A model generated the notes under the pieces. The model did no database searches, was not told the origin of the DNA, and saw only the letters and a program-made list of their open reading frames with translations. The position numbers and the translations under genes were made by a program. This document shows, one piece after another, positions 1-64,000 of a stretch of DNA of 64,000 nucleotides. The stretch's first letter is position 1. Every line of letters begins with the position of its first letter. This DNA comes from Scyliorhinus canicula (taxonomy: Eukaryota), in contig NC_052158.1 in the NCBI RefSeq assembly GCF_902713615.1, positions 17,790,546 to 17,854,545 of the forward strand, read 5' to 3'.

Positions 1-1375
1 TCCCTAAATCTACTTCCCCTTATTTTGAGGCTATATCCCCTAGTTCTGCTTTCACCCGCCAGTGGAAACAACCTGCCCGCATCTATCCTATCTATTCCCT
101 TCATAAAATTCAAATGTTTCTATAAGATCCCCCCTCATCCTTCTAAATTCCAACGAGTACAGTCCCAGTCTACTCAACCTCTCCTCATATTCCAACCCCT
201 TCAGCTCTGGGATTAACCTAGTGAATCTCCTCTGCACACCCTCCAGTGCCAGTATTTCCTTTCTCAAGTAAGGAGACCAAAACTGAACACAATACTCCAG
301 GTGTGGCCTCACTAACACATTATACAATTGCAACATAACCTCCCTAGTCTTAAACTCCATCCCTCTAGCAATGAAGGACAACATTCCATTTGCCTTCTTA
401 ATCACTTGTTGCACCTGTCAACTAACTTTCTGTGACTCATGCACTAGCACACCCAGGTCTCTCTGCACAGCGGCATGCTATAATATTTTATCATTTAAAT
501 AATAATCCCGTTTTCTGTTATTCCTACCAAAATGGATAACCTCACATTTTTCAAAATTGTATTCCATCTGCCAGACCCTAGCCCATTCACTCAACCTATC
601 CAAATCCCTCTGCAGACTTCCAGTATGCTCTGCACTTTTCGCTTACCACTCATCTTAGTGTCATCTGCAAACTTGGACACATTGCCCTTGGTCCCCAACT
701 CCAAATCATCTATGTAAATTGTGAACAATTGTGGGCCCAACACGGATTCCTGAGGGACACCACTAGCTCCTGATTGCCAACCAGAGAAACACCCATTAAT
801 TCCCACTCTTTGCTTTCTATTAATTAACCAATCCTCTATCCATGCTACTACTTTACCCTTAATGCCATGCATCTTTATCTTATGCAGCAACCTTTTGTGT
901 GGCACCTTGTCAAAGGTTTTCTGGAAATCCAGATATACCACATCCATTGGCTCACCGTTATATACTGCACTGGTAATGTCCTCAAAAAATTCCACTAAAT
1001 TAGTTAGGCACGACCTGCCCTTTATGAACCTATGCTGCGTCTGCCCAGTGGAACAATTTCTATCCAAATGCCTCGCTATTTCTTCCTTGATGATAGATTC
1101 CAGCATCTTCCACTACTGAAGTTAAGCTCACTGGCCTATAATTACCTGGTCTCTGCCTGCCTCCTTTTTTAAACAGTGGTGTCACGTTTGCTAATTTCCA
1201 ATCCACCGGGACCACCCCAGAGTCTAGTGAATTTTGGTAAATCATCATTAGTGCATCTGCAATTTCCCTAGCCATCTCTTTTAGCACTCTGGGATGCATT
1301 CCATCAGGGCCAGGAGACTTGTCTACCTTTAGCCCCATTTGCTTGCCCATCACTACCTCCTTAGTGATAACAAGA
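1..1375 (-). mobile_element. CR1-clade LINE, degenerate ORF2 reverse-transcriptase fragment
   Basis: Minus-strand ORFs 1060-1392, 591-1106 and 88-414 carry CR1 RT motifs in broken frames (KSPGPDG, NYRPVSLTS, SCLTNL, DFQKTFDKV, SGVPQ.SVLGP, KFADDTK, RPHLEYCVQFWSP). Confidence 0.93.
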
Positions 1376-1406
1376 TGGACTGGGGTGGGCACAGTAAGGA
1401 GTCCAC

Positions 1407-1507
1407 AACACCAGGTTAATGTCTAACAGGTTTATTTCAAATCACAAGCTTTCAGAGTGCTGATCGAGGTCATTTCAAGCAAACCTGTTGGTCTTTAACC
1501 TGGTGTT
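1407..1507. repeat. Short imperfect inverted repeat (TE-terminal remnant)
   Basis: AACACCAGGTTAATGTCTAACAGGTTT (~1407-1433) is the near reverse complement of AAACCTGTTGGTCTTTAACCTGGTGTT (1481-1507). Confidence 0.6.
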
Positions 1508-1904
1508 CTCTGATCGTGTTTTTGGGATCCTTAAGGGGGAGGGGGAGCAGCCCCAAGTCGTGGTCCACATAGGTACCAACGACATAGGTAGGAAGAGAGA
1601 TGGGGATTTGAGACAGAAATTTAGGGAGCTAGGGTGGAAGCTGAGAGCTAGAACAAACAGAGTTGTTATCTCTGGGTTGTTACCCGTGCCACGTGCTAGT
1701 GAAGTGAGAAATAAGGAGAGAGAGGAGTTGAACATGTGGCTACAGGGATGGTGCAGGAGGGAGGGTTTTGGTTTCCTGGATAATTGGGGCTCATTCTGGG
1801 ATAGGTGGGACCTCTACAAACAGGATGGTCTTCACCTGAACCAGAGGGGTACCAATATTCTGGGGGGGAGATTTGCTAGTGCTCTTCGGGGGGGTTTAAA
1901 CTAA
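1508..1904 (+). pseudogene. CR1 ORF1 C-terminal SGNH/GDSL esterase domain (5'-truncated)
   Basis: VVVHIGTNDI and DGLHLNQRG motifs are typical of the SGNH esterase found in CR1/L2 ORF1p. Confidence 0.85.
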
Positions 1905-2020
1905 TTCAGCAGGGGGATGGGAACCTAAATTGTAGTCCCAGTGTACAGGATGTTGAGAGTAGTGAGGTCAGGGATAGGGTTAAAAGTTCAAAAGAGGGCA
2001 CCGGCAAGCAGGACGCTGGT

Positions 2021-4786
2021 TTGAAGTGTGTCTACTTCAACGCCAGGAGCATCCGGAATAAGGTGGGTGAGCTTGCAGCATGGGTTGGTACCTGGGATCT
2101 CGATGTTGTGGCGATTTCGGAGACATGGGTAGAGCAGGGACAGGAATGGTTGTTGCAGGTTCCAGGATTTAGATGTTTCGGTAAGAACAGAGAAGATGGT
2201 AAAAGAGGGGGGGGGTGTGGCATTGTTAATCAAGGAAAGTATTACGGCGGTAGAAAGGACGCTTGAGGACTCGTCTACTGAGGTAGTATGGGCCGAGGTT
2301 AGGAACAGTAGAGGAGAGGTCACCCTGTTGGGAGTTGTCTATAGACCTCCGAATAGTACCAGAGATGTAGAGGAAAGGATTGCAAAGATGATTCTCGACA
2401 GGAGTGAGAGTAACAGGGTAGTTGTTATGGGGGACTTTAACTTTCCAAATATTGACTGGAATACTATAGTTCGAGTACTATAGATGGGTCAGTTTTTGTG
2501 CAGTGTGTGCAGGAGGGTTTTCTGACACAGTATGTAGACAGGCCAACAAGGGGCGAGGCCACATTGGATTTGGTACTGGGTAATGAACCCGGCCAGGTGT
2601 TAGATTTAGATGTAGGTGAGCACTTTGGTGATAGTGATCACAACTCGGTTATGTTTACTTTAGCAATGGGCAGGGATAGGTATATACCGCAAGGCAAGAA
2701 TTATAGCTGGGGGAAAGGCAATTATGATGCTATTCGGCAAGATTTAGGATGTATAGGATGGGGAAGGAAACTGCAGGGGATGGGTACAATCGAAATGTGG
2801 AGCTTTTTCAAGGAACAGCTACTGCGTGTCCTTGATAAGTATGTACCTGTCAGGCAGGGAGGAAGTTGTCGAGCAAGGGAACCGTGGTTTACTAAGGAAG
2901 TTGAAGCACTTGTCAAGAGGAAGAAGAAGGCTTATGTTCGGATGAGACATGAAGGCTCAGTTAGGGCACTTGAGAGTTACAAGTTAGCCAGGAAGGACCT
3001 AAAGGGAGGGTTAAGAAGAGCGAGGAGAGGACACGAAAAGTCGTTGCCGGATAGGATCAAGGAAAACCCTAAGGCTTTCTATAGGTATATCAGGAACAAA
3101 AGAATGACTAGAGTAAGATTAGGACCAATCAAGGATAGTAGTGGAAAGTTGTGTGTGGAATCAGAGGAGATAGGGGAAGCGTTAAATGGATATTTTTCGT
3201 CAGTGTTTACACTGGAGAAAGACAATGTTGTCGAGGAGAACACTCAGGTTCAGTCGACCAGGCTAGATGGAATTGAGGTTCAAAAGGAGGAGGTGTTAGC
3301 AATTTTGGAAAATGTCAAAATAGATAAGTCCCCTGGGCCAGATGGGATTTATCCTAGGATTCTCTGGGAAGCCAGGGAGGAGATTGCAGAGCCTTTGTCC
3401 TTGATCTTTACGTCGTCTTTGTCGACAGGAATAGTGCCGGAAGACTGGAGGATAGCAAATGTTGTCCCCTTGTTCAAGAAGGGGAGTAGAGACAACCCTG
3501 GTAATTATAGACCTGTGAGCCTTACTTTGGTTGTGGGTAAAATGTTGGAAAAGGTTATAAGAGATAGGGTTTACAATCATCTTGAAAAGAACAAGTTGAT
3601 TAGCGATAGTCAACACGATTTTGTGAAGGGTAGGTCATGCCTCACAAACCTTATTGAGTTTTTTGAGAAGGTGACCAAACAGGTGGATCAGGGTAAAGCT
3701 GTTGATGTGGTGTATATGGATTTCAGTAAGGCGTTTGATAAGGTTTCCCACGGTAGGCTATTGCAGAAAATAAGGAAGTATGGAATTGAAGGTGATTTAG
3801 CGGTTTGGATCAGTAATTGGCTAGCTGAAAGAAGACAGAGGGTGGTGGTTGATGGCAAATGTTCATCCTGGAGTTCAGTTACTAGTGGTGTACCGCAAGG
3901 ATCTGTTTTGGGGCCACTGCTGTTTGTCATTTTTATAAATGACCTGGAAGAGGGTGTAGAAGGATGGGTTAGTAAATTTGCAGATGACACGAAGGTCGGT
4001 GGAGTTGTGGATAATACTGAAGGATGTTATAGGATACAGAGGGACATAGATAAGCTGCAGAGCTGGGCTGAGTGGTGGCAGATGGAGTTTAATGCGGAAA
4101 AGTGTGAGGTGGTTCACTTTGGAAGGAGTAACAGGAATGCAGAGTACTGGGCTAATGGCAAGATTCTTGGTAGTGTCGATGAACAGAGAGATCTCGGCAT
4201 CCAGGTACATAAATCCCTGAAAGTTGCCACCCAGGTTAATAGGGCTGTTAAGAAGGCATATGGTGTGCTAGCCTTTAGAAGCAGGGGGGTTGAGTTTCGG
4301 AACCACAAGGTCATGCTGCAGCTGTACATAACTCTGGTGCGGCCGCACCTGGAGTACTGCGTGCAGTTCTGGTCACCACATTATAGGAAGGATGTGGAAG
4401 CTTTGGAAAGGGTTCAGAGGAGATTTACTAGGATGTTGCCTGGTATGGAGGGAAGGTCTTACGAGGAAAGGCTCAGGAAATTGAGGTTGTTTTCATTAGA
4501 GAGGAGAAGGCTGAGAGGTGACTTAATAGAGACATATAAGATAGTCAGAGGGTTAGATAGGGTGGACAGTGAGAGTCTTTTTCCTCGGATGGTGATGACC
4601 AACACGAGGGGACATAGCTTTAAATTGAGGGGTGATAGATATAGGACAGATGTCAGAGGCAGTTTCTTTACTCAGAGAGTAGTAGGGGTGTGGAACGCCC
4701 TGCCTGCAATAGTAGTAGACTCGCCAACTTTAAGGGCATTTAAGTGGTCACTGGATAGACATATGGATGAAAATGGAATAGTGTAG
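2021..4786 (+). pseudogene. CR1 ORF2, AP endonuclease plus reverse transcriptase, two frameshifts (~2210 G-run, ~2460)
   Basis: YFNARSI, ISETW, YRPP, MGDFNFP and SDHN endonuclease motifs; 762-aa open stretch 2498-4786 with [10 protein letters not shown] and FADD. Confidence 0.92.
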
Positions 4787-5106
4787 GTCAGATAGGCTTC
4801 AGATGGTTTCACAGGTCGGCGCAACATCGAGGGCCGAAGGGCCCATACTGCGCTGTAGTGTTCTATGTTCTATGTTCTATGGTGTTTGAAGAAATTCAAG
4901 AGCACCTCCCTTCTTTGTGTTGAGGATGTGGTTGGGGTGGGGGAGATTTGCAGGGGAGGGAACTGTTTTAAAGACTGGTGTGGTTCACAGAGAAAAGGAA
5001 ATAATGTTATAAATCTGACTTTATAAAAGTAAAAAAGGCTCCAGACACAATAAAGGGGTTAGTTTGATTTAGTTACAAAGTTCCTGACACTGAGTGTGTC
5101 ACTGAT

Positions 5107-5160
5107 CACGTGAAGTGAAATCCAGGAAGTGGAACGCTGAACAGGAATTGAAAGTGAAAG
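5107..5160 (+). promoter_or_regulatory. Proximal motif cluster of TRIM copy 1: E-box, IRF-like site, ETS site, ISRE/IRF-E
   Basis: CACGTG 5107-5112, AAGTGAAA 5113-5120, CAGGAAGT 5123-5130, GAAAGTGAAAG 5150-5160, all within 95 bp of the ATG. Motif match only. Confidence 0.55.
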
Positions 5161-6318
5161 AGCTGGAACAGGGAAGGAGAGAGAGACTCTGGGCACTGAG
5201 ATGGCATCTCCAGATCTCACACAGGAACTAACCTGTCCCATCTGTCTGGAGATATTCACCCACCCGGTGTTTCTGGAATGTGGGCATCATTTCTGCAGCT
5301 CCTGCATCTCCCAGAGTTGGCAGAAGGTCCCGGGAGATGTTTCCTGCCCCCAGTGTCGACAGGTCTTCACCCAGAGGAACGTCAGGCCCGCTCGGACCCT
5401 CATTAACATCGTGGAGAAGGTTAGAGAGGTGAAGGTGAAGGTGACACAGCCACAGGAGGAGTTTTACTGTCAGGAACACGAGGAGAAGCTGAAACTCTTC
5501 TGCGAAGATGAACACAAAGCGATCTGTCTGGTGTGTGGGATGTCCAGAGCTCATAAGACGCACAGTGTGATCCCAATAAAGGAGGCAGCCCAGATCTTCA
5601 AGGTACTGGATCACTGCTCCTGCCACAGGTAGATGGGGAAGAGGGACAGGGTGTAAGTCACAGAGAGAGAGAGTGTTTGTAGAATGTGGGGAGGGGAAGA
5701 GAGAGCGGGAGAGACAGGGATAGGGAAGGGGAGAGGGATGTTGAAAGAGGAGAGGGTTGGAGCGAGTAGAGGATTGATTGAGGAGGGGAATTAACCTGGA
5801 GGAGGATAATTGCAACAAACAGAATTAATCCACAGCTTCTACTTTGTTTATTGAGTGTAATCAATCCTGAGAATATCTCCTTCTCTACCTCACTGGCCTC
5901 ACTCTATTTAAACACAGCAAACTCCCCCAGAAGGTGACAATGATTGTTTCCTTTGACAAACCCATTTGTGTCCTTTCTGTCTCAGAACAAGTTAGAAACA
6001 TCATTGGAAACTCTGCAGAAGCAAATGGACCTCAGTCTTCACAGTAAAAGAGAACGAGAGGATGGATTTTCCACATGAAGGTAGGAGAGTGTCCTTTAGG
6101 CTTTGTGTAAACTTCCCTGTGTTTGTTATTCAGAGTGAGTGAGCTTCTCACACAGTCAGAGAGAGAGTTTTACTGAATAAAATCCAAAGTACACTGCGGG
6201 CTTCTCCCTGAACTGCAATATAAGGGACCGTCTGTAAATTGCAGATTATTATAACAATGTTTAACTGTATTATTTTCTCTCTCAAGCCAATCCCATCGAT
6301 TGATGAAATAAATCATGT

Positions 6319-7710
6319 GTGTAACTCACTCCCGGGGATCCATTATTCTATATATGAACCATCGATTAGAATCCCCTCGATTAGATTCCAGTCTGTAACT
6401 CACTCCCGGGGATCCATTATTCTATATATGAACCATCGATTAGAATCCCCTCGATTAGATTCCAGTCTGTAACTCACTCCCAGGAATCCATTATTCTATA
6501 TATAAACCATCTCAACCCCTCGATTAGATTCCAGTCTGTAACTCACTCCCAGGTATCCATTATTCTATATATAAACCATCTCAACCCCTCAATACGATTC
6601 CAGTCTGTAACTCACTCCCAGGTATCCATTATTCTATATATAAACCATCTGAACCCCTCGATTAGATTCCAGTCTGTAACTCACTCCCAGGTATCCATTA
6701 TTCTATATATAAACCATATGAATCCCTCGATTCGATTCCAGTCTGTAACTCACTCCCAGGTATCCATTATTCTATATATAAACCATCTCAACCCCTCGAT
6801 TCGATTCCAGTCTGTAACTCACTCCCAGGTATCCATTATTCTATATAAAAACCATCTATACCCCTCGATTAGATTCCAGTCTGTAACTCACTCCCAGGTA
6901 TCCATTATTCTATTTTTAAACCATCTCAACTCCTCGATTCGATTCCAGTCTGTAACTCACTCCCAGGTATCCATTATTCTATATATAAACCATCTGAACC
7001 CCTCGATTAGATTCCAGTCTGTAACTCACTCCCAGATATCCATTATTCTATATATAAACCATCTGAACCCCTCGATTAGATTCCAGTCTGTAACTCACTC
7101 CCAGGTATACATTATTCTATATATAAACAATCTCAACCCCTCGATTCGATTCCAGTCTGTAACTCACTCCCAGGTATCCATTATTCTATATATAAACCAT
7201 CTCAACCCCTCGATTCGATTCCAGTCTGTAACTCACTCCCAGGTATCCATTATTCTATATAAAAACCATCTATACCCCTCGATTAGATTCCAGTCTGTAA
7301 CTCACTCCCAGGTATCCATTATTCTATATATAAACCATCTGAACCCCTCGATTCGATTCCAGTCTGTAACTCACTCCCAGGTATCCATTATTCTATATAT
7401 AAACCATCTCAACCCCTCGATTCGATTCCAGTCTGTAACTCACTCCCAGGTATCCATTATTCTATATATAACCCATCTATACCCCTCGATTAGATTCCAG
7501 TCTGTAACTCACTCCCAGGTATCCATTATTCTATATATAAACCATCTATACCCCTCGATTAGATTCCAGTGTGCAACTCACTCCCAGGTATCCATTATTC
7601 TATATATAATCCATCTGAACTTCTCGATTAGATCCAGTCTGTAACTCACCCCCAGGCATCCATTATTCTATATATAAACCATCTGCATTCCGCGATTAGA
7701 TTCCACTCAG
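6319..7710 (+). repeat. 69-bp minisatellite, ~20 units, intron 2 of copy 1
   Basis: Unit TCTGTAACTCACTCCCAGGTATCCATTATTCTATATATAAACCATCTGAACCCCTCGATTAGATTCCAG repeated in tandem. Confidence 0.95.
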
Positions 7711-9289
7711 TGACTCAGTCCTTGATGCCTATTATTTAATAATAAACTATTGGAATCACTATATCATGTTTGTAACTCAGTCCCACATAGCTAAAGTTCC
7801 ATCAAACTGTTCAGCAGACAGTGGAGCTGATATTGTTTGTTATCCTTGCTGGATATAAATTTTTATCCCTATATCCCAGTGGACAGAGACCATGGAGACT
7901 GGGATTATAAACGTTGTTTATTCCGTTCTGTCTTCAATCTGCTCCAGGCTGAAGTTGACAGACTGAGAAATGAAATCAACAGTGAATTTGAAAAGATGCA
8001 CAAGTTCCTGTTTGAGAAGGAGGAGCTGATGAAAGCAGAGTTGGAGAGAAAAAGCAATAAAATATTCGAGGAAATGGAGAACAATTTAACCAAAACCATG
8101 GATGAAATCTCTTCTCTTGAAGCAGCAATAAGAGATCTTAAATCGAGGCTGGAGGTACAACTGGCCCCAGAGTTCCTCAAGGTACAAAATCTCTTTGTCT
8201 TGTCCAGTGAAACATTCCAGAGACGGAGGGCAGGCACTCTGACCTTTAACCTCTGGGTTTGGATTTAGGCCTCAGTCTGATTGGTTGGATGATTGTCTCT
8301 TTGTGCTGTCAGTAAGGGTCCAATGGGAAATGAGGTGAGATAATCTCAGTGTAATTCCTATACACAGCGTAACCACGGCGCTGATTGATGATTGGACTCC
8401 GAGAGAGATGGGCTGGGAACTGGAGATGTTTACACTGCTGCAGATGGAGTTCTACTGAGATCTGCTGAGGACTGGGTTAAAGTGCATTATTGCAGGGGTA
8501 GATGGAGCTATGGTTAGAGAGATAAGAATGGGAGCGGGTGAGGGTAGAACGCCCAGCTGGACAACAGTGGAGAGGAGATGGAGGAGGATGGCTGTGATTG
8601 ACCAGTGTCAAAGGCTGCAGGCAGACCGAGAATAATGAGGAGGGAAAGTTTGTAAGGATGGGTTTTTTGGGGAGAGGGGTGAAGATGTAGATTTAAATGA
8701 GAGAGAGAGAGACAACACCTGAAGAGATTAAACAGTTTCCAATCCCAGCTAACATGGGGGCCAGGAGCGGAGGTTGGGAGATCAGTAGTTTTGGGAATAG
8801 GATGGAGGGGACAGGAAGTGGGTCTTATGGACAAGATGAGCTCCGAAGAGGGAATGAAAGGAAAAAGTAAAAGTTATTTTCTAATTGAAATCTTGGTCTC
8901 TCAATTTATACTCGAGATTTACAACAAGAATTCTTTAATCTGACTCGATCATATCTATTCTGTTCCTTTCCCCTCAGGATATTCAAGACCTGTTGATGAG
9001 GTAAGCAGATATAAAGAAACAGTTTTGTGATGTGATCACTGCTGTCTCTCTAACACACACTGATTTCCAGTACCTGTTTTTACAGGAGTCAGATGGAGTT
9101 TCACAAGCCTGGAACTGTCTCCACTCAGTTACCTGTGGCTATCGCTGGTGAACCATTCAAATACATCAAAGTGTGGAGGGAAATGAGAGCAGTGATTTCA
9201 CCAGGTATCATTCTCTGTATATTACTGTCTCCCTGCTGTTATCCACGTGATTAATGAGGTTTAGACACACTGATGAAATGATCAGAAGA

Positions 9290-10440
9290 TCAGAAGGAAT
9301 AAGAACAGGAGTGGTCCAGCCCAGTGAACCGGCTCTTATTTTTGATCAGATCATGTCTGATCTAATTGGGGCCTTTACTCCACTTTCCTGCCTGTCCCAG
9401 ATGACCCTTAACCCCCTTGTTGATGAACAATTATGGAACTCGGTCATGAATCAATGACCCAGCCTCTGCTGCTCTCTGTGGTACAGAATTCCAAAGACTA
9501 ATATCCCTCTCCGAGAAGGAATTCCTCCTCATCTCTGTCTTCAATAGAGGCCCCTTCATTGTATGCTGTGTCACCTACACCTCGATTGGACCCAGAGATC
9601 AAATCGTCCTCCCAGCATCTACCCTGGTGAAGGAATCCCCTCAGAATGTTATGTTTCAATAAGATAACCTCTTATTCTTCTAAACTCCAGTGAGTACAGA
9701 CCCAACCAGCTCAACCTTTCCTCATAAGTCAATCCCTTCATCCCAGGAATCAGCCCAGTGAACCTTCTCTGAACTCTGTCCAATGAGAGTGTCTCCCTCC
9801 TGATGTAAGGAGATCAGATCTGAACACAGTACTCAAGCTGCAGTCTCACCAATCCCCTGTAAAGTTGGAGCAAGTCTTCCCTACTTTACACTCCATCCCT
9901 TTTCCAATTAAGGCCAACATTCCATTTCTTTCCCACATTCCTTGCTGTCCCTGGACACTAACTTTTAGTGATTGATGTACAAGGTCCCCCAGATCCCTCT
10001 GTACTGCAGCATTCTGCTGTCTCTTTCTATTGAAATAATTTGCTGCTTTTCTATTCTTCCTGCCAAGGTGGACAACCTCCCATTTCCCACATTATACTCC
10101 ATCTGCTAAATCTTTGTCCACTCACTTAACCGGTCCTATATCCCTCCGCAGACACTTTGTATCCTCCTCACAACTTCCCGACCTCGCTTTGTGGCATCAG
10201 AACATTTGGCTCCAGCATATTCAGTTTCTTCATCCAATCAGGAATATTGATCATAAATAGTTGTATCCCCATCACTGATCAGTAATCTCGGGAATTTGCA
10301 AAGATTACAACCAATGAATCCACTTTCTCTCCAGCCCCTCCTTTAATATCCTGGGATGCAGGACATCAGGTCCAGGGGACAAGTTGCCTTTAATCCTGTT
10401 AGTTTTGCAGATATTTTTTCTCTGGTGATCATGATTGTTC
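9290..10440 (-). mobile_element. Old degenerate CR1 3' fragment in intron 5 (paralogous copies ~23970-25120, ~36450-37040, ~49370-50520)
   Basis: Decayed RT C-terminal and 3' UTR similarity on the minus strand (paralog ORFs read [29 protein letters not shown]); shared by all four copies. Confidence 0.7.
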
Positions 10441-10681
10441 ACAATTTATCCCTCCTGCTTTTCCCCAACACTGGATGACCCCAGGTGTTGTTCTGTGTAT
10501 GTTGTTGGGTATTTTTCTTTCCCCAGGTAATAGGAAAACATTTATTTAACAATATTTTAACATTTCTGAGGGACTTTGCCAGACCTCAGCACTGAGCACT
10601 GATTGGTCCCCACATGCCCCGTTGCTATGACTGATACTCTTCCCCTCACTCCGTACACCAGTTACCATGACTACATTATAT

Positions 10682-11532
10682 AAGACCATAAGACATAGGA
10701 GTGGAAGTAAGGCCATTCGGCCCATCGAGTCCACTCCACCATTCAATCATGGTTGATTTCAACTCCATTTACCCGCGCTCTCCCCATAGCCCTTAATTCC
10801 TCGAGAAATCAAGAATTTATCAATTTCTGTCTTAAAGACACTCAATGTCCCGGCCTCCACCGCCCTCTGTGGCAATGAATTCCACAGACCTACCACTCTC
10901 TGGCTGAAGAAATTTCTCCTCATCTCTGTTCTAAAGTGACTCCCTTTTATTCTAAGGCTGTGCCCCCGCGTCCTAGTCTCCCCTGCTAATGGAAACAACT
11001 TCCCTACGTCCATCCTATCCAAGCCATTCATTATCTTGTACGTTTCTATTAGATCTCCCCTCAACCTCCTAAACTCCAATGAATATAATCCCACGATCCT
11101 CAGACGTTCATCGTATGTTAGGCCTACCATTCCTGGGATCATCCGTGTGAATCTCCGCTGGACCCGCTCCAGTGCCAGTATGTCCTTCCTGAGGTATGGG
11201 GCCCAAAATTGCTCACAGTATTCTAAATGGGGCCTAACTAGTGCTTTATAAAGCCTCAGAAGTACATCCCTGCTTTTATATTCCAAGCCTCTTGAGATAA
11301 ATGACAACATTACATTTGCTTTCTTAATTACGGACTCAACCTGCAAGTTTACCTTTAGAGAATCCTGGACTAGGACTCCCAAGTCCCTTTGCACTTTAGC
11401 ATTATGAATTTTGTCACCGTTTAGAAAATAGTCCATGCCTCTATTTTTTTTTCCAAAGTGCAAGACCTCGCACTTGCCCACGTTGAATTCCATCAGCCAC
11501 TTCTTGGACCATTCTCCTAAACTGTCTAAATC
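10682..11532 (-). mobile_element. Young 5'-truncated CR1 insertion specific to copy 1 intron 5
   Basis: Uninterrupted RT C-terminal ORF 10759-11553; TATAT duplication at 10677-10681 and 11533-11537; empty site in copies 2, 3 and 4 (~25345, ~37257, ~50983). Confidence 0.9.
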
Positions 11533-11629
11533 TATATCCCCTTCTGTGGCCAAGGACAGGAACTCCCAACTTAGGCAGACATCACCTTCTGTCTCTCCCT
11601 CAGCACTTTGCCTTGCTGTGAATGGAATT

Positions 11630-12310
11630 CAGTTCAGAGAAGTGTGTGGTTAATGTATTGGGAGGGGGAAGATGTGGCAAGGGAATAGACAATAAGTGGT
11701 AAGATAGTGAGAGGTGTGGAGGAACAGAGGGAGATTTGAATTTATGTCCACAGATTCAGGACAGGTGGATAAGGTGGTGAAGATAACACACCGGATATTT
11801 TCCTGGACTGACCACGGAATAGACAATAAGCGCTGGGAGCTAATGTCAGAACTTTAGAAAACACGTTAGTCCACAGCTAGAGCACTTTGTATCTTTCTGG
11901 TCAGTGTGTTGGAGAAGTTACCGAGGAGATTAATGAGGGTGTTGGCTGGTTCAGAGAACTTGAGTTCTGAGTTATGATTGGATGGATTGGGATTGTTTTC
12001 ATTGGATCAGAGGAGACTGAGGGGAGATTTAATTGAGGTGTATAAAATTAGGAGTGTCCAGATAGAGTGGAAAGGAAATCCCGAGTCCCATTGCCTCGGG
12101 GTCCCTGATCAGAGAGAATAGATACAGGGTTAGAGGGAGGAGGGTTAAAGAGATTATTTTCACTCAGAATGTGGTCTGAATCTGGAACTCACAGCCTGAA
12201 AGGGTGTTGGAGGCAGAAACCCTGGTAACATTTATAAAGTAATCAGATCTGCGCTGAAAGTGCCGTAACCGACTGAGTTACGGAGCAGAAACTGGAAACC
12301 GGGATTGGGC
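11630..12310 (+). mobile_element. Old degenerate CR1 3' fragment in intron 5 (also ~25430-26110, ~37340-38000, ~51065-51735)
   Basis: Decayed RT C-terminus (paralog ORF reads [18 protein letters not shown]). Confidence 0.65.
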
Positions 12311-13229
12311 TGGAGAATTATTTTTCAGCCGAATCTCACAGGTTGGTCTGAAATTGCCTCTTTCTGTGAATCCCAGACTGTTTACATAACAGGAAGTGAC
12401 CATTCGGCCCATTGTGTTCCTGCTAGCTCACCAACTTACCCAGGGTCATCCCTTCACCTTTTTCTCTGTCGCTCTGCAGATTTAAGTTCTTCAGTTAATG
12501 ATTCAATTCCATATGAAAGCTGTGATTGAATCTGATTCCACCACAGTGCATTCCTGATCCTAAACACTCGCTGTGTGAATAGGTTTTCCCTCACGTTAAT
12601 GTGGCTTCTTTTGTCAATCAGTTTAAATTCTGTGTCCTCTGGTTCTCTTCTCTCAGGGGAACCACCTCAGCTTCTCCAATCTGTGTCCGTAACTGAAGTT
12701 CCTCCTCCCAGGAATCATTGTGGTGAATGTTTCCTGCACTCTCTCTAATGCCCTCACATCCTCCCTCAGAGTGTGTTCCCAGATCAGAGTTGAGGGTTAA
12801 CCAGTGTTTATACAGATATAACTTTGTCACTCTATTCTGTGTTAATAAAGCCTAAGATGCTGCATTCTTTATTAACCACTCTCTCTCCTTGTCCTGTCAC
12901 CGCTAATTGTGAAATGATATCCTGTGCATCAAGATTTGGGTCATTAATTTACATCAGGAAAGTCAGAACCCTTTGAATACCAATGTATATCTATCTTCAG
13001 TCTGAACAAGCAACAACTGTCATTCACCCCGTTTCATATCCATGTTGCTACTGTCCTCGTTATTCTGTATATTTTCTATGTTTCTGCCTGTTAGGGTGAC
13101 TGTTCCCCTGTTGCCACGGAGACTAGGGAACATACGAGGAGGTTAAAGAGCAAAACCGTGTATTGAGATATTGAAGTTATTTCTCTGTCATTCAGATGTC
13201 AATTTTCCACCGGGATCACTCCTTCCAGC

Positions 13230-13575
13230 TCTACAGCCCCCTTGTCCTGGCTGAGATCTCAGAGGGGGGTGTAGGGCTGGAGGAGGAGAGCCCACCCACT
13301 TGTCCTGACTGAGATCTCAGAGGGGGGTGTAGGGCTGGAGGAGGAGAGCCCACCCACTTGTCCTGACTGAGATCTCAGAGGGGGGTAGGGCTGGAGGAGG
13401 AGAGCCCACCCCCTTGTCCTGACTGAGATCTCAGAGGGGGGTGTAGGGCTGGAGGAGGAGAGCCCACCCACTTGTCCTGGCTGAGATCTCGGAGGGGGGT
13501 GTAGGGCTGGAGGAGGAGAGCCCACCCCCTTGTCCTGGCTGAGATCTCGTAGGGGGTTGTTGGGCTGGAGGAGGT
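13230..13575. repeat. 58-bp G-rich VNTR, ~6 units, intron 5 of copy 1
   Basis: Unit GAGATCTCAGAGGGGGGTGTAGGGCTGGAGGAGGAGAGCCCACCCACTTGTCCTGACT; GAGATCTC recurs at 13253, 13311 and 13369. Confidence 0.92.
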
Positions 13576-13587
13576 GACAGAGATAGG

Positions 13588-13897
13588 GGGCGTGATTTAC
13601 GGCTCCCCACGCCGGGTGGGAGAATCGCGGGAGGGCCGGGCGACTAATTTCACGCCCCCCCCCCCCGCGATTCTCCCACCCACCCGCTCGGAAGAATCGC
13701 AGTTCGCCGTTTTTCACGGCAACCGGCGATTCTCCGACCCGGATGGGCCGAGCACCCGGCCGTTCGGGACCATTTCACGACGGCGGCAACCACACCTGGT
13801 CGCTGCCATCGTGAAAACGCCATAAGATGCCCGTTTGAAACTTGGCCGAGTTCACGACGGCCTTCACGATTTTTCCCGGGAGCGGAGAATCTCGTCC
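13588..13897. mobile_element. GC-rich MITE (PIF/Harbinger-like), internally deleted version of 38907-39553
   Basis: Decayed TIRs GGGCGTGATTTAC/GAGAATCTCGTCC with AGG on both flanks; same site as the copy-3 element. Confidence 0.75.
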
Positions 13898-15124
13898 AGG
13901 GTGTGGGCAGTGAGAATTCAAAGTTCGAGTCATGTCTGGGTTCAAAGCTGATGAGGATCAGTGAGCACTGTGGGGGCTGAAATTATCAACAGGTGACAAC
14001 CAGTGTCAGATTCCAGTAGATTGATTTCAGGGCGGTGACTGACTTCCTACAACTTGTCTTAACCGAGGTCCTGGACTGGAGAGAGATCTTTATTCTCAGT
14101 GAATTGATGCTGATCTGCGCTGGGTGAATGGAGCTGAGGGAATGGGGAGGAATTTCTTCAGACACTCTGTCCCTGAGCTTCCACAGTTCCTGGGCTGAGG
14201 AAAGTGGTGATGTCCCATCACCGTCTGTACACGTCCCGTCATTCACTCCTATTTTTCTCACAGTAACAGCTTCCCAATCATGTTCTCTTCCAGTTCCAGC
14301 ATCTCTCACCCTGGACCCAGAGACAGCAAACAACCTACTCATCATTTCCCAGGATCTGACTAGTGTGAGGGACGGAAATGAGGAGCAAGCTCGACCTGAT
14401 CATCCGGGAAGATTTGATAAACGCTTCTATGTGTTGAGTTCCCAGAGTTTCACGTCAGGGAGACACTACTGGGAGGTGGGTCTTGGAAACAAACCTCGCT
14501 GGATTGTGGGTGTCTGCAGAGAGTCTGTCAACAGGAAAGAACTAATCATTCCTTCACCTGAGAATGGATTTTGGGTCATCGCCCGGCTTCCTGACTGCAA
14601 ATCATTGAAAATCCCGGATGCCATCTCGCAGCTGAAAGTGAAACCCCGGAAGTTGGGAATTTACCTGGATTATGAGGGAGGACAGGTATCATTTTATGAT
14701 GCTGAGGACATGTCTCACCTGTACACCTTCACTGACACATTCACCGAGAAACTCTATCCCATCTTTAATCCCTTATAATAATTGCTCTGGTGATAACTCT
14801 GAGCCACTCACACTGCTCTCTGGGTAACGCAGTGGGAGACGCTTTGGGAGGTCGGAGTTTTAGTGAGAAGCCTGATTCACTGTCTGAACAGCTCATGTTG
14901 TCCTGATTCTCTGCTGTGTGCTGTCAGGGGGTGAGTGTGTTTCTGTATTGTTTATTCTGTAAATTTAACTCAGATTCTCCACCCATCCCACTGTCCCGAT
15001 CTCAATCTAATGGGACCCATAAACACTGGGCTGGTATAGAATGAAGCAAAATCTCCTGAATTGTGGTAACTGTGCCCAGCTCTCGAACAATTCATTGTGA
15101 ATCTTTATTTTGTTTCCTCCCTTG

Positions 15125-15130
15125 AATAAA
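15125..15130 (+). terminator. Candidate polyadenylation signal of copy 1 (paralogs 29056-29061, 40768-40773, 57777-57782)
   Basis: AATAAA retained in all four units ~300 bp after the stop position (excluding insertions). Confidence 0.5.
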
Positions 15131-16054
15131 TATTTTATTTGAAGACGGGACTGACACCTGGTGTGATGATTATTGATTCAGTGAATGAGCAGAAAGAATG
15201 TTTTTTCACTCCTCTATGGGATGTGGGTGTCGCTGGCTGAGCCCTCGTTGCCCATCCCTAATTGCCCTTTGAGAAGGTGGTGTAGGTACACCCACAGTGC
15301 TGTTAGGGAGGGAGTTCCAGGATTTGGACCCAGCGACAGTGAAGGAACAGCCAATATGTTTCCAAGTCAGGATGGTGAGTGACTGGAAGGGAACCTCCAG
15401 GTGGTGGTATCAGGAAAGAGAATATCAGAATAGGTTCCGGAGTACGACATGTGACCATTCGGGAAGATCCTGTCTGAACATCAACACCGACTCCACTTTC
15501 CCATCCTATCCCTTCATTCCCTTTGTACTCAGGAATATATCGATCTATGTGTTGAATATACTCACTGACATCTCACCGAGGTGGAGAATTCCAAAGATTC
15601 CCAACTCTCTCTGCGGAAGGAATTTCTCCTCATCTCAGTCTTAAATGGACGACCCCTTATCCTGATTCTGTGACCCCTCGTTCTAGACCAATCTCAGCAT
15701 CTACCCTGTCAGGATCTCTGAGAATTGTACATGTTTCAATAAGATCATCTCTTATTCTTCTAAACTTCAAAGAATATAGAGCCATCCAACTCAATCCCTC
15801 CTCATATCGGAAAACCCTTTCATCTCAAGAATCAATTCCGTGAACCTTCATTGCTCCCTCTAAGGTAAGTATATGTTTCCTCAGGTAAGGAGACTGAAAC
15901 TGTCCACAGCCCTCCAGCTGTGACCACACTCAATCCCTGTTACATTGCAGCAAGACTTATTCTCTTATACTTCAACCCCATTGTAATAAAGGCTAAGATA
16001 CCATTTCCCTCCCTAATTGTTCACTGTCTCTGCTTGTTACCTTTCTCTGTTTCA

Positions 16055-17090
16055 GTGTATTTCGGGGTGTTGCCATTTAGGGTAGGTGGGGATAGGTTTA
16101 GGGATCTGGGGGTCCAGGTGACAGGGGAGGGGAGCGACAATGCATAAGTGGAACTTAACAAAGTTGGTGGAGGAGATAAAGGAGGACTTTAGGATGTGGG
16201 ATACACAGCGCCTGATGCTGGCAGGAAGGGTCCAAGTGGTTAAAGTGAATGTCTTGCCAAGGTTGTTATTTGGATTTCAGATGCTCCCGATGTTTATTCC
16301 AAAGGCTTTCTTCCGGAGTTTGGTCAATGTAATTTGGGAGTTTATTTGGGCGGGGAAGGTGCCAAGGGTGAAGTGGGCCCTGATACAGAGGCAGGGAGAG
16401 AAAGGGGACTTGGCGTTACCGAACCTGCTGTACTATTATTGGGTGGTGAATGTGGAGAAAGTGAGGTGATAGTGGGAGGGAGAGAGGCCGGAATGGGTTA
16501 GGATGGAGGAGGAATCCTGTAGGGGGCCCAGCTTCAGGGCCATGGTAACGGTGGCACTACCGTTGTCACCGAGGGGATATACGGAGAGCCGGGTTGTACA
16601 GTCCACGGTTAGGGTGTGGAACCAGCTGAGGAGACACTTTAGGATGGAGGGGATGTCGGTGCTAATACTGTTGTGTGTGAACCACGGATTCAAACCGGGG
16701 GAGACGGATGGCATGTACAGGAGGTGGAGAGAGGTGGGGTTGATGAGGGCCAGGGGTTTATATTTAGAGGAGAGGTTCGCCAGTCTGGAAGAGCTGTGGG
16801 AGAGGGTGGAGCTCCCGAGGGGGGGGGGGGGGGGGTGATTTTAGGTATTACCAAGTGAGGGGCTTTGCATGGAAGATGTGGAAAGAGTTCCCCAGGCTGC
16901 CGAAGTCGCCCTATTGGAATGGCTGCTGCTTCCGGACGTGGAGGAGGAGGGGAGGATTGGGGACATATTGGGAGAGCAGGGGGAATGCACATGGTGAGGA
17001 TTAAGGAGAAATGGAAGGAGGAGTTGGGGGTAGATAGGGGAATGGGGAATGAGGCGCTGGGCGGGGTGAATTTGGCCTCTTGTGCGCTTA
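16055..17090 (+). mobile_element. L1-clade ORF2 C-terminal fragment (5' part of an insertion split by an inversion)
   Basis: FRDLGVQV, LAGRVQVVKVNVLPR and LALPNLLYYYW motifs; starts right after TSD half TTCTCTGTTTCA (16043-16054). Confidence 0.85.
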
Positions 17091-17091
17091 T

Positions 17092-18524
17092 GAGTTACAG
17101 ACTGGAATCTAATCGAGGGGTTCAGATGGTTTATATATACAATGATGGATATCTGGGAGTGAGTTACAGACTGGAATCTAATCGAGGGGTTTAGATGGTT
17201 TATATATAGAATAATGGACATCTAGGAGTGAGTTACAGACTGGAATCTAATCGAGGGGTTCAGATGGTTTATATATAGAATAATGGATATCTGGGAGTGA
17301 GTTACAGAGTGGAATCTAATCGAGGGGTTCAGATGGTTTATATATAGAATAATGGATATCTGGGAGTGAGTTACAGACTGGAATCTAATCGAGGGGTTCA
17401 GATGGTTGAAATATAGAATAATAGATATCTTGGAGTGAGTTACAGACTGGAATCTAATCGAGGGGTTCAGATGGTTTATATATAGAATAATGGATATCTG
17501 GGAGTGAGTTACAGAGTGGAATCTAATCGAGGAGTTCAGATGGCTTATATATACAATAATGGATATCTGGGATTGAGTTACAGACTGGAATCTAATCGAG
17601 GGGTTCAGATGGTTGATATATAGAATAATAGATATCTGGGAGTGAGTTACAGACTGGAATCTAATCGAGGGGTTCAGATGGTTGATATATAGAATAATAG
17701 ATATCTGGGAGTGAGTTACAGACTGGAATCTAATCGAGGGGTTTAGATGGTTGATATATAGAATAATAGATATCTGGGAGTGAGTTACAGAGTTGAATCT
17801 AATCGAGGTGTTCAGATGGTTTATATACAATAATGGATACCTGGGAGTGAATTACAGACTGGAATCTAATTGAGGGGTTCAGAAGGTTTATATATAGAAT
17901 AATAGAACATAGAACAGTACAGCACAGAACAGGCCCTTCGGCCCTCGATGTTGTGCCGAGCAATGATCACCTTACTCAAACCCACGTATCCACCCTATAC
18001 CCGTAACCCAACAACCCACCCCTTAACCTTACTTTTTTAGGACACTACGGGCAATTTAGCATGGCCAATCCACCTAACCCGCACATCTTTGGACAGTGGG
18101 AGGAGACCGGAGCACCCGGAGGAAACCCACGCACACACGGGGAGGACGTGCCGACCCCGCACAGACAGTGGCCCAGCCGGGAACCGAACCTGGGAACCTG
18201 GAGCTGTGAAGCATTTATGCTAACCACCATGCTACCGTGCTGCCCCTAATGGATAGCTGGGAGTGAGTTACAGACTGGAATCTAATCGAGGGGTTCAGAT
18301 GGTTTATATATAGAATAATGGATACCTGGGAGTGAGTTACAGACTGGAATCTAATCGAGGGGTTCAGATGGTTTATATATAGAATAATGGATACCTGGGA
18401 GTGAGTTACTGACTGGAATCTAATCGACGGGTTCAGATGGTTTATATATAGAATAATGGATACCTGAGAGTGCGTTACAGACTGGAATCTAATCGAGGGG
18501 TTCAGATGGTTTATATATAGAATA
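17092..18524 (-). repeat. 69-bp minisatellite in inverted orientation (~16 units, interrupted by a SINE)
   Basis: Reverse complement of the intron-2 unit. Confidence 0.93.
17904..18246 (-). mobile_element. tRNA-derived SINE with CR1-type 3' tail (HE1-like)
   Basis: A-box TGGTTAGCA and B-box-like GGTTCGGTTCC on the minus strand; the tail matches the CR1 3' end at ~4820-4880. Confidence 0.88.
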
Positions 18525-18526
18525 GT

Positions 18527-18840
18527 GAGCAGCACGGCAACACAGTGGTTAGCACTGTTGCTACACAGTTCCAGGGTCCCAGGTGCAATTCCCTGCTTGG
18601 GGCACTCTCTGTGTGGAGTCTCCACATTCTCCCTGTGTCTGTGTGGATTTCCTCCGGGTGCTCCGGTTTCCTCCCACAAGTCCCGAAAGATGTGCTGTTA
18701 GGAAATTTGGACATTCTGAATTCTCCCTCTGTGTACCCAAACAGGCGCCAGAACGTGGCGACTAGTGGCTCTTCACAGTAACTTCATTGCTGTGTTAATG
18801 TAAGCCTACTTGTGACAATAATAAAGATTATTATTATTAT
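18527..18840 (+). mobile_element. tRNA-derived SINE, second family, (ATT)n tail
   Basis: Same tRNA-like head but a different 3' end (AATAATAAAGATTATTATTA); orthologous copy at 43209-43522. Confidence 0.8.
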
Positions 18841-18909
18841 ATTTATTGCCTCACTCAATCTGGTCTCCAACTGAAAGGCAGCTGACAGTGCAAGTGGTCA
18901 TTCACAGCA

Positions 18910-18928
18910 CTGCCAGCAGATGGCGGCG
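18910..18928 (+). promoter_or_regulatory. CTCF-like core motif, forward
   Basis: CTGCCAGCAGATGGCGGCG matches the CCASYAGRKGGCRS consensus. Confidence 0.6.
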
Positions 18929-19238
18929 CTGCTCCATGTAAAGCCCTTCCAGCCAACATGGGGAAAGTGTGGGTCAGGGTGAGAGATCAAGGGGGGGGGG
19001 GGGATTTTGGGAAGCGCTTCTTCACACAAAGGTTATAAAAGCAAGGCGAGTAAATGTGGTTCAGATACAGATCAGCTGTGAGCTAACTGAATGGTGCAAC
19101 AGGCTGGAGGGGCTCAATACCCAACACCTTTTGATAAAATTATCACTTTGACATGAGGATCTCAGGATATTTTTTTAAAGATGAGAGACTTGTAAATATT
19201 GGGAGACGGAAGGATTTGTGTATCCATGAAGCAGAGAA

Positions 19239-19420
19239 TGTTTATTTTAGTGTATTTCATTCCAAATAAATTCAATAATGGAAAAACAAGCAACCTGGGG
19301 AACATTCCCCCCAGCCACAATGTTACAATCTGTACAAATGTTTCCATTTTACACATTCCCCCTCCTCGCGATGAACAATTCCTCAAACGTGGCCACCGAA
19401 GATCCCCACCGTTTGGGGAT
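19239..19420 (-). mobile_element. L1 3' end (ORF2 tail and 3' UTR), inverted
   Basis: Minus frame reads RWGSSVATFEELFIAR, like the other L1 C-termini here; ends AAAATAAACA next to the inverted TSD TGAAGCAGAGAA (19227-19238). Confidence 0.75.
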
Positions 19421-20892
19421 CAGAATCCCCTCAGATATGGGAGTTACTGAGGAATCCAATAGGGAATTCTGGAGAAACATCTTTACCCAGAGCGGGATTA
19501 GAATGAGGAGGTCACTGCCGTTCACTGGGAACAGGGCAGGGGACTGGGGTAAAATAGAGGGAGTGTGTCCTTGCCACCAGTTCAGTGCTGGACTCACTCT
19601 GACTGGGTTTGGGGATGGATACGAGGCCCTTGTTTCAGGTGAAGCAACATTTTAAAGTCTGGGCTCGATGGCAGCATTTACACTCACAGTGACTCCCAGT
19701 GGGAGTCAATGGAAAGGGATATTGTCCAGAGTGTTCAACAAGAGGCTGATTCACTGTCTCCCATTGAGTGCTGCCACCCCAGTCGAATATCCTATTAAAG
19801 AGCATCACTGTCTCAGTAACATGTCTTGTGAGATGATCACAAACTGTGGGTGAGACAATAGCATAATCAGCATCACGATTTATCCAAACTAACAGAAGAT
19901 TAACAAGTGGATGGAGCAGGAGGTGAACAGGAATTTAAAGATGTTATTGGTCAGTCAATGTCCCAGTTCCTGATGTGTAAATGTGATCTGGTGGCTGACA
20001 GAGCCTGTCCCTTCATCACTCTCCAGTAAATGGATGCTCTGCACAGCTAGGGTGTCTGTGTCTGGGTGTCTGTGTGTGTGTGTTACCTAAACTCTGCACC
20101 AACTTTCCATCTTCCTGTCCAGAAGCTGATCAGAGAGGTTCCGGCAGGATTGAGGGGGAAAAGATGGCCCAGGATTTGGGAGGGAGGGAGAGAGACTCTC
20201 CAGGAATTTGGAGAACAAGGGGGAGGTTGGAGATGGGGGTGGACATGTTCAAATAGATGTTTTTTGTCAGAATGAGGGTCAGATGGTGACAGGATGGAGA
20301 GAGGATAAGGAGGGGCTCAGGGATGAGATGGATTTGGAAAGGACTTGGGGGGAGGGAGAGAAGAGAAACTAGAGAAAGATGTGGGGGTGAAGGGGGGATG
20401 TTTGGTCAGTGGGTTGGGGGGGGCAGGAGGTTAGTAAGAGAAACAGCTGTAAGGATGGTCTGGATTGTAATTAAGAAAGCCATTGCTGAGTTCCTCACAC
20501 GGGGGAGATGAGGGATGTGGGGAAAGGGGGGAGAGAGTTTTCAAGGGGTGGGTTTGTAGAGAGAGAAGAGAAATAATGTTATAAATCTGACTTGATAAAA
20601 GTGAACAAGGCTCCAGACACAATAAAGGGGTCAGTTTGATTTAATTCGAATACATCTGTTGGTCTTTAACCTGGTTAAAGAAATTCAAGTGCTCCTCCCT
20701 TCGAGTTGTGGGCGTGGGGCGTGGGGAGGGGGGGAGAGAGATTTGCAGGGGCGAGAAGGGTTTTAATGACTGGTAATGAACAGGAATTAGTCTCATAAAG
20801 CTGACTTTATAAAAATGAAAAAGGCTCCAGACACAATAAAGGGGTCAGTTTGATTTAATTCCAAAGTTGCTGACACTGAGTGTGTCACTGAT

Positions 20893-20946
20893 CACGTGAA
20901 GTGAAATCCAGGAAGTGCAGAACTGAACAGGAATTGACAGTGAAAG
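20893..20946 (+). promoter_or_regulatory. Proximal motif cluster of copy 2 (paralogs 32864-32917, 45835-45888)
   Basis: CACGTG, AAGTGAAA and CAGGAAGT retained; downstream site reads GACAGTGAAAG. Confidence 0.5.
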
Positions 20947-20986
20947 AGCTGGAACAGGGAAGGAGAGAGAGACTCTGGGCACTGAG

Positions 20987-23900
20987 ATGGCATCTCCAGA
21001 TCTCACACAGGAACTAACCTGTCCCATCTGTCTGGAGATATTCACCCACCCGGTGTCTCTGGAATGTGGACATCATTTCTGCAGCTCCTGCATCTCCCAG
21101 AGTTGGCAGAAGGTCCCGGGAGATGTTTCCTGCCCCCAGTGTCGACAGGTCTTCACCCAGAGGAACGTCAGGCCCGCTCGGACCCTCATTAACATCGTGG
21201 AGAAGGTCAGAGAGGTGAAGGTGACACAGCCACAGGAGGAGTTTTACTGTCAGGAACACGAGGAGAAGCTGAAACTCTTCTGTGAAGATGAACACAAAGC
21301 GATATGTCTGGTGTGTGGGATGTCCAGAGCTCATAAGACGCACAGTGTGATCCCAATAAAGGAGGCAGCCCAGATATACAAGGTACTGGATCACTGCTCC
21401 TGGCACAGGTAGATGGAGAAGAGGGACAGGGTGTAAGTCACAGAGAGAGAGAGAGAGAGAGAGAGTGTTTGTAGAATGTGGGGAGGGGAAGAGAGGGCGG
21501 GAGAGACAGGGATAGGGAAGGGGAGAGGGATGTTGAAAGAGGAGAGGGTTGAAGCGAGTAGAGGATTGATTGAGGAGGGGAATTAACCTGGAGGAGGATA
21601 ATTGCAATAAACAGAATTAACCCACAGCTTCTACTCTGTTTATTGAGTGTAATCAATCCTGAGAATATCTCCTTCTCTACCTCACTGGTCTAACTCTATT
21701 TAAACACAGCAAACCCCTCCAGAAGGTGACAATGATTGTTTCCTTTGACAAACCCATTTCTGTCCTTTCTATCTCAGAACAAGTTAGAAACATCATTGGA
21801 AACTCTGCAGAAGCAAATGGACCTCAGTCTTCACAGTAAAAGAGAACAAGAGGATGGGATTTTCCACATGAAGGTAGGAGAGTGTCCTTTAGGCATTGTG
21901 TAAACTTCCCTGTGTTTGTTATTGAGAGTGAGTGAGCTTCTCACACAGTCAGAGAGAGAGTTTTACTGAATAAAATGTTGCTGCTCCAAAGTACACTGCG
22001 GGCTACTCCCTGAACTGCAATATAAGGGACCGTCTGTAAATTGCAGATTATTATAACAATGTGTAAATATCTTATTTTCTCTCTCAAGCCAATCCCATCG
22101 ATTGATGAAATAAATCATGTCTGTAACTCACTCCCAGGTATCCATTATTCTATATATAAACCATCTAAACCCCTCGATTAGATTCCAGTCTGTAACTCAC
22201 TCCCAGGTATCCATTATGCTATATATAAACCATCTGAACCCCTTGATTCGATGCCAGTCTGTAACTCACTCCCAGGTATCCGTTATTCACTTTTATACAA
22301 TGTGAACCCCTCAATTAGATTCCAGTCTGTAACTCACTCCCAGGTATCCATTATTCCATATGTAAACCATCTGAATTCCACAATTAGATTCCACTTAGTG
22401 ACTCAGCCCTTGATGTCTATTATTTCATAAATAACCACTGGATTCACTTTACAATGTTTGTTTGTAACTCACTCCCAATTAGCCAATATTCCATCAAACT
22501 GTTCAGCCGGCAGTGAGCTGTTATTGTTTGTTATTCGTACTGGATATAAATTTTTATCCCTATATCCCAGTGGACAGAGACAAGGGACTCTGGGATTATA
22601 AATGTTGTTTATTCCGTTCTGTATTCAATCTGTTCCAGGCTGAAGTTGACAGACTGAGAAATGAAATCAACAGTGAATTTGAAAAGATGCACAAGTTCCT
22701 GTTTGAGAAGGAGGAGCTGATGAAAGCAGAGTTGGAGAGAAAAAGCAATAAAATATTCGAGGAAATGGAGAACAATTTAACCAACACCATGGAGGAAATC
22801 TCTTCTCTTGAAGCAGCAATAAGAGATCTTAAATCGAGGCTGGAGGTACAACTGGCCCCAGAGTTCCTCAAGGTACAAAATCTCTTTGTCTTGTCCAGTG
22901 AAACATTCCAGAGACTGAGGGCGGGCACTCTGACCTTTAACCTCTGGGTTTGGATTAGGCCTCAGTCTGATTGGTTGGATGATTGTCTCTTTGTGCTGTC
23001 AGTAAGGGTCCAATGGGAAATGAGGTGAGATAATCTCAGTGTGATTCCTATACACAGCGTAACCACGGCGCTGATTGATGATTGGACTCCGAGAGAGCTG
23101 GGCTGGGAACTGGAGATGTTTACACTGCTGCAGATGGAGTTCCACTGAGATCTGCTGAGGACGGGTTAAAGTGCATTATTGCAGGGGTGATGGGGCTATG
23201 GTTAGAGAGATAGGAATGGGAGCAGGTAAGTGCAGCACGCCCAGCTGGACAACAGTGGAGAGGCGATGGAGGGGGATGGTGTGATCGACCGTGTCAAAGG
23301 CTGCAGACAGACCAAGAATAAAGAGGAGGGAAAGTTTGTAAGGATGGGTTTTTTGGGGAGAGGGGTGAAGATGTAGATTTAAATGAGAGAGAGACAACAC
23401 CTGAAGAGATGAATCAGTTTACAATCCCAGCTAACATGGGGGCCAGGAGGGGCGGTTGGGAGATCAGTAGTTTTTGGGAATAGGATGGAGGGGACAGGAG
23501 GTGGGTCTGATGGACAAGATGATCTCAGAGAGGGAATGAAAGGAAAAAATAAAAGTTATTTTCTAACTGAAAACTTGGTCTCTCAATTTCTACTCGAGAT
23601 TTACAACAAGAACTCTTTAATCTGACTCGATCATATCTATTCTGTTCCTTTCCCCTCAGGATATTCAAGACCTATTGATGAGGTAAGCAGATATAAAGAA
23701 ACAGTTTTGTGATGTGATCACTGCTGTCTCTCTAACACACACTGATTTGCCAGACCTGTTTTTACAGGAGTCAGATGGTGTTTCACAAGCCTGGAACTGT
23801 CTCCACTCAGTTACCTGTGGATATCGCTGGTGAACCAGTCAAATACCTCAAAGTGTGGAAGGAAATGAGAGCAGTGATTTCACCAGGTATCATTCTCTGT

Positions 23901-26900
23901 ATATTACTGTCTCCCTGCTGTTATCCACGTGATTAATGATGTTTGACACACTGATGAAATGATCAGAAGATCAGAAGGAATAAGAACAGGAGTGGTCCAG
24001 CCCAGTGAACCTGCTCTGATTTTTGATAAGATCATGTCTGATCTAATTGGGGCCTTTACTCCACTTTCCTGCCTGTCCCAGATGACCCTTAACCCCCTTG
24101 CTGATCAACAATCTATGGAACTCGATCATGAATCAATGACCCAGCCTCTGCTGCTCTCTGTGGTAGAGAATTCCAAAGACTAATATCCCTCTCCGAGAAG
24201 GAATTCCTCCTCATCTCTGTCTTCAATAGAGGCCCCTTCATTTGATGCTGTGTCACCGACACCTCGATTGTCCCAGAGATCAAACATCCTCCCAGCATCG
24301 ACCCTGGTGAAGGAATCCCCTCAGAATGTTATGTTTCAATAAGATAACCTCTTATTCTTCTAAACTCCAGTGAGTACAGACCAACCAGCTCAACCTTTCC
24401 TCATAAGGCAATCCCTTCATCCCAGGAATCAGCCCAGTGAACCTTCTCTGAACTCTGTCCCATGGGAGTCTCTCCCTCCTGATGTAAGGAGATCAGATCT
24501 GAACACAGTACTCAAGCTGCAGTCTCACCAATCCCCTGTATAGTTGGAGCAAGTCTTCCCTACTTTACACTCCATCTCTTTTCCAATAAAGGCCAACATT
24601 CCATTTGTTTTCCTCATTCCTTGCTGTACCTGGACACTAGCTTTTAGTGATTGATGTACAAGGTCCCCCAGGTCCCTCTGTGCTGCAGCATTCTGCTGTC
24701 TCTTTCTATTGAAATAATTTGCTGCATTTCTATTCTTCCTGCCAAGGTGGACAACCTCCCATTTTCCCACATTATACTCAATCTGCTAAATCTTTGCCCA
24801 CTCACTTAACCGGTCTATATCCCTCCGCAGACACTTTGTATCCTCCTCACAACTTCCCGAACTCACTTTGTGGCATCAGTAAATTTGGCTACAGTATTTT
24901 CCATTTCTTCATCCAATCGGGAATATTGATCATAAATAGTTGCATCCCCATCACTGATCAGTAATCTTGGGAATTTGCAAAGATTACAACCAATGCATCC
25001 ACTTTCTCTCCCGCCCCTCCTTTAACATCCTGGGATGCAGGACATCAGGTCCAGGGGACAAGTTGTCTTTAATCCCATCGCTTTTCCAGATACTTTTTCT
25101 CTGATGATCATGATTGTTTTAAGTTTATCCCTCCCTTTCCTTCCTGCTTTTCCCCAACACTGGATGACCCCAGCTGTTGTTCTCTGTATATTGTTGGGTA
25201 TTTCTCTGTCCCCAGATTATAAGAAAACATTTATTTAATGATATTGCCAGTCCTCAGCACAGAGCTCCGATTGGTCCCCACATGCCCTGTTGCTAAGACT
25301 GATACTCTTCCCCTCACTCCATATACCAGTTACCATGACTACATTCTGTCCCCTTCTGTGACCCAAGGACAGGAACTCCCAACCTAGGCAGACTTCGCCT
25401 AATGTCTCTTCCTCAGGATTTTGTCTTGCAGTTCAGAGAAGTGTGAGGTTAATGTATTGGGAGAGGGAAGATATGACAAGGGAATAGACAATAAGTGGTA
25501 AGATACTGAGAGGTGTGGAGGAACAGAGGGAGATTTGAGTTTACCTCCACAGATTCAGGACAGGTGGATAAAGTGGTGATGATAACACACCGGATATTTT
25601 GCTGTACTGACCAAGGAATAGAGAATAAGAGCAGGGATGTAATGTCAGAACTTTATTAAACACTAGTTAGTCTAGAACTTGAGTACTTTATATCTTTCTG
25701 GTCAGTGTGTTGGAGAGGTTACCAAGGAGATTAATGAGGGTGTTGGATGGTTCAGAGAACTTGAGTTCTGAGTTATGATTGGATAGATTGGGGTTGTTTT
25801 CATTGGATCAGAGGAGAAGGAGGGGAGATTTAATTGAGGTGTATAAAATTAGGAGTGTCCAGATAGAGTGGAAAGGAAATCCCGAGTCCCATTGCCTCGG
25901 GGTCCCTGATCAGGGAGAATAGATACAGGATAAGAGGGAGGAGGGTTAAAGGGATTATTTTCACACACAATGTGATCTGGATCTAGGACTCTCAGCCTGA
26001 AAGGCTGATAGAGGTAGAAACCCTCATAACATTTATAAAGTAATCAGATCTGCACTGAAAGTTTTGTAACCAAAAGAGATATGGAGCAGGAAGCTGGAAA
26101 CCGGGATTGGGCTGGAGAATTCTTTTTGAGCCGAATCTCACAGTTTGCTCTGAAATGACCTCTTTCTGTGAATCCCAGAATATTTACAAAACGAGAAGTG
26201 ACCATTCGGCCCATTGTGTTCCTGCTAGCTCACTGCAAGACCAACTCACCGAGGGCCATTCCTTCACCTTTTTCTCTGTAGCTCTGCAGATTTTTCTTCT
26301 TCAGTTAATGATTCAATTCCATATGAAAGCTGTGATTGAATCTGATTCCACCACAGTGCATTCCTGATCCTAAACACTCGCTGTGTGAAAAGGTTTTCCC
26401 TCACGCTAATATGGCTTCTTTTGTCAACCAATTTAAATTCTGTGTCCTCTGGTTCTCTTCTCTCAGGGGAACCACCTCAGCTTCTCCCATCTGTGTCCGT
26501 AACTGAATTTCCTCCTCCCAGGAACCATCGCGCTGAATGTTTCCTGCACTCTCTCTAATGCCCTCACATCCTCCCTCAAAGTGTGTTGCCCAGATTAGAA
26601 TTGAGGGTTAACCAGTGTTTTATACAGATATAACTTTGTCACTCTATTCTGTGTTAATAGATGCTGCATTCTTTATTAACTACTCTCTCTCCTTGTCCTG
26701 TCACAGCTAATTGTGAAATGATATCCTGTGCATCAAGGTTTGGGTCATTAATTTACATCAGGAAAGTCAGAACCCTTTGAATACCAATGTATATCTATCT
26801 TCAGTCTGAACAAGCAACAACTGTCATTCACCCCGTTTCATATCCATGTTGCTACTGTCCTCGTTATTCTGTATATTTTCTATGTTTCTGCCTGTTAGGG

Positions 26901-28554
26901 TGACTGTTCCCCTGTTGCCACGGAGACCAGGGAACATACGAGGAGGTTAAAGGGCAAAACCGTGTATTGAGATATTGAAGTTATTTCTCTGTCATTTAGA
27001 TGTCAATTTTCCACCAGGATCACTCCTTCCAGCTCTACAACCCCCTTGTCCTGACTGAGATCTCAGAGGGGGGTGTAGGGCTGGAGGAGGAGAGCCCACC
27101 CCCTTGTCCTGACTGAGATCTCAGAGGGGGAGGGGGAGGGGGGGGGGGGGTGTAGGGCTGGAGGAGGAGAGCCCACCCCCTTGTCCTGACTGAGATCTCA
27201 GAGGGGGTGTAGGGCTGGAGGGGGAGAGCCCATCCCCTTGTCCTGACTGAGATCTCGGAGGGGGGTGTAGGGCTGGAGGAGGAGAGCCCACCCCCTTGTC
27301 CTGGCTGAGATCTCGGAGGGGGTGTAGGGCTGGAGGAGGAGAGCCCACCCCCTTGTCCTGACTGAGATTTCGGTGGGGTGTGTAGGGCTGGAGGAAGTTA
27401 CAGAGATACTGACTGGGGGGGAATGCCGTATAGACATTTATGTTTGAGATATATCTGGGTCAGAAGGCGATGACGGTCAGTGAGAATGGGGTCTTGGGAA
27501 TGGGGAAGATGAGGAGGGTCACGAGGGGGGAAGGTGGTTGGTGATGGGTGTATGGGTCTTGGTGGAAGTTATGACTGTGGGCAGCAGAATTTGGATGAGC
27601 TCACGCTTCCGTTTCGAGTTCCACGTTGAAAATAAATGAACGCACATCCAGACTCCCCCTTAACTGTTGTGTACAGGGCAGTGAGACAGTTAATGTTTCA
27701 ATCACATTCACACATTGAAACATATGTCAACACTGTCCAACAAATGTCACTACAGGCTGGACATAGGGCGGTGACCGAGTTCCTACAATTTGGCTTCACC
27801 GAGGTCCTGTACTGGAGAGAGATCTTTATTCTCAGTGAATTGATGCTGATCTGTGCTGGGTGCTGGGAATGGGGGAGAAATTTCTTCAGACACTCTGTCC
27901 CTGAGCTTCCACAGTTCCTGGGCTGAGGAAAGTGGTGATGTCCCATCACCGTCTGTACACGTCCCGTCATTCACTCCTGTTTTTCTCACAGTAACAGCTT
28001 CCCAATCATGTTCTCTTCCAGTTCCAGCATCTCTCACCCTGGACCCAGAGACAGCAAACAACGGACTCATCATTTCCCAGGATCTGACTAGTGTGAGGGA
28101 CGGAAATGAGGAGCAAGCTCGACCTGATCATCCCAAAAGATTTGATGAAAACTTAGATGTTTTGAGCTCTCAGAGTTTCACATCAGGGAGACACTACTGG
28201 GAGGTGGGTCTTGGAAACAAACCTGGCTGGGTTGTGGGTGTCTGCAGAGAGTCTGTCAACAGGAAAGGAGAGATCACAGAGTCACCTGAGAATGGATTCT
28301 GGGTCATCGCCCGGACTGAAGACTGCAAATCATTGAAAATCCCGGATGTCATCTCCCAGCTGGAAGTGAAACCCCGGAAGTTGGGAATTTATCTGGATTA
28401 TGAGGGAGGACAGGTGTCATTTTACGATGCTGAGGACATGTCTCACCTGTACACCTTCACTGACACATTCACCGAGAAACTCTATCCCATCTTTAATCCC
28501 TGTAATAATGACTATGGTGATAACCCTGACCCACTCACACTGCTCTCTGGGTAA
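20987..28554 (+). CDS. TRIM copy 2: intact 466-aa RING/B-box2/coiled-coil/PRY-SPRY E3 ligase (class IV, TRIM39/A33-like)
   Basis: Exons 20987-21382, 21778-21873, 22639-22872, 23660-23682, 23768-23886, 28022-28554 (396+96+234+23+119+533 = 1401 nt), all GT-AG and in phase. C3HC4 RING, B-box CQEH..LFC..IC..C..H..H, SPRY motifs LDPETAN, GRHYWEV, LDYEGG. Confidence 0.92.
22118..22400 (+). repeat. 69-bp minisatellite, ~4 units, intron 2 of copy 2
   Basis: Same unit as 6319-7710. Confidence 0.9.
27030..27395. repeat. 58-bp G-rich VNTR, ~6 units, copy 2
   Basis: Same unit as 13230-13575. Confidence 0.9.
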
Positions 28555-28759
28555 CACAGTGGGACACGTTTTGGGAGGTCGGAGTTTTAGTGAGAAGCCT
28601 GATTCACTGTCTGAACAGCTCATGTTGTCCTGATTCTCTGCTGTGTGCTGTCAGGGGGCGAGTGTGCTTCTGTATTGTTTATTCTGTAAATTTAACTCAG
28701 ATTCTCCACCCATCCCACTGTCCCGATCTCAATCTAATGGGACTCATAAACACTGGACT

Positions 28760-28959
28760 GGATCAAATTTGCCTGAAGGGGGGTTGGAGGAGGGCTTTGA
28801 GGTCCGGTGGAGACCGTTCATGGCTAGATTTGAGGAGCTGTTTGTTGCGGGTGAGGATAGGGGAGGGAGTAAATGGGGGAAAACTGTAGAGACTGTTTAC
28901 TTTGTTGGATGTGAAGAATATTTTGTTGAATATGTTTGGAACAAAATATATTTTTTCAA
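28760..28959 (+). mobile_element. ~200-bp L1 3'-end insertion in the putative 3' UTR of copy 2
   Basis: 12-bp TSD AAACACTGGACT (28748-28759, 28960-28971); encodes RWRPFMARFEELFV. Confidence 0.85.
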
Positions 28960-29199
28960 AAACACTGGACTTGTATAGAAAGAACCATAATCTCCTGAAT
29001 TGTGTTCCAATTGTGGCACAATTCATTGTGAATCTTTATTTTGTTTCCTCCCTTGAATAAATATTTTATTTGAAGACGGGACTGACACCTGGTGCGATTC
29101 AGTGAATGAGCAAAGAATGTTTTTTCACTCTTGTAAGGGATGTCGCTGGCTGAGCCCTCATCCCTAATTGCCCTTGACAAGGTGGTGTTGAGCTGCCTT

Positions 29200-29538
29200 A
29201 GAACATAGAACAGTACAGCACAGAACAGGCCCTTCGGCCCTCGATGTTGTGCCGAGCAATGATCACCCTACTCAAACCCACGTATCCACCCTATACCCGT
29301 AACCCAACAACCCCCCTAACCTTACTTTTTTTAGGACACTACGGGCAATTTAGCATGGCCAATCCACCTAACCCGCACATCTTTGGACTGTGGGAGGAAA
29401 CCGGAGCACCCGGAGGAAACCCACGCACACACAGGGAGGACGTGCAGACTCCGCACAGACAGTGACCCAGCCAGGAATCGAACCTGGGACCCTGGAGCTG
29501 TGAAGCGATTATGCTAACCACTATGCTACCGTGCTGCC
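29200..29538 (-). mobile_element. tRNA-derived SINE with CR1-type tail (HE1-like)
   Basis: Near-identical to 17904-18246; absent at this position in other units. Confidence 0.88.
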
Positions 29539-29736
29539 TTCTTGACCCCGCAGCAGTCCCTGTGGTGTAGGTACACCCATAGTGCTGTTAGGGAGGGAGT
29601 TCCAGGATTTTGACCCAGCGACAGTGAAGGAACGGCCAATATGTTTCCAAGTCAGGATGGTGAGTGACTGGAAGGGAACCTCCAGGTAGGGGTACAAGGA
29701 ATAAGAATATCAGAATAGGTTCCGGAGTAGGACATA

Positions 29737-29990
29737 TAATAGCAATCTTTATTGTCTCAAGTAAGCTTACATTAATACTGCAATGAAGTGACTATGAAAA
29801 TCCCCTAGTCACCACATTCCGGTGCCTGTTCGGGTACAAGGAGGGAGAATTAAAAATGTCCAAATTATCTAACAGCACGTCTTTTGGGATTTGTGGGAGG
29901 AAACTGGAGCACCCGGAGGAAACCCAAGCAGACACAGGGGGAACGTGCAGACTCTGTACAGACAGTGACCCAAGCCGGGAATCGAACAAG
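29737..29990 (-). mobile_element. tRNA-derived SINE, second family
   Basis: Reverse-complement similarity to 18527-18840. Confidence 0.75.
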
Positions 29991-30291
29991 GGAGGAAACA
30001 AAATAAAGATTCACATGTGAAGCAACAATGCTTACCAGTGTGCTGTACGCCTGGGACCATTCAGTAAGATCCTGTCTGAACATCGACACCGACTCCACTT
30101 TCCCATCCTATCCCTTCATTCCCTTTGTACTCGGGAATATATCGCTCTCTGTGTTGAATATACTCACTGACATCTCACCGAGGGAGAGAATTCCAAAGAT
30201 TCACAACTCTCTCTGAGGGAAGGAATTTCTCCTCATCTCAGTCTTAAATGGACGACCCCTTATCCTGATTCTGTGACCCCTCGTTCTAGAC

Positions 30292-30684
30292 CAGGGGTGG
30301 GCAAACTACGGCCCGCGGGCCGCATGCGGCCCGCCAAAGGTATTTCTGCGGCCCACCAAGTCATTAAAAAAAAAATTTTTTTAAATTTAAAAAAAAATTT
30401 TTTTTTTTTTTTTTTAAATTTTTTTTAAGGTTAATGGGGGGGGGGGCTGTTGGGTTACTTACTGGTATAGGGTGGATACGTTGACTTGAGTAGGGTGATC
30501 ATTGCTCGGCACAACGTCGAGGGCCGGAGGGCCTGTTCTGTGCTGTACTGTTCTATGTTCTATAATGAGGCGCCCAGAATCATAACCGGGTGAAGTAATT
30601 ATTTTACTTAATATTCTATGTGGCCCTTTGTGAATTGTGAATTTCTGAATGTGGCCCTTGCACGGAAAAGTTTGCCCACCCCTG
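30292..30684. mobile_element. Non-autonomous hAT (Charlie/Buster-type) MITE
   Basis: Perfect 16-bp TIR CAGGGGTGGGCAAACT/AGTTTGCCCACCCCTG; 8-bp TSD TTCTAGAC (30284-30291, 30685-30692); empty site at ~15681. Confidence 0.95.
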
Positions 30685-31346
30685 TTCTAGACCATTCTCA
30701 GCATCTACCCTGTCAGGATCTCTGAGAATTGTATATGTTTCAATAAGATCATCTCTTATTCTTCTAAACTTCAAAGAATATAGAGCCATCCAACTCAATC
30801 CCTCCTCATATTGGAAACCCTTTCATCCCAAGAATCAATTCCGTGAACCTTCATTGCTCCCTCTAAGGTAAGTATATGTTTCCTCAGGTAAGGAGACTGA
30901 AACTGTCCACAGCCCTCCAGCTGTGTCCACACTCAATCCCTGTTACATTGCAGCAAGACTTATTCTCTTATACTTCAACCCCATTGTAATAAAGGCTAAG
31001 ATACCATTAACCTCCCTAATTGTTCACTGTATCTGCTTGTTAACTTTCTGTGCTTCATGGATACACAAATCCCTCTGATTCCCAACATTTAAAACTCATT
31101 TTTAAAAAATATCCTGAGATCCTCATGTCAAAGTGATAATTTTATAAAAAGGTGTTGGGTATTGAGCCCCTCCAGCCTGTTCCACTATTCAGTTCGCTCA
31201 CAGCTGGTCTGTATCTGAACCACATTTACTCACCTTCGTTTTATAACCTTTGTGTGAAGAAGCGCTTCCCGAAATCCCCCCCTTGATCTCTCTCACCCTG
31301 ATCCACACTTTCCCCATGTTGGCTGGAAGGGCTTTACATGGAGCAG

Positions 31347-31365
31347 CGCCGCCATCTGCTGGCAG
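31347..31365 (-). promoter_or_regulatory. CTCF-like core motif, reverse
   Basis: CGCCGCCATCTGCTGGCAG is the exact reverse complement of 18910-18928. Confidence 0.6.
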
Positions 31366-31861
31366 TACTGTGAATGACCACTTGCACTGTCCGTTGCCTT
31401 TGAACTGGAGGTTCGATTCAGTGAGGACGATACCCTTGTTTCAGGTGAAGCAACATTTTAAAGTCTGGGCTCGATGGCAGCATTTACACTCACAGTGACT
31501 CCCAGTGGGAGTCAATGGAAAGGGATATTGTCCAGAGTGTTCAACAAGAGGCTGATTCACTGTCTCGCATTGAGTGCTGCCACCCCAGTCGAATATCCTA
31601 TTAATGAGCATCACTGTCTCAGTAACATGTCTTGTGAGATGATCACAAACTGCGGGTGAGGCAACAGCAGAATCAGCTTCACGATTTGTTCAAACTAACA
31701 GAAGATTAACAAGCGGGTGGAGCAGGAGGTGAACAGGAATTTAAAGATGTTATTGGGCAGTCAATGTCCCAGCTCCTGATGTGTAAATGTGATCGAGTGA
31801 CTGACAGAGCCTGTCCCTTCATCACTCTCCAGTAAATGGAAGCTCAGCCCAGGTAGGGTGG

Positions 31862-32010
31862 CTGTGTCTGTGGATGCCTGTGTGTGTGTCAGGGTCTGTG
31901 TTTGCATGTGTGTGTGTGTGTGAGGGTGTGTGTGTGTCAGGGTCTGCTTGTGTGTGCATTTGTGTGTGTGTGTCAGTGTTTGGGTCTGTTTGTGTGAGGG
32001 TCTGTGTGTC
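31862..32010. repeat. Imperfect (TG)n-rich simple repeat
   Basis: Interrupted GT runs; much shorter at ~20051-20082 and ~44990-45020. Confidence 0.8.
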
Positions 32011-34073
32011 ACGGTCTCTGGGACTGGGACTGGAGACTCCCCTCAGGACAGTTTCCAGCATTTTGATTCAGTCAGAGACAGCAACAAATTACATTTATAT
32101 AGCGCCTTCAATGCAGGAAAACATCCAAAGGGACTCGAAAGCAGCGTCAATCAGACAACAATATTTGAGACTGAATCTGTTCTTCCAGACGCTTCTCCCC
32201 ACAGGCAGAGAATGTGCAGCATCTGAGAAATGAGCAGCTCCAACACACCATTGTCCCTGTTCACTCCAGTTACAGAAACTCTGCAATAACTTTCCATCTT
32301 CCTGTTCAGAAGCTGATCAGAGAGGTTCCGGCAGGATTGAGGGGGGAAAAGATGGGCCCGGATTTGGGAGGGAGAGAGAGAGACTCTCCAGAAATTTGGA
32401 GAACAAGGGTGAGGTTGGAGATGGGGGTGGACATGTTCAAAAAGATGTTTTTTGTCAGAATGAGGGTCAGATGGTGACAGGGTGGAGAGAGGATAAGGAG
32501 GGGCTCAGGGATGAGATGGATTTGGAAAGGACTTGGGGGGAGGGTGAGGAGAGAAACTAGAGAAAGATGTGGGGGTGAAGGGGGGATGTTTAGTCAGTGG
32601 GTTGAGGGGCAGGAGGTTAGTAACAGAAACAGCTGTAAGGATGGTCTGGATTGTAACTAAGAAAGCCATTGCTGAGTTCCTCACACAGGGGTGTTGAGGG
32701 AGGTGGGGAAAGGGTGAAAGAGATTTCAAGGGGTGGGTTTGTAGAGAGAGAATAGAAATAATGTTATAAATCTGACTTTATAAAAGTGAAAAAGCCTCCA
32801 GACACAATAAAGGGGTCAGTTTGATTTAATTCCAAAGTTCCTGACACTGAGTGTGTCACTGATCACGTGAAGTGAAATCCAGGAAGTGCAGAGCTGAACA
32901 GGAATTGACAGCGAAAGAGCTGGAACAGGGAAGGAGAGAGAGACTCTGGCCACTGAGATGGCATCTCCAGATCTCACACAGGAACTAACCTGTCCCATCT
33001 GCCTGGAGATATTCACCCACCCGGTGTCTCTGGAATGTGGACATCATTTCTGCAGCTCCTGCATCTCCCGGAGTTGGCAGAAGGTCCCGGGAGATGTTTC
33101 CTGCCCCAAGTGTCGACAGGTCTTCACCCAGAGGAACGTCAGGGCCGCTCGGACCCTGAGTAACGTCGTGGACAAGTTCAGAGAGGTGAAGGTGACACAG
33201 CCACAGGAGGAGTTTTACTGTCAGGAACACGAGGAGAAGCTGAAACTCTTCTGTGAATATGAACACAAAGCGATCTGTGTGGTGTGTGGGATGTCCAGAG
33301 CTCATAAGACGCACAGTGTGATCCCAATAAAGGAGGCAGCCCAGATATACAAGGTACTGGATCACTGCTCCTGGCACAGGTAGATGGGGAAGAGGGACAG
33401 GGTGTAAGTCACAGAGAGAGAGAGTGTTTGTAGAATGTGGGGAGGGAAGAGAGGGCGGGAGAGACAGGGATAGGGAAGGGGAGAGGGATGTTGAAAGAGG
33501 AGAGGGTTGGAGCGAGGAGAGGATTGATTGAGGAGGGGAATTAACCTGGAGAAGGATAATTGCAATAAACAGAATTAACCCACAGCTTTTACTTTGTTTA
33601 TTGAGTGTAATCAATCCTGAGAATATCTCCTTCTCGACCTCACTGGTCTAACTCTATTTAAACACAGCAAACCCCTCCAGAAGGTGACAATGATTGTTTC
33701 CTTTGACAAACCCATTTGTGTCCTTTCTGTCTCAGAACAAGTTAGAAACATCATTGGAAACTCTGCAGAAGCAAATGGACCTCAGTCTTCACAGTAAAAG
33801 AGAACGAGAGGATGGGATTTTCCACATGAAGGTAGGAGAGTGTCCTTTAGGCTTTGTGTAAACTTCCCTGTGTTTGTTATTGAGAGAGAGTGAGCTCCTC
33901 ACACAGTTAGAGAGAGTTTTACTGAATAAAATGCTGCTGCTCCAAAGTACACTGCGGGCTGCTCCCTGAACTGCAATATAAGGGAGCGTCTGTAAATTGC
34001 AGATTATGATAACAATGTGAAAATGTCTTAATTTCTCTCTCAAGCCAATCCTATCGATTGATGCAATAAATCT

Positions 34074-34890
34074 TGTCTGTAACTCACTCCCGGGGATCTA
34101 TTATTCTATATATAAACCATCTGAACCCCTCGATTATATTCCAGTCTGTAACTCGCACCCAGGTATGCATGGGGCAGCACGGTAGCATGGTGGTTAGCAT
34201 AAATGCTTCACAGCTCCAGGGTCCCAGGTTCGATTCCCGGCTGGGTCACTGTCTGTGTGGAGTCTGCACGTCCTCCCCGTGTGTGCGTGGGTTTCCTCCG
34301 GGTGCTCCGGTTTCCCCCCACAGTCCAAAGACGTGCGGGTTAGGTTGATTGGCCATGCTAAATTGCCCGTAGTGTCCTTAAAAGTACGGTTAAGTGGGGG
34401 GTTGTTGGGTTACGGGTATAGGGTGGATACGTGGGTTTGAGGAGGGTGATCATTGCTCGGCACAACATCGAGGGCCGAAGAGCCTGTTCTGTGCTGTACT
34501 GTTCTATGTTCTATGTTCTATGTATATATAAACCAACTGAACCCCTCGATTAGATTCCAGTCTGTAACTCACTCCCAGGTATCCATTATTCTATATATAA
34601 ACCATCTGAACCCTTCGATTAGATTCCAGTCTGTAACTCAGTCCCAGGTATCCATTATTCTATATATAAACCATCTGAACCCCTCAATTAGATTCCAGTC
34701 TGTAACTCAGTCCCAGGTATCCATTATTCTATATATAAAGCATCTGAACCCCTTGATTAGATTCCAGTCTGTAACGCACTCCGAGGTATCCATTATTCTA
34801 TACATAAACCATCTGAACCCCTCGATTAGATTCCAGTCTGTAACTCACTCCCAGGTATCCATTCTGAATTCCTCAATTAGATTCCACTTA
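34074..34890 (+). repeat. 69-bp minisatellite, intron 2 of copy 3, interrupted by a SINE
   Basis: Same unit as 6319-7710. Confidence 0.9.
34171..34522 (+). mobile_element. tRNA-derived SINE with CR1-type tail (HE1-like)
   Basis: TGGTTAGCA A-box, GGTTCGATTCC B-box, (TTCTATG)n tail; same site as 47145-47497. Confidence 0.9.
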
Positions 34891-37800
34891 GTGACTCAGC
34901 TCTTGATGTCTATTATTTCATAATTAACCACTGGAATCACTTTACAATGTTTGTTTGTAACTCAGTCCCACATAGCCAAAGTTCCATCTAACTGTTCAGC
35001 AGACAGTGAGCTGTTATTATTTGGTATCCTTGCTGGATATAAATTTTTATCCCTATATCCCAGTGGACAGAGACCAGGGACACTGGGATTATAAACGTTG
35101 TTTATTCCATTCTGTATTCAATCTGTTCCAGGCTGAAGTTGACAGACTGAGAAATGAAATCAACAGTGAATTTGAAAAGATGCACAAGTTTCTGTTTGAG
35201 AAGGAGGAGCTCATGAAAGCAGAGTTGGAGAGAAAATGCAATAAAATATTTGAGGAAATGGAGAACAATTTAACCAAAACCATGGATGAAATGTCTTCTC
35301 TTGAAGGAGCAATAAGAGATCTTTAATCGAGGCTGGAGGTACAAGAGGCCCCAGAGTTCCTCAAGGTACAAAATCTCTTTGTCTTGTCCAGTGAAACATT
35401 CCTGAGACTGAGGGCGGGGACTCTGACCTTTAACCTTCGGGTTTGAGTGAGGCCTCAGTCTGATTGGTTGGATGATTGTCTCTTTGTGCTGTCAGTAAGG
35501 GTCCAATGGGAAATGAGGTGAGATAATCTCAGTGTGATTCCAATACACGGCGTAACCACGGCGCTGATTGATGATTGGACTCCGAGAGAGCTGGTCTGGG
35601 AACTGGAGATGTTTACACTGCTGCAGATGGAGTTCTACTGAGATCTGCTGAGGACGGGTTAAAGTGCATTATTGCAGGGGAGATGGAGCTATGGTTAGAG
35701 AGATAACTGAGGGTAGAACGCCCAGCTGGACAACAGTGGAGATGCGGTGGAGGAGGATGGCGTGATCGACCGTGTCAAAGGCTGCAGACTGATCGAGAAT
35801 AATGAGGAGGGAAAGTTTGTAAGGATGAGTTTTTTGGGGAGAGGGGTGAAGATGTAGATTTAAATGAGAGAGAGAGACAACAGCTGAAGAGATGAAACAG
35901 TTTACAATCCCAGCTAACATGGGGGCCAGGAGGGGAGGTTGGGAGATCAGTAGTTTTGGGAATTGGATGGAGGGGACAGGAGGTGGGTCTCATGGACAAG
36001 ATGAGCCCCGAGAGGGAATGAAAGGAAAAAGTAAAAGTTATTTTCTAATTGAAATCTTGGTCTCTCAATTTTTACTCGAGATTTACAACAAGAACTCTTT
36101 AATCTGACTCGATCATATCTATTCTGTTTCTTTCCCCTCAGGATATTCAAGACCTGTTGAAGAGGTAAGCAGATTTAATGAAACAGTTTTTTGATGTGAT
36201 CACTGCTGTCTCTCGAACACACACTGATTTCCAGACCTGTTTTTTACAGGAGTCAGATGGAGTTTCACAAGCCTGGAACTGGCTCCACTCAGTTACCTGT
36301 GGCTATCGCTGGTGAACCATTCAAATATATCAAAGTGTGGAGGGAAATGAGAGCGGTGATTTCACCAGGTATCATTCTCTGTATATTACTATCTCCCTGC
36401 TGTTATCCACATGATTAATGAGGTTTGACACACTGATGAAATGATCAGAAGATCAGGAATAAGAACAGGAGTGGTCCAGCCCAGTGAACCTTCTCTGATT
36501 TTTGATAAGATCATGTCTGATCTAATTGGGGCCTTTACTCCACTTTCCTGCCTGTCCCAGATGACCCTTAACCCCCTTGCTGATCAACAGTCTATGGAAC
36601 TCGATCCTGAATCAATTGCCCAGCCTCTGCTGCTCTCTGTGGTAGAGAATTCCAAAGACTAATATCCCTCTCCGAGAAGGAATTCCTCCTCATCTCTGTC
36701 TTCAATAGAGGCCCCTTCATGTAATGCTGTGTCACCTACACCTCGATTGTCCCAGAGATCAAGCATCCTCCCAGCATCTACCCTGGTGAAGGAATCCCCT
36801 CAGAATGTTATGTTTCTATAAGATAACCTCTTATTCTTCTAAACTCCAGTGAGTACAGACCCATCACTGATCAGTAATCTTGGGAATTTGCAAAGATTAC
36901 AACCAATGCATCCACTTTCTCGCCAGCCCCTCCTTTAACATCCTGGGATGCAGGACATCAGGTCCAGGGGACGAGTTGTCTTTAATCCCATCGCTTTTCC
37001 AGATACTTTTTCTCTGATGATCATGATTGTTTTAAGTTTATCCCTCCCTTTCCTTCCTGTTTTTCCCCAACACTGGATGACCCCAGCTGTTGTTCTCTGT
37101 ATATTGTTGGGTATTTCTCTGTCCCCAGATTATAAGAAAACATTTATCTAATGATATTGCCAGTCCTCAGCACAGAGCTCCGATTGGTCCCCACATGCCC
37201 CGTTGCTAAGACTGATACTCTTCCCCTCACTCCATATACCAGTTACCATGACTACATTCTTTCCCTTCTGTGACCCAAGGACAGGAACTCCCAACCTAGG
37301 CAGTCTTCGCCTAATGTCTCTTCCTCAGGATTTTGTCTTGCAGTTCAGAGAAGGGTGAGGTTAGTGTATTGGGAGGGGGAAGATGTGGCAAGGGAATAGA
37401 CAATAAGTGGTAAGATAGTGAGAGGTGTGGAGGAACAGAGGGAGATTTGAGTTTATCTCCACAGATTCAGGACAGGTGGATAAAGTGGTGACGATAACAC
37501 ACCGGATATTTTGCTGTCCTGACCAAGGAATAGAGAATAAGAGCAGGGATGTAATGTCAGAACTTTATTAAACACTAGTAGTCTACAACTAGAGTACTTT
37601 ATATCTTTCTGATCAGTGTGTTGGAGAGGTTACCAAGGAGATTAATGAGGGTGTTGGCTGGTTCAGAGAACTTGAGTTCTGCGTTATGATTGGATAGATT
37701 GGGGTTGTTTTCATTGGATCAGAGGAGGCTGAGGGGAGATTTAATTGAGGTGTATAAAATTAGGAGTGTCCAGATAGAGTGGAAAGGAAGTCTCGGGGTC

Positions 37801-38774
37801 CCTGATCAGGGAGAATAAATACAGGATAAGAGGGAGGAGGGTTAAAGGGATTATTTTCACACACAATGTGATCTGGATCTAGGACTCTCAGCCTGAAAGG
37901 TTGATAGAGGCAGAAACCCTCATAACATTTATAAAGTAATCAGATCTACAGTGAAAGTTTTGTAACCAAAAGAGTTACGGAGCAGGAACTGGAAACTGGG
38001 ATTGGGCTGGAGAATTCTATTTCAGCCGAATCTCACATGTTGCTCTGAAATTGCCTCTTTCTGTGAATCCCAGAATAGTTACAAAACTATGCATTCCCGA
38101 TCCTAAACACTCGCTGTGTGAACAGATTTTCCCTCACGCTAATGTGGCTTCTTTTGTCAATCAGTTTAAATTCTGTGTCCTCTGGTTCTCTTCTCTCAGG
38201 GGAACCACCTCAGCTTCTCCAATCTGTGTCCGTAACTGAATTTCCTCCTCCCAGGAATCATTGTGGTGAATGTTTCCTGCACTCTCTCTAATGCCCTCAC
38301 ATCCTTCCTCAAAGTGTGTTTCCCAGAACAGAGTTGTTGGTTAACCAGTGTTTAGACAGATATAACTTTGTCACTCTATTCTGTGTTAATAAAGCCTAAG
38401 ATGCTGCATTCTTTATTAACCACTCTCACTCCTTGTCCTGTCACCGCTAATTGTGAAATGATATCCTGTGCATCAAGGTTTAGGTCATTAATTTACATCA
38501 GGAAAGTCAGAACCCATTTGAATACCAATGTGTATCTATCTTCAGTCTGAACAAGCAACAACTGTCATTCACCCCGTTTCATATCCATGTTGCTACTGTC
38601 CTCGTTATTCTGTATATTTTCTATGTTTCTGCCTGTTAGGGTGACTGTTCCCCTGTTGCCACAGAGACTAGGGAACATACGAGGAGGTTAAAGGGCAAAA
38701 CTGTGTATTGAGATATTGAAGTTATTTCTCTCTCATTTAGATGTCAATTTTCCACCAGGATCACTCCTTCCAGC

Positions 38775-38890
38775 TCTACAACCCCCTTGTCCTGACTGAG
38801 ATCTCAGAGGGGGGGGTGTAGGGCTGGAGGAGGAGAGCCCACCCCCTTGTCCTGGCTGAGAGCTCGGAGGGGGGGGTGTAGTGCTGGAGG
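38775..38890. repeat. 58-bp VNTR, ~2 units, copy 3
   Basis: Same unit as 13230-13575. Confidence 0.8.
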
Positions 38891-38906
38891 AAGTGACAGA
38901 GATAGG

Positions 38907-39553
38907 GGGCGCGATTCTCGGCTCCCCACGCCGGGTGGGAGAATCGCGGGAGGGCTGGGCGACTAATTTCACGCCCCCCACGATTCTCCCACCCACCCGC
39001 TCGGAAGAATCGCAGTTCGCCGTTTTTCATGGCAACCGGCGACTCTCCGACCCGGATGGGCCGAGCGGCCGGCCGTTCGCGACCATTTCACAACGGCAGA
39101 AAGTACACCTGGTCGCTGCCGTCGTGAAATCGCCTTGAGATGCCCGTTTGGGGCTTGTAGGGAGCCTGGTGGGGACTGAGCACCACGACTGTTCTCGGGA
39201 GGGGACAGGCCCACGATCGGTGCCCACCGATGATCGGGCTGGCGTCTCAACGGGACGCATTATTTCCCCTCCGCCGCCCCGCAAGATCAAGCCCCCACAT
39301 CTTGCTGGGCGGCTGAGGGGAAGACGGCAACCGTGCATGTGCGGGTTGGAGCCGGGCAATCTGCGCATGCGCGGCTGACATCACATAGGCGCCGCCGTCC
39401 CGTCATTCTCGGCGCGCCGCCTTGACGCAAGCTCCTAGCCCCCCCCGGGTGAGGGTGAATACGGTGAGAGGAGCGGCCTCCGAGGCCGTCGTGAAACTTG
39501 GCCGAGTTCACGACAGCCTTCACGATGTTTCCCGGGAGCGGAGAATCGCGCCC
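38907..39553. mobile_element. GC-rich MITE, PIF/Harbinger-like
   Basis: Perfect 13-bp TIR GGGCGCGATTCTC/GAGAATCGCGCCC with 3-bp AGG duplication; empty site in copy 4 (~54388). Confidence 0.85.
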
Positions 39554-40944
39554 AGGGTGTGGGCAGTGAGAATTTTAAGATCGAGGCATTGCTGGGTTCA
39601 AAGCTGATGAGGATCAGTGAGCACTGGGGGGGCTGAAATTATCAACAGGGGACAACCAGTGTCAGATTCCAGTAGATTGAGCTCAGGGCGGTGACTGACT
39701 TCCTACAACTTGTCTTACCCGAGGCCCTGTACTGGAGAGAGATCTTTATTCTCAGTAAATTGATGATGATCTGTGCTGGGTGAATGGAGCTGAGGGAATG
39801 GGAAGGAATTTCTTCAGTCACTCTGTCCCTGAGCTTCCACAGCTCCTGGGCTGAGGGAAGTGGTGATGTCCCATCACCGTCTATACACGTCTCGTCATTC
39901 ACTCCTGTTTTTCTCACAGTAGCAGCTTCCCAATCATGTTCTCTTCCAGTTCCAGCATCTCTCACCCTGGACCCAGAGACAGCAAACAACCGACTCATCA
40001 TTTCCCAGGATCTGACTAGTGTGACGTACGGAAATGAGCAGCAAGATCTCCCTGAACATCCAGGAAGATTTGATAAATGCTTCTATGTGTTGAGTTCCCA
40101 GAGTTTCACATCAGGGAGACACTACTGGGAGGTGGGTCTTGGAAACAAACCTCTCTGGGGTGTGGGTGTCTGCAGAGAGTCTGTCAACAGGAAAGGAGAC
40201 ATCACACGTTCACCTGAGAATGGATTCTGGGTCATCGCCCGGCACCCTGACTGCAAATCATTGAAAATCCCGGATGTCATCTTCCAGCGGAGAGTGAAAC
40301 CCCGGAAGTTGGGAATTTACCTGGATTATGAGGGAGGACAGGTATCATTTTACGATGCTGAGGACATGTCTCACCTGTACACCTTCACTGACACATTCAC
40401 CGGGAAACTCTATCCCATCTTTAATCCCTGTAATAATAACTCTGGTAATAACTCTGAGCCACTCACACTGCTCTCTGGGTAACGCAGTGGGAGACGTTTT
40501 GGGAGGTCGGAGTTTTAGTGAGAAGCCTGATTCACTGTCTGAACAGCTCATGTTGTCCTGATTCTCTGCTGTGTGCTGTCAGGGGGTGAGTGTGTTTCTG
40601 TATTGTTTATTCTGTAAATTTAACTCAGATTCTCCACCCATCCCACTGTCCCGATCTGCCCATAAACACTGGGCTGGTATAGAATGAAGCAAAATCTCCT
40701 GAATTGTGGTAACTGTGCCCAGCTCTCGAAAAATTCATTGTGAATCTGTATTTTGTTTCCTCCCTTCAATAAATATTTAATTTGAAGACGAGACTAACAC
40801 CTGGTGTGATGATTATTGATTCAGTGAATGAGCAGAAAGAATGTTTTTTCACTCCTGTATGGGATGTGGGTGTCGCTGGCTGAGCCCTCGTTGCCCATCC
40901 CTAATTGCCCTTGAGAAGCTGGTGCAGGTACACCCACAGTGCTG

Positions 40945-41234
40945 TGTGATGAATGTAACTTGGTAATTCACACTGTATCTTTGTAAGCGCAGTAGCGTTA
41001 TCCGACCACTAGGGGGAGTAGCTCTGGGAATGCTCAGGAGTTTGGACAGGGCTCCACCCTTGGCTCCGCCCACGACTCCTCCCCCTTGTGCTGCTGAATA
41101 AATACCCTTGTCCAGAGTCAGCCTGCAGTTCACCGAGAGTTCATCAATGGGTAACAGGCTGGCTCTGTAGTAAGTAGAATAAAACCACTGTTCATATTGG
41201 AAAGCACGTGTCTGGTGAATTGATGGTTCCATCA
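40945..41234 (+). mobile_element. Solo LTR, 290 bp
   Basis: TGTGATG...CATCA termini, 5-bp TSD TGCTG (40940-40944, 41235-41239), GC box, AATAAA at ~41178; empty site at ~15298 and ~62548. Confidence 0.85.
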
Positions 41235-41991
41235 TGCTGTTAGGGAAGGAGTTCCAGGATTTGGACCCAGCGACAGAGAAGGAGTGGCCGATATGTTTCC
41301 AAGTCAGGATGGTGAGTGACTGGAAGGGAACCTCCAGGTGGTGGTATCAGGAATGAGAATATCAGAATAGGTTCCGGAGTAGGACATGTGGCCATTCTGG
41401 AAGATCCTGTCTGAACATCAGCATCGACTCCACTTTCCCATCCTATCCCTTCATTCCCTTTGTACTCAGGAATATATCGATCTCTGTGAGGAATATACTC
41501 ACTGACATCTCACCGAGGGAGAGAATTCCAAAGATTCACAACTCTCTCTGAGGGAAGGAATTTCTCCTCATCTCAGTCTTAAATGGACGGCCCCTTTATC
41601 CTGATTCTGTGACCCCTCGGTCTAGACCAGTCTCCATCTATCCTGTCAGGATCTCTGAGAATTGTATATGTTTCAATAAGATCACCTCTTATTCTTCTAA
41701 ACTCCAAAGAATATAGAGCCATCCAACTCAATCCCTCCTCATAACGGAAAACCCTTTCATCCCAAGAATCAATTCTGTGAACCTTCATTGCTCCCTCTAA
41801 GGTAAGTATATGTTTCCTCAGGTAAGGAGACTGAAACTGTCCACAGCCCGCCAGCTGTGTCCACACTCAATCCCTGTTACATTGCAGCAAGACTTATTCT
41901 CTTATACTCCAACCCCATTGTAAAAAAGGCTAAGATACCATTTCCCTCCCTAATTGTTCACTGTATCTGCTTGTTACCTTTCTCTGCTTCA

Positions 41992-43010
41992 GTTTATTTC
42001 GGGGTGTTGCCATTTAGGGTAGGTGGGGATAGGTTTAGGGATCTGGGGGTCCAGGTGACAGGGGAGTGAGCGACAATGCATAAGTGGAACTTAACAAAGT
42101 TGGTGGAGGAGATAAAGGAGGACTTTAGGATGTGGGATACACAACGCCTGATGCTGGAGGGAAGGGTCAAAGTGGTTAAGGTGAATGTCTTGCCAAGGTT
42201 TTTATTTGGATTTCAGATGCTCCCGATTTTTATTCCGAAGGCCTTCTTCCGGAGTTTGGTCAATGTAATTTGGGAGTTTATTTGGGCGGGGAAGGTGCCA
42301 AGGGTGAAGTGGGCCCTGATACAGAGACAGGGAGAGAAAGGGGACTTGGCGTTACCGAACCTGCTGTACTATTATTGGGTGATGAATGTGGAGAAAGTGA
42401 GGTGATAGTGGGAGGGAGAGAGGCCGGAATGGGTTAGGATGGAGGAGGAGTCCTGTAGGGGGCCCAGCTTCAGGGCCATGGTAACGGTGGCACTACCGTT
42501 GTCACCGAGGAGATATACGGAGAGCCCGGGTGTACAGTCCACGGTTAGGGTGTGGAACCAGCTGAGGAGAGACTTTAGGATGGAGGGGATGTCGGTGCTA
42601 ATGCTGTTGTGTGTGAACCACGGATTCAAACCGAGGGAGACGGATGGCATGGACAGGAGGTGGAGAGAGGTGGGGTTGATGAGGGCCTGGGATTTATATT
42701 TGGAGGAGAGGTTCGCCAGTCTGGAAGAGCTGTGGGAGAGGGTAGAGCTCCGGAGGGGGGAGTGATTTCAGGTATTTCCAAGTGAGGGGCTTTGCACGGA
42801 AGGTGTGGAAAGGGTTCCCCAGGCTGCCAAAGTCGCCCTATTGGAACGGCTGCTGCTTCCGGATGTGGAGAAGGAGGGTAGGATTGGAGACATATTGGGG
42901 GGGAGCAGGGGGAATGCACATGGCGAGGATTAAGGAGAAATGGGAGGAGGGGTTGGGGGTAGATAGAGGAGTGGGGAATGAGGCACTGGGCGGGGTGAAT
43001 TTGATCTTTC
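41992..43010 (+). mobile_element. L1 ORF2 fragment paralogous to 16055-17090
   Basis: Same junction after TTCTCTGCTTCA (41980-41991); its inverted 3' end lies at ~44173-44360. Confidence 0.85.
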
Positions 43011-43016
43011 GTGAAA

Positions 43017-43206
43017 GAGTTCCAGACTGGAATCTAATCGAGGGGTTCAGATGGTTTATATATAGAATAATGGATATCTGGGAGTGAGTTACAGAGTGGA
43101 ATCTAATCGAGGGGTTCAGATGGTTTATATATAGAATAATGGATATTTGGGAGTGAGTTACAGACTGGAATCTAATCGAGGGGTTCAGATGGTTTATATA
43201 TAGAAT
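43017..43206 (-). repeat. 69-bp minisatellite, inverted, ~3 units
   Basis: Reverse complement of the intron-2 unit. Confidence 0.88.
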
Positions 43207-43208
43207 AG

Positions 43209-43522
43209 TAAGCAGCACGGCAACACAGTGGTTAGCACTGTTGCTGCACAGTTCCAGGGTCCCAGGTGCGATTCCCTGCTTGGGCCACTGTCTGTGTGGA
43301 GTCTGCACGTTCTCCCTGTGTCTGTGTGGGTTTTTTCCGGGTGCTCCGGTTTCCTCCCACAAGTCCCGAAAGATGTGCTGTTAGGTAATTTGGACATTCT
43401 GAATTCTTCCTCTGTGTACCTGAACAGGCATCGGAATGTGGCGACTAGGGGCTTTTCACAGTAACTTCATTGCTGCGTTAATGTAAGCCGGCTTGCGACA
43501 ATAATAAAGATTCTTATTATTA
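43209..43522 (+). mobile_element. tRNA-derived SINE, second family
   Basis: Paralog of 18527-18840. Confidence 0.8.
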
Positions 43523-43589
43523 TATTTATGGCCTCACTCAAAGTCTCCAACTGAAAGGCAGCTGACAGTGCAAGTGGTCATTCACAGTA

Positions 43590-43608
43590 CTGCCAGCAGA
43601 TGGCGGCA
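43590..43608 (+). promoter_or_regulatory. CTCF-like core motif, forward
   Basis: CTGCCAGCAGATGGCGGCA. Confidence 0.6.
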
Positions 43609-43767
43609 CTGCTCCATGTAAAGCCCTTCCAGCCAACATGGGGAAAGTGTGGGTCAGGATGAGAGAGATCAAGGGGGGGATTTCGGGAAGCGCTTCTTCA
43701 CACAAAGGTTATAAAACCAAGGTGAGTAAATGTGGTTCAGATACAGCTCAGCTGTGAGCGAACTGAA

Positions 43768-44021
43768 TGATGTACCATCGATTGCACGCGAGGCGAGTGA
43801 TTTACCAAAGTCTGGCTTTAATTAACTAGAACACAGCTCTGCGATCGTCTACAGTGGAAAGGGACGATCGTCAGGCGTCTGAGCATTTATACCTCGTTAA
43901 TAGAGGCGTGGTTAACTCAGCCTCTCGGCCAATCGGTCGAGAGGCACATGACCGACCAGGGCCAATGGTAAGCCGACGTTCTGGCCCAATGGCAGACGAG
44001 TATGCAGATCATATCATCACA
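43768..44021 (-). mobile_element. Solo LTR, 254 bp
   Basis: TGATG...CATCACA termini, 5-bp TSD CTGAA (43763-43767, 44022-44026), minus-strand TATAAAT, three CCAAT boxes; empty site at ~19088. Confidence 0.85.
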
Positions 44022-45928
44022 CTGAATAGTGGAACAGGCTGGAGGGGCTCAATAACCAACACCTTTTGTAAAATTATCCACTTTGACATGAGGATCTCAG
44101 GATATTTTTAAAAGCTGAGAGACTTGTAAATATTCGGAGACGGAGGGATTTGTGTATCCATGAAGTAGAGAACGTTTATTTTAATGTAATTTTATTCCAA
44201 ATAAATTCAATAATACAAAAACAAGTAACCTGGGGAACATTCCCTCCAGCCCACAATGTTACAATCTGTACAACTGTTTCCATTTTACCCATTCCACCCC
44301 CCTCACGACGAACAATTCCTCAAACGTGGCCACCGAAGATCCCCACCGTTTGTGGATCAGAATCCCCTCAGATATGGGAGTTACTGAGGAATCCAATAGG
44401 GAATTCAAGAGAAACATCTTTACCCAGAGAGGGATTAGAATGAGGAGGTCACTGCCGTTCACTGGGAACAGGGCAGGGGATGGGGGTAAAATAGAGGGAG
44501 TGTGTCCTTGCCACCAGTTCAGTGCTGGACTCACTCTGACTGGGTTTGGGGATGGATACGAGGCCCTTGTTTCAGGTGAAGCAACATTTTAAAGTCTGGG
44601 CTCGATGGCAGCATTTACACTCACAGTGACTCCCAGTGGGAGTCAATGGAAAGGGATATTGTCCAGAGTGTTCAACAAGAGGCTGATTCACTGTCTCCCA
44701 TTGAGTGCTGCCACCCCAGTCGAATATCCTATTAATGAGCATCACTGTCTCAGTAACATGTCTTGTGAGATGATCACAAACTGTGGGTGAGACAATAGCA
44801 GAATCAGCATCACGATTTGTCCAAACTAACAGAAGATTAACAAGCGGATGGAGCAGGAGGTGAACAGGAATTTAAAGATGTTATTGGGCAGTCAATGTCC
44901 CAGCTCCTGATGTGTAAATGTGATCTGGTGGCTGACAGAGCCTGACCCTTCATCACTCTCCAGTAAATGGAAGCTCAGCCCAGCTAGGGTGTCTGTGTCT
45001 GGGTGTCTGTGTGTGTGTGTTACCTAAACTCTGCACCAACTTTCCATCTTCCTGTCCAGAAGCTGATCAGAGAGGTTCCGGCAGGATTGAGGGGGGAAAA
45101 GATGGGCCCGGATTTGGGAGGGAGAGAGAGAGACTATCCAGGAATTTGGAGAACAAGGGGGAGGTTGGAGATGGGGGTGGACATGTTCAAAAAGATGTTT
45201 TTTGTCAGAATGAGGATCAGATGGTGAGAGGGTGGAGAGAGGATAAGGAGGGGCTCAGGGATGAGATGGATTTGGAAAGGACTTGGGGGGACGGAGAGAA
45301 GAGAAACTAGAGAAAGATGTGGGGGTGAAGGGGGGATGTTTGGTCAGTGGGTTGGGGGCAGGAGGTTAGTAACAGAAACAGCTGTAAGGATGGTCTGGAT
45401 TGTACCTAAGAAAGCCATTGCTGAGTTCCTCACACGGGGGGTTGAGGGATGTGGGGAAAGGGGGGAGAGAGTTTTCAAGGGGTGGGTTTGTAGAGAGAGA
45501 AGAGAAATAATGTTATAAATCTGACTTGATAAAAGTGAAAAAGGCTCCAGACACAATAAAGGGGTCAGTTTGATTTAATTTGAATAAATCTGTTGGTCTT
45601 TAACCTGGTTAAAGAAATTCAAGAGCTCCTCCCTTCTTCGAGTTGTGGGCGTGGGGGGGGGGGGGGGGGGGAGATTTGCAGGGGCGAGAAGGGTTTTAAT
45701 GACTGGTGTGGTTCACAGAGAACAGGAATTAATCTCATAAAGCTGACATTATAAAAATGAAAAAGGCTCCAGACACAATAAAGGGGTCAGTTTGATTTAA
45801 TTCCAAAGTTGCTGCCACTGAGTGTGTCACTGATCACGTGAAGTGAAATCCAGGAAGTGGAACGCTGAACAGGAATTGACAGTGAAAGAGCTGGAACAGG
45901 GAAGGAGAGGGAGACTCTGGCCACTGAG

Positions 45929-48900
45929 ATGGCATCTCCAGATCTCACACAGGAACTAACCTGTCCCATCTGTCTGGAGATATTCACCCACCCGGTGTCT
46001 CTGGAATGTGGACATCATTTCTGCAGCTCCTGCATCTCCCAGAGTTGGCAGAAGGTCCCGGGAGATGTTTCCTGCCCCCAGTGTCGACAGGTCTTCACCC
46101 AGAGGAACGTCAGGCCCGCTCGGACCCTCATTAACATCGTGGAGAAGTTCAGAGAGGTGAAGGTGACACAGCCACAGGAGGAGTTTTACTGTCAGGAACA
46201 CGAGGAGAAGCTGAAACTCTTCTGTGAAGATGAACACAAAGCGATCTGTGTGGTGTGTGGGATGTCCAGAACTCATAAGACGCACAGTGTGATCCCAATA
46301 AAGGAGGCAGCCCAGATATACAAGGTACTGGATCACTGCTCCTGGCACAGGTAGATGGGGAAGAGGGACAGGGTGTAAGTCACAGAGAGAGAGAGTGTTT
46401 GTAGAATGTGGGGAGGGGAAGAGAGGGCTGGAGAGACAGGGATAGGGAAGGGGAGAGGGATGTTGAAAGAGGAGAGGGTTGGAGCGAGTAGAGGATTGAT
46501 TGAGGAGGGGAATTAACCTGGAGAAGGATAATTGCAATAAACAGAATTAACCCACAGCTTCTACTTTGTTTATTGAGTGTAATCAATCCTGAGAATATCT
46601 CCTTCTCTACCTCACTGGTCTAACTCTATTTAAAAACAGCAAACCCCTCCAGAAGGTGACAATGATTGTTTCCTTTGACAAACCCATTTGTGTCCTTTCT
46701 GTCTCAGAACAAGTTAGAAACATCATTGGAAACTCTGCAGAAGCAAATGGACCTCAGTCTTCACAGTAAAAGAGAACGAGAGGATGGGATTTTCCACATG
46801 AAGGTAGGAGAGTGTCCTTTAGGCTTTGTGTAAACTTCCCTGTGTTTGTTATTGAGAGTGAGTCAGCTTCTCACACAGTCAGAGAGAGAGTTTTACTGAA
46901 TAAAATGCTGCAGCTCCAAAGTACACTGCGGGCTGCTCCCTGAACTGCAATATAAGGGACCGTCTGTAAATTGCAGATTATGATAACAATGTGAAAATGT
47001 CTTAATTTCTCTCTCAAGCCAATCCTATCGATTGATGCAATAAATCTTGTCTTTAACTCATTCCCGGGGATCTATTATTCTATATATAAACCATCTGAAC
47101 CCCTCGATTATATTCCAGTCTGTAACTCACACCCAGGTATGCATGGGGCAGCACGGTAGCATGGTGGTTAGCATAAATGCTTCACAGCTCCAGGGTCCCA
47201 GGTTCGATTCCCGGCTGGGCCACTGTCTGTGTAGAGTCTGCACGTCCTCCCCGTGTGTGCGTGGGTTTCCTCCGGGTGCTCCGGGTTCCTCCCACAGTCC
47301 AAAGACGTGCGGGTTAGGTGGACTGGCCATGCTAAATTGCCCGTAGTGTCCTTAAAAGTAAGGTTAAGGGGGGGGGGGGGGGGTTGTTGGGTTACGGGTA
47401 TAGGGTGGATACGTGGGTTTGAGTAGGGTGATCATTGCTCGGCACAACATCGAGGGCCGAAGGGCCTGTTCTGTGCTGTACTGTTCTATGTTCTATGTAT
47501 ATATAAACCAACTGAACCCCTCAATTAGAGTCCAGTCTGTAACTCACTCCCAGGTATCCATTATTCTATACATAAACCATCTGAACCCCTCGATTAGATT
47601 CCAGTCTGTAACTCACTCCCAGGTATCCATTATTCTATATATAAACCATCTGAACCCTTCGATTAGATTCCAGTCTGTAACTCACTCCCAGGTATCCATT
47701 ATTCTATATATAAACCACCTGAACCCCTCAATTAGAATCCAGTCTGTAACTCACTCCCAGGTATCCATTCTGAATTCCTCAATTAGATTCCACTTAGTGA
47801 CTCAGCCCTTGATGTCTATTATTTCATAATTAACCACTGGAATCACTTGACAATGTTTGTTTGTAACTCACTCCCATATAGCCAATATCCCATCAAACTG
47901 TTGAGCAGACAGTGGGCTGTTATTATTTGTTATCCTTGCTGGATATAAATTTTTATCCCTATATCCCAGTGGACAGAGACCAGGGACACTGGGATAATAA
48001 ACATTGTTTATTCCGTTCTGTATTCAATCTGTTCCAGGCTGAAGTTGACAGACTGAGAAATGAAATCAACAGTGAATTTGAAAAGATGCACAAGTTCCTG
48101 TTTGAGAAGGAGGAGCTGATGAAAGCAGAGTTGGAGAGAAAAAGCAATAAAGTATTCGAGGAAATGGAGAACAATTTAACCAAAACCATGGAGGAAATCT
48201 CTTCTCTTGAAGCAGCAATAAGAGATCTTAAATCGAGGCTGGAGGTACAACTGGCCCCAGAGTTCCTCAAGGTACAAAATCTCTTTGCCTTGTCCAGTGA
48301 AACATTCCAGAGACTGAGGGCGGGGACTCTGACCTTTAACCTCTGGGTTTGGATTAGGCCTCAGTCCGATTGGTTGGATGATTGTCTCTTTGTGCTGTCA
48401 GTAAGGGTCCAATGGGAAATGAGGTGAGATAATCTCAGTGTGATTCCTATACACAGCGTAACCACGGCACTGATTGATGATTGGACTCCGAGAGAGCTGA
48501 TCTGGGAACTGGAGATGTTTACACTGCTGCAGATGGAGTTCTACTGAGATCTGCTGAGGATGGGTTAAAGTGCATTATTGCAGGGGTGATGGAGCTATGG
48601 TTAGAGAGATAAGAATGGGAGTGGGTGAGGGTAGAACGCCCAGCTGGACAACAGTGGAGAGGCGGTGGAGGAGGATGGCGTGATCGACCGTGTCAAAGGC
48701 TGCAGACAGACCGAGAATAATGAGGAGGGAAAGTTTGTAAGGATGGGTTTTTTGGGGAGAAGGGTGAAGATGTAGATTTAAATGAGAGAGAGAGCGGCAA
48801 CACCTGAAGAGATGAAACAGTTTACAATCCCAGCTAACATGGGGACCAGGAGGGGAGGTTGGGAGATCAGTAGTTTTTGGGAATTGGATGGAGGGGACAG

Positions 48901-51900
48901 GAGGTGGGTCTCATGGACAAGATGATCTCCGAGAGGGAATGAAAGGAAAAAATAAAAGTTATTTTCTAACTGAAATCTTGGTGTCTCAATTTCTACTCGA
49001 GATTTACAACAAGAACTCTTTAATCTGACTCGATCATATCTATTCTTTTTCATTCCCTTCAGGATATTCAAGACCTGTTGATGAGGTAAGCAGATATAAA
49101 GAAACAGTTTTGTGATGTGATCACTGCTGTCTCTCTAACACACACTGATTTCCAGACCTGTTTTTACAGGAATCAGATGGTGTTTCACAAGCCTGGAACT
49201 GTCTCCACTCAGTTACCTGTGGATATCGCTGGTGAACCATTCAAATATATCAAAGTGTGGAGGGAAATGAGAGCAGTGATTTCACCAGGTATCATTCTCT
49301 ATATATTACTATCTCCCTGCTGTTATCCACGTGATTAATGAGGTTTGACACACTGATGAAATGATCAGAAGATCAGAAGGAATAAGAACAGGAGTTGTCC
49401 AGCCAATTGAACCTGCTCTGATTTTTGATCAGATCATGTCTGATCTGATTGGGGCCTTTACTCCACTTTCCTGCCTCCCAGATGACCCTTAACCCCTTGT
49501 TGATCAACAATCTATGGAACTCGGTCATGAATCAATGACCCAGCCTCTGCTGCTCTCTGTGGTAGAGAATTCCAAAGACTAATATCCCTCTCCGAGAAGG
49601 AATTCCTCCTCATCTCTGTCTTCAATAGAGGCCCCTTCATTTTATGTTGTGTCACCTACACCTCGATTGGCCCAGAGATCAAACATCCTCCCAGCATCTA
49701 CCCTGGTGAAGGAATCCCCTCAGAATGTTATGTTTCAATAAGATAACCTCTTATTCTTCCAAACTCCAGTGAGTACAGACCAACCAGCTCAACCTTTCCC
49801 CATAAGGCAATCCCTTCATCCCAGGAATCAGCCCAGTGAACCTTCTCTGAACTGTGTCCAATGACAGTCTCTCCCTCCTGATGTAAGGAGATCAGATCTG
49901 AACACAGTACTCAAGCTGCAGTCTCACCAATCCCCTGTAAAGTTGGAGCAAGTCTTCCCTACTTTACACTCCATCCCTTTTCCAATAAAGGCCAACATTC
50001 CATTTGTTTTCCTCATTCCTTGCTGTACCTGGACACTAACGTTTAGTGATTGATGTACAAGGTCCCCCAGATCCCTCTGTACTGCAGCATTCTGCTGTCT
50101 CTTTCTACTGAAATAATTTGCTGCTTTTCTATTCTTCCTGCCAAGGTGGACAACCTCCCATTTTCCCACATTATACTCCATCTGCTAAATCTTAGTCCAC
50201 TCACTTAACCGGTCTATATCCCTCCGCAGACACTTTGTATCCACCTCACAACTTCCCAACCTCACTTAGTGGCATCAGAAAATTTAGCTACAGTACATTT
50301 TGTTTCTTCATCCAATCGGGAATATTGATCATAAATAGTTGTATCCCCATCACTGATCAGTAATCTCGGGAATTTGGAAATATCACAACCAATTAATCCA
50401 CTTTCTCTCCAGCCCCTCCTTTAAAATCCTGCGATGCAGGACATCAGGTCCAGGGGAGAAGTCGTCTTTAATCCCATTAGTTTTCCAGATACTTTTTCTC
50501 TGGTGATCATGATTGTTTTAAGTTTATCCCTCCCTTTTCCCTCCTGCTTTCCCCCAACACTGGATGACACCAGGTGTTGTTCTCTGTATAATTTGGGGTA
50601 TTTTATTTCCCCAGGTTATAAGAAAACATTTATTTCATGATCTTTTGACATGTCTAAGGGACATTGCCAGACCTCAACACTGAGCACTGATTGGTCCCCA
50701 CATGTCCCGTTGTCAACACTGATACACTCGGGCAGCATGGTGGCGCAGTGGTTAGCATTGCTGCCTCACGGCGCCGAGGTCCCAGGTTCGATCCCGACTC
50801 TGGGTTACTGTCCCTGTGGAGTTTGCACATTCTCCCCGTGTATGTGTGGGTTTCACCCCCACAACCTAAAAGATGTGCAGGGGAGGTGGATTGGCCAGGC
50901 TAAATTGCCCCTTAATAAAAAATAATATTAAAAAACACTGATACACTTCCCTTCACTCCATATACCAGTTACCATGACTACACTCTGTCCCCTTCTGTGA
51001 CCAAGGACAGGAAATCCCAACTTAGGCAGACTTCACCTTCTGTCTCTTCCTCAGGGTTTTTGTAAATGGAACTCAGTTCAGAGAAGTGTGAGGTTCATGT
51101 ATTGGGAGAGGGAAGATAAAGCAAGGGAATAGACAATAAGTGGTAAGATAGTGAGCGTTGTGGAGGAACAGAGGGAGCTTTGAATTTATGTCCACAGATG
51201 CCGGACAGGTGGATAAAGTGATGCAGATAACACACCGGATATTTTCCTGTACTGACCACGGAATAGAAAATAAGAGCAGCGAGATAATGTAGGAACTTTA
51301 TTAAACACTAGTTAGTCTACAGCTAGAGTACTTTGTATCTTTCTGGTCAGTGTGTTGGAGAGGTTACCGAGGAGATTAATGAGGGTGTTGGATGGATCAG
51401 AGAACTTGAGTTGTGAGTTATGATTGGATGGATTGGGATGGTTTTCATTGGATCCGAGAAGGCTGAGGGGAGATTTAATTGATGTGTATAAAATTAGGGG
51501 TGTCCTGAGTGGAAAGGAAGCCCCGAGTTCCATTACCTCGGGATCCATGATCAGGGAGAGTAGATACAGGGTAAGGGGGAGGAGGGTAAAAGGGGATTAT
51601 TTTCACTCAGGGTGTGGTCTGGATCTGGGAAAGGAAGATTGAGGCAGAATCGCTCATCACATTTATAAAGTAATCAGATCAACACTAAAGGTGCCGACAG
51701 GGTTACGGAGCAGGAACTGGAAACCGGGATTGGGCTGGAGAATTAATTTGCAGCCGAATCAGGTTGGTCTGGAATTGCGTTTTTCTGTGAATCCCAGAAT
51801 GTTTACAAAACAGGAGGAAACCAATCGGCCCATTGTGTTCCTGCTAGCTCGTTGCAAGATCAACTCCCCAGGACCATTCCTTCACCTTATCTCTGTACCT

Positions 51901-54900
51901 CTGAAGATTATATAGATACATAGAAGCAGGAGGAGGCCTTTTGGCCCTTCAAGCCTGCTCCGCCATTCATCACGATCATAGCTGATCATCCAACTCAATA
52001 GCTTAAACCTGCTTTCTCCCTTAATCTTTTGATTCCATAATCTGGTTAACCTTCGCTGCACTCCCTCGACAGCAAGAACATTGTTTCTCAGAAAAGGAGA
52101 CCAAAACTGCACACAATTCCCAGGTGTGGCCTCACCAAGGCCCTGTATAATTGCAGCAACACATCCCTGCTTCTATACTCGAAACCTCTTGCAATGAAGG
52201 CCAACATACCATTAGCCTTCTTTACAGCCTGCTGCACCTCCAGCATGCTTACCTTCAGCGACTGGTACACAAGGACATCCAGGTCCTTCTGCACACTCCC
52301 CTCTCCCAATGTACACACACCCAGGTAGTAATCTGCCTTCCTGTTTTTGCTTCCAAAGTGAATAACCTCACACTTATCCAAATTATACTGCATCTGCCAT
52401 TTTTTTGCCCACTCGCCCAACCTGTCCAGATCATGCTGTAGCATCCCTGCATTCTCGTCACAGTTCACAATTTGAAGAATAAAGGGGTATGGTGTTCGGG
52501 TGCGAAATTTTAGCTGAGTCCACAATTGATTAGCCATGATCTCATTGAATGGCGGAGCAGGTTCGAAGGGCCAGATGGCCTACTCCTGCTCCTAGTTCTT
52601 ATGTTATGTTCATCATCCCACCCAACTTGGTATCATCTGCAAACTTTGAGATGTTACATTTTGTTCCCTCATCCAAATCATTCATATATATTGTGAATAG
52701 CTGAGGTCCCAGCACCGATCCCTGTGGTACCCCACTGGTTACTGCCTGCCAATTTGAAAAGCCATTAATTCCTACTCTGGTTTCCTCTCTGCCAACCAGT
52801 TTTCTATCCACCTCAATACATTTCCCCCATCCCATGCGCTTTCATTTTGCACAATAATCTCTTATACAGGACTTTGTCAAACGCCTTCCGAAAGTCCAAA
52901 TATACCACATCGACTGGCTCCCCCTTGTCAACTGTACTGGTTACCTCTTCAAAGAATTCCAATAGATTTGACAAGCATGATTTCCCTTCATAAATCCATG
53001 CTGACTCTGACTGATCCTGCCATTGATTGTTCCTCATCAGTTAATAATTCAATTCCATATGAAAGCAGTGATTCAATCTGATTCCACCACAGTGCATTCC
53101 TGACCCTAAACACTTGCTGTGTGAATAGGTGTTTCCTCGCGCTGATATGGCTTCTTTTGTCAATCAGTTTAAATTCTGTGTCCTCTGGTTCTCTTCTCTC
53201 AGGGGAACCACCTCAGCTTCTCCAATCTGTGTCCGTAACTGAAGTTCCTCCTGCCAGGAATCATTGTGGTGAATGTTTCCTGCACTCTCTCTAATGCCCT
53301 CACATCCTCCCTCAAAGTGTGTTGCCCAGAACAGAGTTGAGGGTTAACCAGTGTTTTATACAGATATAACTTTGTCACTCTATTCTGTGTTAATAAAGCC
53401 TAAGATACTGCATTCTTATTAATCACTCTCTCTCAACTTGTCCTGTCACTGCTAATTGTGAAATGATGTTCTGTACATCAAGGTTTAGATCATTAATTTA
53501 CACCAGGAAGAGTCGGGTGCGAACACTGACCCCTGTGAACACTGATGTATAATCTATGTCCGGTCTGACAACAACCAACAACTCATTCACCCCATTTCAT
53601 ATCCATGTTGCTGCTATCCTCGTTATTCTGTACATTTTCTCTGTTTCTGTCTGTTAGGGTGACTGTTCCTCTGTTGCCACGGAGACCAGGGAACATACGA
53701 GGAGATTACAGAACAAAACTGTTGTATTGAGAGAGCTGAAGTAACTTCTCCGTCATTTAGATGGGAATTTTCTACTGGGATCACTCCTTCCGAGTGTGAA
53801 TGGAATTCCCAGTGGGAATGTAGCTGTTGTCCGTGTTATACCATCACTGAGTCAGAAAGCTGTAGATTTTTGTCCCATTCCAGAATCTGGAGCAGGAAGT
53901 CCAGACTGACAATCCCAGCTCAGTACTGAGGAAGTGCTGCAGTATTGGAGGAGCCTCTTTCAGCTGAGACATTACATCTTCTCAGCTGGAGAGCAATGAT
54001 CCAGTGGCTGGAGTTTGAAGAGGAGGAGGAGAGATCACCCCCTTGTCCTGGCAGAGATCTCAGAGGGGGGTGGAGGGCTCGAGTGGGAGAGCCCACCCCC
54101 TTTGTCCGAGCTGAGATCTCGAAGGGGGTGTAGGGCTGGAGGAGGAGAGCTCACTCCCTTGTCCTGGCTGAGATCTCGGAGAGGGGTTGTAGGGCTGGAG
54201 GGGGAGAGCCCACCCCCTTGTCCTGACTGAGATCTCAGAGCGGGGTGGAGGGCTGGAGTGGGAAAGCCCACCCCCTTGTCCTGACTGAGATCTCGGAGGG
54301 GGATGGAGGGCCGGAGGGGGAGAGCCCACTCCCTTGTCCTGGCTGAGATCTCGGAGGGGGGTGTAGGACTGGAGGAGGTGACAGAGATGGAGTGTGGGCA
54401 GTGAGAATTTTAAGTTCGAGGCATTGCTGGGTTCAAAGCTGATGTGGATCAGTGAGCACTGGGGGGGCTGAAATTATCAACAGGGGACAACCAGTGTCAG
54501 ATTCCAGTAGATTGAGTTCAGGGCGGTGACTGACTTCCTACAACTTGTCTTAACCGAGGTCTTGTACTGGAGAGAGATCTTTATTCTCAGTGAGTTGATG
54601 CTGATCTGTGCTGGGTGAATGGAGCTGAGGGAATGGGGAGGAATTTCTTCAGACACTCTGTCCCTGAGTTTCCACAGTTCCTGGGCTGAGGAAAGTGGTG
54701 ATGTCCCATCACCGTCTGTACATGTCTCGTCATTCACTCCTGTTTTTCTCACAGTAACAGCTTCCCAATCATGTTCTCTTCCAGTTCCAGCATCTCTCAC
54801 CCTGGATCCAGAGACAGCAAACAACCGACTCATCATTTCCCAGGATCTGACTAGTGTGAGGCACGGAAATGAGGAGCAAGATCTCCCTGAACATCCGGGA

Positions 54901-55317
54901 AGATTTGATCAATATGTCTATGTGTTGAGTTCCCAGAGTTTCACATCAGGGAGACACTACTGGGAGGTGGGTCTTGGAAACAAACCTTACTGGATTGTGG
55001 GTGTCTGCAGAGAGTCTGTCAACAGGAAAGCAGACATCACAGAGTCACCTGAGAATGGATTCTGGGTCATCGCCCGGCTTGCTGGCTGCAAATCATTGAA
55101 AATCCTGGATGCCATCTCCCAGCTCAAAGTGAAACCCCGGAAGTTGGGAATTTACCTGGATTATGAGGGAGGACAGGTGTCATTTTACGATGCTGAGGAC
55201 ATGTTTCACCTGTACACCTTCACTGACACATTCACCGAGAAACTCTTTCTCATCTTTAATCCCTGTCATAATAACTCTGGTAATAACCCTGAGCCACTCA
55301 CACTGCTCTCTGGGTAA
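45929..55317 (+). CDS. TRIM copy 4: intact 466-aa RING/B-box2/coiled-coil/PRY-SPRY E3 ligase (class IV, TRIM39/A33-like)
   Basis: Exons 45929-46324, 46708-46803, 48038-48271, 49063-49085, 49170-49288, 54785-55317; same sizes and phases as copy 2, no stops. Confidence 0.92.
47047..47795 (+). repeat. 69-bp minisatellite, intron 2 of copy 4, interrupted by a SINE
   Basis: Same unit as 6319-7710. Confidence 0.9.
47145..47497 (+). mobile_element. tRNA-derived SINE with CR1-type tail (HE1-like)
   Basis: Orthologous to 34171-34522. Confidence 0.9.
50729..50933 (+). mobile_element. Short tRNA-derived SINE with A-rich tail, specific to copy 4
   Basis: 14-bp TSD AACACTGATACACT (50715-50728, 50934-50947); A and B boxes present. 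Confidence 0.87.
51910..53030 (-). mobile_element. Nested or rearranged CR1 RT fragments, specific to copy 4
   Basis: Minus ORFs with [37 protein letters not shown] and RPHL motifs; absent at this position in other copies. Confidence 0.85.
54035..54378. repeat. 58-bp G-rich VNTR, ~6 units, copy 4
   Basis: Same unit as 13230-13575. Confidence 0.9.
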
Positions 55318-55555
55318 CACAGTGGGACACGTTTTGGGAGGTCGGAGTTTTAGTGAGAAGCCTGATTCACTGTCTGAACAGCTCATGTTGTCCTGATTCT
55401 CTGCTGTGTGCTGTCAGGGGGCGAGTGTGTTTCTGTATTGTTTATTCTGTAAATTTAACTCAGATTCTCCACCCATCCCACTGTCCCAATCTCAATCTAA
55501 TGGGATCCATAAACACTGGGCTGGTATAGAATGAAGCAAAATCTCCTGAATTGTG

Positions 55556-57704
55556 TTTTTTTTTAATTTAAATGTTTTTATTCTCTATTTTCACATTTTC
55601 CTTCAAAATTCACACCCCACCCACAGATAGTAAACGGTAACAAATAGAAGATCAATCCCCTTAACAATAACAACGATCCCATCCTCCACCACCCCAAACA
55701 ACGGCCCACCTGTCAATATATGCATCCAATAAAATAAACCCTCCCACAAAGGAGAAAAAGAAAAAGGAATCCGGGACCGCCCATGGTCACCATGGAGTCC
55801 ACTACCCCCTCCTCCCCTCCACACTCAATGCCGTCGAACCTCTGAAAGAGTGCCGCACATGATACCCAGGAGTTGTAAACCCCCACCACCCCCAACTCCT
55901 CACCCCCACTGCCTCTTGTAAAGCTCCTCCCCCCAACCTCAGTTCCTTCCCCCCTTTCCACCCCGGCTAGACCACTCGGACCCTGTTCTGCCAGGCTCCG
56001 ATGGCCGCAGCCCCTCCCCCCACCTCACTCCCGTTCACTGGCTGGCTTAGACCAGCCAACGTGGAGACCCCCGCCCGGGTCCCTGTCCCCCTTGCCCGAC
56101 CCTAGGAAAGCCCAAAAATCCCCTTTTAGCACACAAACCCCGCATATCCACCTACACCCCAAAGAGCCCTCTCTTCGAGTGAAAGTCCCAGCACTTCCCT
56201 TGTCCAAATATGTACATCATTGGCTCCTTTAGCCCATACACCCGCACGCAGTCATGAGGTTACATCGGCACATGGTCATTTCTCAAATTCTTAGTTCTGC
56301 CACAGTCCTTCTCCCTTCGCAAACTCCTCCGCTGCTTCCGCCGTTGCAAAATAAAAGTCCTTGAGCTTGTAAGTAACCCTCAGCTTCGCTGGATATACAA
56401 TGCCTGCACTGCATCTTGCTAATGTACAGTGCCCTCTTCACCCGGTTGAACGCCGCCCGCCTCCTTGCCAGCTCCACCGTAAGTCCTGGTATACACGTAT
56501 ACCAGCTCCAGCCCACTGCACCACCCGCTTCTGCTTGGCCCAGCACAGGACCTTCTCCTTCACACTGTACCTACGGAAGCACAGAGTCACTACCCTTGGC
56601 AGCTCACTCGCCTTTGGTACAGGCCTCCACCACCGATGAACCCGATCCAGTTCATATCGGGAGGGATCCTCCCCCTCCCCCAATAGTTTCACAAGCATCG
56701 CAACAAAATACTCAGTCGCCCTCGTCCCTTCAACTCCTTCGTGCAGCCCCACAATCCTCAAATTCTGTCACCTGGATCTGTTTTCCAGGTCTTCCATTTC
56801 TCCTCGCAGATCCTTATTAATCTCCACACCTTCCGCATCTCCTTCCCCATCGAGGTAAGTTGATCACCGTGCTGCAATAACGTCTCCTCCACTTCCTTAT
56901 GCACCTCCCCTTGCTCCCGCACCTCCAACACTGCGCTCACCAACGCCGTCGTCACCTGGGAAACCATCTCCTCCACCAGCACACTCAAAACCTCCCTCAT
57001 CTCCTTCCTCATTGTCTCCATGTATTTGTAAACTGCCTTTCGAATTCCACAGCCATTACCTTAGTTATTTCTTCAGCCGTAAGCAATGCGGCCTCCCCGG
57101 TGCTCCAGCCTCCATTTTCCTTGGTGACCCCGCGGTGACCTTTCTACTCCAAGACGAACTTTCAGCTGTTTTCACAGCCGTTTTCTTACTGGCCCTCGAC
57201 ATATCCCTTCCCTGTGCTTTCTCCTGGCCTTCACCGCCTTCGCTGCCCCTAGGACCGGGCGTCAATCCCTGACAATGCCGTTCCCGAACGGGAGCCCTCC
57301 AACGCCCGGCTGGCTCCCACCCGCCGTCACCGGGAAGTCAGCCGTCACCCGCTTCTTCAAGGGCCTTGGTGAGATCTTTTCACAGTTGTTCCCTCTGCTG
57401 CTGGAATTCAGCTTTAATAAAGGCCCTCAAGTCAGCTTGAGGCCTTTAAGCTCGCCCTTCCCCCGCCTGCATGCTGGAAGAGGCTTTTGTCATTGCTGCA
57501 GCTTCAGCCAAATCTTTCACTGTTTCTGCAGGTCTGTTAACCAAGAAACATACCTTTCCTGGGGGAAAGTACTCCTCCAACATTCACCTACGCCTTTTCA
57601 TCAAAATTCCACCCCGTGTTGATTAAAAAAGAGCTCTTTTCTGTAACCTTGGGCAGGAGCCGCCTTGTGTGTGACCACTTACTCCATGGTGCACACCAGA
57701 AGCC
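55556..57704 (-). mobile_element. ORF1-only L1-derived element (HAL1-like), 2149 bp
   Basis: 13-bp TSD CTCCTGAATTGTG (55543-55555, 57705-57717); AATAAA and A-tail at the left end on the minus strand; L1 ORF1 homology; no EN/RT sequence seen. Confidence 0.85.
56283..57202 (-). pseudogene. L1 ORF1p (coiled coil, RRM, CTD), frameshifted
   Basis: MSRASKKTAVK start, RIVGL.EGVEG, ELDRVHR, IRVYQDL and ELARRRAAFNRVK motifs across broken frames. Confidence 0.85.
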
Positions 57705-57860
57705 CTCCTGAATTGTGGTAACTGTGCCCAGCTATCGAACAATTCATTGTGAATCTGTATTTTGTTTCTTCCCTTGAATAAATATTTTATTTGAAGACGG
57801 GACTGACACCTGGTGTGATGATTATTGATTCAGTGAATGAGCAGAAAGAATGTTTTTTCA

Positions 57861-58100
57861 GAACGCAGGCCAGGAGCGGCAGCGGCCACGACCGAAGCGG
57901 GGCCCAGCCGGCAGTACGGAGGGCGGGGAGGAGCGGCGTGCGGCAGCCCAAACGGAGCAGCGGGGAACGACCCACCCCCCCCCAAACAAAGCCCAAAAGA
58001 AAACAGGGAGAGAGGGGGGAGGGGGGAATATATTACTTTCTCTCTTTTTACACTCTCCTCTCACATCCAAAACAAGCCCACCAGAGAGGAGTTGTATAAA

Positions 58101-58133
<33 letters not shown>

Positions 58134-64000: not shown

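Follow-up and report, generated by a model that had tools for sequence, protein, structure and literature searches.

In zebrafish, the btr (bloodthirsty-related, TRIM39-like) genes are class-IV TRIMs found partly in tandem clusters, and the hypervariable sites of their B30.2 domains are concentrated in loops, especially that between beta2 and beta3 (Boudinot et al. 2011; PMC3137616). PAML models M2a/M8 indicated positive selection in 4.5-8.5% of btr sites, and GARD breakpoints lie within the B30.2 exon (PMC3137616). The finTRIMs (ftr) form a large lineage-specific expansion in teleosts (van der Aa et al. 2009; PMC2657112). According to that paper they are teleost-specific, lack an elephant-shark counterpart and carry two B-boxes, and their variable or selected B30.2 sites map to the variable loops of TRIM21 and the hypervariable regions of TRIM5alpha, with VL1 as a hot spot (PMC2657112). 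The finTRIMs are known to be induced by virus or interferon. In primate TRIM5alpha and the TRIM5/6/22/34 cluster, the B30.2 domain has four hypervariable regions under recurrent positive selection, which set target specificity (PMC2657112, PMC2151084). For a family named 'TRIM69', Zhang et al. (2020; PMC7677710) reported a mean of 18 copies in cartilaginous fishes, 13 of those in the bamboo shark being on its MHC chromosome, and fewer than 3 in ray-finned fishes; the study deals with copy number and does not analyse loops, selection, recombination or pseudogenes.

A tandem TRIM cluster in Scyliorhinus canicula

The stretch of DNA analysed, here called the window, is 64,000 nt of a Scyliorhinus canicula chromosome. 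Four tandem six-exon class-IV TRIM genes were found in it, and self-BLAST showed them to be colinear units starting at 5201, 20987, 32958 and 45929. The four-copy array described in an earlier, sequence-only reading therefore stands, but the position from which that reading began it, 14294, belongs to the last exon of copy 1, the true start being 5201. The copies, built from exon models with AG/GT borders and exon alignments, are as follows.

5201..14778, + strand: copy 1 (c1); exons E1 5201-5602, E2 5986-6080, E3 7948-8181, E4 8978-9000, E5 9086-9204, E6 14294-14778
20987..28554, + strand: copy 2 (c2), intact, 466 aa; exons E1 20987-21382, E2 21778-21873, E3 22639-22872, E4 23660-23682, E5 23768-23886, E6 28022-28554
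32958..40482, + strand: copy 3 (c3); exons E1 32958-33353, E2 33736-33831, E3 35132-35365, E4 36142-36164, E5 36250-36368, E6 39950-40482
45929..55317, + strand: copy 4 (c4), intact, 466 aa; exons E1 45929-46324, E2 46708-46803, E3 48038-48271, E4 49063-49085, E5 49170-49288, E6 54785-55317

The joined-exon translation of c2 was identical (100%, 466/466 residues) to P0154 (accession number XP_038672713; 'zinc-binding protein A33-like isoform X2 [Scyliorhinus canicula]'), and an annotated gene with a 466-residue product begins exactly at the c4 ATG. As assembled, c1 is damaged by one frameshift in E2 and, towards the 3' end of E6, by an early stop that costs the last ~16 residues. The NCBI model of c1 (P0203; 298 aa) begins within E2, and so is without the RING and B-box, and terminates at the early stop. 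A single in-frame stop codon is present in the coiled-coil exon E3 of c3, the rest of which is open, and the NCBI model (P0162; 486 aa) bypasses this stop by combining E1 and E6 with an early exit from E3 and an extra cryptic exon. Of 255 columns without variation among 25 other paralogs, only 0-2 show a private change in any one copy, and the disabling lesions in these two of the four copies are thus recent, on an otherwise well-kept scaffold. The lesions had been overlooked in the sequence-only reading.

The cluster includes at least 13 annotated S. canicula paralogs and extends well beyond the window. Among the matches listed, genes of this family number at least 13 for S. canicula, at least 14 for S. 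torazame and 1-4 for other sharks, in keeping with the lineage-specific expansion that had been proposed. Segment exchange between copies, through unequal crossing-over or gene conversion, has led the paralogs to group by species. The RefSeq names of the catshark cluster genes are 'zinc-binding protein A33-like' or 'TRIM39-like', and outside cartilaginous fish the best named matches were TRIM39 or A33-like proteins. The name-giving relatives A33, xnf7 and TRIM39 are not known to act as restriction factors.

The encoded proteins consist of a RING, one B-box, a coiled coil of ~110 residues and a PRY/SPRY (B30.2) domain. RING, a single B-box, PRY and SPRY were all matched by Pfam, in agreement with a class-IV TRIM identity. 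A full-length match to TRIM72 was colinear over residues 6-464 (E = 8e-62), and AlphaFold2 predicted a helix at residues 124-232 together with the B30.2 sandwich; residues 390-402 had pLDDT < 50 in the full-length model.

28022..28554, + strand: PRY/SPRY (B30.2) exon of c2 (Pfam PRY and SPRY; AlphaFold2 pLDDT 91.5)
14294-14778 (c1), 39950-40482 (c3) and 54785-55317 (c4), + strand: homologous B30.2 exons

Foldseek returned the TRIM21 PRYSPRY (TM 0.89-0.92), the pyrin B30.2 and the BTN3A1 B30.2 as best matches to the B30.2 model.

Hypervariable patches in the B30.2 domain

Amino acid identity between the four copies is 92-96.5% in the RBCC part and 84-88% in B30.2, consistent with the near-identical scaffold noted previously, and differences are gathered in the following places (c2 coordinates, then distance from the E6 start; all + strand).

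28063..28065 (+41 to +43): codon 304 (ANN-x), just ahead of the first PRY strand
28096..28158 (+74 to +136): hypervariable region 1, codons 315-335, including RFD-xxxx
28225..28233 (+203 to +211): hypervariable region 2, codons 358-360 (NKP-xWx)
28267..28281 (+245 to +259): hypervariable region 3, codons 372-376 (NRK-xxxxx)
28315..28323 (+293 to +301): hypervariable region 4, codons 388-390 (IAR-xxx), which opens the low-confidence loop
28501..28530 (+479 to +508): variable C-terminal loop, codons 450-459

All five patches quoted in the sequence-only reading were recovered exactly in copies 1/2/3/4, at codons 304, 332-335, 358-360, 372-376 and 388-390. Codon 304 reads L/G/R/R and has 6 variants in 13 S. 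canicula genes, and codon 358 differs in all four copies (CGC/GGC/CTC/TAC). Hypervariable region 1 is the long loop (VL1) joining predicted strands 2 and 3. The C-terminal loop varies in length between paralogs, with 12 variants in the 13 S. canicula genes.

The patches are 1-5 codons long and lie exactly on predicted loops, and no variation is seen among 25 paralogs in the intervening codons. The surface placement of the variable sites was judged indirectly, from secondary structure and from the alignment to pyrin. Of 37 variable B30.2 amino acid columns, 31 fall outside predicted strands (P = 0.004), as do 42 of the 45 sites that are hypervariable in the family (P = 5e-7), and 26 of the 37 window-variable sites are also family-hypervariable (P = 6e-11). 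When the 68 variable nucleotide columns of the B30.2 exon were scattered at random, 7.9 +/- 2.1 codons were expected to be hit more than once; 16 were observed (P = 2e-4).

Divergence and selection

Non-coding divergence between the four copies, used as the neutral yardstick, was p = 0.043-0.066 (~4-7%). The mean pairwise difference was 0.005-0.044 in E1-E5, 0.075 in E6 and 0.068 in non-coding sequence, and whole-exon dN/dS for E6 was 0.66-1.25. We used 24 paralogs from elsewhere than the window to define a hypervariable set of 45 B30.2 codons, with a stricter set of 18. In the 45 codons, pN was 0.16-0.26, or 3-6 times the intron background (Fisher P versus introns 7e-5 to 4e-14), pS was 0.10-0.17 and pooled dN/dS was 1.8, rising to 2.65 in the 18-codon set. 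The remaining 131 B30.2 codons had a dN/dS of 0.36, with pS equal to the intron value (0.065), and the RBCC dN/dS was 0.4-0.8. This B30.2 scaffold and the RBCC exons both diverge more slowly than the non-coding DNA, at a dN/dS of about 0.4.

Site models M1a and M2a were run in our own implementation rather than PAML. For the B30.2 exon, M2a was preferred over M1a under all three topologies (LRT 32-39, P <= 1e-7) and assigned omega 9-13.5 to 8-14% of sites, although recombination and multi-nucleotide changes, both of which are present here, inflate such likelihood tests. Sites 333, 358, 360, 373, 376, 388 and 389 were identified in every topology and site 323 in two of the three, while site 304 reached a posterior of 0.93 in one. 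In the RBCC part, M2a gave no significant improvement over M1a (LRT 0.5-3.5). The selection tests used four DNA sequences only, and with these the excess of dN over dS in the loops, judged against local pS, was not individually significant (P = 0.08-0.6). Local pS was 0.13 in the hypervariable codons, roughly double the background value (0.065), so part of the loop excess could reflect older or conversion-imported patches rather than new substitutions.

Taken together, the loop codons bear a signature of diversifying selection, as the sequence-only reading had suggested: a pN above that of introns, a loop dN/dS above 1 against ~0.36 in the scaffold, and a better fit of M2a than M1a. A loop dN/dS of 1 or less with divergence equal to the intron background was also looked for, and was not what was found.

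Segment exchange and repeats

Successive runs of informative sites favour different topologies, both along the unit and inside E6. The TRIM units are therefore recombination mosaics, a structure that had been overlooked, and gene conversion is a contributor to the loop pattern. Loop variants recur in new combinations over the paralogs, including those of S. torazame, and the motifs GEITE, RLPDC, RFPDC and NKPYWI are common to both species. LINE-type reverse-transcriptase ORFs are abundant at the locus, and two minisatellites were found by Tandem Repeats Finder, the 69-bp one also by self-BLAST; the G-rich one gave 16 matches where 0 were expected.

6320..7721, + strand: 69-bp minisatellite (20 units), c1 intron 2
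22119-22393 (c2), 34523-34863 (c3), 47498-47769 (c4): shorter 69-bp arrays at the equivalent site
17091-17903, 18247-18524, 43017-43207: inverted 69-bp arrays in spacers
13237..13574, + strand: G-rich 57/58-bp minisatellite, c1 intron 5, ~0.7 kb ahead of the B30.2 exon
27068-27395 (c2), 38821 (c3, single unit), 54022-54378 (c4): further G-rich 57/58-bp minisatellite

Interpretation

Neutral decay of redundant duplicates drifting towards pseudogenes would account for disabling lesions in two of four copies, a whole-exon E6 dN/dS near 1 and an E6 divergence close to that of non-coding DNA. However, the near-neutral E6 average is a mixture of constrained scaffold codons and loop codons evolving faster than introns, the changes are clustered, the RBCC part is constrained, private changes at the 255 invariant columns number two or fewer per copy, and the nearly neutral model M1a is rejected for the B30.2 exon. 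Relaxed constraint is contradicted by these data and is very improbable. Mosaic ancestry in the absence of positive selection would fit the topology switches, the clustering by species expected under concerted evolution, the motifs held in common by the two Scyliorhinus species and the raised local pS. Conversion would then homogenise the units while short patches escape or arrive from distant paralogs, and the loops would seem hypervariable only through an age greater than that of the remaining gene. In a neutral segment of greater age, pN should not exceed pS, yet pN is still 1.7-2.7 fold over pS in the same codons; the patches coincide exactly with loops, between codons that do not vary, and unhomogenised patches would themselves need selection for diversity. 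This explanation is thus considered unlikely.

Selection could also be real but directed at ligands other than pathogens, such as endogenous retroelements, germline or reproductive conflict, or the partitioning of host substrates by a regulator of the A33/xnf7/TRIM39 type. The genes are named after nuclear or oocyte factors and TRIM39, and LINE-type reverse-transcriptase ORFs fill the locus. The damaged copy 1 is the sole copy with a perfect ISRE-like core upstream of its ATG, and the count of ISRE-like motifs within the window is at chance level, with no convincing interferon-response element. Against this, a partitioning of stable host substrates would not yield omega ~10 at contact loops, and by analogy the well-studied hypervariable class-IV TRIM expansions (TRIM5, finTRIM, btr, hltr) are all tied to pathogen recognition or immune induction (PMC2657112, PMC3137616). 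Non-pathogen ligands have a modest chance of being the explanation.

The reading preferred here, pathogen recognition by a family with a constrained scaffold and fast loops, is probable as a whole. Its evolutionary part, which adds segment exchange and birth and death, is very likely. Purifying selection allows little change in the half of the protein responsible for catalysis and oligomerisation or in the B30.2 beta-sandwich. About 10% of B30.2 codons, all in loops, evolve faster than neutral DNA and are different in nearly all paralogs. Swapping of segments via unequal crossing-over or gene conversion results in clustering by species and in loop variants that recur in new combinations across two Scyliorhinus species, and the family turns over by birth and death, with two of the four copies here recently disabled. 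The analogy of TRIM5alpha, TRIM21, pyrin and the finTRIM/btr proteins of teleosts suggests that the loops may be the ligand-binding face, with every paralog meeting its own variant of a ligand that evolves fast; pathogen proteins are the most plausible candidates. The coiled-coil dimer, once bound, might then bring RING domains together, leading to ubiquitination of the target or signalling. The same analogy suggests that selection on the loops is pathogen-driven, and a role in pathogen recognition is put forward tentatively.

Comparison with known systems

As in the btr family, a small fraction of B30.2 sites appears to be selected (8-14% in the catshark) and topology switches occur inside E6; the TRIM39-type names among relatives outside cartilaginous fish are a likeness by name. 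Unlike btr, the genes belong to another vertebrate class, the copies are far more alike (84-97% amino acid identity), variation is confined to a few very short patches and paralogs group by species. The expansion and the variable, positively selected B30.2 loop sites, including VL1, resemble finTRIM, but the catshark proteins have one B-box rather than two. One close relative of the catshark family (P0212) is named TRIM69-like by NCBI, hence the catshark genes and the 'TRIM69' expansion set may overlap.

Pyrin/TRIM20 and TRIM21, for which B30.2 structures are solved, are the best sequence and fold matches to the catshark B30.2. The FMF mutation sites of pyrin (PMC10039897) align with or directly beside three catshark patches, I641 with codon 335, M680 with codon 375, and I692, M693 and M694 immediately before region 4 (patch 387-388), and the TRIM21 pocket is built from loops matching the catshark hypervariable ones (PMC4670481, PMC2657112). 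However, pyrin and TRIM21 are each encoded by a single-copy gene, and their ligands are conserved. In primates, TRIM5alpha and the TRIM5/6/22/34 cluster likewise comprise tandem class-IV paralogs whose B30.2 domains carry hypervariable regions. Selection on TRIM5 is mainly seen between orthologs of different species, whereas catshark diversity is spread over many paralogs in one genome, and capsid binding and restriction are demonstrated for TRIM5 but putative in the catshark. A conserved scaffold with fast-changing loops, as in the antiviral TRIMs of teleosts and primates, is thus found here in a cartilaginous fish.

Gene models and condition of the four copies

Self-comparison of the window identified four colinear units of ~8–10 kb each that share 92–96% identity with introns included, and open reading frame (ORF) and Pfam analyses recognised RING and B-box, a coiled-coil exon and PRY/SPRY in all four (c1 to c4; ATGs at 5201, 20987, 32958 and 45929). 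The splice model was guided by P0010, a full-length relative with 87% identity found by a protein-representative search with the B30.2 exon. Six exons with canonical AG/GT borders were placed in each copy (E1, 396–402 nt; E2, 96 nt; E3, 234 nt; E4, 23 nt; E5, 119 nt; E6, 533 nt). The joined exons of c2 encode a protein identical at 466 of 466 residues to P0154 (XP_038672713; ‘zinc-binding protein A33-like isoform X2’, Scyliorhinus canicula), and the splice model thus agrees with RefSeq; codons are numbered here on this protein. The c4 copy is likewise a RefSeq-annotated gene with a 466-residue product, and its annotated ATG is identical to that of the model. The reading frame is open throughout in both c2 and c4. 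The genome record was the sole record found to carry the proteins of the array.

As assembled, c1 is interrupted twice, by a frameshift within a short G run of E2 and by a premature stop close to the 3' end of E6 that costs B30.2 its last strand, and c3 carries a single in-frame stop in the coiled-coil exon (E3). The RefSeq product of c1 (P0203, 298 aa) begins within E2, without RING and B-box, and that of c3 (P0162, 486 aa) exits E3 early and adds a cryptic exon. These two models sidestep the lesions and are probably not functional proteins, which is a problem of annotation. The lesions in the assembled c1 and c3 sequences look recent: 25 other Scyliorhinus paralogs share 255 invariant columns, and at these each window copy has only 0–2 private changes.

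E1 of c1 (5201–5602) includes an in-frame 6-nt duplication that adds an extra VK, and its protein sequence is 100% identical to E1 of P0157 (XP_038672714), the remaining exons of which lie outside the window, suggesting that distant array members recently exchanged sequence. In isoform X1 of c2 (P0277, 474 aa; 27997–28554), an acceptor ~25 nt 5' of the main site adds 8 residues before PRY, and the equivalent upstream acceptor of E6 is used in the c1 model P0203. The spacer found 3' of c1 and c3 (15193–16752 and 41235–42687) recurs at 62443–64000 with 96–97% identity, and the array therefore probably continues beyond position 64000.

Domain architecture and TRIM class

Residues 12–52 match RING profiles PF15227, PF13445 and PF00097, placing a C3HC4 RING at the N-terminus. 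Zinc ligands C12, C15, C27, C35, C49 and C52 never vary among 55 relatives, and H29 and C32 hardly do; the RING ligands are kept in all four window copies. A type 2 B-box (PF00643, residues 84–124) follows the RING, with C88, H91, C99, C107, C110, H116 and H119 invariant in the same relatives. In an AlphaFold2 full-length model, the predicted coiled coil is a helix at 124–232, with further helices at 237–251 and 273–287, and the full-length protein is colinear with full-length TRIM72 structures. PRY and SPRY (Pfam) are encoded by one last exon of 533 nt, as in class-IV TRIMs. The B30.2 model has a pLDDT of 91.5, and its closest PDB folds are TRIM21 PRYSPRY (TM 0.89–0.92), pyrin and BTN3A1; the top sequence matches are to the B30.2 of pyrin (E = 5e-47).

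Membership of the finTRIM group was ruled out by the single B-box, finTRIMs having a RING and two B-boxes, and by the shark host; the finTRIM clade is teleost-restricted, with no counterpart found in elephant shark (PMC2657112).

Position of the variable residues in B30.2

The patch variants listed in the sequence-only reading are all present residue for residue, and codon 358 is CGC, GGC, CTC and TAC in c1, c2, c3 and c4, respectively. Amino acid identity among the copies is 92–96.5% in the RING/B-box/coiled-coil part (RBCC, E1–E5) and 84–88% in B30.2. The 37 variable columns of B30.2 are clustered, and codons with two or three variable positions number 16 in E6 against 7.9 ± 2.1 expected (P = 2e-4).

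Loop location was judged from DSSP of the predicted structure and an alignment with pyrin, and 31 of the 37 variable columns were found outside predicted strands (P = 0.004). Pyrin numbering in this alignment was fixed by the mutant entries R653H, I641F, M680L and delta-I692, and puts I641 at codon 335, M680 at codon 375 and I692 at codon 386; M693–M694 form a two-residue insertion immediately before codon 387. The selected codons occupy four regions: the long loop connecting strands 2 and 3, named VL1 in the TRIM literature and the hot spot of TRIM5alpha specificity (PMC2657112); the turn preceding strand 359–365; the loop at 366–381; and the start of a poorly ordered loop at 388–408. In pyrin, M680 and M694 are high-penetrance FMF positions (PMC10039897), and the Fc-contact residues of TRIM21 are D355, W381, W383, F450, D452 and W299 (PMC4670481). 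The location of the hypervariable catshark codons in predicted loops suggests that they would be surface exposed.

Selection relative to neutral sequence

Non-coding divergence between the copies (p = 0.043–0.066) was used as the neutral yardstick. The mean pairwise difference was 0.005–0.044 in E1–E5, 0.075 in E6 and 0.068 in non-coding columns, and whole-exon dN/dS was 0.40–0.84 for RBCC and 0.66–1.25 for B30.2. By itself, the value for B30.2 would be compatible with relaxed constraint. Post hoc choice of loops was avoided by defining 45 hypervariable codons outside the window, as columns with at least 3 residues in 24 distinct B30.2 sequences from S. canicula and S. torazame. At these codons, pN among the four window copies was 0.16–0.26, exceeding that of introns 3- to 6-fold (Fisher test, P = 7e-5 to 4e-14). 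Their pS was 0.10–0.17, ~2 times background, and the pooled dN/dS was 1.8, although the excess of dN over dS, judged against the small number of synonymous sites in the loops, did not reach significance individually (P 0.08–0.6). The 18 most variable codons had a dN/dS of 2.65. The remaining 131 B30.2 codons had a pN of 0.024, a pS of 0.065, equal to that of introns, and a dN/dS of 0.36. The dN/dS near 1 for E6 as a whole thus averages fast loops with a constrained scaffold, and neutral decay is ruled out. The loop dN/dS of 1 or less with intron-level divergence that would have contradicted the sequence-only reading was not observed.

Goldman-Yang codon models M0, M1a and M2a were fitted with purpose-written code; all codon tests used the four window DNA sequences only. 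For B30.2, M2a was preferred over M1a on all three topologies (LRT 32–39, P ≤ 1e-7), with 8–14% of sites at omega 9–13.5, though such site-model tests are inflated by recombination and by multi-nucleotide changes. Codons 333, 358, 360, 373, 376, 388 and 389 were picked in all three topologies. For RBCC, M2a gave no significant improvement (LRT 0.5–3.5). In a sliding window, E6 peaks of 0.19–0.22 exceeded the non-coding 95th percentile (0.156) but not the non-coding maximum, a comparison that was not relied on, as misaligned repeats raise the upper end of the non-coding distribution.

Relatives and copy number

Among the best 120 matches, the closest proteins are encoded by at least 13 genes on one S. 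canicula chromosome (XP_038672708–739 and others; 83–92% identity) and by at least 14 genes of S. torazame; 3 copies are from Mustelus, 4 from Cetorhinus, 2 from Carcharodon and one each from Heterodontus, Pristiophorus and Heptranchias. The annotated neighbours of two other S. canicula paralogs are TRIM genes too, at intervals of ~12–14 kb. These matches also include ~10 paralogs from Mobula (M. hypostoma and M. birostris; P0188–P0205), which are 56–60% identical to the catshark proteins. The Mobula paralogs form their own clade, a sister group, and on the sequences at hand the expansion therefore looks independent.

RefSeq labels the family members variously as A33-like, TRIM39-like, nuclear factor 7-like and TRIM69-like, and these inconsistent names make no statement of orthology. 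Outside cartilaginous fish, the best named matches among those listed are TRIM39 or A33-like, with 41–45% identity, and the 64-kb window holds no other gene usable for TRIM39 synteny.

Repeats, retroelements and upstream motifs

Two minisatellites and several LINE-type ORFs were found in the window:

6320–7721, + strand, 69-bp minisatellite in intron 2 of c1, 20 units
22119–22393, + strand, 69-bp minisatellite in intron 2 of c2, 4 units
34523–34863, + strand, 69-bp minisatellite in intron 2 of c3, 5 units
47498–47769, + strand, 69-bp minisatellite in intron 2 of c4, 4 units
17091–17903 and 18247–18524, inverted, 69-bp minisatellite in the spacer after c1
43017–43207, inverted, 69-bp minisatellite in the spacer after c3
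13237–13574, G-rich 57/58-bp minisatellite ~0.7 kb upstream of E6 of c1
27068–27395, the same upstream of E6 of c2
38821–38843, the same upstream of E6 of c3
54022–54378, the same upstream of E6 of c4
591–1106, - strand, LINE-type ORF
1488–1904, + strand, LINE-type ORF
2498–4786, + strand, LINE-type ORF
10759–11553, - strand, LINE-type ORF
52088–52537, - strand, LINE-type ORF
58354–60103, + strand, LINE-type ORF

The 69-bp minisatellite has one open frame, which is the source of long spurious ORFs encoding a repeated peptide. The G-rich minisatellite has ~5–6 units in c1, c2 and c4 and one unit in c3. Pfam identified a reverse transcriptase (PF00078) at 2498–4786 and 591–1106 and an endonuclease/exonuclease/phosphatase domain at 58354–58863, and a GDSL-esterase-like ORF precedes that at 2498–4786. 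The ORFs in intron 5 of c1 and c4 had no Pfam match, resemble by eye the C-terminal part of the 2498–4786 ORF, and coincide with the longer introns of these two copies. The region at 61730–62400 is of low complexity, with a long G/C homopolymer-like run and overlapping Gly- or Pro-rich ORFs on both strands that are probably not genes.

An IRF/ISRE-like core (GAAANNGAAA; given also as GAAAGTGAAAG) is present at 5150–5160, 51 nt upstream of the c1 ATG. Only the c1 core is a perfect match; c2–c4 have degenerate versions with one or two mismatches, and the count of the core in the window is at the chance level (2 matches against 1.8 expected). A further motif, AAGTGAAAT, near -88 and TATAAA at -179 are kept upstream of all four ATGs.

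Exchange between copies

Parsimony-informative sites change topology in blocks along the unit. Intron 2 has 25 sites that group c1 with c2 and c3 with c4, intron 5 has 38 sites that group c1 with c4 and c2 with c3, and E6 itself switches from the c1/c2 and c3/c4 grouping at its 5' end to mostly c1/c3 and c2/c4. Each patch has 10–11 variants among 13 S. canicula genes, and almost every gene combines them in a way not shared by the others; in S. torazame all four combinations of the two commonest variants occur in nine patch pairs. Variants common to the two species include GEITE, RLPDC, RFPDC, NKPYWI and EQDLPD. Neighbour-joining gave one S. canicula clade and one S. torazame clade for both RBCC and B30.2. 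These patterns fit a scaffold that evolves in concert and loops whose diversity is kept and reshuffled. Independent expansions in S. canicula and S. torazame would offer another explanation, with which the species-wise clades are compatible.

A more speculative extension of concerted evolution and reshuffling, and one we consider rather unlikely, is that the array is a germline cassette library, in which at least 13 genes are kept near-identical by concerted evolution and diverse loop cassettes are reshuffled by gene conversion. The damaged c1 and c3 could then act as donors, some cassettes would predate the S. canicula/S. torazame split, and both minisatellites, that of intron 2 and the one shortly before E6, might serve as recombination substrates. 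The G-rich repeat beside the mosaic E6 could be a candidate substrate in its own right. If true, a cassette library would place a combinatorial repertoire for innate recognition at the base of the jawed vertebrates.

Interpretation and comparison with known systems

The genes themselves are already annotated. They form a tandem class-IV TRIM cluster in which the RBCC and B30.2 scaffold is constrained and the loops outpace neutral DNA, and in which segments are exchanged between copies and copies turn over. The evolutionary part of the sequence-only reading, a constrained scaffold with loop codons faster than neutral DNA, is thus borne out. The loops would form the ligand-binding face, the ligands may be fast-evolving pathogen components, and binding could lead to RING-dependent ubiquitination or signalling. 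The array lends itself unusually well to telling positive selection from gene conversion: its scaffold is near-invariant and its patches span few codons, neutral divergence can be read from its introns, and a sister species can be compared.

Neither this cluster nor hypervariable TRIM loops of sharks turned up in full-text literature searches, and TRIMs go unmentioned in the catshark genome paper. The sole remark on cartilaginous fish found in these searches, which gives copy number only, concerns a ‘TRIM69’ family with an average of 18 copies in cartilaginous fishes and 13 copies on the bamboo-shark MHC chromosome (PMC7677710), and this set may overlap the catshark family.

Multigene TRIM families with hypervariable B30.2 are already well documented in teleosts (finTRIM, btr and hltr) and mammals (TRIM5/22), and the catshark signature suggests either repeated origins of a diversified repertoire for intracellular recognition or an origin as far back as early jawed vertebrates. 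The catshark genes share with TRIM5alpha the hypervariable B30.2 loops under positive selection, and with the btr group (PMC3137616) a multigene set in which B30.2 is positively selected and recombining. The closest documented systems are btr, finTRIM and hltr of zebrafish, in which variable and positively selected sites lie on the same loops as in the catshark; zebrafish btr genes have recombination breakpoints within the B30.2 exon, and in the catshark the topology switches inside E6.
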